In this document: piece after piece, positions 1 to 64,000 of the stretch
Layout of the letters: every line of letters begins with the position of its first letter
Position numbering within the stretch: position 1 is the stretch's first letter
Origin: a virus
DNA: 64,000 bases
Direction: 5' to 3' (one strand)
IMG/VR virus record: IMGVR_UViG_3300045988_179014
Location: 128,001-192,000 of that record
Made by a program: the position numbers and the translations under genes
The notes under the pieces: model-generated
What the model was told of the DNA's origin: nothing
The model's input: only the letters and a program-made list of their open reading frames with translations
The model's database searches: none

Positions 1-467
1 GTTTCCATGATGATATGCGATTTATGAGGGAACCCAAACAGTTTTGCCGCTACTATTGGTTCTTCTGTAATGAAGCAAATGTCTCGTTCTTGGCATTGTA
101 AAGTTTCTGTAACCGCATTGATGTAGGTGGAGTAGCGACGCGGGAAACTCATGATTTGTTCAAGCGTATCCGAACTAATACGCACAAAATGCATCTTATT
201 GCGATTCAGCTTTTTCAAGTATCTGTCAATGTTGCTAATCAGAAGATTGATGAGAAACGTTTTGCCACTCTGAGGGGTTCCAACCACAGCAATATGTCCT
301 TGACTGGGGTCCAACAACTCACTCACTAGGCTGTCCAGTTCATTTTTGTAAACTTGTGGAAGCTGCTCGTACACAACAGATTGACGTGAAGTATCGTTAT
401 TGACCAAATCAATTTCGAGTACTGTTGTGGGATTCAAAATGTTATGTTGTAGATTTGTGGTTAGCAT
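1..467 (-). CDS. P-loop NTPase, 5' part only (gene continues past window start)
   Basis: Minus-strand translation from the ATG at 467..465 gives MLTTNLQHNILNPTTVLEIDL...VVGTPQSGKTFLINLL (Walker A) and stays open to position 1. It is absent from the ORF track because it is truncated. Confidence 0.5.
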   Translation of the reverse strand, partial: MLTTNLQHNILNPTTVLEIDLVNNDTSRQSVVYEQLPQVYKNELDSLVSELLDPSQGHIAVVGTPQSGKTFLINLLISNIDRYLKKLNRNKMHFVRISSDTLEQIMSFPRRYSTYINAVTETLQCQERDICFITEEPIVAAKLFGFPHKSHIIME

Positions 468-492
468 GAGCCTCTTCCTAAGATACCAGTAA

Positions 493-522
493 GGGACAGG
501 ATTATTCTACCAATCCTGTCCC
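493..522 (-). terminator. Hairpin (10-bp stem GGGACAGGAT/ATCCTGTCCC) downstream of the 558..1442 gene
   Basis: Perfect inverted repeat read directly from the sequence. In the minus direction it sits between the stop of the 558 gene and the RBS/ATG of the next gene. Confidence 0.35.
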
Positions 523-557
523 CAGCCAAAATATTACTATTGTTGTTTACAATTATC

Positions 558-1442
558 TTATTCTGCACGCAATTCCAATAGTGTGCTAAAACGATTTAGG
601 AAAGCTAGTGCCTCATTTGTTTGGTCCAACATTTCTTTGACACGAGAATCTGGAATAACATTTACAAAATCATCAGGTTCAGGAAGTGAATTAAGACCGA
701 CCAGCGCATTGACCAGATTGTAAATATTCATGGAATCGGTTGGGCTCATTCCGCCGTCCCCATCAACTTGTACTTCAAGGAATTCGTCATCCGCAGAAGA
801 TGTCATCTTGTCTGGCATATCAGCTTCCAGAAGAGCATCAGCGGCAGCTTCAAGCCCTTTCTGGTATCCTTCTTGTTCAGCTTCAACAAGTTTCTTCTCT
901 TTTTCAGCAACAACCTTGTCATCTGCCTTTTTCTGGGCACGTTGTTCCTCAATGATACGTTCAATAGCATCAGAAGCTTCATCTGGTGGCAAATCTTTTG
1001 TTTCTTCACGAATCTGCTCAGTAATACGTGGAAGTTCGCGTTTGATGTCTCTTGCCTGAGCTTCTGTCAATTTAACGGTGGTACCTTCAGGTGACACTTC
1101 TTCAATCATGGTTATTGCTTTTGACAAATCCAATAATTGATAGCTACGAGCAGGAGAAATCTCGAACTCTTCAGTGACATAGGAAGCCCATGTATCATAC
1201 CCCAGTGCCTTGTACGCTTTACCTTCATGCGCTTGTGCCAGAAGAATGTATGTGGCTGTGGCAGCAGACCGAATTGCCTCAGTTAACTCCCGAGCCTCGG
1301 TTTCAGACATGGCACTTTCAGTCTCAAGAATTTCATCCAACTCCATTGAATAGTCCAAACCATCTGAACCATTATCCTCATCTTCAAATAATTGCTCATC
1401 CCCATCAATGAGGTCATCAATACTATCAAGAATGTCAGACAT
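558..1442 (-). CDS. Acidic hypothetical protein (294 aa)
   Basis: Long ORF in the minus-strand gene tiling. Very acidic N-terminus (DDLIDGDEQLFEDEDNGSDG). No recognisable motif. Confidence 0.55.
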   Translation of the reverse strand: MSDILDSIDDLIDGDEQLFEDEDNGSDGLDYSMELDEILETESAMSETEARELTEAIRSAATATYILLAQAHEGKAYKALGYDTWASYVTEEFEISPARSYQLLDLSKAITMIEEVSPEGTTVKLTEAQARDIKRELPRITEQIREETKDLPPDEASDAIERIIEEQRAQKKADDKVVAEKEKKLVEAEQEGYQKGLEAAADALLEADMPDKMTSSADDEFLEVQVDGDGGMSPTDSMNIYNLVNALVGLNSLPEPDDFVNVIPDSRVKEMLDQTNEALAFLNRFSTLLELRAE

Positions 1443-1493
1443 AAAACGCCTTCCTACAAGTTTTAAGCACGAATATCAATCAAATTGTAAACA

Positions 1494-2177
1494 TTAATAA
1501 AGAATTGTGTTGAAAAGCAAAACAGCCAAGAGAAAAGGGGCAATAATAATTGGTACCAAAGGTTGTGAAATCTTCTCAGTAAACAGTTTTTTTACTGACC
1601 GTTTCCGAACTGCTAAACCAATTCCCCAGAGTAATAATAATACGATTAGGAAAATCAGCCCCCATTTGAAACCTGAAAACCCGAGAATTGGGAAACCAGC
1701 CGCTACCACCAATTGTATTGCCCGACCATCAGATGCACCAATGTTCGGTAAAAATATGGCAACTGTAGCGCAAGCAAACCACAACAGGTAAACAGTTAGT
1801 GTTGTTTGATTCGTATGCAATCGAAGAAAGACCAAGCCTGCGATAAAAGCTAACACAGTGGAAAATCGAAGAATCCGTCTATCTGCTTTACGATGAATGA
1901 AATCAGTGAAAATGGTTTGACCCAATACGGTAGTCATCAAACCAGTTCCCAGAATGCATACAAAAACATACATTGGGGATTCATGAAGAACCACTAATCC
2001 CACTAAGGTCGACAACAGCCATGAAATTCCCCAAGAAGTTAGATTGATAGCCCTCCAGTGCGGTTTTAACGGACTATCAGACAACCAGGCAGGCGGAGAG
2101 AGCAATGAGAGCATTACAAGACACAGAGGGGCAAATAAAGCCAACCACGGCCAATAATCGAGCAGGTCAATCATCAC
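1494..2177 (-). CDS. Polytopic membrane protein (227 aa)
   Basis: Multiple hydrophobic helices (LALFAPLCLVMLSLL, ISWLLSTLVGLVVL, LIFLIVLLLLWGIGLAV). Confidence 0.55.
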   Translation of the reverse strand: MMIDLLDYWPWLALFAPLCLVMLSLLSPPAWLSDSPLKPHWRAINLTSWGISWLLSTLVGLVVLHESPMYVFVCILGTGLMTTVLGQTIFTDFIHRKADRRILRFSTVLAFIAGLVFLRLHTNQTTLTVYLLWFACATVAIFLPNIGASDGRAIQLVVAAGFPILGFSGFKWGLIFLIVLLLLWGIGLAVRKRSVKKLFTEKISQPLVPIIIAPFLLAVLLFNTILY

Positions 2178-2180
2178 ACA

Positions 2181-3386
2181 TCAATTCATTTGACTCAGAG
2201 CAACCATAATGAATACATTGCTCACATTGTTACCATTTTCCGTCACTGGCTCAAAAATGAAAGCAGTGGAGTCAGTTCCCCATTTGAGACGAACATCTGT
2301 AGTTGCTACTGGATGGAAAGCTGAATTAATTACTGTACGGGAGAATTTGGCTGTATAAGGTTCATCAGATTCGTAGTTCAAACCCTCAAGCTCAACAGTC
2401 AATGTGTTTGAACCGTTGGCATCACTGACACTCAACCCGTCCTTATCCACTGTCAGGTAAACTGCATATTCTGCTGGAGACAGGTCCGAAATGACTTTAA
2501 TGGCATTTTTGAGAGCTGTTGTGTTTACTGTAATGTCATATTCCACACCTGATTCCACTGCTTTCCTCATTTTGTCAGCATGAGTAAAAGCTGTGGTATT
2601 TGTCAAAGCAAACAATGCCAAACGCCCGTCAGGGAATGAATAGCCAAAACGTAAAGCCCCACGGTGTGTTTTCTCCCCCACCAAAGTGATAGAAGTGTTC
2701 AGCCCTTTAGTAGGAGGAACAACAGTAGCACTGGCACTTGGTAACAAGATGTGTTCAGTTGTGAAAGATTCCACCAATGTATCATCATCGTCAACATTCG
2801 CTGGACTGAAATCAAGAGAAATCTGGGCCAAAGCGTAACGGTCAGTAGCAAACAACGTTAGTTTGTTGTTTGCAGAATCAAGTCCTAAATCAACTGACCC
2901 CAAGAATGATGTGGCGCCAGAATTTTTAGCATCACATAGTTTCGCGATACGCCCCAATGAATCAAAAAATTCTGTATCATCAACTTCACCCAACTCAACC
3001 AATTCAGGAACTTTGGAAACACGAAAATCCAGTAATGGAACAGTAAATTTTCCCAAATTGGTTTTCATAATTAAAACAGTGTCAGATGTTTTAGTAACAG
3101 TTACATCACCATCAGATTTGACCAGCGCATTGGCGAGACTTTTGAGATAAGTCCCTTCCAACGCCAAATCCACTTGTGTCACTCCATCAGTAGATAAATC
3201 AATCGTTGAAACATTGAATTCTGCTTTCATATAAGAATTACTATTCTCATGAGCAAAATACCCGCTACCTTGTTCATTCACTGATAACACAACATGTGAA
3301 CGACTGTTTTTCGTATCGTAATTCTTGGTAGCCCATAAAATGGCTGTTACCAGGTTTTTGACATTGGCCACAAACTTCATCAACAT
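2181..3386 (-). CDS. dnaN: DNA polymerase III beta sliding-clamp homologue
   Basis: Starts MKF like E. coli DnaN. Motif NKLTLFATDRYALAQISL matches the ATDGHRLA clamp motif. About 400 aa, three-domain size. Confidence 0.75.
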   Translation of the reverse strand: MLMKFVANVKNLVTAILWATKNYDTKNSRSHVVLSVNEQGSGYFAHENSNSYMKAEFNVSTIDLSTDGVTQVDLALEGTYLKSLANALVKSDGDVTVTKTSDTVLIMKTNLGKFTVPLLDFRVSKVPELVELGEVDDTEFFDSLGRIAKLCDAKNSGATSFLGSVDLGLDSANNKLTLFATDRYALAQISLDFSPANVDDDDTLVESFTTEHILLPSASATVVPPTKGLNTSITLVGEKTHRGALRFGYSFPDGRLALFALTNTTAFTHADKMRKAVESGVEYDITVNTTALKNAIKVISDLSPAEYAVYLTVDKDGLSVSDANGSNTLTVELEGLNYESDEPYTAKFSRTVINSAFHPVATTDVRLKWGTDSTAFIFEPVTENGNNVSNVFIMVALSQMN

Positions 3387-3403
3387 ATCCTTTACACATA
3401 TTT

Positions 3404-3847
3404 TTAAAACTGGATGGATTCCACATCAGTTGAGTCCACAAGACCATCAGTGAACTCATCAACACTGGAATCTGAGCTACATGAAGAATTACAATCTGAA
3501 CCAACCAACTCTATATCTCCAACAATGGAAATAGTCTCAGGTGTTTTGTTGTCAATTGTTTCCACAGAACCAGCTTTGGATGAATTGGTTTTGCGTTTAC
3601 GAGCTACAGACGACTTTTTCGTATCTGATTTCTGGTCATGATTATCTTCATCTGAAACTGTATTGGTTTTATCCAAAGCTGCCAACATTTCAGATTCCAA
3701 AGTACTTAATTGATGGATTTCATCTCGGATGTCCTGCAATGCTTGTTCCAACGCTTTTCGACGTAAAATCATCTGTTGCTGGGCCTGATGATATGCTTCC
3801 AGTGCTTCACCACCAGATTCTATTCTGTCATTCTTTGTAAAAGCCAT
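3404..3847 (-). CDS. Coiled-coil/acidic hypothetical protein (147 aa)
   Basis: ORF directly upstream of the clamp gene. Coiled-coil N-half and Ser/Asp-rich C-terminus ending ESIQF. Confidence 0.45.
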   Translation of the reverse strand: MAFTKNDRIESGGEALEAYHQAQQQMILRRKALEQALQDIRDEIHQLSTLESEMLAALDKTNTVSDEDNHDQKSDTKKSSVARKRKTNSSKAGSVETIDNKTPETISIVGDIELVGSDCNSSCSSDSSVDEFTDGLVDSTDVESIQF

Positions 3848-3941
3848 ATGCTAAAAACCCTCCAAGAAACTAAGGTATTCCACATTCTACCGAAATAGGG
3901 GCCAAGTTTCGCTCAGCCCCTATCACGGATTATATGGATTG

Positions 3942-6314
3942 TCAGGAGGATGTATACAGAACAATCTCCTTTTTGGTTCCCACTGGTAATTGCAATCCAG
4001 GGGTCAAAGACTGTTCCACAACCACCCCGGATGGATACCCTTCTGGTGCAGGTTTTGTTTCTTTACTGACATGCACCACAATACCCAATGATTCCATGGT
4101 ACTGACAGCTTCAGCCGGTTGCATTCCAACAACAGACGGGATAGTGAAAAAATCACGTTTCTCAACTGGTACAGGTTGCAATGAGCGGTCAGCATTATCG
4201 TAATCCAATGGCTGATTTGACTCACCTGAACCTGCCACAATTGCTCTTAAAACATCTGATGCGGCTTGTGATGCTGGGTTGATACTTTGACGCTGCCCAC
4301 GATACACCATTCCGTCTACACCTCTGGTTACTGTATCCATGTCGTAAATACCCATGTAGATGGAGTGTGTTTTGGATACTTGAGCCCATGCATAATTGTA
4401 ATTCTGGTTGGTTCCAGATTTACCCACAGCATCATATCCCTGAATTTGCGCTTTGGTTCCGAAAGCCCCCTCAACTTCACCAGGATATGTGTTCGCACGC
4501 ATTGCTTGAAGCACTGTTGATGCTGTGTGTGGACTCATGACTCGACGACAGGAGTCTTTGGCCGGGTCATAAGTATCCGGAATCGCTGGTGAGGTTCCAT
4601 CAGCGTATTCATAATTGGCAACAGGTGTGGCAGGGCAGAAAACACCCCCATTCGCAAATGTTGCATAAGCAGCTGCCATATTGATGGGACTGTTTTCAAC
4701 AGAACCCAAAACAAATGACAGGCTACGTTCAGTAACACCTTTCGGAACATTGAGATTCAAGTTTCTGCTCATGTCAAAAATCTTGTTCATCCCAATTTTG
4801 GTGGCTAGTGTCAAAAACCAAGTGTTGGAAGACCATGCAGTAGCTTGTTTGTAGTTGATGTTGCCAGCTTGATATGTACACCCATTCGAGTTGTGGAAAC
4901 CGCCTCGGGGATGGTCATAGCCAGAAGGGGAATATGGACATTGTGATGAGAACTGCATATCTGCTGGGTCCATACCTGATTCCAATGCTGCGGCTAATGC
5001 AACCATTTTGAAGGTGGAGCCAGTTGCCGCTGGATTAGCTGGCACATTGAGTGTTGTTTCTCCTTCACCAACACCATAATTACGATTCACCCCGATGCCT
5101 GATACTCCACCATTACCAGGATTTACAACTGCGACAGGGGCAACCACTCGATTGCCGTTACCAAAATCTTTTTCCAGCTGTTCATCAATTAACTGCATTT
5201 GTTGAGGATTCATATATGTTTTGATGTGCAAACCGCCTTTGGCCAGAATCGCATCTCGTTCATCTTGAGTTTCCCCCAGTTTTGGACTCTTGGACAAATA
5301 TTGGAAAACATAGTTGCAGTAGAATGGGTATTTGGATGACACACAATTCCCAGCAGAACGTTTTTTACGTACAAGAGTCAACTCCTCAGCTAATGCATTT
5401 GATGCTTCTTCTTGTGTGATGTAACCTTCTGCGACCATACGATTGAGGACAGTTTTTTGACGAGTTTTCCACTGGTTTTTACGGTCATCATTGTCCAAGT
5501 TGTATGCAGCCGGGTTTTGCACTGACCCCACCAGCACAGCAGATTCCGCCAAAGTCAAATCCTTGGCAGATTTCCCAAAAAAGTAATTGGAAGCTGATTC
5601 AATGGAGTAAATATTAGGTCCACCAAAAGCAACTGTATTGAAATAAGCCAACAGAATCTCATCTTTACTGTGAGTTTTTTCATACTCAATAGCAAGTTTC
5701 AGTTCTTTCAGTTTTCGTGTATATGTGCTTTCAACCGCCTCTTTTTTCTTCTCTTTACCCGCCATATTATAGAATTGCAGATTTTTCACCAATTGCTGAG
5801 TGATACCAGACCCACCCCCGGAACTCAACAATGCTCTAAAAGTTCCTTTGGGGTCGAATCCTTTGTGTTCATAGAACCTTTTGTCTTCAGTTGCCAAAAG
5901 ACCTTTCTTGGCATAATCACTGATTTCATCCAATGATTTCAGAGCAATACGGTCCTCTGACCAGACTTCAGCGAAAACGTCCCCATTTGTGTCATATAGT
6001 GTGTTTCGTTGGGCGATTTGAATGTCTCCCAGCTCGGATGGCATTTGTTTCCATACACTTACCATAGGGTCAGCAACCATAGCAGCACTACTCAGCATTG
6101 CAAGGGGCAACATGGACACCAAAAGACCTGCAACAACAGATATCCCAATAATACCGAAAATGGCTCCAACAGTTTTCTTAGCACTTCTTTTTTCAACAAC
6201 ATGCTCTTCCACAGAAGCTACGCCATCGAAAAGTTCATCAATACTTACTGTGGTAGCGTTTTTGTCATTCCACTGACCAAACATATAATTCCTCCAAGAA
6301 ACTGTGACCGCCAT
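3942..6314 (-). CDS. Class A penicillin-binding protein (transglycosylase + transpeptidase + C-terminal PASTA)
   Basis: N-terminal TM. GT51 motifs EDKRFYEHKGFD...GGSGITQQLVKN. Transpeptidase SxxK (ATGSTFKMVALAAAL). C-terminal PASTA-like segment IPSVVGMQPAEAVSTMESLGIVVHV...KKEIVLYTS. Confidence 0.85.
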   Translation of the reverse strand: MAVTVSWRNYMFGQWNDKNATTVSIDELFDGVASVEEHVVEKRSAKKTVGAIFGIIGISVVAGLLVSMLPLAMLSSAAMVADPMVSVWKQMPSELGDIQIAQRNTLYDTNGDVFAEVWSEDRIALKSLDEISDYAKKGLLATEDKRFYEHKGFDPKGTFRALLSSGGGSGITQQLVKNLQFYNMAGKEKKKEAVESTYTRKLKELKLAIEYEKTHSKDEILLAYFNTVAFGGPNIYSIESASNYFFGKSAKDLTLAESAVLVGSVQNPAAYNLDNDDRKNQWKTRQKTVLNRMVAEGYITQEEASNALAEELTLVRKKRSAGNCVSSKYPFYCNYVFQYLSKSPKLGETQDERDAILAKGGLHIKTYMNPQQMQLIDEQLEKDFGNGNRVVAPVAVVNPGNGGVSGIGVNRNYGVGEGETTLNVPANPAATGSTFKMVALAAALESGMDPADMQFSSQCPYSPSGYDHPRGGFHNSNGCTYQAGNINYKQATAWSSNTWFLTLATKIGMNKIFDMSRNLNLNVPKGVTERSLSFVLGSVENSPINMAAAYATFANGGVFCPATPVANYEYADGTSPAIPDTYDPAKDSCRRVMSPHTASTVLQAMRANTYPGEVEGAFGTKAQIQGYDAVGKSGTNQNYNYAWAQVSKTHSIYMGIYDMDTVTRGVDGMVYRGQRQSINPASQAASDVLRAIVAGSGESNQPLDYDNADRSLQPVPVEKRDFFTIPSVVGMQPAEAVSTMESLGIVVHVSKETKPAPEGYPSGVVVEQSLTPGLQLPVGTKKEIVLYTSS

Positions 6315-6357
6315 ATTTTAACAATCTCAGGCATAATCTAAAATATTTGTATACTAT

Positions 6358-7119
6358 TCAGTCAGCAAAATGTTCATTTATCAATTCTTCCGACAACTTG
6401 GACGCTGATTGTTTGGATGCAGAAGTGGACTGACCTTGTAATTCAACAGATGTTTTTTCAATCAGTTCCATCAGTTTTGCATTACCTGAATCATTGAGAA
6501 CTGCACCAAACGATTCCGGCTTGTCATTACTGGTGAAAATGGCAGTGAGTGAATTGCTGTAAACATGGTCGATGAATCTCTCCAACAATGGAAGTTCTCT
6601 ACGTTCATCATAAAAATCTCGTGCTCCCACATTATCCAAGATGAACACTTTGGTTTTATCGGACAGCAAGTTCTCAAATTTTGCACGTCCTTCAAAACCT
6701 GTATATGCCAAACTCAGCATAGCTTCTTCAGAAATGATTTTGACCTGTGAGAATGTAGTCCATCCAGCACCAATGAATTTCCGAACAATTGCATATGCCA
6801 AGTACTTCCCTAATTCAGTTGCACCATGAATGAAGAAACTCTGTTGACCATATGTGTTGATGAGTTCAAGAATTTCATGAGCGGCTGGATGGTTCATTCG
6901 TGACAATGACGCTTTCTGCCAGCGTTTTGGAAGATTGTTGTCCCATCGTTGAAGGTTGAGACGTCGCTCATGTATAATGCGTTCCCGTTCCACTTTGGCG
7001 TATCGTTCATCCATGGAATCCTGAAACTGTTTGAAAGCATCAAAATCTGTTTCGTTGTGTCGGGCATAAGTAAAACGCCCACTTGAGCTGGCAGTGTGCA
7101 AATCATCCATCTCAGTCAT
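6358..7119 (-). CDS. DnaC/DnaI/IstB-like helicase loader with degenerate Walker A
   Basis: Lies just downstream of dnaB. FFIHGATELGKYLAYAI (non-canonical P-loop) and VFILDNVGARDF (Walker B-like, compare LLVIDEIG of DnaC). Confidence 0.45.
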   Translation of the reverse strand: MTEMDDLHTASSSGRFTYARHNETDFDAFKQFQDSMDERYAKVERERIIHERRLNLQRWDNNLPKRWQKASLSRMNHPAAHEILELINTYGQQSFFIHGATELGKYLAYAIVRKFIGAGWTTFSQVKIISEEAMLSLAYTGFEGRAKFENLLSDKTKVFILDNVGARDFYDERRELPLLERFIDHVYSNSLTAIFTSNDKPESFGAVLNDSGNAKLMELIEKTSVELQGQSTSASKQSASKLSEELINEHFAD

Positions 7120-7505
7120 CTGCGGCTCCTACGTGAACGTTTGGTATTGTTTTCACGGTCATGAATCAATCCACCCCGGTCCAACGTTGCAACTGTCAAT
7201 GGAAGCTTTTTCTCAAAAATCTGATTGATTACTTTGACGTATTTTTTCTCAGACCATTTATTGGTAAGAACAAGTTTTCGATAATAAAGTTTTACATCAC
7301 GAAGAATATGGTCCACGCTTTTGGCCGATGATTTAAAATATGTCTCATATGTTTTTATGGGATTGATAACATCCATGTATTTTGACATAAAGGAATCAGC
7401 TTTTTGTTCATCAGTTAAACTTTGTACATCGAATTCATCCCCAAAATCCAATGTGTTCTCACCTTGAAATAATGGGTGACGTTTCACAGAGGTATGATTG
7501 TCCAT
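7116..7505 (-). CDS. Hypothetical protein (129 aa) between dnaB and the loader, start/stop overlaps on both sides
   Basis: ATGA-type overlaps with both neighbours suggest translational coupling inside a replication operon. Confidence 0.5.
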   Translation of the reverse strand: MDNHTSVKRHPLFQGENTLDFGDEFDVQSLTDEQKADSFMSKYMDVINPIKTYETYFKSSAKSVDHILRDVKLYYRKLVLTNKWSEKKYVKVINQIFEKKLPLTVATLDRGGLIHDRENNTKRSRRSRR

Positions 7506-7506
7506 T

Positions 7507-8982
7507 TTATAAGTCCTGAATGCTTAAATCGTCGTCCAAATTATCTGGGTCAAACTCAGAAAAATCCATGTCATCAACTATTTCTTCCATTTCTTCTTCC
7601 GTCAAACGTTCATCAATCTCTTTTTCACGTTTGATTTCGCGAAAGATGGAACACTCCAGATTTGTGTGACATCGAATAATTTTGTTTGCTTCACCATCCC
7701 GGTTTTTCGCCAAAACAACCAATGTGTGTGGTGTAGTATCATCTTGCGGTAAATCACGGTGAAGAAGAACAACCACATCAGAGTCCATAGCAATAGAGCG
7801 GGACTCACGAATGTTGTCCAGAGTTGGAAGTTTTCCTTCTTCATCGTCATCTTTATTATTCAACTGCACAAGAATCATAATCGGTACACCAAGTGTTTTT
7901 GCGGTTAACTTCATACTACGGGACAAATCAGCCACCGCTTCTTGACGAGTACCAAACCTTCCTACTGGTGTCACCAATTGTAGATAATCCAAAATCACCA
8001 TGTCGAGACCATCAGGACTTTGCGCACGCTTGAAGGCTTTAGAACGAATGGAATCCACAGTGGCTTTGGGGTCTGTGTCAATCATTATTTTCATGTGGCA
8101 AAGCTCATCGTAAGCTTCCTCCACCAACACTCGGTCCTCAGGGGCTAGTTTGCCACGTTTTAGCCTGCTTTGTGACACCCCAGACATGCATGCCACAATA
8201 CGGTCAATAATAGAATCATGAGACATCTCAAGTGAAAAAAACAGAACCGATTTTCCTGCTCGTGCTGCCGCAACCAAAGCCATAACCGCAAAAACAGATT
8301 TACCAATACCCGTTCTGGCACCTACAGTAATCAATTGTTGTGGCGACCAGCCCAAAGTGTATCTGTTCAATGTAGGTAATAGGGTTGGAATCCCCTGTAA
8401 ACCATCTGATTTTTCATCATTTTCTTGAGTTATTTTTTCACGATGATTCAATAATTCAAAATAGTCGTCTTTGTACGCAGCAACATTGATTATAGTCGAG
8501 TCATCAGATAAATGGAAAAGCACATCATTGAATTCAGATGTGAGATTGGATATTGCTTCTACAGCTGAAATGCCAGAATTATCCTGGAAAGTTGGTTGAG
8601 CACTTTTAATTAAAGCACTGGCACGGTTTTTTGCCGCAGATTCCCTCACCACTTGTGCGTACAATTCGGGGGTTCCTTGCAGTAGATATCTTTCCCCGTC
8701 ACGGTGTAATTGATATAGTCCTGCTACACCACCCAATTGTTCCAAAGCGCCACGTCGCTCTAAAAGATGAGCCACAGAAATAACCGAGATTGACTCATCT
8801 TGACGGGCCAGCTCCATAATACAGCTGAAAGCTGTTTCCCACATCGGTTCTGAAAAATCGTCTGGACGCACCAACTCTAAAACACGATTGGTTGAGGTGC
8901 CATCATAAATTAATGACGCTACTAATCGCCGCTGAACTTGCTGATATAGTTCACACCCCTGTTCCGCCAAAACAAACCCCAA
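7507..8982 (-). CDS. dnaB: Replicative DNA helicase DnaB with acidic C-terminal extension
   Basis: GARTGIGKSVFAVMALVAAARAGKSVLFFSLEMS (Walker A / H1 region). LKRGKL motif. RecA-like C-domain. Tail rich in E/D ending DLSIQDL. Confidence 0.9.
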   Translation of the reverse strand: MGFVLAEQGCELYQQVQRRLVASLIYDGTSTNRVLELVRPDDFSEPMWETAFSCIMELARQDESISVISVAHLLERRGALEQLGGVAGLYQLHRDGERYLLQGTPELYAQVVRESAAKNRASALIKSAQPTFQDNSGISAVEAISNLTSEFNDVLFHLSDDSTIINVAAYKDDYFELLNHREKITQENDEKSDGLQGIPTLLPTLNRYTLGWSPQQLITVGARTGIGKSVFAVMALVAAARAGKSVLFFSLEMSHDSIIDRIVACMSGVSQSRLKRGKLAPEDRVLVEEAYDELCHMKIMIDTDPKATVDSIRSKAFKRAQSPDGLDMVILDYLQLVTPVGRFGTRQEAVADLSRSMKLTAKTLGVPIMILVQLNNKDDDEEGKLPTLDNIRESRSIAMDSDVVVLLHRDLPQDDTTPHTLVVLAKNRDGEANKIIRCHTNLECSIFREIKREKEIDERLTEEEMEEIVDDMDFSEFDPDNLDDDLSIQDL

Positions 8983-9066
8983 TCATAGTCATCATGCTGT
9001 TTTATTGTAACATTTGGTCCCAGAACCATCTAATAAAGTTCCGGGGCCAAATTACGATTATTCGCC

Positions 9067-10269
9067 TTACTTGTCCCCTCTTTCGGAGAGGGCCGGGGCG
9101 TAACGTTTTGTCACCTGAATCAGAGCGGTCTTGATTTCCGATTTTTCCGCTGTTGTTAGCCCCCGCAATTTATTTGTTGCAGCAACCAAAGGCTTAATGT
9201 GCGCTACCACGTACGCACATTTGTCCATGTCCGCAAAAATGTGGAGGACTCTGATGACCGCTTGAGCGCGTTGCATCGGCTCATCTGTACCCTCCGTCAG
9301 AGATTCGCGCAGAGACCGTAGAATCATATTTGCATCATCAAGGGTCAACTTTTCCCAGTCTTCAAAATCATCAGGATTTTTGAGGATGGTTTTTAGGTCA
9401 AGGCGACCATTCTTGCGAAGCCAATCTTGAAACCGCAACGTGGCGCCGTAACCAATAGTACCCTGCATCAATACGCCCTCCAGCTCTACATCACTGGATG
9501 GCATAGAGCCGAGTACACGTGATAGATTGTCCCAGCTACGTCGCGAAGGCCAGGCGCATTGGAGAACAGTGAGAGCTGATGCATCATTGACGTTCACCCC
9601 GTAAGCATCGGGGCTATTTTTCGTACCACCTTCCTGGTGCAGGCAACCAGGATTCTCGCGGATAAAACGCACAATCAAGTTACGCCACTCTTTTTCACGA
9701 GGCTGCGAAAAGCCACGTCCCCAGTTGTCTATCATCCCATCCAACCAGGATTTCGTGTCCGGTTGCCATGCCAACCAGATAATTCTGTTGGCAGTGGCAG
9801 CATCGACGTCGTAGCCGTCGGCTGCCGATTCCGTGGGATTCATCGCGCCAACTAGAGCCGTCTCCTCCGGAAATTTCTGACCATTGGGGAACTCTCGATT
9901 TTGTATCACGGTCAACAACGACGCTTTGACCGCGGGGTGAGCGTTCGAAAATTCGTCAAAAAATAGGATTACTTTCTTTTTCTTCATGACGTCTAATTGC
10001 CACTTTTGTGGCGCATACTCTGTTACGGGAGTTATTCCCTCGGCAGTTTCGACTTCTCCCCGAGTGGGGAAGCCCGAGACATCTTGGGGGTCCATGCGTG
10101 AGGCGATAACTGGTATCACCACGTATTCCATCTCATGCGCAATTGCTTCAACCGTTGCCGTTTTGGCCGTTCCGGGGGCTCCCACAAGCATAACAGCCTG
10201 TCGCGCTTTGATGGCATAGAGGAGTGCTTTCGCTGATATGTGTTGTGGAATACCTGAAGGGTGACTCAT
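9067..10269 (-). CDS. MoxR-family AAA+ ATPase
   Basis: Walker A VMLVGAPGTAKT. Walker B VILFFDEFSNAHP. LLTVIQNREF...LVGAMNP (sensor / MoxR signature). Confidence 0.8.
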   Translation of the reverse strand: MSHPSGIPQHISAKALLYAIKARQAVMLVGAPGTAKTATVEAIAHEMEYVVIPVIASRMDPQDVSGFPTRGEVETAEGITPVTEYAPQKWQLDVMKKKKVILFFDEFSNAHPAVKASLLTVIQNREFPNGQKFPEETALVGAMNPTESAADGYDVDAATANRIIWLAWQPDTKSWLDGMIDNWGRGFSQPREKEWRNLIVRFIRENPGCLHQEGGTKNSPDAYGVNVNDASALTVLQCAWPSRRSWDNLSRVLGSMPSSDVELEGVLMQGTIGYGATLRFQDWLRKNGRLDLKTILKNPDDFEDWEKLTLDDANMILRSLRESLTEGTDEPMQRAQAVIRVLHIFADMDKCAYVVAHIKPLVAATNKLRGLTTAEKSEIKTALIQVTKRYAPALSERGDK

Positions 10270-10425
10270 CGAAAATCTCCAAATCTCCTACTGGGCAAAT
10301 TTTACTGATACCATTATAGCTTGTTCCAGTCAGAAGTCAAATATGAGCCTGATGCCTTTTTGATGCAATAATTAAAGGTAGACTAGAAACACTAATCTAC
10401 CCTTAATGAACTATTTTTCTACTAT

Positions 10426-11571
10426 TCAGGACTCCACCTCAACTGCTGTTTCATCATCCTCAATTCCATACAGGTTTTTGGCTAAGTGCTTTTTAACCGC
10501 TTCTGTCAAACGGTTTATTAATGTCGCATCCTGTTTCAATGAATCTAGAGCTTCCGCTTTGCTCTTTCCAATAACTTGCCCTGTTTCTGCTTCAATATAT
10601 GTGCGATTGTTGGGTTTGGTGATTACTCCATATTCGACACCAACCTCCATCATTTCAGCTGGGACATTTATACCTTGATTAAAGGTCAAAACGGAAACGC
10701 CGGTGCCATATGGTGGCGCAATTTTGTTTTTTACGATTTTGAATTTAATTTCATTCCCAATAACATCTTTTTTGTCATTGGGGTTATCTCCTTTGACTGG
10801 AGCGCCTTTTTTGATTTCAATGCGCTGTGAGGCGTAAAAACGTAACGCCTTCCCACCAGGAGTTGTTTGTGGAATACCAACAGGAGAGAAACCACCAATT
10901 TTATCGCGAGTTTGGTTCAGGAAAATGATAGTTGTGTTGTTTCTATTAGCCGCTCCAACTAATTTTCGTAATGCTTTGGACATGAGTCGTGCTGCTAATG
11001 CCACTGTAACGTCACTAGCATCTCCATCCAATTCAGCTTGGGGCACTAATGCTGCCACTGAATCCAAGACAATAATGTCTACGACTCCGGATTCAGTCAA
11101 ATCTTGGAGTAAATCTAATGTTTGTTCTGCTGAGTTGGGTTGAGCTACTGCTAAGTCTTTAACTTTAACCCCTAATTTAGCAGCATAGCGAGGGTCTAAC
11201 GCATGTTCAACATCAAGGAATACTGCGGTCCCTCCTGCTTGTTGCACATTTCCTACAGCGGTCAGTGCAATGGACGTTTTACCAGAGGATTCTGGACCAT
11301 AAATCTCAATCACACGACCTTTGGCTAATCCTCCTCCAAGAATCTGGTCCAGTACCATGGAACCACTGGAGATAGTCTCTACTTCTAATGGTTGGTCTCC
11401 CAATTTCCTTAGTATATCTTGCGACCCATCCCCAGTTTGGTATTTTTTATCTCTATTCACGTTGTCAATGGTGGCTTGAAATTGCTTAAATCGTTCAGCA
11501 TTGATAATAGCCATGTATATGTTCTCGCTTCCTAATTCTGGTGAGGGTCGGCGTCCTCCTAATTCTACCAA
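10426..11571 (-). CDS. recA: RecA recombinase (probable true start at ATG 11514, MAIINAERFKQF)
   Basis: GRVIEIYGPESSGKTSIALTAV...AVFLDVEHALDP, canonical RecA core. AGGAAG SD upstream of the ATG at 11514. Confidence 0.9.
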   Translation of the reverse strand: MVELGGRRPSPELGSENIYMAIINAERFKQFQATIDNVNRDKKYQTGDGSQDILRKLGDQPLEVETISSGSMVLDQILGGGLAKGRVIEIYGPESSGKTSIALTAVGNVQQAGGTAVFLDVEHALDPRYAAKLGVKVKDLAVAQPNSAEQTLDLLQDLTESGVVDIIVLDSVAALVPQAELDGDASDVTVALAARLMSKALRKLVGAANRNNTTIIFLNQTRDKIGGFSPVGIPQTTPGGKALRFYASQRIEIKKGAPVKGDNPNDKKDVIGNEIKFKIVKNKIAPPYGTGVSVLTFNQGINVPAEMMEVGVEYGVITKPNNRTYIEAETGQVIGKSKAEALDSLKQDATLINRLTEAVKKHLAKNLYGIEDDETAVEVES

Positions 11572-11624
11572 TCCATATCCATTAGCGTCTTATTCTTTTA
11601 GCACTGCTATCAAGATACCGAGAA

Positions 11625-11755
11625 GCGTTTTGAGCTTGATTTTTGTGTTTCCTGATGCATGTATCGCAAACAAGGTTTTCTCCCGAAACCTCTTGAAAAT
11701 GCGAAAACTACCCCTGAATAAGTTAGGTAAGACCGGGCTTATTCAGGGGTAGTTA
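11625..11755. promoter_or_regulatory. Copy 1 of dispersed intergenic element (conserved box + 12-bp hairpin CCCCTGAATAAG/CTTATTCAGGGG with T-run in gene orientation)
   Basis: Shares GTTTCCTGATGCA(A/T)GTATC(A/G)CAAACAAG...CTTGAAAA...CCCCTGAATAAG with copies at about 28.7 kb and 49.7 kb. In minus orientation the hairpin is followed by TAGTTTTCGCATTTTC. Confidence 0.55.
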
Positions 11756-11765
11756 TAGATGGATT

Positions 11766-13361
11766 TTAACTTAGTCGGCTGTCATCAGAGATGTTGATGA
11801 CATTACATATTTTGTGTAGCGAATCAGGTACCGATGAAAAACCGCCTTCTGTTGTCACGAGAATAACCGAATAATATGTACTGCACAGTAGCTCTTGTTC
11901 AACCCGCTGCCAATCCGTGTATCCGTCGGTTCCCAGTATAACAATATTAGGCCGTTTCTTGCGGGGAATCGAGTTGGCGTACTTAAAAGCTACGCTCATA
12001 TCAGTCCCCCCGCCCCCATACAAATCAATTTCACGAACTGATTTCAGGGGAGCAATATTCTTGATTTCCGTGTCAACCGAAAAAACCGTCAACCCACCTT
12101 TTTGCCGCGAACTATTTGAGACAATTGATTCTGCTTCAATCAGCACACTCTCATAATCAGACTTGGTCATGGAGCCAGACGTGTCAATTCCGATGTACAC
12201 CACCGGAGCATAAGACACTTGTCCGGGGAAAATTATCTTTCCAGTATAGCGACGATTAACTTTCCGGTACGAAGTTTCCGTCCTTCCAATTATAATATTA
12301 GAGTAAGCATTTGAAACTGCTCGTCTAAGCAACTCCTGCCACCGAACTTTGGGCGGTTCCATCAAGTTCAGCATAGCTTTTAGCAACTCTGTGGCCGTAC
12401 CGTAACCCTGTCCACCCGAGTTCAGCTCGTCCTTGATGCGCGCTGTTGTATTTCTTTGTGCGAGTGAACGTTCGGTATCAGTAATACGCTCGATGCCAGC
12501 TTCGTCAGCCGCATCCGAACGCGAAAGAGTGCTTTCATCACAGTGTCGTGAATTTTTGGATGATTTGTTACCTTGAGACATTCCTTTTTTGAAGTCATCC
12601 AGTACATCAGAATCGGATGAACTGCCATTGCCCGAGTTTGATTCATTAGACGGATTCTGCGAACCGGAGCCATTTTGGGAAGATGACTGGTCAGAATCGT
12701 TTTCAGAACCTTCTCCTGAAGAATCCTGACCCTGACCATCATTGGTATCTGAATCGTTTCTCTCAGTTCCTTGTTGGCCTTGGTTCTGGCCTGATTGTGA
12801 CTGACCAGATAAACCAGAGCTGTTTCCAGAATCATCACCATTCATGGACAAAGCATCTGCATAAAACTCCATAGTCTTAAATGGCGGCAGATTGAATTTT
12901 TTCGGCGTTAGAAGCATTGAGAAATCGCCCCGTTTTAGGGTTTCCAAGACAGTATTGATTTCCAAATCGCCTGCAACGTTCATCTGTTCAGGCCCAATGC
13001 CCAAACTCTCCGCACGCACAAAATGATTATTTAGCACATGCATACATTCATGCAACAGTACTATAGCTTGCATTTCTTTGTCGCACTGGTAAAGAAACCA
13101 GTACGAAAGTCCCACACGAGCATGAACGTCTGTGTATGCAGTTTTAGCGGTTGCATCCAAAAATGGGCGTAACACGGACAACGCATCACGAAACGATGGG
13201 AGAATGTCTTGAGCTTTCCAGAGCGCCCGAGAAAATATATTGCGCTCATCCGTTGTAAGCGCGCGAATTGGATGATTCTTCAAATCGTATTCCAACCGCT
13301 TCAGAATCTCCTTTTGTTCCGGGGTGAAGTTCTCAACCGTGTTATTGTTATTGTTCACCAC
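11766..13361 (-). CDS. Zincin-like (HExxH) + VWA-domain protein, MoxR partner (DUF2201-like architecture)
   Basis: LLHECMHVLNNHF (HExxH). Long acidic S/G/N/Q-rich linker. C-terminal VWA with MIDAS residues YIGIDTSGSMT ... GGGGT ... ILGTDGYTD. Confidence 0.75.
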   Translation of the reverse strand: MVNNNNNTVENFTPEQKEILKRLEYDLKNHPIRALTTDERNIFSRALWKAQDILPSFRDALSVLRPFLDATAKTAYTDVHARVGLSYWFLYQCDKEMQAIVLLHECMHVLNNHFVRAESLGIGPEQMNVAGDLEINTVLETLKRGDFSMLLTPKKFNLPPFKTMEFYADALSMNGDDSGNSSGLSGQSQSGQNQGQQGTERNDSDTNDGQGQDSSGEGSENDSDQSSSQNGSGSQNPSNESNSGNGSSSDSDVLDDFKKGMSQGNKSSKNSRHCDESTLSRSDAADEAGIERITDTERSLAQRNTTARIKDELNSGGQGYGTATELLKAMLNLMEPPKVRWQELLRRAVSNAYSNIIIGRTETSYRKVNRRYTGKIIFPGQVSYAPVVYIGIDTSGSMTKSDYESVLIEAESIVSNSSRQKGGLTVFSVDTEIKNIAPLKSVREIDLYGGGGTDMSVAFKYANSIPRKKRPNIVILGTDGYTDWQRVEQELLCSTYYSVILVTTEGGFSSVPDSLHKICNVINISDDSRLS

Positions 13362-13448
13362 GACATCCTTACTGTTAATCTTCCAATCCCGCCAATTCTA
13401 TCATGGAATCATCTCATACACCAAATTGAACGCATCGAGTTCACATGC

Positions 13449-13481
13449 GGAGTGAGGAAAATATAACACTCTCCTCACTCC
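13449..13481 (-). promoter_or_regulatory. Hairpin (10-bp stem GGAGTGAGGA/TCCTCACTCC) between ligase gene stop and VWA gene start
   Basis: Perfect inverted repeat. No clear T-run, so terminator versus regulatory stem is undecided. Confidence 0.3.
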
Positions 13482-13486
13482 AGCAC

Positions 13487-14512
13487 TCACAATCCATGCT
13501 TTAGTAAATATTTGTTGTTGATGATTTTAAAATTCCTATTAACATCAAGCCATTCTGGTAGTGTTGCTGTGGAATCATCTACCAAATGGAACACAATGCC
13601 TTCATCGAGCAGGCCATTGGTAATCTGTCCACGAAGCGTTGAGACTTTTTCAATCATCTCATCCAAATCCCCGGTTGGGGCCCATTCATCACCCAAAACA
13701 GGGACAGAGCACTTGTTGAAAACATCATCCCAATCAGCATGAGGAACTTTGACTGAATTCTCCCATATGGCAAACACGAATGGACGCAAATGCTCAAGCT
13801 TTAGCCGATTCCCATTAAATTTTGGTCCGGCCAGCTCAAATTGCACAGCCATACCAGGATATTGCTTAATGGCATCTACAAGACCAAATTGCTCAGCCAC
13901 TTGGAACCCTGCAACATCCTTTGACGTTTCCCAATTCCGACTGAAAATCCGGATATTTTCTCCATCGTTTAACAAGGTTTGAGAAGACCCATCTACCTTA
14001 ACTGTCGGGACCCATTTCATTTCTTTGATTAAGTCCCAATATTCCGAAAGAGTTTGCACCCGAATAGCATCCGTTTTCGGAGCCCATTTGGTATCAAACC
14101 GGCCAATGATGTTCCCATTCTGAGGTAGCTGTTCCTCCCATTTATAAACACCTACCATATCTGTCACATCTGTTCCAACGGGGAGAGAAGCATCCAATCC
14201 AAGTTCTTCCAGGGACATAAGCAAACCCTGAGAGACTACGCCCCTCAGTTTACGGGTACGCAGAACATGTCCTTTGACTGTTGTGCCATTGACTACAACA
14301 CTTTTCTGCTTATGAGTTTGAAACGATTCAAAATGTGGATTGGTTTCTGGTAGTAATGTATCCGTCTCAAAATACACAGCTTTCATGCCAGGCCGGAACG
14401 TGTTTTTACGAACAACCACCTTCCAACCCAACACATGTGCTGTCTCAATTTGGTCAGCATTGTCAATAGTCTCTATTGCTTTTACTGTCTGAATAGTTGC
14501 CAGCTTCCTCAT
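13487..14512 (-). CDS. ATP-dependent RNA ligase, DraRnl/Rnl5-like (N-terminal OB-like domain + nucleotidyltransferase)
   Basis: Motif I KVDGSS with the lysine at about residue 172 of 341, same size and layout as DraRnl. Downstream motifs IRIFSRN and FAIWENS. Confidence 0.65.
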   Translation of the reverse strand: MRKLATIQTVKAIETIDNADQIETAHVLGWKVVVRKNTFRPGMKAVYFETDTLLPETNPHFESFQTHKQKSVVVNGTTVKGHVLRTRKLRGVVSQGLLMSLEELGLDASLPVGTDVTDMVGVYKWEEQLPQNGNIIGRFDTKWAPKTDAIRVQTLSEYWDLIKEMKWVPTVKVDGSSQTLLNDGENIRIFSRNWETSKDVAGFQVAEQFGLVDAIKQYPGMAVQFELAGPKFNGNRLKLEHLRPFVFAIWENSVKVPHADWDDVFNKCSVPVLGDEWAPTGDLDEMIEKVSTLRGQITNGLLDEGIVFHLVDDSTATLPEWLDVNRNFKIINNKYLLKHGL

Positions 14513-14558
14513 TTTTTATCCTATCCTATAATCTAATGCTAATACAGTATAAACTATT

Positions 14559-15038
14559 TTATTCAATTACTACAATACCCAATCTGCTCAATGCTTCACA
14601 TAATCGTTCAATATGTGTAGAGTAACGCTCAATCAAACGAGCAGGGGGATTATTGGACAAATTGACTTTCATGTCTGCATATTTGACAGAAAGTGCTATT
14701 GTGCTATTTGAACGAATCAACCGGTCAATGTATGCAGAATAAGTTTCTTCGTTCTTCCGACTATCCATTAGCAACACATCAATCAGGTCAGGAAAATCCA
14801 GCCTGATTCTCTCCTCGTATTCTGGATGGTCTTCTATAACATCATGTAACCATGCTGCCGCTTCCACCAATGGCGAGTTTGACAACTTTCTTGCTTCATG
14901 AGCAGTCAAAGCCAGATGAGTCGTATATGGAAATTCTCCCCACTTGTCTTTTGCGTGTGCTTCTGAGGCCAACAAAATAGCCTTTTCAACCATGTCTTTT
15001 GAATCCATATTACCCCCTGTATATTCTTTGCTACACAA
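14559..15038 (-). CDS. HD-domain phosphohydrolase
   Basis: H...HD signature (THLALTAHEA ... WLHDVIEDHPE). Probable start at internal MDSKDMVEK. Confidence 0.7.
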   Translation of the reverse strand: MCSKEYTGGNMDSKDMVEKAILLASEAHAKDKWGEFPYTTHLALTAHEARKLSNSPLVEAAAWLHDVIEDHPEYEERIRLDFPDLIDVLLMDSRKNEETYSAYIDRLIRSNSTIALSVKYADMKVNLSNNPPARLIERYSTHIERLCEALSRLGIVVIE

Positions 15039-15108
15039 TAAGACAATTACTTGCTGATTGAAACAGGAATCATTAATTCATAATTCCTGTACATTCTCAA
15101 AACTGCTT

Positions 15109-15651
15109 TCATTGACTTATTTCTTCCATAGCTTGGTACAAAGCGACTTGTAGTCGGTTTTCTCGCTGCGGTTTGAAAACAGTCGGAATTTTAGGGTATG
15201 AAAAACCCACCTCTTCCGGGGTATGGTTACCCTTTCTCCCATTACAGGACAAACAGGCAACACAGAGGTTACCCCAAGTATTTAAACCACCTCGGGATTT
15301 CGGGATAATGTGGTCAATGGTATCACCATATTCATGACAATACTGGCAAGTCCAATTATCTCGAATCAAAATCATGTTTTTGGATACCGTGGTGTCCATA
15401 TTCACTTTTTTAATTCGACCACGAGGGACATAGCGATTTAGCCCGATAACTAGCGGACGGGCCATGGAAAAATGTTGGCTCCGTACCATGGAACCATCTG
15501 CACGGGGAATCAAAACATATGCATCATGGCTCAACACCATTGTGGTAGCTCGCATCCACGAAATAGTGTTCATCACAGTCATGGAGGTATCCACAACTGC
15601 AACACGATTTTCCCCGATTTCTTTTTCCAAGATACTTATATGTTCCATCAT
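15109..15651 (-). CDS. HNH endonuclease
   Basis: CQYCHEYGDTIDHIIPKSRGGLNTWGNLCVACLSCNGRKGN (HNH with Zn-binding Cys pairs). Confidence 0.8.
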   Translation of the reverse strand: MMEHISILEKEIGENRVAVVDTSMTVMNTISWMRATTMVLSHDAYVLIPRADGSMVRSQHFSMARPLVIGLNRYVPRGRIKKVNMDTTVSKNMILIRDNWTCQYCHEYGDTIDHIIPKSRGGLNTWGNLCVACLSCNGRKGNHTPEEVGFSYPKIPTVFKPQRENRLQVALYQAMEEISQ

Positions 15652-15718
15652 GGTCTCTTTCTGACTTGCTTTTCCCTTCTAGCGCGTCGCTTCTGTATCC
15701 TATCCAGTCATACTTATA

Positions 15719-17302
15719 CTACTTCTTTTGTGTTGCTCTCCACATCTCACGACTTGCATCCCGTCGTGAAATGTCTTCACCTTTCAGTCTAGCATCCAAG
15801 AACTGGAAAAGTAAACTCCTGTCCGCATCAAACGTAGCTACTCTCTTCGCAAATTCCCGTTTGACGCTATTGGCATCACTTTGCAAGTCTTTTTCAGGTA
15901 GTTCGTCTATTATCTTTTTAGCTTTAGCAACCGCGTGTGCTCTGGCGAGAACAGTATTCTGGTAGTATTCCAGCCGTTGTTTTGTGGTGTACTCAGCCCA
16001 ACTGCCTTTCTCCACATCGTCTGGGATGGTTGCTTTCAACTCGGGAATACTTAACACATCTCCGCTTTTAGCAATCCCCATCAAATCAGCATATGTAAGT
16101 TTGATGCCTTGAATAGTTTTTCGTGCCGCGTCTTTTGAAAACACAGTACGCATTTTATGCAGTTTCAAATAATCCTCTTGTTTGATTTTTACTTGCATCT
16201 GTTTCTTGGGGTCATCAGAAATAATACGAATCACCATACCTTCACGGTTTTCACGGTCAGGTAATTTCAACGCTTCATTCAATGTTTTTGCAGGTAGTGT
16301 TTCAGCGGTATTCAATCCTTTTGCTTTGCTCCAAATATTTGTATAATCCGATGTTGACTCGTACAAACCAGTATTCTTTTGTACTGCCCCAATCATGGAA
16401 ATGTCCACTTTATTGTATGAAAGCACAATTTGATTCTTGCCAGGACCTACACCTTCGAAAAGAAATGTTGTATCACTATGCTCTTGCAACAAGCGTTCTG
16501 CCGCGTTACGGAATTTTTCTTCCTGTTGCAGCATTTGAGTGAATTGAATAGCTTGTTCAGATTTGAAACTTCCTTTTGTCGCTACTGCTGGATTTCCTTT
16601 CGGGTCACGATACAGAATCAACATCGAACCATCCATTTTGTCTGTGACTTCAGCAGGAGCATCAAAATCCAATTTTGACAAATCAATACTTGGAATTTGT
16701 GGTGCTTCATCTTCATCATCACCCAACATCCAATGCGGCGTCATGTTCCCATCCGACCATCCTGATTCCATTTGACTCAATGTGAAAAACTTGGCCCATG
16801 GTCGTTGAAGGATGTAAGCATCACTGAAATCATCTTGACTACTACGAATCATGAGTCCACGAGCAGTCTTGGTGGCATCATTCCATTTGCCCTCCATTTG
16901 TGCTCGTTTTCCATAGCAAAGAACAATCATGTCGGAGTCATCAGGATGTTGACTGGTAAGAATGTATTCGTGGTCTACCATATCTTTGAGCAGTTCTACA
17001 TCCATGATTTCACTCAATGCAGGCCCCATGTCACTGCGACGATTGGTTCGTAAAGGACGCAACAAGGAACCTTTCATCATGGCTTCATAAGCTTGTCGCG
17101 CTTCACCATGACTGTCAAAATGGTCATCTGGAGCTAAACCAAAAGGACACCCACGAACCCCAGTACTGTGACATACCCCAGTGGCACCTGTTTCTGGATT
17201 GATGTGAATTTTGCCAACCATATGACGACTCCTAAATAACGAAGAAACTTCATGCATATTCTCTAATAATGAAGAACTATTGTTGAATAAATTGTATCCC
17301 AC
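15719..17302 (-). CDS. Rnl1-family RNA ligase with about 230-aa N-terminal extension carrying a CxxxxxxGCPxG motif (probable start ATG 17221, TAGGAGT SD)
   Basis: Motif I KMDGSM. FLFEGVG / GMVIRI (motifs III/IV). Motif V QVKIKQEDY (compare T4 Rnl1 HFKIKSDWY). N-terminus INPETGATGVCHSTGVRGCPFG. Confidence 0.7.
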   Translation of the reverse strand: MGYNLFNNSSSLLENMHEVSSLFRSRHMVGKIHINPETGATGVCHSTGVRGCPFGLAPDDHFDSHGEARQAYEAMMKGSLLRPLRTNRRSDMGPALSEIMDVELLKDMVDHEYILTSQHPDDSDMIVLCYGKRAQMEGKWNDATKTARGLMIRSSQDDFSDAYILQRPWAKFFTLSQMESGWSDGNMTPHWMLGDDEDEAPQIPSIDLSKLDFDAPAEVTDKMDGSMLILYRDPKGNPAVATKGSFKSEQAIQFTQMLQQEEKFRNAAERLLQEHSDTTFLFEGVGPGKNQIVLSYNKVDISMIGAVQKNTGLYESTSDYTNIWSKAKGLNTAETLPAKTLNEALKLPDRENREGMVIRIISDDPKKQMQVKIKQEDYLKLHKMRTVFSKDAARKTIQGIKLTYADLMGIAKSGDVLSIPELKATIPDDVEKGSWAEYTTKQRLEYYQNTVLARAHAVAKAKKIIDELPEKDLQSDANSVKREFAKRVATFDADRSLLFQFLDARLKGEDISRRDASREMWRATQKK

Positions 17303-17377
17303 TCATTCTGCAACTTGACACGGTCCAATAGACTCAGAATTGAATAGACAACATAAAACACTTCAGATAGAATAGGT

Positions 17378-18013
17378 TTGAATGATGATGCCATCTACCC
17401 AACATGGAGTGTTATGAGTTCATATTGTCATATGTTCCCGTTAGACGACATTTGGAAACAATGTCTGGCTAATCCAGTGTACTCAGAAACACAGCAGTGG
17501 CCAGATACCATGAAATCATTGATGGATGACCCAATTGACCGTCATATCATCAATGAACTTATGAGACAGTATCAGAAACAAGGCAAATTCCGTTATCCAA
17601 TTGTTTTAGCGCGGGACAATAATGAGCCTTACATGGTGGTTGATGGTACACATCGTGTAATAGCAGCAAAACTATTGGGATTGGAAACAATATGGGTGTC
17701 ATACGGTTTTGTTGAAACTGACAACAACACGTCTTTGGTTACCACTATTTGTTTTTCAGAAGACCAGTGGACCCAAAACCTGTTCGATGACTCCATAACA
17801 GATGTATTTCGCTCTGTTCCAGGTAATGATGAAATATGGTTTACAAGCTCAATGATGAATCCAGGAAACCCCTTCGCCATTTACTGGGATGCTGAAGAGG
17901 GCGAAACAAAAGACATACCTTTATTGCATAACTCTTTGCAGCAATTGATAACAAGATACATCAAACCAAACGTTACATATACGCTTCACACCACAGAAGA
18001 GCCTATTGATTGA
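17378..18013 (+). CDS. ParB/Srx-like nuclease-domain protein (only plus-strand gene)
   Basis: YPIVLARDNNEPYMVVDGTHRVIAAKLLGLETIWV, a ParB N-terminal domain DGxHR box. Probable TTG/ATG start ambiguity. Confidence 0.7.
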   Translation: MNDDAIYPTWSVMSSYCHMFPLDDIWKQCLANPVYSETQQWPDTMKSLMDDPIDRHIINELMRQYQKQGKFRYPIVLARDNNEPYMVVDGTHRVIAAKLLGLETIWVSYGFVETDNNTSLVTTICFSEDQWTQNLFDDSITDVFRSVPGNDEIWFTSSMMNPGNPFAIYWDAEEGETKDIPLLHNSLQQLITRYIKPNVTYTLHTTEEPID

Positions 18014-18187
18014 ATGGATACAGTATTCTAACAATTGTTTTATTCGGTTATAAACAAATACTCATTCTACATGATTTTATTTTCAAATGAGCCATAATCT
18101 AAATCGTATGTGTGAAGACACTCTGTTGGCATTTATGTTTTTGAGCTAATAAATAACGATTGGTGGATAAAATTCAATTGGAAAATG

Positions 18188-18220
18188 AATGAGGCCAGTG
18201 ATTATTCTACTGGCCTCATT
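18188..18220. terminator. Bidirectional hairpin terminator between convergent ParB-like (+) and BI-1-like (-) genes
   Basis: AATGAGGCCAG-TGATTATTCTA-CTGGCCTCATT (11-bp stem), T-rich on the 3' flank. Confidence 0.5.
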
Positions 18221-18245
18221 CGTGGTTTATTTCAAAATATAAACA

Positions 18246-18926
18246 TCAATTGCGGAGAATGCCCAGAATATTGAGCAAATTGACAAAAATGTTGTAAATG
18301 TTCAGGAAAAGATTCAATGCATAGAATGACGCTGGGATGTTATCATGAGGATTACGGTCACGCAACATTTGGATATCTATGAAAGTGTAAATAGCCATTA
18401 TCACCACAACAGCCATGGAAATAAGCAATGATATCAGTGTCAACTTGAAGAAGAGAACATTCAAAATACTGAGAACAATAATGCCAAGTAGAATGAAGAA
18501 CAGTTTTGGCATCCATCTGTTGAGGTTGACTTGACTTACCCAACCTAGTACAGCCATTCCGCCGAAAATAACCACTGTACCCATAGCAGCCATGGACACT
18601 ATGTTACCCATACCAGAGCTGAGATAGTAGTTCAGTGTAGGGTACAGTATTATTCCCAACAGAGCTGGTATAGCAATGGCGAAAACATTAGAAAACGTGG
18701 GATTCAATGTTCTGCGTGAAAAACTGGCCACAATCAATGCGATAAGAACTACAACATACAACGGCAACATTAAAGCAGGTGGCACCAATGGACCGATGAA
18801 GAGACTTCCAAACGCAGCAGCACTCATAGCAGCTGTAACCCAAACCATTACTTTCTGATAAAAGACACTATTATTGTTTACAGCAGGCTCTCCATAATTT
18901 AAATTACTATAGGAATATGTCATCAC
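18246..18926 (-). CDS. Bax-inhibitor-1/YccA-family-like polytopic membrane protein
   Basis: 226 aa with about 7 TM helices. N-terminal FYQKVMVWVTAAM resembles the BI-1 family N-region. Size is typical of the family. Confidence 0.45.
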   Translation of the reverse strand: MMTYSYSNLNYGEPAVNNNSVFYQKVMVWVTAAMSAAAFGSLFIGPLVPPALMLPLYVVVLIALIVASFSRRTLNPTFSNVFAIAIPALLGIILYPTLNYYLSSGMGNIVSMAAMGTVVIFGGMAVLGWVSQVNLNRWMPKLFFILLGIIVLSILNVLFFKLTLISLLISMAVVVIMAIYTFIDIQMLRDRNPHDNIPASFYALNLFLNIYNIFVNLLNILGILRN

Positions 18927-19065
18927 ATCTCCTTGTTAACTGTGTAGAGTGAAATATCATGTACATATGTGATTGGCGATTAAACAGAGCAACAAATGAT
19001 GCAACCAATCATACATATACTCTCTATTACTCATACAGTATCATGTAAAATACTACACGTGTTTG

Positions 19066-19797
19066 TCATCCGATTGAACGCATTGTGGGTATTGTGACCA
19101 TATCAGCAATTTCAAGCATGTCTATTGTGGTCATTACTCGCCCTACAATCAATGGCCAACGTTTACGGTCAGCTTTGATACCATGAAGTGATAGGATTTG
19201 TTGAGCAAACTGTCGTGCATCATAGCCTCGCACATGTTTCTCGTTTCCAATTGCTTCCCCAGTTGAGTAATCCACATAGGTTGTTTTTGTTTCAATAATG
19301 GGACCCAAGGATTGTGCTATACGCTCTAATACAGCAATACCACGACTGTTTTCTTCCAGTTCACACACCATTACCATATCCATGAGTGTGGTTTCAGCAG
19401 GGTCCTCCAACATGGCCACATTACGCAATTCAGCCAAAATTTCTGGAGTAAGCTGTCGCAACAGTCTTTTCCCTTCTCGGCGACGTTCAGCATGATAGCT
19501 ACGGTCAAATGATGATTCCACATACCACAGATGGTTTCCTGATACACGTGCTGTCACTGTTTTTTCAGGACAGTTGTCATCCACTAATTCCAGTTCATAC
19601 ATGGAATCAGGAATATGCTCCTCAAATGGTTGCGCTTTTACTGGTTGGCCATTCAATCCTCGAATAATGTCTCCAGGTTCCAAATCACCAATACGTTTAA
19701 GTGCCATTGTTGTGCCTTTCTTTGGTTCCGTCATCCAATGTATCCAAAAACTTGGCATATGCTTCATCTTCTCGACGCCATTGTTCTTCACGCTCAA
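19066..19797 (-). CDS. Hypothetical protein (probable start ATG 19707, overlapping upstream stop)
   Basis: The internal ATG (MALKRIGDLEPGD) overlaps the TAA of the upstream gene (AATGGCACTTAA), suggesting coupled translation. Confidence 0.5.
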   Translation of the reverse strand: MSVKNNGVEKMKHMPSFWIHWMTEPKKGTTMALKRIGDLEPGDIIRGLNGQPVKAQPFEEHIPDSMYELELVDDNCPEKTVTARVSGNHLWYVESSFDRSYHAERRREGKRLLRQLTPEILAELRNVAMLEDPAETTLMDMVMVCELEENSRGIAVLERIAQSLGPIIETKTTYVDYSTGEAIGNEKHVRGYDARQFAQQILSLHGIKADRKRWPLIVGRVMTTIDMLEIADMVTIPTMRSIG

Positions 19798-20752
19798 TAT
19801 AGTATTGTGAAGGGGTGAACTCCAGCGGATGAAGAATCACCAACCTGTCTTGATTTCGAAAGTATGCCACCCCAATAATTGTTTGCAAAATACTGTAATG
19901 ACCATCTCTCATAGTTGAATGAGCAACATTTCGACAATGGTCACTGTTTGATTCACCAAGATACACCGCCCAATGCAATTCCTTTTCCAACTCTTTCGGA
20001 AAAGTTGATGCATGTGCCACAACAGGAACCATATATATACGTTCATTGGATGAATTCTGCAATAAGCTTTTGAAAGCTGTTCTGGCAGTCGTATCATTAC
20101 GTAAAATACGCAAATCATCAGTGTTGAGAGGCAACAGAACAAACAACAGTTTACGACTTGATGCTTCAATCAAACCCAGTTTCCTTGTTTTTGTTTTGAT
20201 TTCTTCCCTCAGTTTCAGCAAATCACCTAACAAACTGAATAAACTGGCTTTGTATGGATGGTATTGGAAAGATGGGTATTCTGTTTCCAATTCTTCTCCC
20301 AAATCGGATATACAATCATGCAAATCAAATAAAGCAATTTCAGCTGATGCGGAGAAACGTCGGGATTGATGAGCCATGTTTCGTATGAACAGTTCTTTTT
20401 CGTGTTGGTTGTCTCCGTAAAACAGTGCCAAATTATTGTAGAAGAAGGAACTCCAACTTACTTTGACACGGTATGTACGATACAGTCGAAATGATACCTG
20501 TTGCTTAAAAACCCGATTTCTGTTGTCAATGTCAGAACTGAGTTGTAACCTATTCCAAGGCAGAAACTTCATTCCAGTCCTTCCAATACAAAAATCCCCA
20601 ATACCACAAATATCAGGTAGTATCAGGGATTTTTGAGGATAACAATGAGGTTCAAATATTGAGTGAACCAGCCAGTGTAACGGACAGCCGGTCATGAAAG
20701 TTTTCGTCGGAATAATCCAAAGACAGGATTTCAATGCCATCCTGGAAAACAT
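19697..20752 (-). CDS. Hypothetical protein
   Basis: Long minus-strand ORF. The N-terminal part overlaps the 20652..20909 ORF, so the real start is probably internal (MKFLPWNR). Confidence 0.5.
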   Translation of the reverse strand: MFSRMALKSCLWIIPTKTFMTGCPLHWLVHSIFEPHCYPQKSLILPDICGIGDFCIGRTGMKFLPWNRLQLSSDIDNRNRVFKQQVSFRLYRTYRVKVSWSSFFYNNLALFYGDNQHEKELFIRNMAHQSRRFSASAEIALFDLHDCISDLGEELETEYPSFQYHPYKASLFSLLGDLLKLREEIKTKTRKLGLIEASSRKLLFVLLPLNTDDLRILRNDTTARTAFKSLLQNSSNERIYMVPVVAHASTFPKELEKELHWAVYLGESNSDHCRNVAHSTMRDGHYSILQTIIGVAYFRNQDRLVILHPLEFTPSQYYIEREEQWRREDEAYAKFLDTLDDGTKERHNNGT

Positions 20753-20909
20753 TCAAACCAGTAGCATCCCCAGTGTCATCGTATATTGTTTCCAACATGA
20801 TTTGGGTACTATCATGTATGGAAGCCATAGTAATTTCATCAATAGGAACGGCCCAACCGTTTTCTACATAACGTTCAACAATACTTTCAGCCAAATTAGA
20901 ATCTACCAT
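20652..20909 (-). CDS. Small acidic hypothetical protein (85 aa)
   Basis: Fits the minus-strand tiling between the neighbouring genes. Acidic composition. Confidence 0.35.
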   Translation of the reverse strand: MVDSNLAESIVERYVENGWAVPIDEITMASIHDSTQIMLETIYDDTGDATGLNVFQDGIEILSLDYSDENFHDRLSVTLAGSLNI

Positions 20910-20927
20910 ATTTGTCCCATCTCAATT

Positions 20928-22220
20928 TTACGGAGTTTCCACTACACGAATAGAAACCCTTCTTGCATTGAAAATTTTACCAAATCTATTTTCTGATAAC
21001 ATTTCCCGCGCTAATTTTTTACTGGGAACAAATGTTTTTCTGGTAATCTTTTTCAAAACATCAGGAGGAAGAACTTTTGCTGCTTTTTTACGGTCAATAG
21101 TTTCACGTCCACTAATCAGAAGAGCATTTTTACGTGAACGACCTGGAATAACAGTGTTGACATGTTGACCTGACACGACAGCGGCAATTTTGACCTTGTT
21201 GGCCATATCATCCCGACGTTCTTTGACAGATTTGTAACTACCCCCAAAAGATTCACGAGCGGAGCCATAAAAATCAGCCAATGCTTGAGTCCCATCCTGT
21301 AAACGCTCTTCAGCTGATTGGCCCATAAAACGAGTACGTGGTTCAAATGTTTGCTGTTTGATGTTACGTGGATTACCAGCAACATAATCCAGTACTTGAG
21401 TGTTTGAGATAACTTGACGTAACTGCTCATCACTTAAATGTTCACGAGCCAAATCAATGTCAATAATTTCCCTTGAAGTTGAAATAAGTTCGCGTTGTGC
21501 TGGACTCAAGTTTGCAAGGGCATGCTCATTCAAACCATCATCACTGACTGTCACCACAAATGTACCCGCATCCGTTTTGACAGTATGTTTGAAGGATTCC
21601 CCAGGTTTTAGTTGTAGACCCAAAGCTTCACGTTTTAAGGCATTTTGTAATTTGGTGCGACCATCTTCCACTGTTTTCACCGCCACATCTTTAGCAAGAA
21701 CATCTTCAGTGTAGAATTTGTCTCCATCCCGAGTCATAATCACCGACGTTGGCACCATACGTGCTTTGGAAGCCTTCTCCGCCAAATGCATGTTTCCACG
21801 TTCAGCAGCTTTAGCAATCACATTTGAAATTACTTCTTTAGCACGGTTAGGGTCCCCATGGTCAGGTTCCACCAACAAATCACCAACCTGTTTTGCGCGA
21901 TACTCCACAATATTGGCTGACATGTTCAAAATCTGTTCACTCAAAGCTGCTTCTCGATTGGGCATCACAACATCACCTATACGAGAAGTAGCAGCATCAA
22001 CTGGGCGTGCTTTGAATTTAGGGGCCTTCTTACGGGAAGGAAGCACCCCACCATGTTTTTGTGCCATGATAGCTTCCCCAGCAGCTTGAGCCTCAGCCAG
22101 AGTCGCATAATGGTTTTCCTGACCATTCAGTCCACCATATGGGCAACCCTTCTTCTGAGCAGAGCATTCACCTGACTCCCCTGTTTCCGTATTGACATGA
22201 TATCGGCGATAACCTTTCAT
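20928..22220 (-). CDS. Hypothetical protein with N-terminal NxETGxxGxCx6GCPYG module
   Basis: N-terminus HVNTETGESGECSAQKKGCPYGG is paralogous to the N-terminus of the Rnl1-like protein. Confidence 0.55.
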   Translation of the reverse strand: MKGYRRYHVNTETGESGECSAQKKGCPYGGLNGQENHYATLAEAQAAGEAIMAQKHGGVLPSRKKAPKFKARPVDAATSRIGDVVMPNREAALSEQILNMSANIVEYRAKQVGDLLVEPDHGDPNRAKEVISNVIAKAAERGNMHLAEKASKARMVPTSVIMTRDGDKFYTEDVLAKDVAVKTVEDGRTKLQNALKREALGLQLKPGESFKHTVKTDAGTFVVTVSDDGLNEHALANLSPAQRELISTSREIIDIDLAREHLSDEQLRQVISNTQVLDYVAGNPRNIKQQTFEPRTRFMGQSAEERLQDGTQALADFYGSARESFGGSYKSVKERRDDMANKVKIAAVVSGQHVNTVIPGRSRKNALLISGRETIDRKKAAKVLPPDVLKKITRKTFVPSKKLAREMLSENRFGKIFNARRVSIRVVETP

Positions 22221-22370
22221 AACCTCTCCTCAAACCACCAAACAAACCAATAACAACTTATCTAATACAGATTTCGTTCATACATGTTTGCACAATCACC
22301 CAGTTGTATTCTCATTCAACAATTGTTTACAACACAATCTGCACGAAAACAAAACTCAACGTGTGAAACA

Positions 22371-24056
22371 TCAATCAAAAGTTTTCACCCAGCGCACCTT
22401 ACCAGAATCCCAAACTTTGCCTAAACCATTCAATTTAGCCAATTCGTTCTCAGTGGCGCTGGAATCAAACAACAAATCAGGGTCACGTTCAAACCGAAAA
22501 CCGTTCTGCTCATACAAAAATCCATCACTGACTTCACAATCCGAAAAAGTCACCAGCCTACGAGGATTACAAACAATCTCGAAATGCTTCAACAATTTAC
22601 TGAACCCACCAGGAACAGACACAGAAGTAGCATAACGAACAATGAAATAACAATCCTGCTGCTTCATCACTGAAAACACTGCCACCAGTAGATTGGTTCT
22701 CTTGTCCCACAAACCAAAATGCTTCGACGCTCCAACAAAGCCTTGAATATGATTTGTATTCAGGAACTCCCGTGCAACGGAAACCGAAACGTCCCCTATT
22801 CGAGTTTGTCGTGCCCCCACCCCTTTCGGAGACACCTTCAATCTGTGTGCAATCATTCGTTGTAGAATTGACCGTTTGTAATACCAGTCATCTTCCCAGA
22901 TTTGAAACAATGACACACCTTGAGCACGACAGGAAACATACTTGTCACGATGATAGTTACGATTTTTGCCAAATTGTTCACTGTGCCAATACAACCCATT
23001 CACTTCAATAGCAAAATGTAACTCTGGAAAGAAGAAATCCACTTCATATGGTCCAATGAGACTACGCACTCGTTCCTCTACAGGCCCAGAATAAACCGAA
23101 CGAACAAAGGCCCCCACTGATTGCTCCAACCTTGATGTCCCTTTATCGCGATTGGCAGGTAGTAAAGGCATCATCCACCGTTCCAACCAGCGTATTGTAA
23201 ACTTGGAGTCAGAGTCATCAAGACAATTGTTCAACTCATCCACCAAATCATGATAAGTCAATGTTCTATTGGCATGAAAATATGCAGCCAGTGAGTCCAA
23301 GTCTTTGTAAGGTGTTTTCAATAATCGTGCTAAACTTGTTTCTTTGGCTTTACGTGATGAACGTCCACGATTTTTGACCACGTTGTCTGCACTTTTCTTC
23401 AACTCCAGCTTGTTGACAATTTTACTCCATGTACGTTCCCCAATAGAATGTCCTGTTTCTGTCTTAATCAGTTGCAGTAACTCGGTAGCTGTCAAATTGT
23501 CATCATTGTACAATTCATGTAAACGTTTTTGAGTGAAACCATGTGCAGCCAACTCTTGTATCTGGTTTTCCAAAGTTGTTTGTTTACGAACTTTGATGTT
23601 ACGTTCCTGTAAAATTCTGGAAAGTACTGAAGGAGAAATTCCATATTCTCGATACATGGATTCCAAAGACTTTCCAGTTTGGTATTCTGCCACTGCTTCA
23701 TCAGCTGTGATTCCCACCCCATATTTGGCGTCAGTTGCGTATTTTCTGCGTTGTGATTCATTAATTTTTGCCATACGCAACATATTGGTTTCTTCTATGG
23801 AACGATTCTTCAACCCTGCATATGTCCACAAAGAAGCAAGAGACGATTTGGATATCACCGTTTCCCCAGCTTTTTGATTGATGGCTGCGATGATGTCGTT
23901 TTTACTCATACCATCATCATATTTGGTTTGGATTGTTTCAACATCCCAACCCAATGATGCCAAAACTGTGATACGACGTTCTATCCTCTCTACATTGGTT
24001 GATTTTTTGTTTGGTGTATTGTGTCTTGAATGTTGTGAAATAGTAGAATCTGTCAT
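22371..24056 (-). CDS. Homing-endonuclease-like protein: multiple HTH modules + DUF559/Vsr-like PD-(D/E)XK endonuclease domain
   Basis: VDFFFPELHFAIEVNGLYWHSEQ...QIWEDDW (DUF559 signature). Several HTH-like segments (YREYGISPSVLSRILQERNI). Confidence 0.6.
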   Translation of the reverse strand: MTDSTISQHSRHNTPNKKSTNVERIERRITVLASLGWDVETIQTKYDDGMSKNDIIAAINQKAGETVISKSSLASLWTYAGLKNRSIEETNMLRMAKINESQRRKYATDAKYGVGITADEAVAEYQTGKSLESMYREYGISPSVLSRILQERNIKVRKQTTLENQIQELAAHGFTQKRLHELYNDDNLTATELLQLIKTETGHSIGERTWSKIVNKLELKKSADNVVKNRGRSSRKAKETSLARLLKTPYKDLDSLAAYFHANRTLTYHDLVDELNNCLDDSDSKFTIRWLERWMMPLLPANRDKGTSRLEQSVGAFVRSVYSGPVEERVRSLIGPYEVDFFFPELHFAIEVNGLYWHSEQFGKNRNYHRDKYVSCRAQGVSLFQIWEDDWYYKRSILQRMIAHRLKVSPKGVGARQTRIGDVSVSVAREFLNTNHIQGFVGASKHFGLWDKRTNLLVAVFSVMKQQDCYFIVRYATSVSVPGGFSKLLKHFEIVCNPRRLVTFSDCEVSDGFLYEQNGFRFERDPDLLFDSSATENELAKLNGLGKVWDSGKVRWVKTFD

Positions 24057-24369
24057 GAGCGTTTTGAGATGTTGTAAACAGTTGAGAAGTAGTGTTGTAT
24101 GTAAAATAGTTTTTGCAATGGAATATGCGCTTTTATTGAATGATTCGTAGAAGATTGAACTGTTCTACGATGTTTCCAAAGTGTCAAAATTCAAGCTACT
24201 TCTGATGATTCAAATGAGTCGAAGTTGATTAGCGCCGCTGGGTTGGATATATTTTCAACCATCAATTGTTACCCTGTCAATAAGTCCTATGGTGTTTATG
24301 GGAGGAAGTCCTAATTATCCTCCTCACCTATTTTACACATAGTGCAGTAAACTCAAAAACAGAGACAAA

Positions 24370-25413
24370 TCAGCTTTGACTAGGGGTTTTGTTGTCATTC
24401 AGAACTTCAATCAAGGTATTGGAATCCCAACTTTTACCACCCCCTGTGCCGCCTCCAACGAAAACCATGGGGCTTGTGGTCACTTCTTCCCCAAGCTGTA
24501 GTCCATGCTGTTTAGCCGCTTTCTCTTGTTTTCCAGACAAATCGAAACCAAGAACATTTTCTATTTCCCCAGTTTCGGGATTAGGTAGTTGTAGCCCATT
24601 TTCCACACCTAACGCAATTGGGAAAAACGACCATGCAACACCATCAGACAAAACATAGTTTTCGTTCCATTCAGCATATTGTGGTAAAGGCGGAACAGCA
24701 CGTAATGTTACAACACCTTTTGCGTAATCCCAGCCACCTTCACCAGTTTCAGGGTCTACAAAAGGTACCCAAGCCGTTTCCTGCCCAAACAGCTGATTAT
24801 ATTGTCGTAAAAATCCTTCTTCGCCTTCAGCAGGGAAAGATTCCGGAATATTCGAAAACTGTACTTTGTTGGGTTTCAGAGGGTCAGCCCATTCCAGGAT
24901 TCTGACAACAGCTTCAGGTTGGTTCTCATATTTGGCTGATACTCCTAATTTTACTTTGGCCAAATTATACATTCTACGAACAATATTTTTTCGGTATTCC
25001 ACAATTGATTTGGATGCTGCAATACCGAAACCCATGGCGAAAAAGAAAATGATGAATCCTGCCACAATCATTTGCCACATGTTGACAACTGTTCCGACAA
25101 AAGTGGTGAGTAATCCAGTCAACCAAATCAGTAGAAACACTACCCGATGTTGAATTCCTCCATTAGGTTCTTCACCTGGTTTTGTTTCTTTCTGTTTTTT
25201 TAGAGACAGTACACGTTTGTCTTTGATTGTGTAGGAAATACGTTCCTTCCAAATGGGCCAAATAGGTTGTGGTAGGTCTTCGAAAGGGGTTTTCTTGTTG
25301 AGTTTTTCCAGTTTACGGTCAGTCACCAATTTTTTGTGTGCCAATGCTATCAGACGGAAAACAATCGGCATTACAACAATGTAGACTCCAGCCAGAATCA
25401 AGGGGAATTCCAT
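24370..25413 (-). CDS. Membrane protein ending in a Walker-A-like GGGTGGGKS motif 13 aa before the stop (possible 5' fragment of an FtsK/T4CP-like ATPase)
   Basis: Two TM segments. PETGE repeats. C-terminus SPMVFVGGGTGGGKSWDSNTLIEVLNDNKTPSQS*. No downstream frame continues the NTPase fold. Confidence 0.5.
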   Translation of the reverse strand: MEFPLILAGVYIVVMPIVFRLIALAHKKLVTDRKLEKLNKKTPFEDLPQPIWPIWKERISYTIKDKRVLSLKKQKETKPGEEPNGGIQHRVVFLLIWLTGLLTTFVGTVVNMWQMIVAGFIIFFFAMGFGIAASKSIVEYRKNIVRRMYNLAKVKLGVSAKYENQPEAVVRILEWADPLKPNKVQFSNIPESFPAEGEEGFLRQYNQLFGQETAWVPFVDPETGEGGWDYAKGVVTLRAVPPLPQYAEWNENYVLSDGVAWSFFPIALGVENGLQLPNPETGEIENVLGFDLSGKQEKAAKQHGLQLGEEVTTSPMVFVGGGTGGGKSWDSNTLIEVLNDNKTPSQS

Positions 25414-25424
25414 GAGTTGTCTCC

Positions 25425-26309
25425 TTATGTAAGATTCAAAGCGTTGGCGAATGTTTCCACTGAATCTGTATCAGGTAGTGTCAGCATGTAGCCGGAACCA
25501 TTTGATGCAACCACTACAATGATTGGGGTGGGAGTGTTACCAATCAAAGCAACATTCATGGAAGCAGCTGTCACAGTACCAGGAACCGTGAGTTGTTGAA
25601 AATTGGAAGGATTTTCGAACAAGCGTGAATTGGCTGCATCTTTCATCAAATACACTTGAGCTGTTTTCTCCCCCAGAGTGGCATTACCTGCCAAACAAAA
25701 ATCTGTGGGGTCAACAACTGAACAAGAGGTTACCGCTCCTGCAATTTTAGCACCACGTACAGTCAATGTCATGTCACCAGCTTTGAATACTGTGTCAGTA
25801 GCTTGGGAATCGATTTTACCAGTTGTTGTTTTGATGGGTGTTGGTAGAGATGCAGAGAGAGGATTCTTGGGTGGAGTCACTGGTGTAGGACTGGTTTCAG
25901 TGACGGCTTCTGTGGAAACAGCTGAATCAGGATTTGGATTATTGGCTTTTTGTGATGCCAATACATTGATGACAAGTGCAGCAAGACCAATTATTACCCC
26001 TACCCCAATCACGGCCAAACCCAATATGACATAATGATTGCGGCTATTGGATGTTGAGGAATAATTTGCAGGGTCTACTTTTTGTTGTAGCAATTCATCA
26101 ACATTCATTTTCTCGTCAGGATAAAATGCAGAATCATTGGTAGTTGTATTGGTCATGTATTCCTGATTTGGGTTTAAGCGCTCTCCATTTTTGTTGTGTT
26201 CTTTTCTGACCACGTTTTCTCCTACTTGTGAATTTTGAATAAATATCTTCACAATATTCTGTTTATCCAGGTTTATTGTACATAATTCAGGTGCTATGAC
26301 GAGTGACAA
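25425..26309 (-). CDS. Bitopic membrane protein with Thr/Pro-rich linker
   Basis: TM (HYVILGLAVIGVGVIIGLAALVINVL) followed by a T/P-rich region and a beta-rich ectodomain. Confidence 0.5.
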   Translation of the reverse strand: MSLVIAPELCTINLDKQNIVKIFIQNSQVGENVVRKEHNKNGERLNPNQEYMTNTTTNDSAFYPDEKMNVDELLQQKVDPANYSSTSNSRNHYVILGLAVIGVGVIIGLAALVINVLASQKANNPNPDSAVSTEAVTETSPTPVTPPKNPLSASLPTPIKTTTGKIDSQATDTVFKAGDMTLTVRGAKIAGAVTSCSVVDPTDFCLAGNATLGEKTAQVYLMKDAANSRLFENPSNFQQLTVPGTVTAASMNVALIGNTPTPIIVVVASNGSGYMLTLPDTDSVETFANALNLT

Positions 26310-26394
26310 CGGTTTTGAATTTGGTTGTTTTCATCGACAAAAGAAAGAGGGAAGATGCACGAATAACACCTTCCCTCTTTGTGAAAATGATTGC

Positions 26395-26904
26395 TCAGAA
26401 TGGGATTTCATCCTCTGAGTCAAAATCAAGGTCGAGGTCAAAATCGTCAGTTTCAACCGGTTTTGGAGCTGGTTTGGATGAACGGGAGTTTCCAGTGTTT
26501 CCACTGTTACCATTACTACGGTTTGAGGAAGTTTTGGCTACACGGTTGGAATGAGCTGAATCAAATGCCAACTCCAATCCAACTTCGGTTACAACTACCT
26601 GTTCACGGTCTGGAACTTCTACACCGTCTTTATTGGTGTAGCCATCTTTGGTTTGGGTGTAGCCATAAACAACTACTCGGTCACCAGGTCGGAGTGATTC
26701 ATGGATGTTTTCTGCCAACCGACCCCAAGCAGTACAATTCCGCCAAATGGTTTTACCGTCTTTCCAAGTGCCATTGTCATTGAATCTTGGAGTGACAGCA
26801 ATGGAAAAATCCACTACAGCCTTTTTATCATTGCCAACATGACGCAAATCATGAACCTGACCAATAGAGCCAGTAATTTTTTGCTCAATTCCTACTTTAG
26901 CCAT
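26395..26904 (-). CDS. ssb: Single-stranded DNA-binding protein
   Basis: OB-fold core (TAWGRLAENIHESLRPGDRVVVYG). Gly/Ser/Asn-rich linker. Acidic tail DDFDLDLDFDSEDEIPF. Confidence 0.85.
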   Translation of the reverse strand: MAKVGIEQKITGSIGQVHDLRHVGNDKKAVVDFSIAVTPRFNDNGTWKDGKTIWRNCTAWGRLAENIHESLRPGDRVVVYGYTQTKDGYTNKDGVEVPDREQVVVTEVGLELAFDSAHSNRVAKTSSNRSNGNSGNTGNSRSSKPAPKPVETDDFDLDLDFDSEDEIPF

Positions 26905-27041
26905 TTTTCATCCTTCTTGTGAGTGGTTGTCTTTCTTACCCAATGGCTGGGAGTATTGTAATCAACAAGTCAAATATTTCCTGATTACTGCCAGTATCTT
27001 ACCAATGAATATGTTTCCATCGATTTCAAAAGTTCAATTGT

Positions 27042-28676
27042 TCACTGCTGCGGTTGTGGCCAAGAGTTGGGGATTGTGACTCCTTCAGGAATACTAGGTG
27101 GCAACGGTTCTGCTGGTTTATCCATGTCCAAAATAGCTGGTCGTTCTGGAACACTGGTACATCCAGCAGGTTTGGGCGGGATGCTGACAGATGGACTGGG
27201 TGAAGGTGCAGGAATGGTGGGTTGAGGAGTCACCCCAACAGATGGCGATGGCTCAGGAACAGGTGGAATGACAGGGGTACGGTTCTGCTGGTCATAGAGT
27301 TCACCCCATTGTTCCTCCCATCGTTTCAACTCATCCTGTTTGGTTTTACATGTTTGCAGTTTTTCGTTGTATGTATTGGATGCAGCAGCTTTACGGTCAT
27401 CAAAAGAACGCCAGTCATTGTGCTGTTCAACATAGGAATACCATATTTTACGAATCTTGTTGCGTTCTGTGATTAACCAAGACCACTTGCTGTGCACTTC
27501 ATCCACTTGTTGTACATAATTGTTCCAGGCGTCAGCTTGTGGGGCTGTCAATGCCATTTTGAAAGACCATTGAAGTTTACTATCCACATACTCTTGAGCT
27601 GCTTTATCCAGTTCGTTTTGTTTTGATTCCAGCGATTGGTTCTTTTCAGTAATCAGTTTGTTCGTATCATACACAGGAGATTTCTGCCCACTCCATGACC
27701 ATCCACAACCAGGTCCAGCAATGTCCGCAACATGATAAAAAGCCTTGTCCGTGAAATCGGTCTGGTCTGCGATTTTTTGTGGTAATTCGGGTTTTGTAAC
27801 GGTTGCTGGTAGTTGCGGAAAACCTGATGGCAATGGAGCTTCTGGTTCAACTGCTTTCGGATTTCCAATTTCCAACAAATTGATTGATGTCGGATTGGGG
27901 AGATTGTCAATTTTCACTGTTGTATGCAATTCTGTGTACTGCACTAAACCTGTGTATGCATCTTTGTCATAGAAAAAACTACGTTTGGCGTCATCTGGTG
28001 ATACTGTGAGGGAAACACATTGGGAAGCTTGTAAACTTGTTGTCATTTCTGTTGAGTAGAATTGCAACAAAATGTCCCGTTGTTCTGAATTGCTTGCTGT
28101 GACTCCAATAATGGCATCTCCCATGGTAATCATGAATGTATTACCTTGAACAGCCACAATCCCATGCTCTTTTTGTGTTACGGATACTTTGCCACATTTT
28201 TCCAATGCAGCTACATAACTGTGGAATGCTTGGTAGGCTTGCCCAGCACCGTAAACCTGTATGCGAGTTTCTACACCGCTTCCTGTTGCTGTAGTCGTGG
28301 CCAGAAGACTGTTGGGGACATCACCAATGCTTCCACACAGTGAAGGATTGATGACATGTTGGGGTTTGGCTCCTTCACTCACTTTCCATTGGTCCACTCC
28401 AGATGGTTGTTTGGCAATCAATTGAGAAGCCCATGTGACAGCTGGCGATTTGGTGCTGGCGATGTCTTGGTAGGGACTGATTTTTTGCGGCTCTTCAAAC
28501 AAATGATTATAACTTGCATACCCTGTATGGACCATTCCAGCAAATGCAATCAAAGTTGCTACCAAAAACATGAGATATAAAACAGGTTGATTGAAAATCC
28601 AAGCAATTAAAGGAAACTTGATAATACTACTTTCCTTGTAATCTCGGTAACGTTTGCGAACCATGTTTCTCCTCAT
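27042..28676 (-). CDS. Membrane-anchored protein with Pro-rich C-terminus (544 aa)
   Basis: N-terminal TM. C-terminus PVIPPVPEPSPSVGVTPQPTIPAPSPSPS. Confidence 0.55.
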   Translation of the reverse strand: MRRNMVRKRYRDYKESSIIKFPLIAWIFNQPVLYLMFLVATLIAFAGMVHTGYASYNHLFEEPQKISPYQDIASTKSPAVTWASQLIAKQPSGVDQWKVSEGAKPQHVINPSLCGSIGDVPNSLLATTTATGSGVETRIQVYGAGQAYQAFHSYVAALEKCGKVSVTQKEHGIVAVQGNTFMITMGDAIIGVTASNSEQRDILLQFYSTEMTTSLQASQCVSLTVSPDDAKRSFFYDKDAYTGLVQYTELHTTVKIDNLPNPTSINLLEIGNPKAVEPEAPLPSGFPQLPATVTKPELPQKIADQTDFTDKAFYHVADIAGPGCGWSWSGQKSPVYDTNKLITEKNQSLESKQNELDKAAQEYVDSKLQWSFKMALTAPQADAWNNYVQQVDEVHSKWSWLITERNKIRKIWYSYVEQHNDWRSFDDRKAAASNTYNEKLQTCKTKQDELKRWEEQWGELYDQQNRTPVIPPVPEPSPSVGVTPQPTIPAPSPSPSVSIPPKPAGCTSVPERPAILDMDKPAEPLPPSIPEGVTIPNSWPQPQQ

Positions 28677-28736
28677 ACACGCATTTCAACAGATGTTCAC
28701 ATTGTAACGAGAATGAGTCAGGGACAAGTACGGAGA

Positions 28737-28885
28737 ACGATTTTAAGCGAGATTTAGCGGTTTCTTGATGCAAGTATCACAAACAAGCATTTCGCATAAA
28801 TCTTCTTGAAAACATGAAAAACACCCCTGAATAAGCTAGGTACAATCTAGCCTATTCTAGGGGCGTTACAGAACGCGATTTTATG
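28737..28885. promoter_or_regulatory. Copy 2 of dispersed intergenic element (hairpin + T-run + conserved box)
   Basis: Contains ACGATTTTAAG...GTTTCTTGATGCAAGTATCACAAACAAGCATTTC...CTTGAAAACATGAAAAAC + hairpin CCCCTGAATAAGCTAG/CTAGCCTATTCTAGGGG + GCGTTACAG. About 80% identical to copy 3. Confidence 0.6.
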
Positions 28886-28912
28886 GTTTTCTCATATACT
28901 CATTTTTGTGGT

Positions 28913-29884
28913 TTATGATGGATGTTGATTGGTCGAACTGGAAACAGCTTCCTTGTTGCTACTGGTTGAGCTTTGATTAACTGGATTCGTGTTGGGAGCG
29001 GAAGTGGCTGATGGTTCTGGGTTGGAAACAGATGGAGAAACAGTTGGAGCGGATTCTGAAACATGAGAGTTATCAGAATTATTGTTAGAAGAAACTGCTT
29101 GTTGTTTCTTCAACACAGTAATTTCGTCTTGCAATGATTTAATTGTTTCATCATAGTTTTTGGATTCCTTCAAAGCGTCCAATTCTGTTTGAAGTTTTGC
29201 ATTCTGTTTCTCCAACTCTGTAATACGTGTTTTCAATGATTCATCCGAACTTGTTTTTTCAGTTTCATGAGCTTTTGCTGCTGCCAAGTTGATGATGTCA
29301 TGTTTTTCATCTTCACTGATTGTAGCCATGGTTGTGGTGTGAACTGTGGTGTAATTACTATCAGTGTTTACATTACTGGCTGAGATGAGATAGCTGCTTC
29401 CGATTGTGAGCATTGATACCATGAGGAACAACGCAGAAAATTTCAATGTTGGATGAGCAGCAGAATATCTCCTCAACCTATTCCACCAAGATGATTTGGA
29501 TTCGCTCACATCAGAGTCCAAATCTACAGTAGGATGTGTGTTTTCATCTGTTGAGGCGGTTTCATTGCTGTTGGAACGTAATCCAGGAACAATCTTTTTG
29601 GCTCCTAAAGATGTGACAGAAAGCACAACTCTATAGAACTCACTCAAGAATGCAGAACCTACAGATACCAAACCAACAAGAATCAAACTGTTTATGAATC
29701 CGGTCAATTGTGATGAAATGAGTGCCATGGAAACGGCAGTCAAAGCTGTTCCCACCACTTTCAACAATGACAGATTATCACCATCTTTCAAAATCTTTCG
29801 TATGGTGTGTTTAATGTTGTGTGTATTGTTCTCAGCGTTGGTTTCTGTTCTTTCCTGATTGGTTTCTGTAATAGTTGTTGACAC
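28913..29884 (-). CDS. Membrane protein with coiled coil and Ser/Thr-rich tail
   Basis: Three TM segments, a coiled-coil (LQTELDALKES...), and an S/N/P-rich C-terminus. Confidence 0.5.
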   Translation of the reverse strand: MSTTITETNQERTETNAENNTHNIKHTIRKILKDGDNLSLLKVVGTALTAVSMALISSQLTGFINSLILVGLVSVGSAFLSEFYRVVLSVTSLGAKKIVPGLRSNSNETASTDENTHPTVDLDSDVSESKSSWWNRLRRYSAAHPTLKFSALFLMVSMLTIGSSYLISASNVNTDSNYTTVHTTTMATISEDEKHDIINLAAAKAHETEKTSSDESLKTRITELEKQNAKLQTELDALKESKNYDETIKSLQDEITVLKKQQAVSSNNNSDNSHVSESAPTVSPSVSNPEPSATSAPNTNPVNQSSTSSNKEAVSSSTNQHPS

Positions 29885-30003
29885 CTTTCAAACCCCGTGC
29901 AAATATTGTTGTTGTGCATATTGTTCTCTACAAAAGCTGAGAGCGCCCTTATCAGTTCTCAATGACTGAACAGGACGCCCTCGGAGCCTATTTGTTTATA
30001 TCG

Positions 30004-32100
30004 TTATTCAGTTGTGGACCTGATGAAGTTGATTACCAGGTTGGATTGGATGTCACGAGCGTTAGCACCATTTCCCGCACCTTGGAACAATACTCCATCC
30101 AAATTGTTGGTTGTGCCAGTTCCAGTATTGGTGTGGAATGCGTCAACAGTTGGTGTTTGAGACTCAGTACCATAATTGGCGTAACATTTACCTTGAATAC
30201 TTGTTGTCAATGTCACGGCCTCGCCAGTTTTTTGAGCCCCGTTTGCACCGAAACCAACTTTACTGGCGAATACATTGGTTGAAACATTAGGTGCATACTC
30301 CCATTTCAGGTTTAGAACTTGTGGTTTGTTCTCTTCAGATGCCCAAGTGGATTTGACGTTGAATTCACGATGCAATCCACTCAAAACTGTAGAAGTGGCA
30401 TTGGAGAATGTTCCAGTGTTCCAGTTGCGTTGATTTTCTGGTTTCTGGTTGCCAGTAAACAGTTGGTTTCCATCTTTTGTGGTCATTGTGAATTTTCCAC
30501 CATTACTGTCAGAGATACCAGGAGTTCCCTCATTCCAACGAGTAATGGTTGTGGTCAATGGGGCAGAACCATCATAGGAAACTACACCTTCACTCTTTGG
30601 ATACCACACATCAGCACTAATGGTTTTGTCCTGATTGTCGCGGAACAATTCAAAGAAGTTGGAATTGGAATCTGTAGATTTTGCTCCATATTTTGAATCG
30701 TTGGTTATTTTGTTTTCCCCAACTGGTTTGTTCTCAATATTGTCAACTGCTCCATTGGTTTTTGAAGCACCATTACCTGTAGCAGAAGGAGCACACTCGA
30801 ATGGGCATTCCTTGTCATAGAAGCCGAGTGAAGCAGTTGCGGCCATTGCAGCATTCGGATTTTTTGCGTCACCAAAATCCAGCACTGATGGTTGACGGTC
30901 ATATTTCTTTGAATATGCCACTGCTGAAATAGCTTTAGTTGAATCCCCAGAATCCAAAACTTTGATTCCATTACCTGCGGCCACCAAAGCGTTGAAATCG
31001 GCTTGGTTACAGTGAACAGAAATCATTTGCCAGAAACCAGTGTTTTGCAGAGTTCCGGTTACTTTACTGGCTGTACTGACTTTGCTTACTTGGTCGGAAT
31101 CGGAACATTCCCTGGTTGGAGCAGCATAAGCACCAGCCGCAGCATCCCATTTCTGTGTGTAACGACAAGTAGTTGTAGTAACCGTAGTAGTGGTTTCCGT
31201 AGAACTTACTGTGGCATACTGTGTTTGTTCATAAACGTTAAGCACACCACCTTCTGCCATACCAGCTTTATTCTGTTCATCAAGAGTTACATCTGACCTG
31301 TCAATTTTCGCATCTTTTTCCAACGCATCATTAACAGCAGCAGTCAACTCAGCTGGAGACATTCCTTGGTTTTGTGCAGTGTTCAAATTATCCCACAAAC
31401 GACCATAATTGCTCTTAATAGGTGTTCCACCTTGGTTGTGAAGATTGTCAGCACCAATAGGGTCTTTACCACCTACACTGATTTGACGTTTGATTTCAGT
31501 GGACCAAGAATAAGGATGTGTGTAATTCACGGTTTCTGTACTGGTGTTTGTTTTAGATGATGTTTCAGTCCATGTACGGTCAGGTTGTGAGAACGCACCA
31601 GAACAAATAACGGTGTAACCAGGTTTGGAATCAATTTTATGTCCATTTTCGTTTCGGTCCCAACTGTAAAATGCTTGAATCTCCCCTACGCTAGGACCAC
31701 GATTACCAAACTGCCATTGTGGGTTTTCAATAGTACCTTTATATGGCCAATTGTGGGTACGTCCAGAAAAGTTGAAAATCCACTCTTTGGCTGTGGTGGA
31801 ATACACATACCAGATAACATTGGATTTTTCACAAACTTCAGTTCCGCCCACTCTCTGTCGTACTTGTTTAATGGCAAAATTACGACTCAAACCAGAACGT
31901 GACAAGAATTCTGACCATGCTCGACCAGGTTCGTTGTAGCCAATTGAGTTCCATTGAAATCCGCTTCTTGTAACACGACGAGTGCTGCCGCCACCACCGG
32001 TACCACCACCAGTATCCGCATTAGCCATGATTGGTACTGCAAACACCATCGCTAGAGCCACCGTAACGGCAGCGAACCAATGTGCAAAATGCCTTTTCAT
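30004..32100 (-). CDS. Secreted protein (698 aa) with signal peptide and Thr-rich linker
   Basis: MKRHFAHWFAAVTVALAMVFAVPIMANA signal peptide, a GGGTGGGGS linker, and a TTTTVTTTT stretch. Confidence 0.6.
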   Translation of the reverse strand: MKRHFAHWFAAVTVALAMVFAVPIMANADTGGGTGGGGSTRRVTRSGFQWNSIGYNEPGRAWSEFLSRSGLSRNFAIKQVRQRVGGTEVCEKSNVIWYVYSTTAKEWIFNFSGRTHNWPYKGTIENPQWQFGNRGPSVGEIQAFYSWDRNENGHKIDSKPGYTVICSGAFSQPDRTWTETSSKTNTSTETVNYTHPYSWSTEIKRQISVGGKDPIGADNLHNQGGTPIKSNYGRLWDNLNTAQNQGMSPAELTAAVNDALEKDAKIDRSDVTLDEQNKAGMAEGGVLNVYEQTQYATVSSTETTTTVTTTTCRYTQKWDAAAGAYAAPTRECSDSDQVSKVSTASKVTGTLQNTGFWQMISVHCNQADFNALVAAGNGIKVLDSGDSTKAISAVAYSKKYDRQPSVLDFGDAKNPNAAMAATASLGFYDKECPFECAPSATGNGASKTNGAVDNIENKPVGENKITNDSKYGAKSTDSNSNFFELFRDNQDKTISADVWYPKSEGVVSYDGSAPLTTTITRWNEGTPGISDSNGGKFTMTTKDGNQLFTGNQKPENQRNWNTGTFSNATSTVLSGLHREFNVKSTWASEENKPQVLNLKWEYAPNVSTNVFASKVGFGANGAQKTGEAVTLTTSIQGKCYANYGTESQTPTVDAFHTNTGTGTTNNLDGVLFQGAGNGANARDIQSNLVINFIRSTTE

Positions 32101-32101
32101 T

Positions 32102-33157
32102 TTATTCGTCCACCTTTAGGCTTGCGTCATCAATCAGCACGGTATGTTTACTGTCGTTCAAGCCTGTTGCATTTGATACGAGTTTCAGGGTTAATGTACC
32201 TGTTTTCTCTAACTTACTTTGGTCTTTGGCCCAAGCAGTGAATTGTACTTGTGCGGTAAGATTCACTGTATATTGCTGGGTTGATTGGTCATATGTGAAT
32301 TCAGTATTGCTGGAAGTAATTTTGCCATACCAACGCGGACCAGATGTAAGAAGTTTATCCCCCAAATTGTAGTCATTCCCAGCCCAATCAGCATATACTG
32401 GCACATATTCTGAAAACGGTTTAGTAGCATTCTCCGTTATCCATCGAGCTGTAAACATGTCGGAAATGGAGTTAATGTTGAATTCAGTATTACCAGGATG
32501 ACCAGAATATTGATTCAGCGCCCATCCCCCAAAAGTTGGATTCAGTAAACGTTCAAGATGCGCTCCAACTTGAGCATTAAATGATTCAGCAGTCCAATAA
32601 CTGTATTGAGGGTTGAGACTTCCATCTTCAAGTGTTTGTTTATCCGAATCTGCTGTATAACCTGATTCCTCTGAGGGAAGACTATTACCAGCCAATCCAA
32701 CCTCAGTTGAGTTCATAGTAGCAATAATTTTGGATTTTATCTCAGATTTGTCTTGTTCCTCATAGCTTTTTGTTTGCCAATCCTCCATAGATGTTGGGAA
32801 GAACAAACCTTCCTGTCTGTAGAAATCTTCAGGGGTGAGCGCATCAGATGGAGGTGGCACAGACGGCGCAGCCACAGTCGCATCTGTCATATCCTGTTCC
32901 CCATCGCCAACATTTTGATTACCCCCCAACGGATTCCATAAAATCAAACTGGTAACAAGAGCAGCAATAGTTAAACCTCCACCCGTAAAAATGGCAGCCC
33001 TTTTAATCCTTTCAGGTTTTTGTGCCTGTCTAAGGGCTTTATCTTCTTTCTCCCGGTCCTTAGCATCAGCAGTGATTAATTCTTCAATGGAAAGAATTTT
33101 ATCACTGTCATTTTCCGGAAGGGGAGGAATGTTCAGGTTGTCTTCTACCTTGCTCAT
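32102..33157 (-). CDS. Bitopic membrane protein (351 aa)
   Basis: TM AAIFTGGGLTIAALVTSLILW after an acidic cytoplasmic N-terminus. Confidence 0.5.
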   Translation of the reverse strand: MSKVEDNLNIPPLPENDSDKILSIEELITADAKDREKEDKALRQAQKPERIKRAAIFTGGGLTIAALVTSLILWNPLGGNQNVGDGEQDMTDATVAAPSVPPPSDALTPEDFYRQEGLFFPTSMEDWQTKSYEEQDKSEIKSKIIATMNSTEVGLAGNSLPSEESGYTADSDKQTLEDGSLNPQYSYWTAESFNAQVGAHLERLLNPTFGGWALNQYSGHPGNTEFNINSISDMFTARWITENATKPFSEYVPVYADWAGNDYNLGDKLLTSGPRWYGKITSSNTEFTYDQSTQQYTVNLTAQVQFTAWAKDQSKLEKTGTLTLKLVSNATGLNDSKHTVLIDDASLKVDE

Positions 33158-33235
33158 TGTTCTCCAACTTTGTTGACATGAATAAACAAATAATGTTCAT
33201 GCCGAATATCATCACACTGGAAAACAAAAACCTTG

Positions 33236-33796
33236 TCAGGGCAGAATCATGAACAAACCTGTTATCAATGCAGAACACAAAATCGGTATGGGGAAAGAAA
33301 CACGAGAACGATTCTGGAACTCGTTGTAATGTTCCTTCAAACGATTGGGTATTTGTGCAATATTTAATGTGGGACGTTCACCCATGGAATGCAACACAAT
33401 CATCTGACGAATCATGCCCCATCCAGCAAGCATGATTAATGTTGTCATAACAAAAATAGCCTGAAAATGCCAACCCAGATACCATGGTGACAATCCCAGA
33501 AAAGCCAGAATCGCCCCATAGTCCATAGAATTCAAACGTTTTCCCAATAAACCAGTCAACACAATAACAATACTTAATGCAACAATACCTTGGAATAGTT
33601 GAAACCATGGAAACACTTGGTCAACCAGATAATGACTCAATGCATTAATTGAAACCATAAGAAAATATATTGGCAAGATTTTTCGTAGTGATGTTTTGAA
33701 TAGTTTTACAAGGAGAAGACCAATGATAAGCGACCCTAAATGTAATGCGAACATTGTTTCCAAAAATGCCATGTCAATCATCAATTCTGGTTCCAC
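33236..33796 (-). CDS. Polytopic membrane protein (186 aa)
   Basis: Five or six hydrophobic helices. Confidence 0.5.
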   Translation of the reverse strand: MEPELMIDMAFLETMFALHLGSLIIGLLLVKLFKTSLRKILPIYFLMVSINALSHYLVDQVFPWFQLFQGIVALSIVIVLTGLLGKRLNSMDYGAILAFLGLSPWYLGWHFQAIFVMTTLIMLAGWGMIRQMIVLHSMGERPTLNIAQIPNRLKEHYNEFQNRSRVSFPIPILCSALITGLFMILP

Positions 33797-35046
33797 TCTT
33801 GCAACAAATCCAGTTCATCATCGCTGTCTTCATCTTGACCATTCAAAAAAGTGATATGTTGTGATGTCTTGGATTCATCAATGATTTCAACAGTGCTCAT
33901 ATTTTGGTTGTTTTTGTCATGCGTTGAGTTGAAAACATGGGCTTCGTTGTTCTGTTTCTTGTAGTTAAATGGCTGATGTGGTAATCCTATACCAGAAAAA
34001 CTTGGTAGTGGCTCATCATCTGAAGCTATGAACAATGATTCTTCATCTGTTTCCACATTGTTCATGTATCCATCATCAACATTTTGAACAGGTGGTAACG
34101 TATCTTGGTCTTCCAAACGTTCTTGTAAAGCGGCTAAATTGCTTTTCAACTGATACACTTCATCATGCAGTTCTTGGTTTTCGATTGACAGTACTGAGAA
34201 CTCATCCTGTAAAGACTCAAACTTCTGTCGTTCCTGGCTGCTGAGACCATCATCTTTGGATTGATTTTGTTCTTTCAATGATTGTACAAGAATTCGTAGC
34301 CGCTCATTTTCTAGCGTCAGCTCATCATGATTTGCTGTTGGCATGATGTTGATACCATTGGCAATTTCTGCTTCATAACGAAGATTGTGCGCATCCACCT
34401 GTAATCTGTCCACAGTTGTTGCCAATTTTGCAATATGTTCATTACGCAGTTTCAGCAATTCCACCAGTTTGGATACTGTGGTTTTTACTTGAGATAGGAA
34501 ACTGTCCACTTGTCCCATTTCGTAACCTTGAGGAACTTGTAAATCAAATTGGATGTCTACAAGGTCTTCTGGAAGGAAAACGTCATTGTCAATTTCAAAG
34601 GTTGCTGGAATTTGTAGTACTTCCAACACATCTTTGATAGCATTCTCATCCACAGGTTTCAAGTTATCCTCAGTGGTGTGAACTTCTGAATGTTTGTCAT
34701 GTGTATTTGATTGTGTTTGAGAATAGTTGTAATCATCATCAATTGCGAAAGCGGATGTGTCATCGAATTTTACATCATTGACCATTGTGTTTTCAGTATT
34801 TTCTGGTATTGATGATGCTGTTTCAGATGTGTTTGAATCAGAGGAATCTGTAGTACCCTCATCCTTCTCTGCGATAATTGGCTCCACTTTTGGTGCAGTA
34901 ATTCGGGGCATGATTTTGCGTGTTTTAGGTTTACGAATTCTAGGTTTTGGAAGAGTTTTGGATTTCTTCTCATCGTAGTCAACCACTTTGATGGTTTCCT
35001 CGCCAAACCCTTGAACCACACTAGCTATTTTGTTTTTGAGCCCCAT
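33781..35046 (-). CDS. DivIVA-domain-like coiled-coil protein
   Basis: FDLQVPQGYEMGQVDSFLSQVKTTVSKLVELLK matches the DivIVA N-domain pattern (F..rGY...VD.FLd.v). Followed by a long coiled coil. Confidence 0.4.
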   Translation of the reverse strand: MGLKNKIASVVQGFGEETIKVVDYDEKKSKTLPKPRIRKPKTRKIMPRITAPKVEPIIAEKDEGTTDSSDSNTSETASSIPENTENTMVNDVKFDDTSAFAIDDDYNYSQTQSNTHDKHSEVHTTEDNLKPVDENAIKDVLEVLQIPATFEIDNDVFLPEDLVDIQFDLQVPQGYEMGQVDSFLSQVKTTVSKLVELLKLRNEHIAKLATTVDRLQVDAHNLRYEAEIANGINIMPTANHDELTLENERLRILVQSLKEQNQSKDDGLSSQERQKFESLQDEFSVLSIENQELHDEVYQLKSNLAALQERLEDQDTLPPVQNVDDGYMNNVETDEESLFIASDDEPLPSFSGIGLPHQPFNYKKQNNEAHVFNSTHDKNNQNMSTVEIIDESKTSQHITFLNGQDEDSDDELDLLQEWNQN

Positions 35047-35101
35047 ATATGATTCCTTACCATAACAATCCGTGGGATAAAAGTTGTTTCAAATTCAAAT
35101 A

Positions 35102-35461
35102 TCAATGTCTGTTCAAATCACGAATTGCATCACCATTAAGGAATTCCGCCTCTGTGTAATAAGGTGATTCCCCAGTTTCGACGGTTAACAGCTCCATCCA
35201 CAACTTCAAATATTCAAGTCGAATGAATTCATAATTTTGTTTCAACCAAGCATTGTCCATGACTGTGTAATTTATGCGATTTATCAATTCGTCTGGATAG
35301 AATGGGGGAACTCTGCCCTCATCAGCACGTAACCTCAATTGTTCATGTAATGCAATAACTTGGTCCAAACCATTCATATAATCACAAATAAGAGCATCTG
35401 CAAGACCTGGGAACTCCGTCGGACGTTTATCAGCCATTTTTAACGATTCTCCTAAAGCCAA
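35102..35461 (-). CDS. Hypothetical protein (119 aa)
   Basis: ORF in the tiling. No motif recognised. Confidence 0.45.
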   Translation of the reverse strand: MALGESLKMADKRPTEFPGLADALICDYMNGLDQVIALHEQLRLRADEGRVPPFYPDELINRINYTVMDNAWLKQNYEFIRLEYLKLWMELLTVETGESPYYTEAEFLNGDAIRDLNRH

Positions 35462-35509
35462 TTTAGCTTAATTGATACTATTTTATCGCAAAACAAATCA
35501 GGAATTGGG

Positions 35510-38500
35510 CTAGATTTCTATTGTTTCTTCGGTTTTACCCGTATCTGTTACGCCTTTATTGGTTTTGCGTTGATTATGCATGATGCTTTCCAAAACCGTA
35601 TCCAAATCGGTATCAATTTTGCGTCCTATTTCATCGTTGTACCAGCTGATAATAGCTCCAGCATAGGATGCACGAATATAGTCAAATTGTTTTTCTTGCC
35701 AAGCATATGAAATAGTTTGACGGTCCAAATAAGCGTCAAGGAATTCAGGAATATCAGGCATTTTTCCAGTCTTCATGTAACTGTCAATGTCATAGTTGAT
35801 AGAGGTTGACAGAACATGAAGTTTCTTGGCTCGTTGTGATGGAGTCAAACCATAAACATCCAAGTGGTTGTCATAATCGTTAACCAGCTCATGAGTTACA
35901 TTGTCAGTGAAATTACTGCGGAATTGTGTGCTACCTTTGAAACGTTGGTCATATGCATCCGCCAGTTTCTTGCGTTCATCTTGTTGACGTGGAGACATTT
36001 TCTGGTTACGAGGAGATTCAGGAGCACGACGGAAAATAACTTCTGAAGCTTCTGGGTCAACACCGTCCGAATAACATTCCCAACACAGAATATTGCCATC
36101 CATAGTACGACCACCTTGGAAAATAGCTGTACCATTTTGGTCTTCCTCATAACGAATGAGTTTTCCACAGCTGGCACAGGCACTTTGACCATTGAAAATC
36201 TCTTCACTTGGGTCAGTGCCCATAGTTTTTGCTGTCTCATAGGACGCTACCGCATTACGAGCAAACAAATTATTACTGCGATAGCTCATATTGGTGAATT
36301 CATTCTTGAATCCGCTACGTAATCCATCTGTTATCTTTCCACCAGCCATTTTTGCACCTACAGCACCAGCAGTCATTGCTGTAGCCATGCGTCCAGACCC
36401 TTTGAACAGATTAGAGGTACCACGAGTAAAACGTTCCCCAATTCGATTTGCTGTATTGGACAAATTGGCTGAAGCGAATCGGAATGATGCCATGGAGTCA
36501 ATAATCTTGTGACGACTCCTGAACAACAGCACAGCCAACAAAATAAGGATAACCATTCCCTGTGCCCACGACAGACTAGTATCATCCATCATACGAATCA
36601 CGCTAACTGTCAAAGCAATGGAAATAGCCAAAAGAATTCCAGTGGCCAATCGTTTCCCAATAGTGTTGAGAACAAGCTCACCATAACCTTTGAAAATCTC
36701 CCAACCACGATTTGCCCAACACCCACACAAGAGCATGATAGGAGCAAAAGCCATCAATAGAGCCAACCCAAATGCATAAATAGCTGACATTACAGCAAAC
36801 ACGAATGGTACTGACAGACCAACAGCCGCAACCACTACTGAAGACGAAGCAGTCCATACCCTGTTGAAGGAATTATTACCCACCCATGTATCCCAATAAG
36901 GAACTGGTGTGGTAGCTTTTGGAACAGTGTATTTAACAGATGTAGTACCACCATTTGGACCACTTCCGGACACTGATGTTTCAATTTGCTCTTCTTGATA
37001 ATTGGCCATGGCATCAACTATGCGCCACCAGTCATTAGCAACGCCAGAAGTGTATTTACTAGTTTCTCCTTCGTGCCCCATAGGAACATGAACATTGGTT
37101 TGTGTACTGATTTGATAAATGGCCCAGTTGTTCACCACAGAGCCATCACCTAAAGGCACCTCAGCAGTTCCGACCTGCTCCTCATTACCATTATCAATGT
37201 CTGAAGCACCACTTCCTGCCCAAGAAGCTATTTTCCCTTTTGCCCACAACTTGTTCCAATCAGTACCAAACTGACCTTCAGCCCAAGGACGTACCAAGAA
37301 AGTTTGCCAATACTGACATCCAACCGCTGAACGCATATTAGCAGAAGCTTGTGTCAGAATATCTTGCTCATCCTTTTTGTTTCCATCAATGATTTTCGTT
37401 TTATAGCTACCAATGTCAGTTGCGCACAACTCATTACCATTGACAAGCTCTGAATTAACCGCTGACAATAAAAGTGACTGACCTACCACAGCAATTTTGT
37501 TAGGTAGACCAATCCAGAATGTAGGAGCAGCTGCAATAACAATAGCTGCCATATACATGAAAAGAGAACGAAGCAAACCATTCAGTGCATTACGGTACTG
37601 TCTTTTAACAATTCCGGTATAAAAGATGTGCAATCCTGTCAATGCAAAAATTATGACAATGAGAGGAGTGAATACACCTTGATACAGTGCATCAAATATG
37701 CCACCTTTTCCGCCAATGAGAGCATTCAATCCCATAACTTCAGTCACATCGGAAAAAGCAAAGTTGATAAGACCAATAGTTATGACTACCATAGTTTTCG
37801 TAATGTTGAAAATACCATTGGCCATGACGTCATTAATACCAGTGGATAATTGACTACCTAAACCTTTGTTGAATTGTATTGTTCGGATATCAGAGGAATT
37901 AGTCATATCCTCCCAAGTACTGCGTGGTTCCAAACGCTGCTCATAATACAAATTTGCTTTGGGGTCACTTGGTGCGGTTTTAGAATTACATGCATCAATT
38001 ACCATGTACTTCCATTCACCAATATATGCTGTGTATTGCAAACCTGCCACACCAAATCTGTCATATGGGTTTACTTTAACGCCTTTGTTGTAGTTTTTCT
38101 CCCCAGATGTTGTGGGTGGAGTGGTTGTACCATTACCCCCATTAGGGTTTGGTGTCACTCCATCCAATGTATGTCCCGTGATGTCTTCATTGATTTTCTT
38201 GAAACCTGGACCAAAAAGGTTGAGAATCCAGTTCAAACCTGTTTCCACATTGTCATTACCTGATGTGACAGCACTTTTGGACCGAAACAGGAAAGGAATG
38301 TCAGAGGTTTGAGCCCACTGATAAGCAGTTGCGGCAGGTTCCGGCAAAACATCACACATCACCCATTGTGTAATGTCGAACGCTTCTGCCTTTTTGGCAT
38401 TATGAACTGTTAAGAAGCTTGATAATCCTAAAACACCCAATAGTGTTGTTGCAATTAGAGTTGTAATAATCTTTAGGCTATTTTTGGATGTTCTTGTAAC

Positions 38501-38617
38501 TGTACGAGAAGAATCGATGTATGACGCTTTATTAGTTGTCATCCGATTTTCCTCCTCGGTCTTCAATACGTTCTTTGGCTTGTTTTTCGGAAGCTCTGGC
38601 ACGAGCAAACAAACCAT
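35510..38617 (-). CDS. Giant polytopic membrane protein, paralogue A (true start probably ATG 38542 with GAGGAGG SD, overlapping upstream stop by 11 nt)
   Basis: Ectodomain + TM cluster + Gly-rich stretch (AGAVGAKMAGG) + cytoplasmic C-terminus with Zn-ribbon-like CASCGK...CWECY. Shares WAIYQ, YRIVDAMA-like and WQTFLVRPWAEGQFGT blocks with the 38532..42551 protein. Confidence 0.7.
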   Translation of the reverse strand: MVCLLVPELPKNKPKNVLKTEEENRMTTNKASYIDSSRTVTRTSKNSLKIITTLIATTLLGVLGLSSFLTVHNAKKAEAFDITQWVMCDVLPEPAATAYQWAQTSDIPFLFRSKSAVTSGNDNVETGLNWILNLFGPGFKKINEDITGHTLDGVTPNPNGGNGTTTPPTTSGEKNYNKGVKVNPYDRFGVAGLQYTAYIGEWKYMVIDACNSKTAPSDPKANLYYEQRLEPRSTWEDMTNSSDIRTIQFNKGLGSQLSTGINDVMANGIFNITKTMVVITIGLINFAFSDVTEVMGLNALIGGKGGIFDALYQGVFTPLIVIIFALTGLHIFYTGIVKRQYRNALNGLLRSLFMYMAAIVIAAAPTFWIGLPNKIAVVGQSLLLSAVNSELVNGNELCATDIGSYKTKIIDGNKKDEQDILTQASANMRSAVGCQYWQTFLVRPWAEGQFGTDWNKLWAKGKIASWAGSGASDIDNGNEEQVGTAEVPLGDGSVVNNWAIYQISTQTNVHVPMGHEGETSKYTSGVANDWWRIVDAMANYQEEQIETSVSGSGPNGGTTSVKYTVPKATTPVPYWDTWVGNNSFNRVWTASSSVVVAAVGLSVPFVFAVMSAIYAFGLALLMAFAPIMLLCGCWANRGWEIFKGYGELVLNTIGKRLATGILLAISIALTVSVIRMMDDTSLSWAQGMVILILLAVLLFRSRHKIIDSMASFRFASANLSNTANRIGERFTRGTSNLFKGSGRMATAMTAGAVGAKMAGGKITDGLRSGFKNEFTNMSYRSNNLFARNAVASYETAKTMGTDPSEEIFNGQSACASCGKLIRYEEDQNGTAIFQGGRTMDGNILCWECYSDGVDPEASEVIFRRAPESPRNQKMSPRQQDERKKLADAYDQRFKGSTQFRSNFTDNVTHELVNDYDNHLDVYGLTPSQRAKKLHVLSTSINYDIDSYMKTGKMPDIPEFLDAYLDRQTISYAWQEKQFDYIRASYAGAIISWYNDEIGRKIDTDLDTVLESIMHNQRKTNKGVTDTGKTEETIEI

Positions 38618-41600
38618 TCAGCTGCTCTACCATCATATCTCTTTGATGGAATCTGTCTTCAGTCTTTGACAAATGCGCCATCTTCTTATCCAAGCGTTCT
38701 TGTTGAGCTTGTATACGTTTACGCTGACGTGTTTGTCGTGGGGTTTCAGATTCGCTACGGGTTTCGCGTGCTTCGTCAATGTGTTCCATGACGGCATTAC
38801 GGTCCTCATGGAAATCATTAATCCGTTGTGCGGCGCGTTCCAGGTTAGAGGATTCAGCATATGTTTCTGATTCAAATTTAGCTTTCTTCGCGTCCAAGCT
38901 TTGTTGCAGTTCAGTGGCTTTAGCGATTCTACGGGTGGTTCTAGACATGGAACCGCTCTTCATTGATGGGGCTTTCGGTTTCATCACCTCATGGCCTTCT
39001 GCATCAATTTTAATTTTGCGCCCATCAACATCCGCATCCTCCAACTTGTGCCATGCCTCCAACTCTCGTTCATAATCTTGATACGCTTTTGTCCCTTTCA
39101 AAACCTCATTGGATGTAGCTTTGAAATCATCATGTTCGCGTAGTTTCTTCTGAGTGTCTTCTTTACCTTGTTTAGCGGCTTTCAGCGCGGTTTCAGCTAT
39201 ACGGAAACCACGACGACGTTGTTTGTTACGAAGACTGGCCAATTCATACTTGGCTGATTCTTTCGCACCAGCCGCCATACCTTTAACACCACCAGACAAA
39301 TATCCCCCGATAGCGCCTGTAGCCAATCCGGAAACAGTTGTACCAGTTCGTGCCAATGCGTTGGAAATCAGTCCTCCGCGTTCCAATGTGTGTTTCCTGC
39401 GCCAACCATCAGGGTCACTTACAAACTGTCCTCCTACAGGTGCTCCCATCTTGGCACTGATACCATCAAAAATCATTGTCAAAATGGGCTTTTTCAAACG
39501 AAGGAAGATGAGACAGGTTACAACCAGCATGAGAGAATTGAGTAAATAATTAGTTGATGCATTACCAAAACCGACCAGTACACGGAACATGACTGCCATC
39601 ACCAACACAAGCACAATTCGTTGGATAACAAGACCAATAATTGTTCCCACGTATCCTTTGAGTTTCATCCGTCCTTGTGTAGGGTGAATTCCAATCAAAA
39701 ACATGAGAGGCAGAATCAGTAACATGATTAATGTCACGAAAACAATCTGAATCTTCGTAATTGTATATGCTAAAACAGTAACCATTCCCAATCCACTGAC
39801 CAGAGGCGAAAGCATTCCCACTTGCATTCGAGCACCCATATCTTTGCCAGCCCATGTGTTCAGGTAACGTCCATCTGTTCCTGCGCCACCATTGGGACCA
39901 GCTTGAAGGTCAACCAAACGATAGAAGTTGCGGTCAATGTTTCCAGATGGTCTGCTTGGGTCAGGATGTGATGCTGTACCAGAAGATGTGGTTTGAAGCT
40001 GATACAGAGCCCAGTTTTTGACTGTAACGCCACCACCCATGTTAATGGAAGCATCACCAACCAAACTACCATTGGTGTTGTTCATACGATTAGGATAATT
40101 AGTATTGGATGCATACAAATGGTCAAAATTGGTTCCCCACTGCCCATGCACCCATGAATTGAAAGCAAAAACACGCCAATTCTCACACATTAACCTACGA
40201 GTTGACTCATGAGGCCCATAATCCAAAGTACGCCCATCTAAACCAACATTTTTGTCAGTGGCTACTGTGCCTGAAGCCGTGCAAACCTCATCACCTTCGG
40301 AGTTACCAACAGAATAAATCGACCCAATAACAGCAGCCTCAACTTGTGCAGGAACTCCATCAATCATCTTCAAAGTTTGTTCCGGACGATACATGAGGAA
40401 AACCCCAGTCATAATCGTTCCTGTCATCAGCAACAAACTCACAGCCTGACGTTTATAATCTTTGTTTTTACCAGCGCTCCACAATGCCATCAATCCTGCA
40501 ATGGCTACAGCAAAAGCTACTAATGGGAAAAACACACTATCACGGAAACCTCCAATTAGTTTGACAACCAGATTATCCAATCCAAGTGTTTCAAAAACTG
40601 GGCTGAATGAAAGGTTAATCACAGTATTGGAAACACGCGTGAAGAAAATAGATACACCCAACCCCATACTGGCAAGAGAGGTCGTGATACTGCTCATAGG
40701 TATCAGTGAGGAGAAAATGGATTTGTCAACCAAACCATATCGTGTATCAAGTCCGGGTTTTTCTTGACCGTTGACATAACCGTTCCCAAAAAACCCATCC
40801 TGAATTGGCGGACGTGTTGCTTGGCATTTAGGGTTAAGGTTTCCATTATGGTCATACAGCATTACTGGATTTGGACCATCTTTTATGTCTTTCCCTTTAG
40901 CATCAGTACAAACAAAACGATTCCACGGAGCATTGAAGTTTCTACTTGGGTCAGCTTGCACCCATTCCCGAAGTTTGGCTTCTGTCAACTGTTCTTTAAT
41001 CCATTTGTCATTGGATTCAGTTTGACTACTTTTCTGAGCTTTTTCAGCTGCTTTATCCCAAGCATCCGGCCAACAGGCATTGAAAGTAGCCAAATTCGTG
41101 GCACGATTGTTTTCGTCTGTATCCAAAGTGCAGGAAATACCATATTTTTCAGCCGCATCAAACAATGTCTTATTGGCTTCTTTCCACGCAGCTAATGTCT
41201 CTGCTTTCTGTGTGCCATCTTTTGACCAAACATAATCTGCATTGTCATTGGCGGGTGGGTTACTGCCTGCTTGACGTGTATCATATGCAGCTTTAGCAGC
41301 CGTTTTACATTCATCTTCTGTCGGACCTGGTGCAATGCTTGTGTTCCCCCATGCTTCATTACTACCACTAGAATTGACGAAAGTACATTGAGCAATCGCT
41401 TCTTTCGGGGCTGGAGGACCACCTTGAATTGATTGCAAATCATCAGGAACTTTTGATTTATCAGGAGAGGAATTACTCAACATGTTAATAAGTTGAGATT
41501 TGGCATTTGCAGCAACTTCTGTACTGGTCAATTCCCGTGCCTGATATAGTGTGCCCCCATACCCTATCCGATACCAAGCGTATGTGTTAAAGACATTTAG

Positions 41601-42551
41601 GTCTGATGTATCCAGGATGGAGTTTAGTGTAGCTGAAGTCGCTCCTTCAAAAAACCCAGTGAACATGCCACCAATAGCGCCCAGAACATCACCATTGGAA
41701 ATACTGTTGGAGAAATTCGTCGCAGCACGGTCAACACCACCAGCTATACCATTAGCAATAGCTGTGACAGACATTGTAAGATTATCCATGAAACCGAAAT
41801 TTGACAATGCTCTAGCTGCTGTCATCACTTTTACATGGTCCCATTCACCCAAATAATTGGTGAATTTCATGTTGTAACCAAAAGTTTCTAGTGCTGTGTA
41901 TTTCACTGTTCTGGCACTAGGGTCTACCGGAGCACCACCACCAGGAAGATTACTGGGCAGACCAAACCAGGCAGCATCCAATGTAGCATTTTCCACTTCC
42001 GCATATTGTGGTCCAGTTCGTGCAATAAATCCCAAAAGGTCCTGAAATAGTTCAGTTCCAAGATTTGGTACATCACAGTTGTGGTATAGAGGAGTTCCAG
42101 CAGTTGAAATGTTTACATCACAGTTTTTACCTGAACCGTTGATACCGTTTGGTGCTCCTCCGGCTGCTGAACCAGTGCTTGTTTCGTTCATATACGAAGT
42201 AGTCAAGATTCGTTGAATTACTGAAGCAAAAGTATTGGTTTCTCGTGTTGCTCCACCTTCTTTGTCGAATTTATCCATTGTGGAGTAAAACGAGTCTTCA
42301 GGGTTGTCTTTTTTTACAATGTATGAGTCAGCAGCTTTGTTGATTTTGTCTTTAGCATCGTTTTCGTCAGCAAATGCGGTCTTGGAGGAATTAACGAAAA
42401 CAGAAGTTATGGTAACGATTAAGAATAAAACGGCCAAGGCCCCGCTGAGAAGCGATTTAAGGGCAGCACGAAAACGAGTGGTACCTTGGGTGGGATGACT
42501 CCCGAACCCCATGTAGGAGGCACCTTTAGACTGTTTACGTGAGGTTTGCAT
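38532..42551 (-). CDS. Giant polytopic membrane protein, paralogue B (1339 aa)
   Basis: N-terminal signal/TM, about 600-aa ectodomain, TM cluster of at least 8 helices, Gly-rich ATGAIGGYLSGG, C-terminal coiled coil. Shares NWALYQ, FYRLVDLQAG and WRVFAFNSWVHGQWGT blocks with paralogue A. Confidence 0.7.
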   Translation of the reverse strand: MQTSRKQSKGASYMGFGSHPTQGTTRFRAALKSLLSGALAVLFLIVTITSVFVNSSKTAFADENDAKDKINKAADSYIVKKDNPEDSFYSTMDKFDKEGGATRETNTFASVIQRILTTSYMNETSTGSAAGGAPNGINGSGKNCDVNISTAGTPLYHNCDVPNLGTELFQDLLGFIARTGPQYAEVENATLDAAWFGLPSNLPGGGAPVDPSARTVKYTALETFGYNMKFTNYLGEWDHVKVMTAARALSNFGFMDNLTMSVTAIANGIAGGVDRAATNFSNSISNGDVLGAIGGMFTGFFEGATSATLNSILDTSDLNVFNTYAWYRIGYGGTLYQARELTSTEVAANAKSQLINMLSNSSPDKSKVPDDLQSIQGGPPAPKEAIAQCTFVNSSGSNEAWGNTSIAPGPTEDECKTAAKAAYDTRQAGSNPPANDNADYVWSKDGTQKAETLAAWKEANKTLFDAAEKYGISCTLDTDENNRATNLATFNACWPDAWDKAAEKAQKSSQTESNDKWIKEQLTEAKLREWVQADPSRNFNAPWNRFVCTDAKGKDIKDGPNPVMLYDHNGNLNPKCQATRPPIQDGFFGNGYVNGQEKPGLDTRYGLVDKSIFSSLIPMSSITTSLASMGLGVSIFFTRVSNTVINLSFSPVFETLGLDNLVVKLIGGFRDSVFFPLVAFAVAIAGLMALWSAGKNKDYKRQAVSLLLMTGTIMTGVFLMYRPEQTLKMIDGVPAQVEAAVIGSIYSVGNSEGDEVCTASGTVATDKNVGLDGRTLDYGPHESTRRLMCENWRVFAFNSWVHGQWGTNFDHLYASNTNYPNRMNNTNGSLVGDASINMGGGVTVKNWALYQLQTTSSGTASHPDPSRPSGNIDRNFYRLVDLQAGPNGGAGTDGRYLNTWAGKDMGARMQVGMLSPLVSGLGMVTVLAYTITKIQIVFVTLIMLLILPLMFLIGIHPTQGRMKLKGYVGTIIGLVIQRIVLVLVMAVMFRVLVGFGNASTNYLLNSLMLVVTCLIFLRLKKPILTMIFDGISAKMGAPVGGQFVSDPDGWRRKHTLERGGLISNALARTGTTVSGLATGAIGGYLSGGVKGMAAGAKESAKYELASLRNKQRRRGFRIAETALKAAKQGKEDTQKKLREHDDFKATSNEVLKGTKAYQDYERELEAWHKLEDADVDGRKIKIDAEGHEVMKPKAPSMKSGSMSRTTRRIAKATELQQSLDAKKAKFESETYAESSNLERAAQRINDFHEDRNAVMEHIDEARETRSESETPRQTRQRKRIQAQQERLDKKMAHLSKTEDRFHQRDMMVEQLNGLFARARASEKQAKERIEDRGGKSDDN

Positions 42552-42585
42552 ATACCTCGTCTCCCCTTGTGTGAGTTATCATCAT

Positions 42586-43197
42586 TCAAGCTTTATTACC
42601 AGACATATCTTTATCGTTTATAGCATAGAGAATTGCTTTACATGTATCAGGTCGATTTCCGCAGAACAAACAATCGTAATTGTATTTTTTTGATTTTTGT
42701 TCATAATAATTGTCATAGGTTTTAATTTTTCGAAAACCTAAACAATACAACAAATCTTCATTACCAATAAGCGGAACACCAGGTTCATCGTCTCGGTCAT
42801 TGGTATTGGGTGTTTTCAAAATCATTTCAACACGGTCAACGCCATATGAAGACATTTTTCGTAATGCTCCAAAAGTCAGCAATGTTCCAAATCCTTCTCG
42901 ACGATATGGAGTGGAAACGCATACTGCATCAATAACACCTGTGACATAGGTTTTCCCACCTGTCAAGCGTGTATTGTGGAAGTGGTAGAGCACAAAACCG
43001 ATAAATGCCCCATCCGAAATTTTAATCATCAAGTGATAAGTGTGGGAATAGTTGAAAAGAGACTTAAGCACACCAAGCCCTAACGATTCATTCGCTATCT
43101 TCTTGATTTCCACGGGCAAAGAAGCGTAAGTCAGTTTTGCACTCATCCCATCACTCTTTCTCAATAAAATGTTGTGAACAGGACAAATATCAGTCAC
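42586..43197 (-). CDS. GNAT-family N-acetyltransferase with C-terminal Cys cluster
   Basis: VCVSTPYRREGFGTLLTFGALRKMS (GNAT motif A-like). C-terminal CLFCGNRPDTC. Confidence 0.6.
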   Translation of the reverse strand: MTDICPVHNILLRKSDGMSAKLTYASLPVEIKKIANESLGLGVLKSLFNYSHTYHLMIKISDGAFIGFVLYHFHNTRLTGGKTYVTGVIDAVCVSTPYRREGFGTLLTFGALRKMSSYGVDRVEMILKTPNTNDRDDEPGVPLIGNEDLLYCLGFRKIKTYDNYYEQKSKKYNYDCLFCGNRPDTCKAILYAINDKDMSGNKA

Positions 43198-43199
43198 TA

Positions 43200-43661
43200 T
43201 CAGCTGTCATCATCATCCAAAAATGGGTTGTAATCCTCATTTTGTATGTTGCGAATTGATGCTGTTGACGGTTTTCTCATAGAGTTTTTGGAAATGTTCT
43301 TTGATTTTTCATATATTGGAACATCGCGCCAATTGTCTTTGGTAATGATTCCGGTCTCTCCATTCAAAACATCCCAACGGAATTTCCAAAGTGCTTTCAC
43401 CTTCTTGGCGAGAGTAACCACAAGTCTAGGACGGGAAGGTACCACTGAATCGCCCACTTTGTAACCTGCCCAATCTCTTGCTTCCACCATGAACAAATCA
43501 GAAATACCAAACTCGCCTTTGTTTACCATTTCCTCCATGGAAACATCTATCAGACTGTTAATGACATCTTCAACCACATCCACACGAATGTTGGCCTGGC
43601 GGGCTACTCGTTGTACCAAATCTCTTTTGCTTCGACGTTTTCTCATAAATATTTTGTCCAT
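43200..43661 (-). CDS. Divergent HU/IHF-fold DNA-binding protein with acidic SSB-like tail
   Basis: RDLVQRVARQANIRVDVVEDVINSLIDV... resembles the HU N-terminus and arm region. Tail EDYNPFLDDDDS. Confidence 0.45.
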   Translation of the reverse strand: MDKIFMRKRRSKRDLVQRVARQANIRVDVVEDVINSLIDVSMEEMVNKGEFGISDLFMVEARDWAGYKVGDSVVPSRPRLVVTLAKKVKALWKFRWDVLNGETGIITKDNWRDVPIYEKSKNISKNSMRKPSTASIRNIQNEDYNPFLDDDDS

Positions 43662-43664
43662 TCT

Positions 43665-44117
43665 TTATTGAGTGAAAGAGCCTACGCCATAGAACACAGC
43701 TGTACGCGCCCATGTAAGAACACACTGTTGAATATGTTCTCGAAAATCTGCTAGTTTAACTGACTCATCACGTTTTTCATCATCAATTTCCCAACCGTCT
43801 CGTGTTTGAAGAAGTTTGGTTGTTGATGTACGAGCTTTCGGGCTGGGAAGAGTTATTTCCACACCTTTTTGGGGGGAATTCACTTTAATGGTCATTCGGT
43901 CTGACATATCCCATGGAAGCCGAGCCATTTCAGACACTTTGCGTCGTAACTGATTCCGAGAATGATACATAATAATGTCATGGTCGTCAGTATTTAAATA
44001 TACATTCCATTTTTTACTTGCAATTTCAAATTCATCTTCCATGGTCTGGTCAATGATTTCTGTGAAGTTGGTTTCTAGCTTCAGGTGTACTAGCATTTTG
44101 CTGTTGTCAATCTTCAC
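43665..44117 (-). CDS. Hypothetical protein (150 aa)
   Basis: ORF in the tiling. Confidence 0.45.
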   Translation of the reverse strand: MKIDNSKMLVHLKLETNFTEIIDQTMEDEFEIASKKWNVYLNTDDHDIIMYHSRNQLRRKVSEMARLPWDMSDRMTIKVNSPQKGVEITLPSPKARTSTTKLLQTRDGWEIDDEKRDESVKLADFREHIQQCVLTWARTAVFYGVGSFTQ

Positions 44118-44174
44118 GAGTCCTCACTATGATGTGTAAAAATGTCCTGACCTGCGCTTATTTTACCAATGGGA

Positions 44175-44208
44175 AAGGGGCCACTCCTAGATAATGGAGT
44201 GGCCCCTT
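44175..44208 (-). terminator. Strong hairpin (13-bp stem AAGGGGCCACTCC/GGAGTGGCCCCTT) immediately downstream of the HU gene
   Basis: Perfect GC-rich inverted repeat with a 7-nt loop, located 20 nt past the HU stop in the transcription direction. Confidence 0.55.
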
Positions 44209-44228
44209 GTAATCCGAAAAGATGTCAA

Positions 44229-44525
44229 TTAGTTTTCTTTATCTTCAGCCATCTTGTCTCGGAATTTCTTCAGAGGATGAATTCGCACAGTACGTTTTTC
44301 TGGCGCTTCAAGGTCCTCACCAGTGCGTGGGTTTTTCATGATGCGAGCTGACCGGATGCTTGGGGAGAAAGCAGCAAATCCGCTTACTTTGACTTCACGA
44401 CCTTCTGACACATGTTGCATTACACTATCTTGAAAAACATTGATGAAACGTTCAATCTCTGCTTTTGGTTTTTTCATTTCTTCAGCAATTTCGGCAATCA
44501 GGTCAGGTTTGTTGATGACTGGCAT
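44229..44525 (-). CDS. HU-family nucleoid protein
   Basis: RNPRTGEDLEAPEKRTVRIHPLKKFRDKM aligns with HU [27 protein letters not shown]. 98 aa. Confidence 0.8.
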   Translation of the reverse strand: MPVINKPDLIAEIAEEMKKPKAEIERFINVFQDSVMQHVSEGREVKVSGFAAFSPSIRSARIMKNPRTGEDLEAPEKRTVRIHPLKKFRDKMAEDKEN

Positions 44526-44601
44526 GGCAGCTCCTAAAAATAGCTTGATTCAACAGCGTCAGGTGTGGTAGTTGTTATGACAAATATCAAGAAATACGGG
44601 T

Positions 44602-44958
44602 TTATCGGTTCTTATTGAAGAATGTTTTCCGAGCACGTCTAGGTGAACTTGATGATTCTACTCGCGCATCACGTAAAATGGCTTGCATACTGGCATCACC
44701 ACCACTTACATCATCATCCATCTCAAACATAGAAGGGCCGTCATCATCATCTTCCTTTTCATCGGTTTCTTCAGTTGCCGGCTCCATCCCGATTTCTGCC
44801 AATGTGGGCAAACTCTCATTTGAGTATTTGTAACGGTCACGAATGGTTTTAATCAAGAACCATAGAAATAACAGCACAATTCCAGCAACAACAACTGCTA
44901 GTACTGTAGCTATTATCTGACGTAAAGCAAAAACAGATTCCAACAGTACATTCAACAT
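44602..44958 (-). CDS. Small membrane protein with acidic C-terminus
   Basis: One TM (IIATVLAVVVAGIVLLFLWFLI) followed by an acidic tail. Confidence 0.45.
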   Translation of the reverse strand: MLNVLLESVFALRQIIATVLAVVVAGIVLLFLWFLIKTIRDRYKYSNESLPTLAEIGMEPATEETDEKEDDDDGPSMFEMDDDVSGGDASMQAILRDARVESSSSPRRARKTFFNKNR

Positions 44959-46055
44959 TACATTTTCTCCATTTTTCCACCAACGAACAACGGCAGATAT
45001 CGTTCTGGTTTAATATGTTTTTTCTGAGCACGAATATTCTTCAAAGTTTGCTCCCTGTTGAATTGTTCAAAATTTGTCCCATCTTCCGAAGCAAGAAACG
45101 AATAAAATGGACCATGAACATCTTTCAACAAGTCTTTCCAACGATTGGAAACATTTTTGTATTCAGCAGGTGGCAAAGAAGCAGCAATACCAGCCAAATA
45201 TGGAGGAATGTTAGCATAATTCAAATCAGACAACAGAACCGCTTTGGCCGTGTCGGTAAAATTCCATGATTCGAAAAATACTCCAAACGGGGTCTCCACA
45301 AAAGGTGTTTGAAAATTCTGGGACAAGGTTACATCTGCATGATAATCTTCCAATGGGTCCAGAAGATTCACATGATTCAAGTTCTGTTCAAAATTTTCCT
45401 GCTCCTCAACCAGCTCTAATGTCATATTACGATTGACAGCATACGGTTTGTTACTTTTCTCCAACCGTCCATTCATGGTTTTCAAATCAGCTTTTCCAGA
45501 ATGAAAATATGCCAAGACTTCTTCGTTTGTAGCATATCGTCCCATTTCTTCAGACATTTTCTTGCGTACAGCTGAAATCTTCTTGTATCGCTGGAAACGC
45601 GAAGGAGCAACGCCAAACGGTGCCTCTATAACTGATAGTTCTTTCTTGGCATATGTGATAATCCATTGAAACAAATAATTGGTGGATGATTTGTTCAGTT
45701 TGTCCACATCAAAATGCCGCAACCCTTTAATCATTCCATTGATACCTGCGTAATATAAAACAGTGAACAAATTATCGTCTTTGCCGTTCAAGTGAGAATT
45801 TTTGATTAATTTGTTGATTTCACGGGTTATGAGCGGACCAGCCAAAGAAGCAATACGATTCACCACCAAATCCCTGAGACGCGACTGTGTTTCTAATGCG
45901 TTTCGTAATCCTGGGTCTAAATCAGGTTCCAGTAATTGTTCCAAAGCCCTGTCACCCATATGAAACAATGGAACATAATATATGAGAGCTTCTACAGTAA
46001 TACGGTCATTGGAGTTTTTACTTGTATGGAGTTTGGATTGTTTGGTAACATTCAT
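44958..46055 (-). CDS. Sigma-70-family factor (divergent)
   Basis: TNYLFQWIITYAKKELSVIEAPFGVAPSRFQRYKKISAVRKKMSEEMGRYATNEEVLAYF resembles sigma regions 2.4-3. Confidence 0.5.
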   Translation of the reverse strand: MNVTKQSKLHTSKNSNDRITVEALIYYVPLFHMGDRALEQLLEPDLDPGLRNALETQSRLRDLVVNRIASLAGPLITREINKLIKNSHLNGKDDNLFTVLYYAGINGMIKGLRHFDVDKLNKSSTNYLFQWIITYAKKELSVIEAPFGVAPSRFQRYKKISAVRKKMSEEMGRYATNEEVLAYFHSGKADLKTMNGRLEKSNKPYAVNRNMTLELVEEQENFEQNLNHVNLLDPLEDYHADVTLSQNFQTPFVETPFGVFFESWNFTDTAKAVLLSDLNYANIPPYLAGIAASLPPAEYKNVSNRWKDLLKDVHGPFYSFLASEDGTNFEQFNREQTLKNIRAQKKHIKPERYLPLFVGGKMEKM

Positions 46056-47296
46056 ATACTGCGTCCCCCTGTTATGGGGCTGGTTGGTAGTCTTCTGGTA
46101 CTAGAGTTGGAAGACGTAGAAATAGGATTGTCTTTCGAAACGGAAGCAGACGAGTTAACTTTCCGAGCTGGATGGCGTACACTTCTTTCTGATGTCAAGA
46201 AACGTTCAGGATTGACACCATGATTCGCAAACTGAACCCGCAACGCATCAGACATGTTTCCCTCCTTGTAAAAAGCATCCTTATTGCTGTCATACAAATA
46301 CAGTGGTTGAGTTGTGATTTTGGCATCCTCACCTGTACCTAATGTTGGAACAATCTCTTGAATATGGCTCACTCGGTGTTGCCCATTACGAAGAAGTACC
46401 AATTGCACAATAATGTCCACAGCATTGGCGATGTCAGTGTTGATAGCACGTACTGGCACATTTGGACGACCTTCAGTAGCAAAATTGGTCATTTTACGTA
46501 AACAAGCAACCGGGTCATCGGCGTGAATAGTGGTCAATGAACCTTCCATACCAGAGTTAGCAGCAGTAAGAAAATCAGCGAACTCTTTACCACGAGTTTC
46601 ACCAATGATTAATCTATCTGTTCTCATACGTTGAAACTGTTGAACAACCCATGACAGGGAGGCAACACTATTGGGGTCCAAACCAGGCTGTGCGGGAACT
46701 GAATGCAAATATGACACGTTTGGTTGTGGTAATACCAGTTCAGGGGTATCTTCAGCAACACCAATACGAACATTTGTTGGAATGAGGTTCGCCATTGCCT
46801 CCAACATGGTTGTTTTACCTGCACCAGTCGCTCCACTGAATGTTATTGTACGGCTCGCTTGCATAGCTGCTATCAAAAATGCCATCATTTCGTCGCTCAT
46901 AGACCCCCGAGCGGCTAAATCCTCCAACTTCCGTAATGAAGTAGATTTCTTGGCGATAGTAACTTGTGGGTAATCAGTGGATGGTGGAAGAACAATATGG
47001 CACCGTCCTCGAATTTCTTGCCCATCCACACTGAAAAACAATCTACCCTCAAACAAAAAACCATTAGGGTCGTATTTTGTCAGATTGCTTTTCACAAATG
47101 GAATCAGACCTTCTTCAATTCCTCTAGCATAATCCGATTCAGAAGACCTACCAATACTTATCTGACTGCGTTGACCATTTCGTTTGAGAAAAAATTGTCC
47201 TGGACCATTAGACTCTATTTCGGACACATCCGCTTCCAACAACAAATTGAAACAACGGTTCCATTCAGACACTTTGCTGATACTGTACATATTCAT
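46052..47296 (-). CDS. VirB11/CpaF/TadA-type secretion ATPase
   Basis: Walker A SGATGAGKTT. Asp box VAEDTPEL. Walker B LIIGETRG. His box GSLTTIHAD. Confidence 0.8.
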   Translation of the reverse strand: MNMYSISKVSEWNRCFNLLLEADVSEIESNGPGQFFLKRNGQRSQISIGRSSESDYARGIEEGLIPFVKSNLTKYDPNGFLFEGRLFFSVDGQEIRGRCHIVLPPSTDYPQVTIAKKSTSLRKLEDLAARGSMSDEMMAFLIAAMQASRTITFSGATGAGKTTMLEAMANLIPTNVRIGVAEDTPELVLPQPNVSYLHSVPAQPGLDPNSVASLSWVVQQFQRMRTDRLIIGETRGKEFADFLTAANSGMEGSLTTIHADDPVACLRKMTNFATEGRPNVPVRAINTDIANAVDIIVQLVLLRNGQHRVSHIQEIVPTLGTGEDAKITTQPLYLYDSNKDAFYKEGNMSDALRVQFANHGVNPERFLTSERSVRHPARKVNSSASVSKDNPISTSSNSSTRRLPTSPITGGRSI

Positions 47297-47365
47297 TAGG
47301 TCCAGTTCCTCTCAATTGTTGTCAACAAAGCGCTAATATCGGTCGTTTCACCAAATAAAAACATA

Positions 47366-49654
47366 TTATTTCAATGTTTGAAGCTCTACCACTTTATCCG
47401 CTATCGCATCAATGGAATCATTATGTGCAATTAGAATAACCTGCCCTTGACAGACTTCTTTGATAGTGGAAAGAATAAGTTCAGCACGGTTGGCGTCTTG
47501 GGAAACCAAAACTTCATCAAGAATAATGAGATTACGCGACGCTCCACCATTCAACAACATGGAAATGGACAAACGTAACGCCATTGCTGCTGCTGACAAT
47601 TCTCCACCTGAAAGAAGACCAACAGCTCGTTCAGTCCCATCAGCCAACATAACAGTTGCCTTGAATTGTGCATCCAGTTTCAACCTAGTAAACTTACCCT
47701 CTGTAAATCGGTTGAGAAGGTCTGAAGCATAAATCTCAATAACAGGAATGGAATTGGTGATACGGTCCTCTCGGAATTCCTCAATCACTTTTGTTGTGGT
47801 GGCAGCTAATTCAACACTTTTCAAAACTGCACGATGTTTGTTCAGTTGCTCCTCATAAGATGCAACCTGACGGCTCAAATTGTCAAAACGTTCTTTGGCA
47901 ACATTCAAATCAATTCGTGCTGTTGCCAAATTTGCAGCCTTGGATTTTTCAAGTTCCAAATTCTTGTCCAAAACTGCGCGTAATTTCTCCAAGGACTGTG
48001 GTGTTACAGAACCTGTCGATTTCAATTTGTCCCGACCATTCTGAAGCCGTTTCTCAACTATCTCGATTTCTCGTGACAATGTTTGAGCACGTTCCAACAA
48101 TCGGTCATACTCTGCTTTTACACTTGCCTGCTGTTTCGCTTCATTATATGCATCTTCCAAAGTTGTTAACTGTGTTTCAATTCTTTGGATAGATGTTAAT
48201 GTATTATCGAGATTTTCACGAAGTGTTGATTCCTCTTGAGTTTCCAGCACTTTCAAAGCATCAATCAGAAGTTCAAATTTCTCTATTGCCGTTTCACTTC
48301 TGTCAAGGGCATGTTCCAACTCAATACGTTTTACCCGTAATGTCTCTACTTGTTCCTGTGCATGGATTATCTCTGTCTGCAATGTTTCAACCACTGTGGA
48401 AACATCATCCACGTGCTGAAGACAAGTAGGACAAGCACCATTTTCTCTTTGAAGCACTGTAATGGCTTTTTCCAGTTTTTTGATATCAGACGAATGAGCA
48501 GCACAAGTTGAATCCAGTGTACGAATTTGTTGTTCCAACACACTCACACGTTTGACGGCTTTATCCAATCCTGTAGTAGCACTGTCCAAATCTTTGATTG
48601 ATGATTTGTCCACAAGTTGTTGTGCTTCTGAACGAGAATCACAGATGTTTTTCAATAAACGCTCTAAATCAGACTTTTCAATGTCCAATGAACGTAATTC
48701 ATGTTTCAATCCATTAATTTGTGATTCCAGTTCTGTTAAATCCGTATTCCCCAATAAATGATTAAGCTGTTTCTTTTTTGCCTCTTTTTCTTTAATAATC
48801 ATGGCAAAAGTTGTCTGCATTGATTCTAATTTGGCTTGAAGTGTGGCAATCCCATGACGAACTTCTTCCATCGAAGCAACTTGCTCTGCTTTTACATGTA
48901 TTTCATCACGTAATTTGTTTACTTTTGCAGAGATTGTGTCATGTGTTGTAACTGCTTTTGCTTCAATACTTTGAGTCTTATGGAAGATGGCAGCTTGTTT
49001 CTCCAACTCCTGACGTAATTGGTTCAGTTCTTCTTCGCTGACATCAGAAAGAGCAGCCGCTTTACGGAGAGTGTTGCTTTCTTGACGGGCATTGTCCAAA
49101 GCTGCGGTAATGGATGAGATACCAGTTAATTTCTCAATAACAAGTGCCCGTTCTCTAGGAGTGGCAGAGACTAAATGGTCCACTTGTTTCTGTTGCACAA
49201 GCACGGAGGCAAGAAATCCTTTTTCATCCATTTTCAAACGTTGCCGAATGTATATTTCAGCATGCGAAACTCCGGGACCGGCCACTTGTTTAGGAGTAAG
49301 ATTCCCATGACCATCATCAGTCAATTCCCACACTTCGCATTCCACCGTACCACTTTTGCTAACCATACGACGTTCAATGAGTAATGGTTGGTCATCAACT
49401 TCAATGTTCAACCGAACGAAGCATTTGTCTTTTCCGAATTTGGCTCCATTGCGATAAATAGCAGCTGTTTTGGATACCCCATGTGGCTTTGTGCCAAACA
49501 GTGCCCATGCGATTGAATCCACAATTGTTGATTTACCTGTACCATTGGCTCCGCTGAGAGCAGTGATTCCATCAGATTCGGGCTCAAAAACCACATGAGA
49601 ATGGGAACGAATATTTGAAAGTTCAACACGTGTGAGTTTAATCATGATGTCCAC
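47366..49654 (-). CDS. sbcC: SbcC/Rad50-family ATPase with CPTC zinc hook
   Basis: N-terminus LSGANGTGKSTIVDSIAWALFG. Central coiled coil with NGACPTC hook. C-terminal LSGGELSAAAMALRLS signature + ILDEV D-loop. Confidence 0.85.
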   Translation of the reverse strand: MDIMIKLTRVELSNIRSHSHVVFEPESDGITALSGANGTGKSTIVDSIAWALFGTKPHGVSKTAAIYRNGAKFGKDKCFVRLNIEVDDQPLLIERRMVSKSGTVECEVWELTDDGHGNLTPKQVAGPGVSHAEIYIRQRLKMDEKGFLASVLVQQKQVDHLVSATPRERALVIEKLTGISSITAALDNARQESNTLRKAAALSDVSEEELNQLRQELEKQAAIFHKTQSIEAKAVTTHDTISAKVNKLRDEIHVKAEQVASMEEVRHGIATLQAKLESMQTTFAMIIKEKEAKKKQLNHLLGNTDLTELESQINGLKHELRSLDIEKSDLERLLKNICDSRSEAQQLVDKSSIKDLDSATTGLDKAVKRVSVLEQQIRTLDSTCAAHSSDIKKLEKAITVLQRENGACPTCLQHVDDVSTVVETLQTEIIHAQEQVETLRVKRIELEHALDRSETAIEKFELLIDALKVLETQEESTLRENLDNTLTSIQRIETQLTTLEDAYNEAKQQASVKAEYDRLLERAQTLSREIEIVEKRLQNGRDKLKSTGSVTPQSLEKLRAVLDKNLELEKSKAANLATARIDLNVAKERFDNLSRQVASYEEQLNKHRAVLKSVELAATTTKVIEEFREDRITNSIPVIEIYASDLLNRFTEGKFTRLKLDAQFKATVMLADGTERAVGLLSGGELSAAAMALRLSISMLLNGGASRNLIILDEVLVSQDANRAELILSTIKEVCQGQVILIAHNDSIDAIADKVVELQTLK

Positions 49655-49704
49655 ATTTTATCAAATTCAGCATTGTTGACTTTTTGCCGGTCAACGCACC
49701 AGAA

Positions 49705-49850
49705 ACGATTTTAAGAGAGGGTTAACAGTTTCCTGATGCAAGTATCACAAACAAGCATTTCCAACAAAACCCCTTGAAAACATGAAAAACGCCCCCGAAT
49801 AAGCTAGGTAGAATCTAACCTATTCAAGAGGCGTTACAGGAGATGATTTT
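49705..49850. promoter_or_regulatory. Copy 3 of dispersed intergenic element (hairpin + T-run + conserved box), immediately upstream of sbcC
   Basis: ACGATTTTAAG...GTTTCCTGATGCAAGTATCACAAACAAGCATTTCC...CTTGAAAACATGAAAAAC + imperfect hairpin + GCGTTACAG. Confidence 0.6.
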
Positions 49851-49870
49851 GGGTTTGAAATAATTACCTA

Positions 49871-50641
49871 TTAATTGCTTTTCCCGGATTGCAATAGAGC
49901 AGATAATCTTACAATGTCCAACAACGAATATGGTGAAAGTTTCCATTGTCCATCTGTATACACCATTTCAACGCTGAAAACCATACCTTTATCATAGAAA
50001 GCTCCCATAGGAACATATGCACTGCCTGCTTCACTGTCAACATAAACTCGTTTCCAGGAGTTCTCGGAAACTGGTTGAATGGATTGGCCATCTTTTGACA
50101 AATATGTAGTCAATGTAATCAAAGCCTGATAACTGTTGATTTGAAGATTTTTGTTTTCAGCGAATGTGTCAACGAATCTCATATGGTTTTTCAGTTCAGG
50201 GTTGATGACACTCTCATCACCGTTACCCAAAGCATTGACACGTTCAGTTGGTGTGGCATTGGTTGGGGACTGAGCAGCAAGATTTAATACTTCCTGTGCT
50301 GCTGCTAATGCATCTTTACGGTCTTCATCAGCTGTTTTCCCAGTAACGGAACGTTGGGTCTTTTCCACAGTGGTTGATGAAGATGGCGCTGGAGCATTTT
50401 CTTTGTGGTTATTACTTGTTTGAACAGCCAAAACAATACCAACAGTTGCGAGTATAAGAGATAAAGTGAAGAATGACATCAGTGCAAAAAGAGTCATTTT
50501 AGACTGTGTAAAACGCATTTTCGATAGTGTTATCCGTTTTGGAGTATTAGAATCTTTCATAGCGGATTTTTTATTGTTCAGTTTCGCTGTCATCATTATC
50601 TCCTGTTTTGAGGTTATCAGCTTTGTTGTTTTTTGCTGCAT
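49871..50641 (-). CDS. Bitopic membrane protein with extracellular domain
   Basis: TM (LFALMSFFTLSLILATVGIVLAV) followed by an about 190-aa ectodomain. Confidence 0.5.
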   Translation of the reverse strand: MQQKTTKLITSKQEIMMTAKLNNKKSAMKDSNTPKRITLSKMRFTQSKMTLFALMSFFTLSLILATVGIVLAVQTSNNHKENAPAPSSSTTVEKTQRSVTGKTADEDRKDALAAAQEVLNLAAQSPTNATPTERVNALGNGDESVINPELKNHMRFVDTFAENKNLQINSYQALITLTTYLSKDGQSIQPVSENSWKRVYVDSEAGSAYVPMGAFYDKGMVFSVEMVYTDGQWKLSPYSLLDIVRLSALLQSGKSN

Positions 50642-51083
50642 CTCGTACCATCAGGATACCAACGAAAGCAAAACAGACCGCGAAACAACCAATAATGATG
50701 GGCCAACGATATGCATAAATCTCCAAAAAGGTTGGAAGCCATGTAAACCCTGACTTTGCGGCTGTGTCAGCGATTTCATTACCATAGTGACTATTTGCCA
50801 ACCAATCCAGTGTTCCTTTACCGCCTAAGAAACTTTGCGCATTCAAGAGGAACAAATAAAATACCCCAACCAATAGGAATGGCAGAATGAACAATGCCGC
50901 AATCCAATGGCTGGTTTTCTTGTATCCAGGTGTTGATGATTGTACAGTTTTACGAATCACTGGTTTAACATGAGATTCACCTTTATTGTCATCTACCCGT
51001 TCTTCACTCAATTCCAAATCTTGACGAGTGCTCAAAGCATTTTCGATGAAATCTAATTCTTGTTCACTGAAATTGGTACTCAT
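50571..51083 (-). CDS. Membrane protein (170 aa)
   Basis: Two or three TM helices after an acidic N-terminus. Confidence 0.5.
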   Translation of the reverse strand: MSTNFSEQELDFIENALSTRQDLELSEERVDDNKGESHVKPVIRKTVQSSTPGYKKTSHWIAALFILPFLLVGVFYLFLLNAQSFLGGKGTLDWLANSHYGNEIADTAAKSGFTWLPTFLEIYAYRWPIIIGCFAVCFAFVGILMVRDAAKNNKADNLKTGDNDDSETEQ

Positions 51084-52357
51084 TACTTTTCTCCTTCAAC
51101 ACCAAGCACGATTCCCAATTCTTGAATAAAGTGTTCTGAAACTGTTTGGATTCGTCCCATGTTGATTTCTGAAGCATCGATTTGTGAAATAATTGTCATT
51201 GCATCGTCATAACAACCAGTATTAAGAGCTGATTGAATAACTGCCAATGACATTTTGTGTGCAAGTGCTATATCAGATTGGGACAAGTTGCTGAGATTAC
51301 CGGACAAATTGTATTCAGCGCTTTTTTCATCAGAGTTTTCATCCCATGTCAATGTGGTGGCATTACGAGAACGAGTCCAAATACGATGACGTTCTTCCAT
51401 ATCATTGAATTTCAACGTTCCCATGTTCATTTCTGCTGCCATCTCCTCGCTTGTGAAATTGCGCTCCTCGCCCCAACGTTTCTTCAACGCCTCAACAGCT
51501 TTTGAACGTTGACGCTGGAAAGTACTCAGCTCTTTCCCTAAATGGATAGTGGGCAAATCATATGGACGATGATTCAATACAGAGTTCAAATAGCCGCTGA
51601 ACGGAACTGATGCAGATTCATCAAATTTTTCAATTGCTGTCATAACCCAAATCGTTATTTGAGATTCTTGGTCTTCAGGGTCAGGAATGAAAATCTGAAT
51701 GGTCTCCATGTCTTTTTTCACAAGAGACCTCCCAAAACGTTTGTAAAACATAACCAAACCTCTAGCAAATTCAGGAGTGAAGTCCACAATCTCTCGACGT
51801 TTGGATTCGTTGCGTGAATAAATATTTCTTGTGGCCCCAGGTTCCAAACGTTTCAACTCATCATCCACTATGGTTTTGACATATGTAGCATTGAGGCAAT
51901 ACGCCTTGTATCGTCCTGGCTCATATTCACGCACCTTTGCTATTCCACGAAGCTTCTGGGTTATTTCTCTCGCAGTTGAATTTTGGCAATTGAAAGAAAC
52001 AATCCCTATTTTTCGTAAAGGAGCGTTTAGGAATCCTTCTGTTTCCGTCATTCCATCCCATATTCTCGGGGGGAAAATGGAATCCACCAACTGAACACCC
52101 AACTTGATACGGTTTTCCTCATACCATTCTACAATTGATTCATGTGGAAACCGAAATGATTTGGCACCGGTAGGAGACTGCACCAATCTCCCTGTAGCCA
52201 AATTCGACTCAATCCATGATTCAATTTCTTCCTCAGTGACTTTTGCCATTTTACGCCATTTGGGTTGGGAATACCACATACCATCAGAAATGATTGCCCC
52301 AATACGAAAATCTACAGGTTCTCGTTTCAGGGTTTCTTTTGTGAACATAGCATTCAT
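51083..52357 (-). CDS. Hypothetical protein with possible sigma-70 region-2-like segment
   Basis: ITIWVMTAIEKFDESASVPFSGYLNSVLNHRPYD loosely resembles sigma region 2.1-2.3. Otherwise no match. Confidence 0.3.
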   Translation of the reverse strand: MNAMFTKETLKREPVDFRIGAIISDGMWYSQPKWRKMAKVTEEEIESWIESNLATGRLVQSPTGAKSFRFPHESIVEWYEENRIKLGVQLVDSIFPPRIWDGMTETEGFLNAPLRKIGIVSFNCQNSTAREITQKLRGIAKVREYEPGRYKAYCLNATYVKTIVDDELKRLEPGATRNIYSRNESKRREIVDFTPEFARGLVMFYKRFGRSLVKKDMETIQIFIPDPEDQESQITIWVMTAIEKFDESASVPFSGYLNSVLNHRPYDLPTIHLGKELSTFQRQRSKAVEALKKRWGEERNFTSEEMAAEMNMGTLKFNDMEERHRIWTRSRNATTLTWDENSDEKSAEYNLSGNLSNLSQSDIALAHKMSLAVIQSALNTGCYDDAMTIISQIDASEINMGRIQTVSEHFIQELGIVLGVEGEK

Positions 52358-52764
52358 ATGTTTGAGGCTCCTTTGTGGTCACCAACGAATTGTGTAAAAT
52401 GTGGAGTCAAATAAGATGTAGTTGAGAACAATGACACCAAAGATTCAAAAAATGTTCGTTGCACTTCCTCATGAGTGAACAATGGTTTCTCAATACTGTA
52501 AACCAATTCTTGCCCATGGTCTTTTTCGCTGTTTATCAACCTAAAAGTTGTAGCTGAAAAAAGATGTTGTAAAGTCCGTTCCAATTGAATTCTTACTGTA
52601 CCCTTGGATTCTTCAGGTGGAACATGAAATGCAACATACAAGTTGGCATTGTTGGAAACATGTGGTAATGTGCTCATGTTTTCTATTCTACCGAAGGACA
52701 TAAAGATTCTGGGTATATGGAAAATATGCAAAACGGGGACTACAACGCAATGTGCAATCCCCAT
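52354..52764 (-). CDS. Hypothetical protein (136 aa)
   Basis: ORF with a 4-nt overlap to the downstream gene. Confidence 0.45.
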   Translation of the reverse strand: MGIAHCVVVPVLHIFHIPRIFMSFGRIENMSTLPHVSNNANLYVAFHVPPEESKGTVRIQLERTLQHLFSATTFRLINSEKDHGQELVYSIEKPLFTHEEVQRTFFESLVSLFSTTSYLTPHFTQFVGDHKGASNI

Positions 52765-52791
52765 TTTGGTATTGAGTTCTAGTCAGTTAGT

Positions 52792-53697
52792 TCAATCCAC
52801 AAAGTCTGCGTAACCTATGCCCATATCAGCCAACTCTGTTTGAATACGCTCCAAGGCACTGTTCAAAATCTTTTTGAATTTGACAGGAGTAAGTGCGTGC
52901 TTGGCTCGTACTTCTTTAAGCGTGAGAGGCCTAGTCCCTGAATTTGAATCCAACATGAACGCGGCAGTCACAACATCTTTTTCAACAGCGTCCAGCTTCT
53001 CCAAATGTGCATGAAGAGCTGTATACATGCTATTCTGCATTACTTCATCTTCTGAAGATGCCGTCGTATGGTCTCGTGCAACCAAATCCATCAATTCATA
53101 ACTATTGGACCCATCAGAACTTACCACCTTGTTGAGACTGGCAGGAGTTGCGGCAGCATTGGTGATGTAATACATGTCTGCTTGGCTGAGACCCAAGTTG
53201 TTCATAATTATGGTATCTGCTTCTTTTCCAGTGATACCATCCAACTCCAACAATGCACGTTGTTTTGAAATCTTACTAAAATCGCTTACACGATTTTCAG
53301 GTAATTTAACCAAACGTCCTGTTTTATTGCTCCATCGTGTCATGGATTGAAAAATCCAATAGGAAGCTACTGTGGATACTTTATTATTTCGTGCAGGGTC
53401 ATAGTGATAGATAGCAGTTAGCAACCCAGCCATGCCATCTTGAATCAGGTCATCCAGTTCAGGAGCACCAGGGTATTTTGCTTTAAACGCGCGTGCCTTA
53501 CTGTGTACAAGACCAATATACGCCACCACTAAACGGTCAACTGCTTGTTTCCCCACTGTAATTACATCAGTTAAATGTTCTTTTTCTTCATTGGTAATAT
53601 TATTAGACTTCAGGCGTTCTTGTGCTTGTAGCATGTTCTGCACTAGTCTTCCTAAGCGCAGCTCTTCATCTTTCTCCAAGTGCTTATCTCTTGCCAT
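52792..53697 (-). CDS. Sigma-70-family RNA polymerase sigma factor
   Basis: LIQDGMAGLLTAIYHYDPARNNKVSTVASYWIFQSMTRW (regions 2.1-2.4). C-terminal HTH region LTLKEVRAKHALTPVKFKKILNSALERI. Confidence 0.8.
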   Translation of the reverse strand: MARDKHLEKDEELRLGRLVQNMLQAQERLKSNNITNEEKEHLTDVITVGKQAVDRLVVAYIGLVHSKARAFKAKYPGAPELDDLIQDGMAGLLTAIYHYDPARNNKVSTVASYWIFQSMTRWSNKTGRLVKLPENRVSDFSKISKQRALLELDGITGKEADTIIMNNLGLSQADMYYITNAAATPASLNKVVSSDGSNSYELMDLVARDHTTASSEDEVMQNSMYTALHAHLEKLDAVEKDVVTAAFMLDSNSGTRPLTLKEVRAKHALTPVKFKKILNSALERIQTELADMGIGYADFVD

Positions 53698-53798
53698 ATA
53701 TACTATTCCTTTTTCCTACTTACTTGCACTTTGATGACAACCTGTGTTATGCTAAAATATAGTACACAGGATGAACTAAAATTATAATGGTGTGGTTA

Positions 53799-54311
53799 TT
53801 AAAGCAGATGGCCTGTCACAATAGTGCCATCCGGAAATCGAACCGTAACTAGATGATTTTCCCTCCTTGAATACATGGTAGAAGCATTGGTCCCCTCATT
53901 ACCAGAGCAAACCAATGTAGAACTAGCATACTGATTCGGTTCAGTTTCGTCAAGTTCATCAACCAGTGGGGTTTCGAAATCATGTCCTTGTATGTGTTCA
54001 ACGTGTTCAAGTTCACGGTTAGTGGGTTCATGAACATATTGTGGATGAAAATCCTGCTCGTTTTGGGCGACGGCATTGGCTTTCTCCAACATGTCCTGAA
54101 AACCAACCACATCATCACTATCGAATCCTGATGTGTCATTCACCAATACCCCGTTTTCAGTTAACTCATTGCGAAGTTCGGCTACCATTTGTTGGTCCCA
54201 TGGTGATAATGTCGGCAAAGGAGAACGTAAAGAGGCATCAAAATCATCTGCTATTGATGCCACAGGAATTGTACGAGAATTCTCATCAACTGTAGAAGAA
54301 TCTTGACTCAT
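53799..54311 (-). CDS. Acidic hypothetical protein (170 aa)
   Basis: ORF. Acidic composition. Confidence 0.45.
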   Translation of the reverse strand: MSQDSSTVDENSRTIPVASIADDFDASLRSPLPTLSPWDQQMVAELRNELTENGVLVNDTSGFDSDDVVGFQDMLEKANAVAQNEQDFHPQYVHEPTNRELEHVEHIQGHDFETPLVDELDETEPNQYASSTLVCSGNEGTNASTMYSRRENHLVTVRFPDGTIVTGHLL

Positions 54312-54331
54312 TACCTGCCTCCCTACTGACC

Positions 54332-54754
54332 CTAAGTAATTAGATACCCATTACGACATTGCAGCATGTTCACCGTAATATCATTGACCAACAACTCCAA
54401 GTTCTGATTCTCCACAATTGTTGACAACTCTTTCAACACTTTATGGTCTAAATCAAGTACTACATTTTTGTGGTCTTGTAAATATGCAATGCCTAAGGCA
54501 ATTTTGGTCTTACCATCATCATTGTCCGTATAAGCTCTTACAAATGATTGATAGAATTCTCCGTCCATAATAGCAGGGAAGATAGGGTCAATGGTAATAG
54601 GATTGATGTAATTGAACACAGAATACATAAAACGTGCGGATTGCCCGTTTTCATCAGCTAACATATTGCTCATTTGAGATGAAATGTTAATCTTGTTGAT
54701 AGAATCGGTTGTATTTCGTAGCTGCTCCAGTAGTTCCAGAAAGGAGTTAGCCAT
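54332..54754 (-). CDS. Hypothetical protein (140 aa)
   Basis: ORF in the tiling. Confidence 0.45.
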   Translation of the reverse strand: MANSFLELLEQLRNTTDSINKINISSQMSNMLADENGQSARFMYSVFNYINPITIDPIFPAIMDGEFYQSFVRAYTDNDDGKTKIALGIAYLQDHKNVVLDLDHKVLKELSTIVENQNLELLVNDITVNMLQCRNGYLIT

Positions 54755-54780
54755 TGTATTCCTCTTTTCGAGATTAACGA

Positions 54781-55035
54781 TTAACCATTCATGTAATACT
54801 GGAAACCAAAATAAATAAGCGCCATCACTATTACTGCAACTACGAGAATTCCCAATACTCTCATAACCGTAAAAGTAACACGAACCTTCTTCTCACTCAC
54901 AGAACTGTTTTTGTATTTTTTGGTAGTTGTTTTGGATTGAGTGTTGGAGGCACGTTTTAGGTCTTCTACTTGACGTACTTCTGGGTCCTTCAGTCGCCCA
55001 GTTTTTCCCGCTTGTAACTCTTCAAATAGCATCAT
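54781..55035 (-). CDS. Small C-terminally anchored membrane protein (84 aa)
   Basis: C-terminal TM VLGILVVAVIVMALIYFGF. Confidence 0.4.
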   Translation of the reverse strand: MMLFEELQAGKTGRLKDPEVRQVEDLKRASNTQSKTTTKKYKNSSVSEKKVRVTFTVMRVLGILVVAVIVMALIYFGFQYYMNG

Positions 55036-55658
55036 TCACCTTCTTCAACAGCAGGAACCTCATATCTGGACAAAGTAGAACCCAGAACATGGTCTTTGTG
55101 AACAATAAAAGCCTTTCCAGGAACACAAGCCCCAGAAATGCAAGTTACCAAATACTCGTCATTAAGATATGAAGCACGTTTCAGCAATGGAGATTCTATG
55201 CCTTCATTTGGCGGAAAATTTGCATCAACCAATTCTCCATCCACAGTTAAAATACCAGGTGGAGCCCATGTGAGTTTTCCATAAGGACCAGCTACCACAC
55301 TTACAACAGCATAATCCCCACCTGGCACAAAAGCTTGCCTCAAATGGTCCAGAAACCCTTTTTCTTCAGGATTTTTCACATTGACCAGAATTTGGGCTTG
55401 AGCTGGAATCATGCCTCCACTGTAGGTAATGTTTTTGACAGGCACCAAACCCGCTCCTGAGGTGGTGGGGACAACACGAAGCAATGTAGCGGCAAAAACT
55501 GTGTACAACAAAACAACAGCACAAAAAGCGATGAACAGACCTCGCCCTATTTTTTTGAATAGCAAGGAATTATATGCTGACCGAGCCAAACGAACTTGAG
55601 GTTGATGTTTAGGTGTTGAATCTGGTGTTGTTGAAGTACGCCGAAAAACTTCTGCCAT
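55032..55658 (-). CDS. Bitopic membrane protein (208 aa)
   Basis: TM GLFIAFCAVVLLYTVFAATLL. Confidence 0.5.
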   Translation of the reverse strand: MAEVFRRTSTTPDSTPKHQPQVRLARSAYNSLLFKKIGRGLFIAFCAVVLLYTVFAATLLRVVPTTSGAGLVPVKNITYSGGMIPAQAQILVNVKNPEEKGFLDHLRQAFVPGGDYAVVSVVAGPYGKLTWAPPGILTVDGELVDANFPPNEGIESPLLKRASYLNDEYLVTCISGACVPGKAFIVHKDHVLGSTLSRYEVPAVEEGE

Positions 55659-55694
55659 GGAAAACCTTCCCGCTGAAAACGAATACTGGCAATA

Positions 55695-56267
55695 TCAGAT
55701 GAAAAACAATCCAGAAATAATCATCACAACCGCAAGGACACCCACGATAGTCTTGATTTTATGCGCTTTCATCCAAGTCACAAAATCATTTATCTTGTCT
55801 TTGATGGATTCTTGTGTGAGTGTTGTTTTGTTTTTAGGTGCAATACCGAAATAAGCACGTCGAACATCTTCCAGTTGTTTTGCTAAATGCTGTGACAGTT
55901 CTTTTGTAAGAATTAATTCAACTTTGTCGCCTTGGCTTGATGTGACTTCCAGAATTGGGGGGTCATTCTTCATGAAAATTGGTTTTCTTACATCTCCATT
56001 AGGAGTCCGAAAATTCAGCACTTGCACCATCACAGCACGGTCAGTTTGCTTGAATAATGCCATTACGTCATCTTCATGAACAACTTTGTCGTCCCCGGCA
56101 AGAAACAATTCATCATCATCAAAATAAGAATCTGTTTCAGAGTCTTCATCAATCAAATCATCATCATCCACTTCTTCGATGAAATCTTCTGCATCCCACT
56201 TGGATTGATTCTCAAGGTTGTTAGCAATTACAGAATCGGATTCTTTTATGGTATTTTTATCATTCAT
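55695..56267 (-). CDS. Acidic tail-anchored membrane protein (190 aa)
   Basis: Extremely acidic N-half and a C-terminal TM. Confidence 0.5.
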   Translation of the reverse strand: MNDKNTIKESDSVIANNLENQSKWDAEDFIEEVDDDDLIDEDSETDSYFDDDELFLAGDDKVVHEDDVMALFKQTDRAVMVQVLNFRTPNGDVRKPIFMKNDPPILEVTSSQGDKVELILTKELSQHLAKQLEDVRRAYFGIAPKNKTTLTQESIKDKINDFVTWMKAHKIKTIVGVLAVVMIISGLFFI

Positions 56268-56327
56268 CTGCTAATTCTTTCTCCCGATTTCAACTGTTCC
56301 TATTGTATCGGTTATCATTCATACCTC

Positions 56328-57194
56328 TCAGCTGGGGGAACTGCTAGCACTAGGTGTGGATGTTGCAACTGGAGTATTTGAGGGTGTATCAGATGGGATT
56401 GTAGTGGCCTTAATAGTATCAATCAATTTAAAATCGAACTGAGTATTGGCATAAGCATCCGAATTAGGGGTATACCATGTTGCCAAAAGAAATTGGTTTT
56501 TCAAATCTGTTATGGAGTAAAGTTTCCACTGTCCGTTTCCATCTTTCGCAAAAGTCAAATTCGCAGTATTGTTAGCAAAAGTTTTTTCCATAACATTGAA
56601 GGTTCCATCCCAAGCTGAATCATTAATAGTTTGAATCCGTTGAGTCGCCACTGAAGTAAAATTAACCGTCACAGTAGCAGCTGTGTGTTGTTTGTCTCCA
56701 ATGTTGACATATGAACCAGTTTTTTTAGTTGTGGCAGACACAGAATCAACAGTGTATCCAGTCAAATTTTGCAATTCATTCTGATTAGTCCATTGAGATA
56801 CAGCACGGTCATCGTAAGATAGAGGGGAACCAGCAAAAACATGAGGTTTCAACGCTGCATATGCCGATTCACGTGAAACGAAAAAGTCTTTGGCTTGATT
56901 AGGGTTAGAGCCAATCAAGTATTGAGCATTCATTATGTTGTCCCCAGTTAAAGTGTTGGGACGAACCCCAAAATTTCCAGCGATGGACAATAGCTCTTTT
57001 GCACGACTGGACAACAACACTTGGTCCTGATTATCGATTTCCACCTGTGACGTAATTTCAGGAGTAGTTGGTTCCTCATTCGGGGTTGTCCACCACACAG
57101 CCAGAAGAACAGTAGCAACTGCAACACTCAATACACCCACAATCAAATAAATCAGCCGATTACGTGTGGTTTTTTCATCAGTTTTGTCAGTCAT
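56328..57194 (-). CDS. Bitopic membrane protein with extracellular domain and S/T/P-rich C-terminus (VirB8/TcpC-like topology)
   Basis: N-terminal TM LIYLIVGVLSVAVATVLLAVWW followed by an about 230-aa ectodomain. Confidence 0.5.
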   Translation of the reverse strand: MTDKTDEKTTRNRLIYLIVGVLSVAVATVLLAVWWTTPNEEPTTPEITSQVEIDNQDQVLLSSRAKELLSIAGNFGVRPNTLTGDNIMNAQYLIGSNPNQAKDFFVSRESAYAALKPHVFAGSPLSYDDRAVSQWTNQNELQNLTGYTVDSVSATTKKTGSYVNIGDKQHTAATVTVNFTSVATQRIQTINDSAWDGTFNVMEKTFANNTANLTFAKDGNGQWKLYSITDLKNQFLLATWYTPNSDAYANTQFDFKLIDTIKATTIPSDTPSNTPVATSTPSASSSPS

Positions 57195-57233
57195 GATTCT
57201 CCATTATTCCATCTTTTGTCATCATTGTTCATA

Positions 57234-58847
57234 TTAACCAATAAAATGGTAACCGTAATAAGCTCGGCCACCAGTATCCACCAAATTCTCGTTCAAGTAG
57301 TTTGCATCACCCAAAGCAGCCACACGAGTCAGATAAGAGGCATGTGCAATAGTGTCACGTCCATTTACATCACCTAAATACAATAGAATGTGACCATTGA
57401 CCCGAGTAACCCAAATGTCACCAGGTTTTGCTTCAGATTTCTTGGTGTATTGTTGCCATTTAGGGCTCTTCGCCAAATAATTTCCTTGTTCAGTCGTAGA
57501 CCCCCAAGGGATATCAGGGTCACGTGTCAAACGAATCACAGTTGCAACAAAACGGTCACATGAAGCATACAAACCGGACCAAGGGTCGGGGCTGGATTTT
57601 TCTTCTGCTTTTTTCTTGCCTTCAAGGTATTCAGGTTTTGCTTTTTGGCGACCTTCTGAATCTCCAGGCCCAACTCGTGATTCAGCTGAAGTTGGATATG
57701 ACATGCTAATAGCTAATTGCACAATGTCTGAGGTATCTAGATTACCACCGCTACTGTTTAAACAACTACCTCCAGTGTTAGCAGTGTATCCACCTCCGCC
57801 CTTGTAATTGGCCAAGAATTTTTCCGCACCAGCATAACGGTTATCCATACGTGGAATGCCAGCACGTTCAAATCGTTGTTCGAAAATCAAAACTAAATCT
57901 TTAGCAGTTTTGGAAGGGTCGTTAAAACCACCTGCAACCAGATTAGCGCCTTCCCATCCTTCCAGCTCAGTTTTGAAAAATTCAAGTTGCACATTGATGT
58001 CTGTCCAGTGCTTTCCTTGTTGTTTAGCAAAATTCGCAAAAGTGGTTCGACGTTCACCATCCCACTGAGCCAGACCAACTGCTTTACCTCCACCAGTAAC
58101 AGCAGCCAACTCCTCATTGGAGACACTAGAACTCATGAAATTGTTTTGCACCAGTTTAGGGTCGACTTGGGATTCTTGTGACCAGTTTCCAATAATACCA
58201 GCCACCTGATTAAGACTCATTGGTTGTCCCCCCAAGAAGTCGAATTTGGTGGTCATCAACCAATTGGCAATAGAGTTCGCGTTGCCAATCCAATCACCTT
58301 TATCTTCTGCTTGGACACCATTTGTACTTCCTGCAACCCCACACCCATCAGCATTTTCATTACGTCCCACAACTTGAAAAGTGGCCATAACGCCAATGAC
58401 CAATGACGCAATAACGTTAATAACCAATACCCCTACCCAAAATATGGGGTCTAAAAGTAAAGGAACCACAACAGTGACAAAAGCTTTAGCAGTGGCTACT
58501 GTTTTCTTGACAATATTTTTAACACTTCGGGTTTTCTCAACTGTTTTCTGGATTGCTTCTTTACCTTCAGGAGAAACAGTATTACCAGCCATGTCGGCAA
58601 CTTTTGTAGCGGCTGCTTGTTTCAACGCTGCTTTAGGGTTCCTGACCGTGTCTTTGACTGATGAATCCTTCAATGAACTAAAAGGTTGGGAATTGCTACG
58701 TTCAACACCAGAGGTAGATACCGCATCTGACTTTTGAGCAGAATTAGCTGCATTCGATTCCTGCATCTTGCTATTTGATGACATATTGGTGTTTTTGCCA
58801 GGAGAAATATTGTTCTCGCTTTCAGGTAATTCGTTTATTTGAGCCAT
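57234..58847 (-). CDS. Bifunctional peptidoglycan hydrolase: lysozyme-like (phage tail lysozyme type) + CHAP/NlpC-P60 cysteine peptidase
   Basis: AGIIGNWSQESQVDP...GLAQWDG (GN...ES / G.AQW lysozyme signature). C-terminal catalytic Cys ASCDRFV and His NGHILLYLGD. N-terminal TM. Confidence 0.75.
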   Translation of the reverse strand: MAQINELPESENNISPGKNTNMSSNSKMQESNAANSAQKSDAVSTSGVERSNSQPFSSLKDSSVKDTVRNPKAALKQAAATKVADMAGNTVSPEGKEAIQKTVEKTRSVKNIVKKTVATAKAFVTVVVPLLLDPIFWVGVLVINVIASLVIGVMATFQVVGRNENADGCGVAGSTNGVQAEDKGDWIGNANSIANWLMTTKFDFLGGQPMSLNQVAGIIGNWSQESQVDPKLVQNNFMSSSVSNEELAAVTGGGKAVGLAQWDGERRTTFANFAKQQGKHWTDINVQLEFFKTELEGWEGANLVAGGFNDPSKTAKDLVLIFEQRFERAGIPRMDNRYAGAEKFLANYKGGGGYTANTGGSCLNSSGGNLDTSDIVQLAISMSYPTSAESRVGPGDSEGRQKAKPEYLEGKKKAEEKSSPDPWSGLYASCDRFVATVIRLTRDPDIPWGSTTEQGNYLAKSPKWQQYTKKSEAKPGDIWVTRVNGHILLYLGDVNGRDTIAHASYLTRVAALGDANYLNENLVDTGGRAYYGYHFIG

Positions 58848-58855
58848 TATCTACC

Positions 58856-61800
58856 TCATTTGGAATCATCAAGTTTGCTTGCACGTTGATACAGTTCAGC
58901 CGCTTTACGACGACGACCTCGGATTTCGGCTTGTAGAGCACGAAGAGCTTTACCTGACAGGTCTGATTGTTTAGCTTCTAGTTGAGCTACTTCGCGTTTC
59001 AGTCGCTCTGATTCTGCATACAATTTTTGTGCCTCATTTAATCCCATGTTTCCTACTTCTTGACGGGGTGTCTCATTGCGTCGTGATTGTTCCAACTGTT
59101 CTGCTTTAGCTGCTTCCCGCTGGACAATCGCTTCACGTATTCTCCGCGCCTTAGCAGCTTGTTCATCCTTATTAGGGGCATGTGGTGATTTGGCCCCATT
59201 AGTTTGAGGTGTTGTGGGAGTAGCAGGAGTAGATGAGGTGGTATCAACTGGAGGCAACGGAATTTCGTCCACATGTTGCTCAAAGAATGAATCCTCTTCT
59301 GGATAATCCACTGGTGGTATGTCTTCATCCCGAGGAGCTGGAGGACGAGGAGTCATTCCACGGTCACGCAAGCTATTCTTTCGCTGCGCTTCATAAGCAT
59401 TGCGTCGATTGGAAGTGTTTGTTCGAGCTGCACGTTCAGATTCACCAGCTACAAAATCAGACTTTGTTGGAGCATCTGGGACAACCACCTGAGTTGGGTT
59501 GAATACTTCACGGTCATCTTCTTTACGTCCTAACCGCGCTTTCTGCTCTTTTTTGGTTTCAAGATTCTGAGCAATCATTTCACGGTTGATTTGCTCTTCC
59601 ACTCTTTGAACTCCACGGTCAGTCAATCCATCACCTGGACGCATATTGATGAACGCATCTCCATACGCCTTGCTCTTGATTGCAGCTTCAGCATGAGCAC
59701 GTTCAGCATCATTGAGCGCCTCCCCAGCATGGACAATCTCCTGTTCCAAACGTCTACGGTCAGCAGCTTGAGTAGCATCAAATGTACGCAACTCTTGCAA
59801 TTCATTTAGAGCAGAGGCATCTAATTTATCCATACCGGCAGCATCGATTTCTTTAGCGAGAATGCTGTCATATTCGTTCTGATAATTGGCCAAACGGTCT
59901 GTGGAAATGCCACTGGCCAATCTGCGAGCACGGTCAGAATACTGGTCTATCTGGTCTTGTAGAATAGCGGCCTTACCCATGTCACCACTATTGATAGCAA
60001 TATTCAGCTGCAACTTGCTGTCAGAGAGCAAATTCTTCAAATCTTGCAGTTGAGCAAAATCTTGCGCCTCATCATAAGCATCATTGACCGCAGAAATACG
60101 TTCAGTTTTCTCTTCCTCTGAGAAGTTTCCATTACGGATGTCACGTAGTTGAGCCACACGGTCAGCATGTGTTTTTTCACGGAAATCATCGAGTATCTGA
60201 TGCTCCATGTTGCGAACACCACGATAGTTTTCCTCAACTTGCTGTAGACGTTGGTTCTTGTCATCAGCTTGTTCATCAAATGATGCCAATGTGTCCTGAG
60301 CATCACGCAAATCAGTTTCACGTTCATCACGAGTTGTAGCAGCTGTGGTTTCCGCAGCGGCAGCATCTTGCATCTTGGCTCGCATATCCTGTTTGTTATC
60401 AACGCTATTACGGTCATACTGACGAGCAATATTGCCAACTAAGCCAGAACTGCGTTTGAGCTGACGTTTGGCGCCATCCTTGAGGCCGGAGATGGACGCA
60501 CGACGCAGCTCGCCCCAACCGCCTTTCTGGAATGGGTTTGCACCAGTTGCCACCATACCGCCAATAGCACCACCGGCACCCGCCAGTGCAAGGTTCTTCC
60601 CAAATGACCCCATATTTTCTGCACGAGAGCGTAATTTGTCCGCCATACTGCTGGACAATTGTTCACCACCCATGTTGACACGACCCACAAGGTTCATCAA
60701 TTCACGTCTGTACATGAACAATGCCATGGTAACAATAACAACGAATAACAGGGTTAGACCCATATTCGACAGATTACCCAAGATGCCACCATAAATAGCA
60801 ATTGCAACCACTAGGAACACTGCTGATGCAAGGTATTTCAAAACCGCTGCAATAACTTTTTCCAACCATCCAAATAGAATTCGTTTACCTCGACCAGGAT
60901 GTACACCTAGTAAGAAGAACAAGGCTCCAAAAGACAACAGAATAAGTGAAGAAATATAATAAATAAGCGCAAATAATGAAACCACGAAAATTATGAACGT
61001 ACCCAATACTGAAACAATAAATGACATACCAGCAACATTGATTTTTCCAATACCGCTGCTGAGGTCATTGCTCCAATGTGTCCACAGGCCTTCATCAGCC
61101 GCAGAAGCCATAATAACGCGATACCATCGAGGGTCGAAATCATTTGTAGTGAAATTGGGGTCCCCATCGGATTGCGCATTAACCGACAAATACATCTGAT
61201 ATGCCATCAAATTGCATACACGGTTTTTGTTGGGTGCATCAAGACTTAACGTGTTTCCTTGGTCATTGACAGAACCACTAGACCCCAAACTGACACAATA
61301 CATGTCAGGATTGAGGTCAGTTTCTTTCAGTTTGGCACGGAATGGACTGTCTGAAGCTTTTGTATCCAGGTCCGCGAAAGATGCCCCAAAACTGGCTTGT
61401 GTATATGGCTCCAGAACAAATGCTTTCCAGATGGAGCATGTGATAGAGTTTGCGGTCAACGACATTTGTTCGTCCAACGTGGCACCAGATGCAGCAGACA
61501 TACAAATCTTATCGGATGTTGACTCTCCTTCATTATAATCAATTTGAGTTGAGGAACCGCCCATACAATTTTGCCCATTGAATGCACCAATAACACATGT
61601 TGACACCGCATTGGACACAGCCATAGGCGCTTTTGCCAACAGAGCCGGATTCAACAAAAGAGCCAATCCAAAAATAACGGAGAGAGTAATCCATAAAGCA
61701 CCAAACAATGCTTCACGGAATTTACGTTTCACCAGTCCTAGATAAGCAACCCAGAATCCTGCTACTGTCACCACAATAACCAGCAAAGGATAGTAGATAC

Positions 61801-62539
61801 TGGATGTTAAAGCTCCAATAATACCGCCATCTGAACGACCAGTGCCACCAATCACTTTGAGTAGATTGAGACAGCTGCCATTTGGATGTGCTGGGTCAGG
61901 ACAAATAATGTTAGGGTTAAAAGCGCTGACGGCAATGAATTGAGCCACGTTGGTTACTAGTCCAGAAAGACTCATTAGCCCATCGGCAACCCATGGAAGA
62001 GCTTGCATGAAACAGTTGGACCAAGCCGACCGTGTTTTCTCCAGCTTTTCAGCATTTTTCTGATAGTACGTGTCAAAACTGGCATTGCCACCATCAAAAG
62101 TTTTCAGTATCCCGTCAGCTACTTCGGGTTTTTTCTTTGATTTGGTCCAGGGGGCGTCTTTGGCTTCGCCTTCACCTTCGTAAGCGACAAATCCTAACCC
62201 GCCACCTAAAGCTTCTTGCATTGTCCAAGTGCGACCACTGCTGTCAGGTTGTACATATCCACCCACTACTGTGTTACGCCAACCATCTTTACGGTCCATT
62301 CCTAAACCTGTTGTATAAATGCATCCAATTTCTGGACTACCTGCTTCAGCAGTATTAATTAAATTGGATTGTTTCTGTGTCAGTACACTACTGGCGAAGG
62401 GTTGTAATGCGAGTACAACAGCGAGCATAGCAAAGACACCAGCAATCAATCCTAGAAAAGGATGACGCTGATTGTGCGACACTTGAGAAGTCGCGAAATT
62501 CTCGTCAATATACGAGGAGCCGTTTGCACGCTTAATCAT
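58856..62539 (-). CDS. Giant polytopic membrane protein, paralogue C (1227 aa) with long cytoplasmic coiled-coil/Pro-rich C-terminus
   Basis: TM cluster. WKAFVLEPY and WYRVIMASAADEG blocks shared with paralogues A/B. Gly-rich AGAGGAIGGMVATG. About 450-aa charged coiled coil. Confidence 0.7.
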   Translation of the reverse strand: MIKRANGSSYIDENFATSQVSHNQRHPFLGLIAGVFAMLAVVLALQPFASSVLTQKQSNLINTAEAGSPEIGCIYTTGLGMDRKDGWRNTVVGGYVQPDSSGRTWTMQEALGGGLGFVAYEGEGEAKDAPWTKSKKKPEVADGILKTFDGGNASFDTYYQKNAEKLEKTRSAWSNCFMQALPWVADGLMSLSGLVTNVAQFIAVSAFNPNIICPDPAHPNGSCLNLLKVIGGTGRSDGGIIGALTSSIYYPLLVIVVTVAGFWVAYLGLVKRKFREALFGALWITLSVIFGLALLLNPALLAKAPMAVSNAVSTCVIGAFNGQNCMGGSSTQIDYNEGESTSDKICMSAASGATLDEQMSLTANSITCSIWKAFVLEPYTQASFGASFADLDTKASDSPFRAKLKETDLNPDMYCVSLGSSGSVNDQGNTLSLDAPNKNRVCNLMAYQMYLSVNAQSDGDPNFTTNDFDPRWYRVIMASAADEGLWTHWSNDLSSGIGKINVAGMSFIVSVLGTFIIFVVSLFALIYYISSLILLSFGALFFLLGVHPGRGKRILFGWLEKVIAAVLKYLASAVFLVVAIAIYGGILGNLSNMGLTLLFVVIVTMALFMYRRELMNLVGRVNMGGEQLSSSMADKLRSRAENMGSFGKNLALAGAGGAIGGMVATGANPFQKGGWGELRRASISGLKDGAKRQLKRSSGLVGNIARQYDRNSVDNKQDMRAKMQDAAAAETTAATTRDERETDLRDAQDTLASFDEQADDKNQRLQQVEENYRGVRNMEHQILDDFREKTHADRVAQLRDIRNGNFSEEEKTERISAVNDAYDEAQDFAQLQDLKNLLSDSKLQLNIAINSGDMGKAAILQDQIDQYSDRARRLASGISTDRLANYQNEYDSILAKEIDAAGMDKLDASALNELQELRTFDATQAADRRRLEQEIVHAGEALNDAERAHAEAAIKSKAYGDAFINMRPGDGLTDRGVQRVEEQINREMIAQNLETKKEQKARLGRKEDDREVFNPTQVVVPDAPTKSDFVAGESERAARTNTSNRRNAYEAQRKNSLRDRGMTPRPPAPRDEDIPPVDYPEEDSFFEQHVDEIPLPPVDTTSSTPATPTTPQTNGAKSPHAPNKDEQAAKARRIREAIVQREAAKAEQLEQSRRNETPRQEVGNMGLNEAQKLYAESERLKREVAQLEAKQSDLSGKALRALQAEIRGRRRKAAELYQRASKLDDSK

Positions 62540-62602
62540 CTAGTTATCCTCACGGAATTTGTCAGTTAGGAATGGTAGTAATTGGTTAGTGTCATAAAAA
62601 CG

Positions 62603-62643
62603 AAACACAGTCAATACTCGCAAGGAAAATATCGACTGTGTTT
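62603..62643 (-). terminator. Intrinsic terminator downstream of PhoH-like gene
   Basis: Stem AAACACAGTC/GACTGTGTTT with a 20-nt loop, followed in the transcript by CGUUUUUAUG. Confidence 0.55.
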
Positions 62644-62663
62644 CTTAGTTAAGGATAACAGAC

Positions 62664-64000
62664 TCAGCTTTCTAAAATCCTGGAAGCCAGCTCAGCCACC
62701 TCTGACCTTTCAGTACGCACCAAAGTAATATGTGCAAATAATTTATTAGTTTTCAAATCTTCAATAACCGACCAAATGTCAGCATGTTTCCCAGACTGTA
62801 GGAACCGGTTGTCAACTTGAGCAGCATCAAATGTCAACACTACTTTGGAATCCTGTCCAACTCGGGAAAGAATGTTCAAAATTTCGGAACGTGAGAAATT
62901 CTGCGCTTCTTCCAGAATGATAAAAGTATTGGCCAAGGAACGTCCTCGTAAATATGTGATAGGAGAAATCTCAACTATTTCACGGAATTGTTTCACTAAT
63001 GATTGTTCCGCATTGGCTAGCACATCTATGGCGTCAAAAACTGCTCCTGCCCATGCTTCCATTTTTTCATCAACATTACCTGGCAAGAATCCCATTTCTT
63101 GTCCCTGCCCCATTTCATGCAAAGAACGAAAAACAATCACTTTTTGATAATTTCCCGCCTGCCATTCATCAATAGCACTAGCAACGGCAAGTAAAGTTTT
63201 TCCAGTACCAGCGCTTCCACCCAAAGACACGATAGGGACATCACAAGCTGCTGATTTAAGATATGCCACTGCAACATCTTGCTCTTTCGTTCTGGCAACA
63301 ACTCTAGCTGCTCGGGTTTTTCGTTTCAATGGCTCCAAACGACTCCCATGAAGTACACCACTGATTAAATAATTACCTTCTACAGTAATAGTAACCAAAG
63401 CATTGTACGAATGGTTCTCGGGTAAATGAGAAAGAACGGTATTGTCTAAGTTAGTTGGAAATTGTTTACCATCATATTGTGCAAACACTGAATTAACATA
63501 TTCATCATTTGTCAAATCAATATGATACTGCCCATCAAAAGGACCTGCTCCAATAATTTGCGTAGTATTGAATTCAAATGCCTCCATTTTCAAATCCAAT
63601 GTTGCATGAAGACGCATAGGCATATCATTGGACAAAATGACTACTTTGTCTTTTTGGCTTTCTGAAACTTCTTCACGTAAATTATATGCTACAGCCAACA
63701 CCGTACTATCATTGGATTGGTCCTGAAGGTGTAAAGGTAATCGTTTCTGCACTGAATGGTTGGGTTCCACTCGCAGAAGAATATTCTTTTTTGTATCAAT
63801 TATTACACCAGTTGACAATTGAATACCATATTGTACACGTTTTTCTTCCAGTAATCGCAACCATTCACGAGCCAAGAAACCGATAGTGGTGTGAGCCCGT
63901 TTATCTTCTAATTCTGAAACAACCACTGCTGGAATTACTAGTTCACAATTTTCCAGAACGTTGAGAAGTTCAGTGCCAGCTATGAGTAGTGATGATGTAT
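62664..64000 (-). CDS. PIN-PhoH (YlaK-like) ATPase, N-terminus continues beyond window end
   Basis: PhoH core LGGSAGTGKTLLAVASAI...EMGFLPGNVDEKMEAWAGAVFDAIDVL. Upstream frame is open to position 64000 with PIN-like ...LVIPAVVVSELE. Confidence 0.8.
   Translation of the reverse strand, partial: TSSLLIAGTELLNVLENCELVIPAVVVSELEDKRAHTTIGFLAREWLRLLEEKRVQYGIQLSTGVIIDTKKNILLRVEPNHSVQKRLPLHLQDQSNDSTVLAVAYNLREEVSESQKDKVVILSNDMPMRLHATLDLKMEAFEFNTTQIIGAGPFDGQYHIDLTNDEYVNSVFAQYDGKQFPTNLDNTVLSHLPENHSYNALVTITVEGNYLISGVLHGSRLEPLKRKTRAARVVARTKEQDVAVAYLKSAACDVPIVSLGGSAGTGKTLLAVASAIDEWQAGNYQKVIVFRSLHEMGQGQEMGFLPGNVDEKMEAWAGAVFDAIDVLANAEQSLVKQFREIVEISPITYLRGRSLANTFIILEEAQNFSRSEILNILSRVGQDSKVVLTFDAAQVDNRFLQSGKHADIWSVIEDLKTNKLFAHITLVRTERSEVAELASRILES

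Follow-up and report, generated by a model that had tools for sequence, protein, structure and literature searches.

The three intergenic sites under study are true copies of a non-coding module of approximately 150–170 bases, made up of a terminator hairpin and conserved boxes of putative function, which recurs at constant positions between genes for DNA repair and replication in giant plasmid-like elements that form one family of the human mouth. The 64,000-nucleotide stretch analyzed here (the window) belongs to a conjugative-type extrachromosomal element of 337 kb from human oral metagenomes. We favor, tentatively and somewhat short of calling it probable, the interpretation that the module is an old, selectively maintained unit of intergenic punctuation, which would combine a terminator with a protein-binding regulatory site as a variant of the PeSL cassettes.

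A search of the whole window with the box pattern GTTTCYTGATGCAWGTATCRCAAACAAG, proposed in the preliminary description and run here with up to three mismatches tolerated, returned three matches, all on the plus strand and free of mismatches (11647–11674, 28760–28787 and 49728–49755; chance expectation 0.00 over 100 shuffles). A repeat search recovered one 147-nt family (11623–11769, 28736–28882 and 49704–49850), with an identity to copy 2 of 85% for copy 3 and 69% for copy 1, and nhmmer with a three-copy profile retrieved these three sites only (E-values of 4e-55 to 8e-59). The window contains exactly three copies (approximately 11600–11790, 28712–28902 and 49680–49870), as the preliminary description had reported from the same coordinates; the absence of a stand-alone box elsewhere in the window counts against our favored interpretation. 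Related genomes contribute three further sites, bringing the number to at least six per genome, and all copies found are intergenic; copies inside coding regions, which the preliminary description had listed as adverse to its reading, are absent among them. A search of 185,579 species genomes and of unrelated viral contigs detected no copy.

Read in the gene-sense (minus) direction, each copy follows the order previously given for it: stop codon, hairpin, T-rich run, box and next gene. Each is bounded by an imperfect direct repeat of approximately 20 nt (arms DR-L and DR-R) that had been overlooked; the ACGATTTTAAG and GCGTTACAG flanks noted earlier are present, as parts of this repeat. The features are as follows:

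11599–11787, minus strand: copy 1, HMM envelope (nhmmer E=4e-55), between the VWA/DUF2201 gene and recA
11750–11772, minus strand: copy 1 DR-R, direct-repeat arm by the hairpin
11711–11749, minus strand: copy 1 hairpin, CCCCTGAATAAG...CTTATTCAGGGG, with a 12-bp perfect stem
11692–11710, minus strand: copy 1 U-rich tail and conserved extension, sense TAGTTTTCGCATTTTCAAG
11647–11674, no strand: copy 1 box, imperfect palindrome GTTTCCTGATGCATGTATCGCAAACAAG
11625–11645, minus strand: copy 1 DR-L, direct-repeat arm by the box
11562–11570, minus strand: extended -10-like motif TGGTAGAAT before recA, outside the cassette, conserved in L007 as TGGTAAAAT
28712–28902, minus strand: copy 2, whole unit (nhmmer E=8e-59)
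28864–28886, minus strand: copy 2 DR-R, CGTTACAGAACGCGATTTTATGG on the plus strand
28824–28863, minus strand: copy 2 hairpin, 49 nt past the TAA stop at 28913–28915
28805–28823, minus strand: copy 2 U-rich tail and extension, sense TGTTTTTCATGTTTTCAAG
28760–28787, no strand: copy 2 box, GTTTCTTGATGCAAGTATCACAAACAAG
28728–28749, minus strand: copy 2 DR-L (14/25 ungapped against DR-R, reached by 1/500 shuffles)
28701–28709, minus strand: -10-like motif CGTTACAAT before the 544-aa gene, outside the cassette
49680–49870, minus strand: copy 3, whole unit (nhmmer E=5e-57)
49832–49853, minus strand: copy 3 DR-R, CGTTACAGGAGATGATTTTGGG on the plus strand
49792–49831, minus strand: copy 3 hairpin, flagged terminator-like, tail CGTTTTTCAT
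49773–49791, minus strand: copy 3 U-rich tail and extension
49728–49755, no strand: copy 3 box, GTTTCCTGATGCAAGTATCACAAACAAG
49700–49717, minus strand: copy 3 DR-L
49655–49663, minus strand: extended -10-like motif TGATAAAAT, outside the cassette, ending 10 nt before the sbcC ATG (49645)

Copy 1 is followed downstream by recA (Pfam RecA, 4e-90) and not, as first described, by the VWA gene, which lies upstream (VWA/DUF2201, 11766–13361). The assignments of a membrane protein to copy 2 and of sbcC to copy 3 stand. Copy 2 is flanked by a 323-aa gene (28913–29884) and by the gene of a 544-aa membrane-anchored protein (27042–28676), followed by ssb; the 544-aa protein has no family match, and its one N-terminal hydrophobic segment makes the designation acceptable. 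Copy 3 lies between a 256-aa gene (49871–50641) and sbcC (47366–49645), whose product is SbcC-like.

The hairpin is well supported as an intrinsic terminator, since its structure is conserved with covariation and is followed by a U-rich tail on the gene-sense strand. The stems measure 13–17 bp across the cassettes, and the hairpins of copies 1 and 3 begin 16 nt and 39 nt past TAA stops (11766–11768 and 49871–49873, respectively). Across 12 sequences including distant orthologues, 84.9% of hairpin cells are paired against 76.2% in shuffles (0/500 reach this value; slid controls, 32–52%), 10 of the 14 pairs have changed on both sides (reached by 2/500 shuffles) and the covariation score is 0.366 against 0.212 in shuffles (0/500); with close relatives alone, covariation does not exceed that of shuffles. 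Counted over the 9 nt starting one base before the stem end (alignment A7), T occurs 5–6 times in 7/7 copies of the window's lineage and 3–5 times in five distant ones, and the opposite strand shows no similar T run past the stem. Within the window's lineage, pairing holds for 134/149 stem cells on the sense strand (23 of them G.U) versus 117/149 on the other strand, and in 8/11 copies the RNA folds more stably in the sense orientation; this preference is absent in the distant L148, L144 and L092, where the other strand folds equally well or better, which counts against our favored interpretation. The cassette hairpin shares with Rho-independent terminators a G+C-ended stem-loop, an immediate 3′ U-rich run on the gene-sense strand, a location tens of nucleotides past the stop codon and a structure kept by compensatory change. 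To our knowledge, the primary sequence of ordinary terminators is not conserved between unrelated genes, whereas this hairpin is embedded in a 150-nt conserved unit with flanking direct repeats and keeps 19 nt of conserved sequence past the stem.

The 28-bp box is the best-conserved part of the module, with 88% pairwise identity among six paralogous sites as compared with 58–67% for the spacer, A-run and direct repeats. It is possible that the box acts as an operator, because it is an imperfect palindrome under constraint, reading GTTTC-Y-TGATGC-AW-GTATC-R-CAAAC in the window's lineage. Its variable positions Y and R mirror each other, and in L140 the outer arms have changed together, from GTTTC/CAAAC to CTTC/GAAG. 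Several observations weigh against our favored interpretation: distant lineages keep only the terminator-proximal half of the box, GCTTGTTTGTGATAC, and not its palindrome partner; one-base indels inside the box in copy 1 of L007 and copy 2 of L004 argue against a strict dimer site, which would poorly tolerate them; and our analysis yielded no candidate box-binding protein.

The cassette sites are deeply syntenic. Copy 1 has an orthologue at L007:9779–9966; copy 2 has orthologues in L003, L004 and L136–138, a distant one at L142:9350–9508 (E=1e-15) and a weak one in L144; and copy 3 has orthologues in L001 and L139 and a distant one at L148:5795–5893 (E=2e-9), the corresponding site in L149 being recognizable by eye and in alignment A7 only, without a significant nhmmer match. 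Cassettes also stand at the copy 2 and copy 3 sites of lineages in which the flanking proteins share no more than 44–57% identity (49% at the copy 2 site in L142; SbcC, 57% in L148 and 51% in L149). Gene conversion transfers sequence between the copies: in the window, the copy 2 spacer differs at 5–6 positions from its orthologues and at 1 from the paralogue L086, and the copy 2 hairpin of L003 differs at 6 positions from its orthologues and at 1 from the paralogue L085, with 48–50 of 50 positions identical in the unique flanks. The cassette is inverted relative to co-directional genes at two sites, from RNR to p160 and upstream of gyrA (L002/L091/L092; L085). The inverted orientation at the RNR site is kept in three lineages, the site being recognizable in L092, so that a pure logic of a terminator followed by a regulator of the next gene cannot hold everywhere. 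The box at the L086/L140 site points toward the 3′ end of a convergent gene, again counting against our favored interpretation.

Under that interpretation, the minus-strand reading of the module comprises a motif of approximately 20 nt (yTyAAAAnnnnTyCTGTAACG), the 13–17 bp hairpin and U-rich run, which would end the upstream transcription unit as a Rho-independent terminator, a box of 25–28 bp approximately 50 nt beyond the hairpin as a putative site for a DNA-binding protein, and a second copy of the 20-nt motif. The bound protein, in all likelihood a dimer and a product of the element itself, may modulate transcription that runs into recA, into the 544-aa gene and ssb, or into sbcC. The core promoters of these downstream genes (TGnTAnAAT extended -10) lie outside the module, and gene conversion maintains the similarity of the copies, as in the PeSL cassettes of T4-type phages. 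PeSL and PmSL are composite promoter–terminator cassettes of these phages (Arbiol et al. 2010, PMC2839356; Comeau et al. 2014, PMC4122927), and the conserved part of PeSL is a near-consensus sigma-70 promoter, TTGACA-N17-TATAAT (PMC2839356, PMC4122927). The cassette and PeSL are both short repeated intergenic units pairing a stem-loop terminator with an adjoining conserved regulatory sequence, present in many copies per large genome and subject to inter-copy recombination, seen here as mosaic gene conversion. Unlike PeSL, the cassette has no sigma-70 promoter, the promoter-like motifs lying outside it; is larger (150–170 nt), with flanking direct repeats, a palindromic box and both orientations; occupies syntenic sites by core DNA-metabolism genes rather than hyperplastic orphan-gene regions; and resides on a conjugative-type element rather than a T4-like phage.

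The same data can be read at the level of RNA, the cassette acting as a transcript and not as a DNA site, which we consider unlikely. It could provide an RNase III-type processing and stabilizing hairpin at operon junctions; the hairpin-proximal repeat, through its -10-like hexamer, could drive a short RNA formed by the CUGUAACG motif and the terminator hairpin; or transcripts of sense copies could pair in trans with the mRNAs of inverted copies (gyrA and p160 leaders), coupling the expression of DNA-metabolism operons. Hairpin covariation and the strand-specific G.U excess in the window's lineage fit such a role, as do the inverted copies within leaders of co-directional genes, which are approximately 80–85% complementary to sense-copy transcripts. 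In addition, TAAAAT, TATAAT, CAGAAT or CAAAAT stands 8 nt before CTGTAACG in 9/11 sequences that have the repeat (L149 is cut off there, and all distant sequences with the repeat are positive), but this hexamer has neither a conserved -35 nor a TG extension. RNAalifold recovers only the one conserved hairpin on either strand, the cassette has no Rfam match, and the box cannot form a sound RNA hairpin, as its loop would be 2 nt. Bacterial genomes carry interspersed intergenic repeats such as REP/BIME, ERIC, Correia elements and pneumococcal BOX/RUP, which the cassette resembles in size class, intergenic location, internal hairpin, dual orientation and possible effects on termination or mRNA stability. 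It is quite improbable that the cassette is a selfish or mobile repeat comparable to MITE, REP/BIME, Correia or BOX elements, spread between genes in either orientation, with the terminator effect as a by-product and the box as a transposase, recombinase or nucleoid-protein site. Its length of approximately 150 nt, multiple strictly intergenic copies in both orientations, short bounding repeats and internal palindrome, together with the IHF/HU-like proteins encoded by the element, would suit such an origin; against this, terminal inverted repeats are absent, and the direct repeats are conserved between sites and are thus part of the unit rather than target duplications. Close strains showed no presence/absence polymorphism at any of the sites, sites and orientations persist across the lineages with 44–57% protein identity, and the cassette is missing from the species genomes and unrelated viral contigs searched. 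In contrast to the repeats named above, it has a low copy number and is strictly syntenic over deep divergence within one family of extrachromosomal elements.

Two further readings concern DNA transfer or maintenance. Were the cassette an Frpo-, ssi- or sso-type signal of conjugative transfer that works in single-stranded DNA, the hairpin on the transferred strand would direct early transcription or priming beside establishment genes (ssb, recA, sbcC), which we judge very improbable. The element does encode conjugative-type proteins (TraG/VirD4-like, TrbL/VirB6-like, VirB11-like, TadE and NikA-like), and repeated hairpin units precede ssb, recA and sbcC-type genes on one strand, a Frpo-like placement (PMC11541004). 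Going by the account that PMC11541004 gives of Masai & Arai 1997, Frpo and ssi are single-stranded DNA promoters of plasmid leading regions, likewise repeated non-coding hairpin units before ssb and other establishment or repair genes of a conjugative element; relative to that account, the cassette differs in lacking a long imperfect stem that rebuilds a -35/-10 duplex, its single-stranded fold yielding only the 13–17 bp hairpin, and in having copies on both strands, within one replichore of uniform GC skew. There is a similarly slight chance that the copies are dispersed centromere-like, recombination or replication-related protein-binding sites, comparable to the dispersed SopB sites of the phage-plasmid N15 or to dif/pdif-type sites. 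The palindromic box of approximately 28 bp with mirror-image variable positions, the 17–22 kb spacing across four consecutive sites and the orientation independence of a palindrome, which would tolerate the inverted sites, agree with such a function, but the annotation of the 64 kb revealed no gene for ParB or for a tyrosine or serine recombinase, distant lineages do not conserve the box half-site and the copies show no link to GC-skew switches. The box bears a weak likeness to what we take to be the parS and dif consensus sequences.

The preliminary description had joined the terminator to a conserved promoter or operator, plausibly recognized by an element-encoded sigma factor or a repressor. 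Its terminator half agrees with the stem, the sense U-tail, the proximity to stop codons and the covariation; the promoter half finds no support. No copy contains a -35/-10 pair or a sigma-70-type promoter, and GATACT, the box hexamer that comes closest to a -10 element, is missing its last T in 4/10 aligned copies. The inverted and convergent sites and the placement of promoter motifs outside the cassette likewise lend no support to a promoter read by a sigma factor. TGnTAnAAT, the usual promoter motif of the element, has 12 matches on the sense strand, of which 7 fall within the intergenic 7.4% of the window; one precedes recA and one sbcC, and the 544-aa gene has the near variant CGTTACAAT, of which TACAATGTGA is kept in the distant orthologue L142. 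The box and the -10 motif downstream of it are separated by varying distances (70, 84 and 96 nt), which counts against our favored interpretation. The geometry between the -10-like motif and sbcC is identical in L148 and L149, and the extended -10-like motif at 11562–11570 indicates that recA starts at ATG 11516 and not at TTG 11571.

The cassette is a real, non-random feature of the window. A search of the whole window with the box pattern, allowing up to three mismatches, returns three matches, all of them exact, where none is expected by chance. The copies form a 147-nt repeat family in which identity to copy 2 is 85% for copy 3 and 69% for copy 1, and a profile built from the three copies detects no further one in the window. 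The minus strand carries all window genes but one and, read in this sense direction, the copies have the layout given in the preliminary description: a stop codon, a hairpin, a T-rich run, the box and the next gene. The downstream genes were also correctly named for copy 2 (a membrane-type protein) and copy 3 (sbcC-like), but the VWA protein gene assigned to copy 1 lies on its other side and the gene that follows is recA.

Cassette copies in the window and their gene neighbors
11599..11787, minus strand: copy 1, preceded by a VWA/DUF2201 gene and followed by recA
28712..28902, minus strand: copy 2, followed by the gene for an unannotated protein of 544 aa that has a single hydrophobic N-terminal segment, then ssb
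49680..49870, minus strand: copy 3, followed by an sbcC-like gene

Each cassette opens, in the sense direction, with a ~20-nt motif (yTyAAAAnnnnTyCTGTAACG), which is followed by the hairpin, a conserved T-rich stretch of ~19 nt (GTTTTTCRTGTTTTCAAGA), a spacer of variable sequence and fixed length, the box and a direct repetition of the ~20-nt motif. Comparing six paralogous sites in pairs gives identities of 88% for the box, 81-84% for the stem arms and 58-67% for the spacer, A-run, loop and repeats. In 7 of 11 cases the direct repeat reaches significance within a single copy (the observed match is reached by at most 12 of 500 shuffles), and it is also kept in distant lineages. Since the repeat arms are alike between sites, they belong to the cassette and are not target duplications. 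Inside the cassette, the antisense (plus) strand holds a 13-codon ORF (MQVSQT...) at 11655-11697, 28768-28810 and 49736-49778; it lacks a ribosome-binding site, has lost its start codon in L007 and carries a frameshift in L004 (L numbers denote loci fetched from other contigs), so that it probably does not encode a peptide.

In the window's lineage, the box is an imperfect palindrome, GTTTC-Y-TGATGC-AW-GTATC-R-CAAAC, whose variable positions are the center (W) and the mirror-image pair Y and R. Both outer arms are altered together in L140, to CTTC and GAAG. As RNA the box would close on a 2-nt loop, which makes a DNA site for a dimeric protein the more natural reading. One-base indels inside the box in two copies weaken this interpretation, as do the retention of only the terminator-proximal half (GCTTGTTTGTGATAC) in distant lineages and the finding of no box outside a cassette in the window. 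The box may act as an operator.

The hairpin has the signature of an intrinsic (Rho-independent) terminator. Among close relatives, 88.9% of the alignment cells of the stem pair, and covariation is not above that of column shuffles. When distant orthologues are included, 84.9% of cells pair versus 76.2% in shuffles (0 of 500 reach the observed value), both sides have changed in 10 of the 14 stem pairs (2 of 500 shuffles) and the covariation score is 0.366 versus 0.212 in shuffles (0 of 500 reach it); pairing falls to 32-52% in slid controls. Window-lineage hairpins have minimum free energies of -17 to -27 kcal/mol. The 9 nt that start one base before the stem end on the gene-sense strand comprise 5-6 T in each of the seven window-lineage copies of our cassette alignment A7 and 3-5 T in the distant copies, and the opposite strand shows no similar T-rich run beyond the stem. 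In the window's lineage, 134 of 149 stem cells pair on the sense strand (23 as G.U) versus 117 of 149 on the other, and 8 of 11 copies fold more stably as sense RNA; this strand preference is not seen in the distant lineages. The hairpin starts 16-49 nt past the upstream stop codons. A terminator scan flags copy 3 and L002 but not copies 1 and 2, which were probably missed because of loop size or a bulge, as we read the scan's criteria. Taken together, the stem, the sense-strand T-run and the post-stop position make the terminator assignment well supported, although not proven.

Rfam 15 covariance models have no match in the window at gathering thresholds, the sole match to copy 2 at E<10 is a chance miRNA match, and tRNA and tmRNA searches returned nothing. 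We also considered an antitermination site of the lambda nut or rrn boxA type. The Gram-positive boxA is GTTCTTTGAAAAC, a string that turns up in rRNA-spacer primer papers, and TCTTGAAAAC followed by the hairpin forms a boxA-like arrangement; we rejected this candidate because it is found on the antisense strand in copies 1-3 as well as in their distant orthologues.

The preliminary description coupled the terminator to a promoter or operator plausibly recognized by an element-encoded sigma factor or repressor; the terminator half of that proposal stands, but the promoter half does not hold as stated. A consensus scan identifies no sigma-70-type site inside any copy, and a column-wise scan of the alignment detects no conserved -35/-10 pair. 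The best -10-like hexamer in the cassette, GATACT, is preceded by TGT, and its final T is missing from 4 of 10 aligned copies. By eye, none of the ECF, sigma-54, MotA-box, sporulation-sigma, ComX cin-box and LexA-box consensuses seems to fit the cassette, and an attempt to rescue a promoter through the small genes 3' of inverted copies gave nothing convincing. The extended -10 motif TGnTAnAAT occurs 12 times on the sense strand, with seven occurrences in the intergenic 7.4% of the window, typically directly after a terminator hairpin. A G+C-rich terminator hairpin followed at once by TGnTAnAAT is the general intergenic architecture of the element (for example at 3848-3941, 8983-9066, 13362-13486 and 44118-44228). 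The genes downstream of the three copies have their -10 motifs outside the cassette.

Candidate -10 motifs downstream of the cassette copies
11562-11570: TGGTAGAAT, before recA, 96 nt from the box center; conserved in L007
28701-28709: CGTTACAAT, before the 544-aa gene, 70 nt from the box center; TACAATGTGA conserved in L142
49655-49663: TGATAAAAT, before sbcC, 84 nt from the box center; same geometry in L148 and L149

The longest recA ORF begins at TTG 11571; given the conserved promoter-like TGGTAGAAT at 11562-11570, ATG 11516 is the more likely start. The sbcC -10-like hexamer ends 6-11 nt before the ATG, with no clear Shine-Dalgarno sequence, in three divergent lineages (window 49643-49663; L148:5985-6003; L149:235-253), which suggests that the sbcC mRNA is leaderless.

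Two related assemblies (97-98% identity) hold orthologues of copies 1-3 plus extra sites.

Extra cassette sites in related assemblies
L002 and L091: between the homing-endonuclease gene following RNR and a 160-aa gene (p160); inverted relative to co-directional genes
L085: between a recX-like cluster and gyrA; inverted relative to co-directional genes
L086 and L140: after a 217-aa gene; sense orientation, facing a convergent 116-aa gene

These bring the number to at least six cassette sites per genome in the ~130 kb of element inspected, with four consecutive sites spaced 17-22 kb apart. The cassette lies 3' of a co-directional gene at copies 1-3, at the L086/L140 site and in the distant orthologues L142 and L148, but this placement fails at the two inverted sites (L002/L091/L092 and L085). 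Orientation is conserved at each site, and IMG/VR contig 187329 has orientable copies on both strands (two on minus, three on plus) with no accompanying switch in gene strand or GC skew. Beyond this lineage, two scans of 185,579 species genomes with the box patterns gave 0 matches, viral contigs yielded only the same lineage plus chance matches, and no RecA-linked cassette was found in 76 other viral contigs. One chance pattern match is itself a repeated motif: three unrelated viral contigs of 34-46 kb from one sample carry TTCTTATTC repeats, then GGGGCGTTACAG and several CGTTAC repeats (L084:1343-1361, L088:4311-4329 and L089:10773-10791).

The cassette copies undergo gene conversion. Orthologous copies 2 are 85-88% identical versus 95-97.5% for the flanking 800 nt, and the unique intergenic sequence adjoining them matches at 48-50 of 50 positions (96-100%). 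The variants found in orthologous copies are common to paralogues: the window copy 2 spacer has one difference from L086 and 5-6 from its own orthologues, and the L003 copy 2 hairpin has one difference from L085 and six from its own orthologues. Mosaic sharing of variants with paralogues next to near-identical unique flanks is the basis for this assignment. Two independent assemblies, L005 (the start of IMG/VR contig 187329) and L149:1-250, break off at cassette copy 3 or within it, 35-250 nt upstream of sbcC, which may be coincidental or due to the repeat breaking the assembly.

Synteny of the flanking genes extends across lineages with 44-57% identity, and every orthologous site examined in close strains is occupied. 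The copy-2 site is occupied in L142 (nhmmer E 1e-15; 49% identity in the flanking protein), the cassette is faint there in L144 and L145, and it is absent only from the distant lineages L146 and L147. The copy-3 site is occupied in L148 (SbcC 57% identical; E 2e-9), and in L149 (SbcC 51%) the cassette is seen by eye and in A7 only, nhmmer being not significant. The inverted RNR site is recognizable in L092, where RNR is 78% identical. Judged from these comparisons, the cassette sites are old.

The best-supported reading of these sequence data is that the cassette comprises a terminator and a conserved sequence that is most likely protein-binding. It would constitute a maintained intergenic module, homogenized by gene conversion, in which an intrinsic terminator is coupled to the conserved sequence. 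This reading does not account for the copies inverted at particular sites, the direct repeats at the cassette ends or the long conserved post-stem stretch, and these features keep several rival readings in play. Action at the RNA level, in one version through a discrete ~60-nt small RNA starting at CUGUAACG, is rather unlikely. A selfish mobile repeat of the MITE or REP kind is quite improbable: the cassette ends are direct repeats conserved between sites, there are neither terminal inverted repeats nor a target-site duplication, close relatives exhibit no presence/absence polymorphism or empty site, and the deep synteny contradicts mobility. At the RNR-p160 junction, the HEG-less distant relatives L093 and L125 carry a generic terminator in sense orientation, then TCGTTACAAT; as evidence on an empty site, this is suggestive but not decisive. 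An association with homing endonuclease genes (HEGs) holds at the RNR site only; next to the L086 copy lies a partial ORF for which tblastn gave no match to HEGs or other fetched sequences, and the full-length homologue of this ORF in L140 is the functionally unassigned 116-aa gene.

A single-strand-active conjugation signal of the Frpo/ssi kind is very doubtful, as it failed the structural test: folds of 206-nt DNA on both strands give a short central hairpin only, without a long imperfect hairpin that rebuilds duplex -35 and -10 elements, and the copies lie on both strands instead of all on the transferred strand upstream of leading-region genes. We consider a role as a DNA maintenance site just as doubtful; a Ter-like polarity or a link to an origin or terminus was rejected because GC skew is uniform across the window and neighboring loci. 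It is unlikely, though more far-reaching, that the cassette is a dedicated cis-acting module of giant (0.3-0.8 Mb) elements that does more than terminate. Element-encoded machinery might recognize the direct repeats, box half-site and hairpin together as a nucleic-acid signal, for instance for priming or for early expression on a transferred single strand. Alternatively, transcripts of sense copies might pair with mRNAs carrying inverted copies (the gyrA and p160 leaders) and thereby co-regulate the replication and repair operons of the element. Either version, if true, would be a regulatory logic without described counterpart. A mere terminator with hitch-hiking sequence would be an ordinary finding.

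The PeSL cassettes of T4-type phages are a functional analogue, as a stem-loop terminator within a repeated unit and recombination between copies are common to both. The PeSL unit, however, includes a sigma-70-type -35/-10 promoter; the present cassette, devoid of this defining internal promoter, is not a member of the PeSL family. PeSLs reside in hyperplastic regions with variable orphan genes, whereas the cassette separates syntenic genes, and its replicon bears type IV secretion and coupling-protein genes, unlike T4-type phages. The cassette is also an example, outside those phages, of regulatory repeats that evolve in concert through gene conversion.

The interest of the cassette rests mainly on the replicon that it punctuates. 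We know of no work on the transcription of long one-directional gene arrays in giant oral elements. The window matches part of a 337,400-bp contig (ENA analysis ERZ27262748, k119_28504) at 100% identity and belongs to a conjugative-type extrachromosomal element; near-identical elements of ~345 kb are present in human oral metagenomes. The element encodes transfer-type proteins (TraG/VirD4-like, TrbL/VirB6-like, VirB11-like, TadE and NikA-like), a tail-lysozyme-type hydrolase, a group-1/2-like sigma factor (52792-53697), IHF/HU-like proteins (44229-44525 and 43200-43661), a PBP1a with a PASTA domain, DnaB, RecA, SSB, SbcC and RNA ligases; neighboring DNA carries RNR, signal peptidase, holA, PIF1 helicase, recX-like and gyrA genes. 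No close DNA relative was found among GenBank phages and PLSDB plasmids, and tblastn against cultured phages gave nothing above 31% identity for DnaB and no match for a 1339-aa protein. Contigs that carry homologues reach 727 kb for the 544-aa protein and 828 kb for SbcC, of which there are 461 homologues, an indication of a large uncharacterized family of giant elements. Giant extrachromosomal elements of the human oral microbiome, the Inocles, have just been recognized (PMC12340149). The present element resembles them in habitat, size and gene content, but its G+C content is 42% versus 24-32% for Inocles (PMC12340149), so that the likeness is a lead and not an identification. As a conserved non-coding feature present in several copies, the cassette is a landmark of one giant-element family and marks operon boundaries before recA, ssb, sbcC and gyrA-type genes; it thus provides a handle for mapping transcript ends, for finding the protein that binds the box or repeats and for recognizing the family in metagenomes.

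The sole plus-strand ORF in the 64-kb minus-strand gene run (17378-18013) lies in a 943-bp gap and has no family match; its counterpart is called as a reverse-strand gene in L136-L138. Free-standing HNH/DUF4379 homing endonuclease genes are strain-variable (561 aa versus 588-590 aa), and their number between RNR and the following gene is one or two in some lineages but zero in others.

HNH/DUF4379 homing endonuclease loci
window 22371-24056
L002:2606-4507
L092:12313-15993
L125:11167-11786

RNR itself is interrupted in L125-127 by an insertion that may be an intein or intron.

What the first reader, a model, noticed from the sequence alone, without database searches (positions are those of the whole stretch)
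27042..62539. Envelope-spanning machinery built around three paralogous giant polytopic membrane proteins, a VirB11/CpaF ATPase and a lysozyme+CHAP hydrolase
Three proteins of more than 1000 aa (35510..38617, 38532..42551, 58856..62539) share one architecture: a large ectodomain, a TM cluster of at least 8 helices, a Gly-rich segment, and a charged cytoplasmic C-terminus. They share short conserved blocks (NWA[IL]YQ; [WF]YR[IL]VD; W..F.....W..GQ[FW]GT). They are co-oriented with a VirB11/CpaF-type secretion ATPase (46052..47296), a lysozyme/CHAP cell-wall hydrolase (57234..58847), several bitopic proteins with VirB8/TcpC-like topology, and secreted Thr-rich proteins. This resembles a Gram-positive type-IV-secretion or conjugation-like apparatus, or a phage DNA-ejection apparatus. 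However, it sits among phage-type replisome genes and sigma factors, and no canonical VirB4, VirD4 or relaxase is recognisable here. A triplicated VirB6-like core of this size is not a textbook arrangement.
Basis: partly seen in the sequence, partly recalled or inferred. Interest (0 to 1): 0.8.

Follow-up and report, generated by a model that had tools for sequence, protein, structure and literature searches.

The report
Expanded conjugation machine on giant plasmid
The region encodes a Gram-positive-type DNA-transfer (type IV secretion) apparatus with three copies of its membrane-channel protein, carried by a ~345 kb plasmid-like element related to the recently described giant "Inocle" elements; the kind of element is known, but this layout of the machine has not been described.

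Summary

Two to nine kb beyond the window's right edge lie a VirD4 coupling protein, a TcpC-like protein, a TcpD-like protein, a 465-aa protein that is only the N-terminal half of VirB4/TcpF, and a NikA-like protein. This gene order resembles the pCW3 Tcp system.

The element recurs as 343-347 kb contigs. IMG/VR files it as viral, but no virion gene was seen in 115 kb. It belongs to a wide family (GC 27-64%, contigs up to 828 kb) whose low-GC members fit published Inocles. In relatives the VirB4 ATPase half is a separate gene; in this element it was not found.

Verdict: a conjugation-type T4SS, a new variant of a known kind. The triplicated VirB6, split VirB4 and CpaF-like ATPase are apparently undescribed.

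The parts
58856..62539 (-). VirB6/TcpH-like giant 3 (1227 aa). It has an N-terminal TM, a small ectodomain, a TM core and a ~590-aa charged coiled-coil tail. By position it is the orthologue of the single VirB6 that follows VirB4 in distant relatives.
   Evidence: Paralogy. Pfam TrbL 17.7 bits, below threshold. NCBIfam NF046089 at E 2.3e-16. It is the best match to the lone VirB6-like gene next to full-length VirB4 in loci L014-L046. It sits downstream of VirB4-N in 26 IMG/VR contigs.
57234..58847 (-). Membrane-anchored cell-wall hydrolase (537 aa): a lysozyme domain plus a probable papain-like (NlpC/P60-type) C-terminal domain. It is a CwlT/TcpG analogue.
   Evidence: Pfam PF18013 at 1.2e-26. 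Match to the phi29 gp13 lysozyme domain 3csq. TM segments at 117-153. Weak NlpC/P60 pairwise match at E 5.5e-4. No Pfam or PDB hit for the C-terminal domain. Conserved after giant 3 in relatives.
53799..57194 (-). Block of small conserved proteins of unknown function. It includes the bitopic 288-aa protein with a Thr/Ser/Pro-rich end (56328-57194), a C-tail-anchored 190-aa acidic protein, a 208-aa bitopic protein, and an 83-aa small membrane protein (about 54784-55035) with a marginal TcpE-like signal.
   Evidence: Topology. No family hits. TcpE phmmer E 0.1 only.
52792..53697 (-). Sigma-70 family factor (301 aa), a possible regulator of the module.
   Evidence: Pfam Sigma70_r2 at 2.2e-8.
47366..49654 (-). 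SbcC/Rad50-like ATPase. It is syntenic with the module but is probably DNA repair, not secretion.
   Evidence: Pfam AAA_23, SMC_N and SbcC_Walker_B; phrog_77 at 1e-54. It lies directly upstream of the ATPase in relative L010 as well.
46052..47296 (-). Secretion ATPase of the T2SSE superfamily (414 aa), CpaF/TadA-like more than VirB11-like, with catalytic motifs intact.
   Evidence: Pfam T2SSE at 1.8e-26. PDB: CpaF 128 bits against Brucella VirB11 83 bits. NCBIfam VirB11 131.6 bits and TadA conjugal-transfer-associated 129.7 bits, both below their cut-offs. Motifs. 60% identical core in L010.
44602..46055 (-). Two genes translationally coupled to the ATPase: a 365-aa soluble protein with a faint sigma-like signal and a 118-aa TM protein with an acidic tail.
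   Evidence: Overlapping start and stop codons. NCBIfam SigB at E 0.0084 only. The 365-aa protein is conserved in L010 at 32%.
42586..44525 (-). GNAT acetyltransferase (203 aa), two small proteins (153 and 150 aa as ORFs; 148 and 143 aa as called) and a 98-aa HU-like DNA-binding protein (about 44229-44525).
   Evidence: Pfam Acetyltransf_1 and Bac_DNA_binding. Syntenic in L010.
38532..42551 (-). VirB6-like giant 2 (1339 aa), with a ~600-aa N-terminal ectodomain of unknown fold, a TM core and a charged tail.
   Evidence: Paralogy. NF046089 at E 1.5e-6. No Pfam hit for the ectodomain. 42% identical orthologue (1317 aa) in L010.
35510..38617 (-). VirB6-like giant 1 (1010-1035 aa): an ectodomain, two TM helix clusters flanking a beta-rich domain, and a cytoplasmic tail with an invariant Cys4 zinc ribbon.
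27042..35461 (-). Seven conserved downstream genes: 119 aa; a 421-aa coiled-coil protein (DivIVA-like); a 186-aa protein with 5 TM; a 351-aa bitopic protein; a 698-aa secreted protein; a 323-aa TM plus coiled-coil protein (faint TraB-like signal); and a 544-aa bitopic protein. They are probable envelope components of the same apparatus. Function unproven.
   Evidence: Topology. All are syntenic in L010 at 24-47% identity. Only weak family hits. No PHROG hits.
62664..64000 (-). PIN+PhoH ATPase (468 aa; its start lies just past the window end). It sits between the TadE-like genes and giant 3 throughout the family.
   Evidence: Pfam PhoH at 6e-44 and PIN_4. Position conserved.

Best explanation
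The region is most of the mating-channel (type IV secretion) gene set of a ~345 kb plasmid-like extrachromosomal element that lives in a single-membrane (Gram-positive-type) host. The system is of the Tcp/ICEBs1/Tn916 type.

Shown:
- Gene content and order, running from just outside the window into it: VirD4-type coupling ATPase; TcpC/VirB8-like bitopic protein; a small two-TM TcpD-like protein; a VirB4 N-terminal-domain protein; a secreted His-Me nuclease; a NikA-like ribbon-helix-helix protein; two TadE-like proteins; PhoH; VirB6 no. 3; a lysozyme/peptidase wall hydrolase.
- About 10 kb further on: a CpaF/VirB11-family ATPase, followed by VirB6 no. 2, VirB6 no. 1 and seven conserved envelope proteins.

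Inferred:
- A relaxosome, of which the NikA-like protein is the visible part, nicks the element.
- The coupling protein feeds single-stranded DNA to a membrane channel made of the VirB6-like proteins.
- Their large ectodomains, together with the hydrolase, cross and open the thick wall. In relatives these ectodomains carry M23, VanY or DNase-I-type domains.
- The CpaF-like hexameric ATPase supplies assembly or translocation energy. It possibly acts through the TadE-like pseudopilins, and it complements a VirB4 whose ATPase half is encoded separately in relatives and may be missing here.
- The three VirB6 paralogues most likely form one hetero-oligomeric channel or stalk rather than three machines.
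For: - Neighbours: VirD4 (TraG-D_C, TrwB_AAD_bind), TcpC PF12642 at 29.2 bits (threshold 27), NikA-like at 32.9 bits (threshold 27), TadE at 36 bits.
- The 465-aa protein matches TcpF profile positions 8-428 of 813 at E 1e-17. Its model matches TrwK/VirB4 at Foldseek E 6e-13.
- ATPase. Hydrolase.
- The whole order is conserved at 24-71% identity in relatives with GC 27-64%.
- More distant relatives show VirD4, TcpC, full-length VirB4 and one VirB6 in the pCW3 order, which I take to be the ancestral state.
- Replicon: recurrent 343-347 kb contigs. No virion genes in the ORFs scanned across about 115 kb.
- Published analogues with VirB4/VirD4: Inocles, which are enriched in the cell fraction (PMC12340149), and Hodors, which are routinely miscalled viral (10.64898/2026.02.21.707213).
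Against: - No relaxase or oriT was identified.
- The VirB4 ATPase domain was not found in 115 kb, nor by pattern scans of this element's 189 kb IMG/VR contig or of the closest relative's 309 kb contig.
- About 230 kb of the replicon was not readable, so virion genes, Rep/Par genes and a second VirB4 cannot be excluded.
- IMG/VR lists the element as viral. The surroundings include phage-typical genes: PhoH, two RNA ligases and a homing endonuclease.
- Transfer has never been shown for any member of the family.
- That the two clusters (giant 3 with the hydrolase; the ATPase with giants 1 and 2) form one machine is inferred from synteny only.
Confidence: 0.7

Rival explanations
1. The element is a true jumbo phage. 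The VirB6-like giants, the hydrolase and the ATPase form a phage-encoded envelope apparatus, used for example for genome ejection or entry, superinfection exclusion, or cell-to-cell spread of phage DNA.
For: IMG/VR classifies this contig and 26 or more related contigs as viral. Neighbouring genes are of kinds common in jumbo phages: PhoH, T4-type Rnl1 and PHA02142-type ligases, SbcC (phrog_77), a homing endonuclease (phrog_3339, E 2e-70), a sliding clamp (phrog_947), RNR and ThyX. The lysozyme domain resembles phage tail lysozymes.
Against: No capsid, portal, terminase, tail or tape-measure match among the ORFs scanned in about 115 kb. The giants have no PHROG structural hit. A coupling protein plus a NikA-like protein point to relaxosome-type DNA processing. 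No tBLASTN match for giant 1 or VirD4 in 50,697 deposited phage genomes. Both papers on comparable elements report misclassification as viral, and Inocles are 16-fold enriched in the cell pellet (PMC12340149; 10.64898/2026.02.21.707213).
Confidence: 0.1
2. It is a T4SS-derived machine that no longer, or never did, transfer the element itself. It could be a contact-dependent effector or adhesion system, or a DNA release/uptake system. Giants 1 and 2 with the CpaF-like ATPase and the TadE-like proteins would then form a separate Tad-like fibre or secretion system.
For: No relaxase was found, and no VirB4 ATPase domain in 115 kb. A secreted His-Me (GmrSD_C) nuclease is a conserved member of the cluster. 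Homologues of giant 1 carry Exo_endo_phos, M23 or VanY domains. CpaF is the nearest solved relative of the ATPase, and two TadE-like genes are present. The two clusters are about 10 kb apart with unrelated genes between them. The Inocle-like low-GC relatives yielded no giant-1 orthologue in the pattern scan, which is not proof of absence.
Against: No TadB/C platform, Flp pilin or prepilin peptidase was detected. A VirD4 coupling protein and a NikA-like protein are hallmarks of DNA transfer. The two clusters stay linked over deep divergence. A replicon of this size found across hosts of very different GC needs some transfer route.
Confidence: 0.15
3. The three VirB6-like giants are alternative or accessory versions rather than co-assembling subunits. 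They might be host-range or recipient-specific channel variants, or entry/surface-exclusion proteins derived from VirB6.
For: Their ectodomains and tails are unrelated in sequence and very different in size. Ectodomain swapping for enzymatic domains is common among homologues. One near-identical element has giant 3 called as two genes of 273 and 972 aa.
Against: All three are retained as full-length genes across relatives at 33-44% identity, which argues for non-redundant roles. Giants 1 and 2 overlap by 86 bases as ORFs, or 11 bases with the start site gene callers prefer (38542), which suggests co-expression.
Confidence: 0.05

Closest known systems
Tcp conjugation system of Clostridium perfringens pCW3, and the related ICEBs1/Tn916-type T4SS of monoderms
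   Same: Same gene order: coupling ATPase, TcpC, TcpD/E-like small TM protein, VirB4 (TcpF), wall hydrolase (TcpG), VirB6 (TcpH). TcpC Pfam match above threshold. The 465-aa protein matches the TcpF profile. The hydrolase has two domains. The VirB6 analogue is large and polytopic.
   Different: Sequence similarity is marginal (hhalign of the giant-1 profile against TcpH: probability 22%, E 9.5e-4). There are three VirB6 paralogues instead of one. VirB4 is reduced to its N-terminal half. A CpaF/VirB11-family ATPase and TadE-like proteins are added; to my knowledge monoderm T4SSs normally lack VirB11. The coupling protein is of TraG/VirD4 type rather than FtsK type. No TcpM-type or other relaxase was seen.
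Inocles: giant plasmid-like elements of oral Streptococcus (Kiguchi et al. 2025, PMC12340149)
   Same: Similar size class (245-395 kb there; 343-347 kb here). Genes co-oriented along a replichore. Similar repertoire: class A PBP, S26 signal peptidase, NrdH-like glutaredoxin, sigma factor, RecD/PIF1-type helicase, Pol III parts, VirB4/VirD4. Low-GC IMG/VR relatives of this module (GC 27% at 244 kb; GC 30-37%) fit Inocle-delta and Inocle-alpha/beta/gamma in size and GC.
   Different: GC is 41.9% here against 24-32% there. The marker protein is only 34-38% identical to that of the low-GC groups. The paper reports only 'VirB4 and VirD4', with no VirB6, ATPase or hydrolase. Giant-1-type paralogues were not detected in the low-GC contigs. 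Membership could not be tested with InoC itself.
Hodor conjugative megaplasmids of the human gut (bioRxiv 10.64898/2026.02.21.707213)
   Same: Elements over 300 kb, filed as huge phages, with VirD4, VirB4 and a giant VirB6 (1339-1341 aa) that was recognisable only by fold (best hit 7o3v, the same entry as here).
   Different: No BLASTP similarity (E below 1e-3) between this module's proteins and the Hodor G2 VirD4-VirB4 loci. The lengths of five of this element's proteins (1227, 1010, 759, 537 and 804 aa) and annotations such as RecA and SbcC are absent from the paper's protein table. Hodor VirB4 is full length (855 aa). One VirB6 is reported there, not three.
R388 TrwI/VirB6 and Legionella DotA
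   Different: Both come from diderm systems. About 10% sequence identity. Giant 1 is four times longer than TrwI, with extra ecto- and cytoplasmic domains.
Rickettsiales rvh T4SS with tandem, enlarged VirB6 paralogues (from my own knowledge, not tested here)
   Same: Several large VirB6-like genes per system.
   Different: A diderm P-type system with full-length VirB4 and VirB11. No relationship was tested.

Membership tests
VirB6/TrbL (Pfam PF04610) | Score at or above Pfam's gathering threshold | tested here: met
   Giant 1 scores 29.6 bits against the threshold of 25.9. Giant 3 scores 17.7 bits (below) and giant 2 has no hit. They are assigned through paralogy at E 1e-22 to 1e-29.
VirB6/TrbL (Pfam PF04610) | VirB6 fold (helical membrane bundle as in TrwI) | tested here: met
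VirB6/TrbL (Pfam PF04610) | Polytopic inner-membrane protein encoded with VirB4 and VirD4 | tested here: met
   7-11 hydrophobic segments. Giant 3 lies 6 genes downstream of VirB4-N, and directly after VirB4 in distant relatives.
CD3337/EF1877 mobilome membrane protein (NCBIfam NF046089) | Score at or above the curated cut-off (120 bits) | tested here: not met
   51.8, 27.3 and 59.6 bits (E 5.6e-14, 1.5e-6, 2.3e-16). They are related but outside the family as curated.
Conjugative T4SS of monoderms (Tcp/ICEBs1/Tn916 type) | VirB4-family ATPase | tested here: inconclusive
   Only the N-terminal domain is present, as a conserved stand-alone 465-aa protein. A profile of the ATPase domain finds pCW3 TcpF at 3e-71 but nothing in 115 kb of this element. 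Relatives carry a separate ~400-aa ATPase-domain gene 3 to 175 kb away. About 230 kb of this element was not seen.
Conjugative T4SS of monoderms (Tcp/ICEBs1/Tn916 type) | Type IV coupling protein | tested here: met
   An 804-aa protein with three N-terminal TM segments, Walker A, and precomputed Pfam hits to TraG-D_C (E at most 1e-5) and TrwB_AAD_bind (faint), plus NCBIfam TraD-type hits. It lies about 7 kb beyond the window edge.
Conjugative T4SS of monoderms (Tcp/ICEBs1/Tn916 type) | VirB8/TcpC-like bitopic protein | tested here: met
   The 575-aa protein matches PF12642 at 29.2 bits, above the threshold of 27. It is outside the window. The bitopic proteins inside the window show no homology.
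Conjugative T4SS of monoderms (Tcp/ICEBs1/Tn916 type) | Peptidoglycan hydrolase | tested here: met
   PF18013 lysozyme domain at 1.2e-26.
Conjugative T4SS of monoderms (Tcp/ICEBs1/Tn916 type) | Relaxase and oriT | tested here: inconclusive
   No relaxase family hit in the ORFs scanned across 115 kb. Only a NikA-like accessory protein was found (32.9 bits against a threshold of 27). oriT was not searched for.
VirB11 (NCBIfam TIGR02788) | Score at or above the curated cut-off (249.95 bits) | tested here: not met
   131.6 bits. It is a member of the T2SSE superfamily (PF00437, 93 bits against a threshold of 24.9). The nearest solved relative is CpaF at 128 bits, against Brucella VirB11 at 83 bits.
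CwlT-type bifunctional hydrolase (lysozyme + NlpC/P60) | C-terminal NlpC/P60 or CHAP peptidase domain | tested here: inconclusive
   No Pfam or PDB hit for residues 356-537. A Cys/His/His pattern, and a pairwise E of 5.5e-4 to the NlpC/P60 domain of a neighbouring gene.
Inocle (PMC12340149) | InoC marker (~454 aa, PF13814) and GC of 24-32% | tested here: inconclusive
   GC is 41.9%, outside the published range. No InoC sequence was available. The 465-aa VirB4-N protein matches InoC in length and conservation pattern in the low-GC relatives, but no PF13814 hit was seen at E below 0.05.
Hodor megaplasmids G1/G2 (10.64898/2026.02.21.707213) | Shared core proteins (VirD4 787 aa, VirB4 855 aa, etc.) | tested here: not met
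   No BLASTP hit between this module and the Hodor G2 loci. Protein lengths and annotations are absent from their table. Rep_3, Par, sortases and the 7300-aa protein could not be checked.
Tailed jumbo phage | Terminase large subunit, portal, major capsid protein | tested here: inconclusive
   None among the ORFs scanned with Pfam or PHROGs in window plus flanks, about 115 kb. The other ~230 kb was not readable with the tools.

The most novel reading that the evidence does not exclude
A deep, widespread clade of giant extrachromosomal elements (0.2-0.8 Mb, GC 27-64%, including the Inocles) uses a re-engineered monoderm T4SS. In it, VirB4 has been split into separately encoded N-terminal and ATPase halves, and in this sub-lineage the ATPase half may have been lost altogether. 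In the mid/high-GC branch the VirB6 channel protein has been triplicated, and a CpaF/VirB11-family motor with TadE-like pseudopilins has been recruited. This architecture might be what allows transfer of replicons far larger than ordinary conjugative plasmids. It would also break the rule that an intact VirB4 is the one universal T4SS component.
Probability: 0.3. Interest if true: 0.8.

Novelty: new variant of a known kind. Interest (0 to 1): 0.55.

Why it matters
Giant plasmid-like elements of human-associated Gram-positive bacteria were recognised only in 2025-2026 (Inocles, Hodors). They are common in people, are routinely misfiled as huge phages, and no one has shown how they move between cells.

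This region gives a concrete parts list for the transfer machine of one such lineage. It shows three features that the two papers read here do not report:
- Three conserved VirB6-like channel paralogues.
- A VirB4 that exists only as a stand-alone N-terminal domain, with the ATPase half a separate and distant gene in relatives.
- An added CpaF/VirB11-type ATPase.

If the split or lost VirB4 is confirmed, it challenges the use of intact VirB4 as the universal marker for conjugation systems. It would also explain why such elements escape plasmid-typing tools. Finally, it offers a conserved ~460-aa marker for finding the whole family.

Tried and rejected
- Megablast of 24 kb, and tBLASTN of giant 1, against 50,697 phage and 72,556 plasmid records found nothing. 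VirD4 reaches at most 27% identity in plasmids and has no match in phages.
- I first took the element for a Hodor G2, because that paper lists a 1339-aa VirB6 and a 469-aa PIN+PhoH protein. I rejected this: the other protein lengths and annotations are missing from their table, the gene neighbours differ, and there is no BLASTP similarity to Hodor G2 VirD4/VirB4 loci.
- I then considered Inocle-alpha to Inocle-delta. GC does not fit, so I place the element as a deeper relative instead.
- I looked for relatives in one genome per GTDB species with two profiles and found none. The host is therefore not identified. Hints towards both Bacillota and Actinomycetota remain untested.
- Tad-pilus reading: no TadB/C, Flp or prepilin peptidase was found.
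- The secreted GmrSD_C protein was considered as a relaxase and rejected, because it has an N-terminal signal or anchor.
- Pfam on isolated ectodomains and tails of the giants, and on the hydrolase C-terminus, gave nothing.
- The AFDB fold library was unavailable.
- Walking the 345 kb contig was not possible, because look-ups are limited to window proteins. Pattern scans for the VirB4 ATPase half did not hit this element's contig.
- No tRNA genes in the window or in the five flanking or related loci scanned.

Full report
**1. What is in the window**

All plausible genes in the 64 kb window lie on the minus strand, and GC is about 42% throughout. The ORFs named in the finding exist at the stated coordinates.

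The three giants are:
- giant 1, 35510-38617 (1035 aa; most gene callers start at 38542, giving 1010 aa);
- giant 2, 38532-42551 (1339 aa);
- giant 3, 58856-62539 (1227 aa).

They are the only large paralogue set in the window. Pairwise BLASTP gives E 1e-29, 4e-23 and 3e-22 at about 22% identity over 400-680 residues of the membrane core. Simple hydropathy finds 7-11 hydrophobic segments in each.

**2. The giants are VirB6-like**

- Giant 1 passes Pfam's threshold for TrbL/VirB6 (29.6 bits against 25.9). Giant 3 is below threshold (17.7 bits) and giant 2 has no hit.
- All three hit NCBIfam NF046089, 'CD3337/EF1877 family mobilome membrane protein', at E 6e-14, 1.5e-6 and 2e-16. All are below that model's cut-off.
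- I collected 95 homologue clusters of giant 1, all from metagenomes. I aligned 45 of them and obtained an AlphaFold model with mean pLDDT 77.6 and pTM 0.64.
- Foldseek agreed in ranking (probability 0.90 for 7o3v), but its E-values were not significant.
- Similarity to TcpH of pCW3 is marginal (hhalign probability 22%; phmmer E 0.002-0.007).
- The giant-1 family has an invariant Cys4 zinc ribbon in its cytoplasmic tail.
- Some longer homologues match giant 1 over only about half of its length and carry peptidase M23, VanY, a transglycosylase-like domain or an Exo_endo_phos nuclease domain. I infer that these sit at the N-terminus in place of the ectodomain.

**3. The other named parts**

*ATPase (46052-47296).*
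- It belongs to the T2SSE superfamily, and its catalytic boxes are intact.
- Its nearest solved relatives are CpaF proteins (128 bits), ahead of Brucella VirB11 (83 bits).
- In NCBIfam, the VirB11 model and the 'TadA family conjugal transfer-associated ATPase' model score equally, and both are well below their cut-offs.

*Hydrolase (57234-58847).*
- It has a membrane anchor and a confident lysozyme domain.
- The claimed CHAP domain is not detected by Pfam or by PDB sequence search.
- A Cys/His/His pattern and one weak pairwise match to an NlpC/P60 domain (E 5.5e-4) make a papain-like peptidase plausible.

*Bitopic and secreted proteins.*
- Those inside the window have the stated topologies but no detectable family.

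**4. What lies just outside the window**

The exact ATPase and giant-3 proteins occur on an ENA contig of 337,400 bp. Reading 10-20 kb past the right edge of the window shows the following genes, in order:
- DnaG primase, then a 166-aa and a 534-aa protein of unknown function.
- An 804-aa VirD4/TraG-type coupling protein with three TM segments.
- A 575-aa TcpC-like protein (PF12642, 29.2 bits against a threshold of 27).
- A 119-aa two-TM protein with a faint TcpD signal.
- A 465-aa protein (discussed in section 5).
- A 272-aa GmrSD_C/His-Me nuclease with an N-terminal signal or anchor.
- A 286-aa NikA-like protein (32.9 bits against a threshold of 27).
- Two TadE-like proteins.
- PhoH, and then giant 3.

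This is the order of the pCW3 tcp locus: coupling protein, TcpC, TcpD/E, TcpF, TcpG, TcpH.

**5. The 465-aa protein is half a VirB4**

- It matches the NCBIfam TcpF model over profile positions 8-428 of 813 (E 1e-17).
- Its AlphaFold model (pLDDT 77) matches R388 TrwK/VirB4 chains at Foldseek E 6e-13 and probability 1.0. The next non-VirB4 hit is at E 0.5.
- It is a stable family: 206 clusters matched, and the 120 listed are all 448-489 aa with no Pfam annotation.
- An exhaustive profile search of 1.8 billion representatives first finds about 50 stand-alone proteins of this size. It then finds 780-850-aa proteins that match only in their first ~440 residues and carry a Walker A at about residue 475. 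These are full-length VirB4s.
- A profile of their C-terminal ATPase halves finds pCW3 TcpF at 3e-71. In the window plus flanks (about 115 kb) it finds nothing beyond marginal similarity to VirD4.

The relatives show what happened to the ATPase half:
- In low-GC relatives, a separate ~400-aa gene for the ATPase half lies 3 kb upstream of the N-half gene.
- In the GC 27% and GC 49% groups it lies 90-175 kb away on the same contig.
- For this element and its closest relative (71% identical marker, 309 kb contig), pattern scans did not find it.
- So VirB4 is split across the family. Whether the ATPase half exists in this element is unresolved.

**6. The family**

- More distant relatives have full-length VirB4 and the order VirD4, TcpC, VirB4, one VirB6-like gene. 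One of them also has a CpaF-like ATPase 8.5 kb further on. Their contigs range up to 885 kb. I read this as the ancestral layout, with giant 3 as the original VirB6.
- The layout seen here, from VirD4 through VirB4-N, nuclease, NikA, two TadE-like genes and PhoH to giant 3 and the hydrolase, is conserved in the twelve IMG/VR contigs with GC 37-57%. Most of it, without a detected PhoH, also recurs in the two GC 27% contigs, and it recurs in an 828 kb JGI contig of 55% GC.
- The twelve GC 30-37% contigs keep only a shorter form: VirB4-N, nuclease, NikA-like protein and one VirB6-like gene.
- The second cluster, from SbcC and the ATPase to giant 2, giant 1 and the seven downstream genes, is fully syntenic in a 64% GC relative at 24-47% identity.
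- Giant-1 orthologues lie about 30 kb downstream of VirB4-N on the same GC 37%, 49% and 57% contigs. They were not detected in the low-GC group.

**7. What kind of replicon this is**

- Near-identical copies of giant 1 sit on contigs of 343,299 to 347,407 bp from independent assemblies. This argues for a complete replicon of about 345 kb.
- IMG/VR lists a 189 kb piece as a viral genome.
- In about 115 kb read (window, L005-L008), Pfam and PHROG scans of most ORFs of 100 aa or more in the window, and of the main ORFs in the flanks, found replication, repair and envelope functions. These include DnaB, a DnaC-like protein, DnaG, SSB, a sliding clamp, Pol III delta, RecA, RecG, a PIF1 helicase, SbcC, RNR, ThyX, a class A PBP with PASTA, NlpC/P60+G5, an S26 signal peptidase, sigma factors, two RNA ligases and a homing endonuclease.
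- No capsid, portal, terminase or tail gene was found, and no tRNA gene.
- No relative exists in one genome per GTDB species.

Two papers describe comparable elements.
- *Hodors* are gut megaplasmids over 300 kb that were filed as huge phages, with a VirB6 found only by fold (10.64898/2026.02.21.707213). This element is not a Hodor G1 or G2: there is no protein similarity to Hodor G2 T4SS loci, and its proteins are missing from their table.
- *Inocles* are oral plasmid-like elements of 245-395 kb and 24-32% GC, hosted by Streptococcus, enriched in the cell fraction, with 'VirB4 and VirD4' reported (PMC12340149). The gene repertoire here is very Inocle-like. The low-GC IMG/VR relatives match Inocle sizes and GC. 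But this element has 42% GC, and its marker protein is only 34-38% identical to theirs.
- I therefore place it as a deeper relative within a broader Inocle-like family.

**8. Mechanism and confidence**

The best reading is a conjugation-type T4SS of a giant plasmid-like element (confidence about 0.7).
- *Shown:* the identities and order of the parts, and their conservation.
- *Inferred:* that the three VirB6 paralogues build one channel whose ectodomains, with the hydrolase, cross the wall. Also that the CpaF-like ATPase, perhaps with the TadE-like proteins, supplies energy alongside or instead of the VirB4 ATPase half. Also that the machine transfers the element itself.
- *Rivals:* a jumbo-phage apparatus (about 0.1); a non-conjugative T4SS-derived or Tad-like system (about 0.15); and alternative rather than co-assembling VirB6 variants (about 0.05).

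**9. Novelty**

The kind of element and the presence of a T4SS on such elements are published. The following do not appear in the two papers I read, and a full-text search for 'huge phage' with 'VirB6' returned only the Hodor preprint:
- triplicated VirB6 in a monoderm system;
- the family-wide split of VirB4;
- the added CpaF/VirB11-type ATPase;
- the conserved secreted nuclease.

I rate this a new variant of a known kind, with interest 0.55.

Noticed in passing
L008:14832-16229 (about 4.5-6 kb beyond window coordinate 64000); relatives L110:6014-7231, L133:1980-3179, L137:1971-3188: VirB4 is split. A conserved stand-alone 448-489-aa N-terminal-domain protein is found family-wide. A separate ~400-aa ATPase-domain gene lies 3 kb upstream in low-GC relatives, or 90-175 kb away on the same contig in the GC 27% and GC 49% groups. 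The ATPase half was not located in this element.
   Followed up: partly
L108-L121 (IMG/VR contigs, GC 27-37%): In these Inocle-like contigs the VirB4-N protein is 452-471 aa long. It is 82-89% identical among three groups and about 50% identical to the GC 27% group. This resembles the published description of the Inocle marker InoC (mean 454 aa; 64% identity between taxa). InoC may be this half-VirB4. However, the paper assigns InoC a PF13814 domain, which I did not see in the 465-aa protein.
   Followed up: partly
L008:16241-17059; homologues P0080, P0083, P0086, P0094 and others: A secreted or anchored GmrSD_C/His-Me nuclease is a conserved member of the T4SS cluster. Some giant-1 homologues carry Exo_endo_phos, M23, VanY or transglycosylase-like domains. 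Extracellular nucleases in a DNA-transfer locus are unexplained.
   Followed up: no
L012 (JGI 3300062451, contig Ga0540622_0000002, 828,236 bp, local GC 55%): This 828 kb contig carries the same T4SS synteny. Its size and GC resemble 'BF3', published as the largest phage genome (841,704 bp, 55.4% GC; bioRxiv 10.1101/2025.01.14.633092). That paper's text mentions no terminase or capsid gene. Whether BF3 belongs to this plasmid-like family was not tested.
   Followed up: no
window 35510-38617, residues C789, C792, C820, C823 of the 1010-aa form: Invariant Cys4 zinc ribbon (ZZ-like by Foldseek, 6mj7) in the cytoplasmic tail of giant 1. It is absent from giants 2 and 3.
   Followed up: no
L008:20854-22415: In a near-identical element (VirD4 98% identical), giant 3 is called as two genes (273 aa and 972 aa). 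This is a possible frameshift or an assembly variant.
   Followed up: no
window 44958-46055: This 365-aa protein is translationally coupled to the secretion ATPase and conserved in L010 (32% identity). It has only a faint sigma-factor-like signal (NCBIfam SigB, E 0.008). Its role is unknown.
   Followed up: no
window 3942-6314, 9067-13361, 13487-17302, 18246-18926, 22371-24056: The left half of the window holds a class A PBP with a C-terminal PASTA domain, a MoxR AAA+ ATPase next to a VWA/metallopeptidase protein, two RNA ligases (PHA02142-type and T4 Rnl1-type), a Bax1-I family membrane protein, and a phage-type homing endonuclease (phrog_3339, E 2e-70).
   Followed up: no
window 38532-42551 versus Hodor supplementary table ST2: The Hodor G2 'VirB6' is listed as exactly 1339 aa, the same length as giant 2. 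Yet the two elements share no detectable T4SS protein similarity, and the gene neighbours differ. The shared length is probably coincidence, but it was not checked at sequence level.
   Followed up: partly
L010/L011 (GC 64%), L102-L105 (GC 57%), L097-L101 (GC 49%), window (GC 42%), L108-L109 (GC 27%): The same element backbone spans a 27-64% GC range. This implies hosts as different as low-GC Bacillota and probably Actinomycetota. No host was identified for any member.
   Followed up: no
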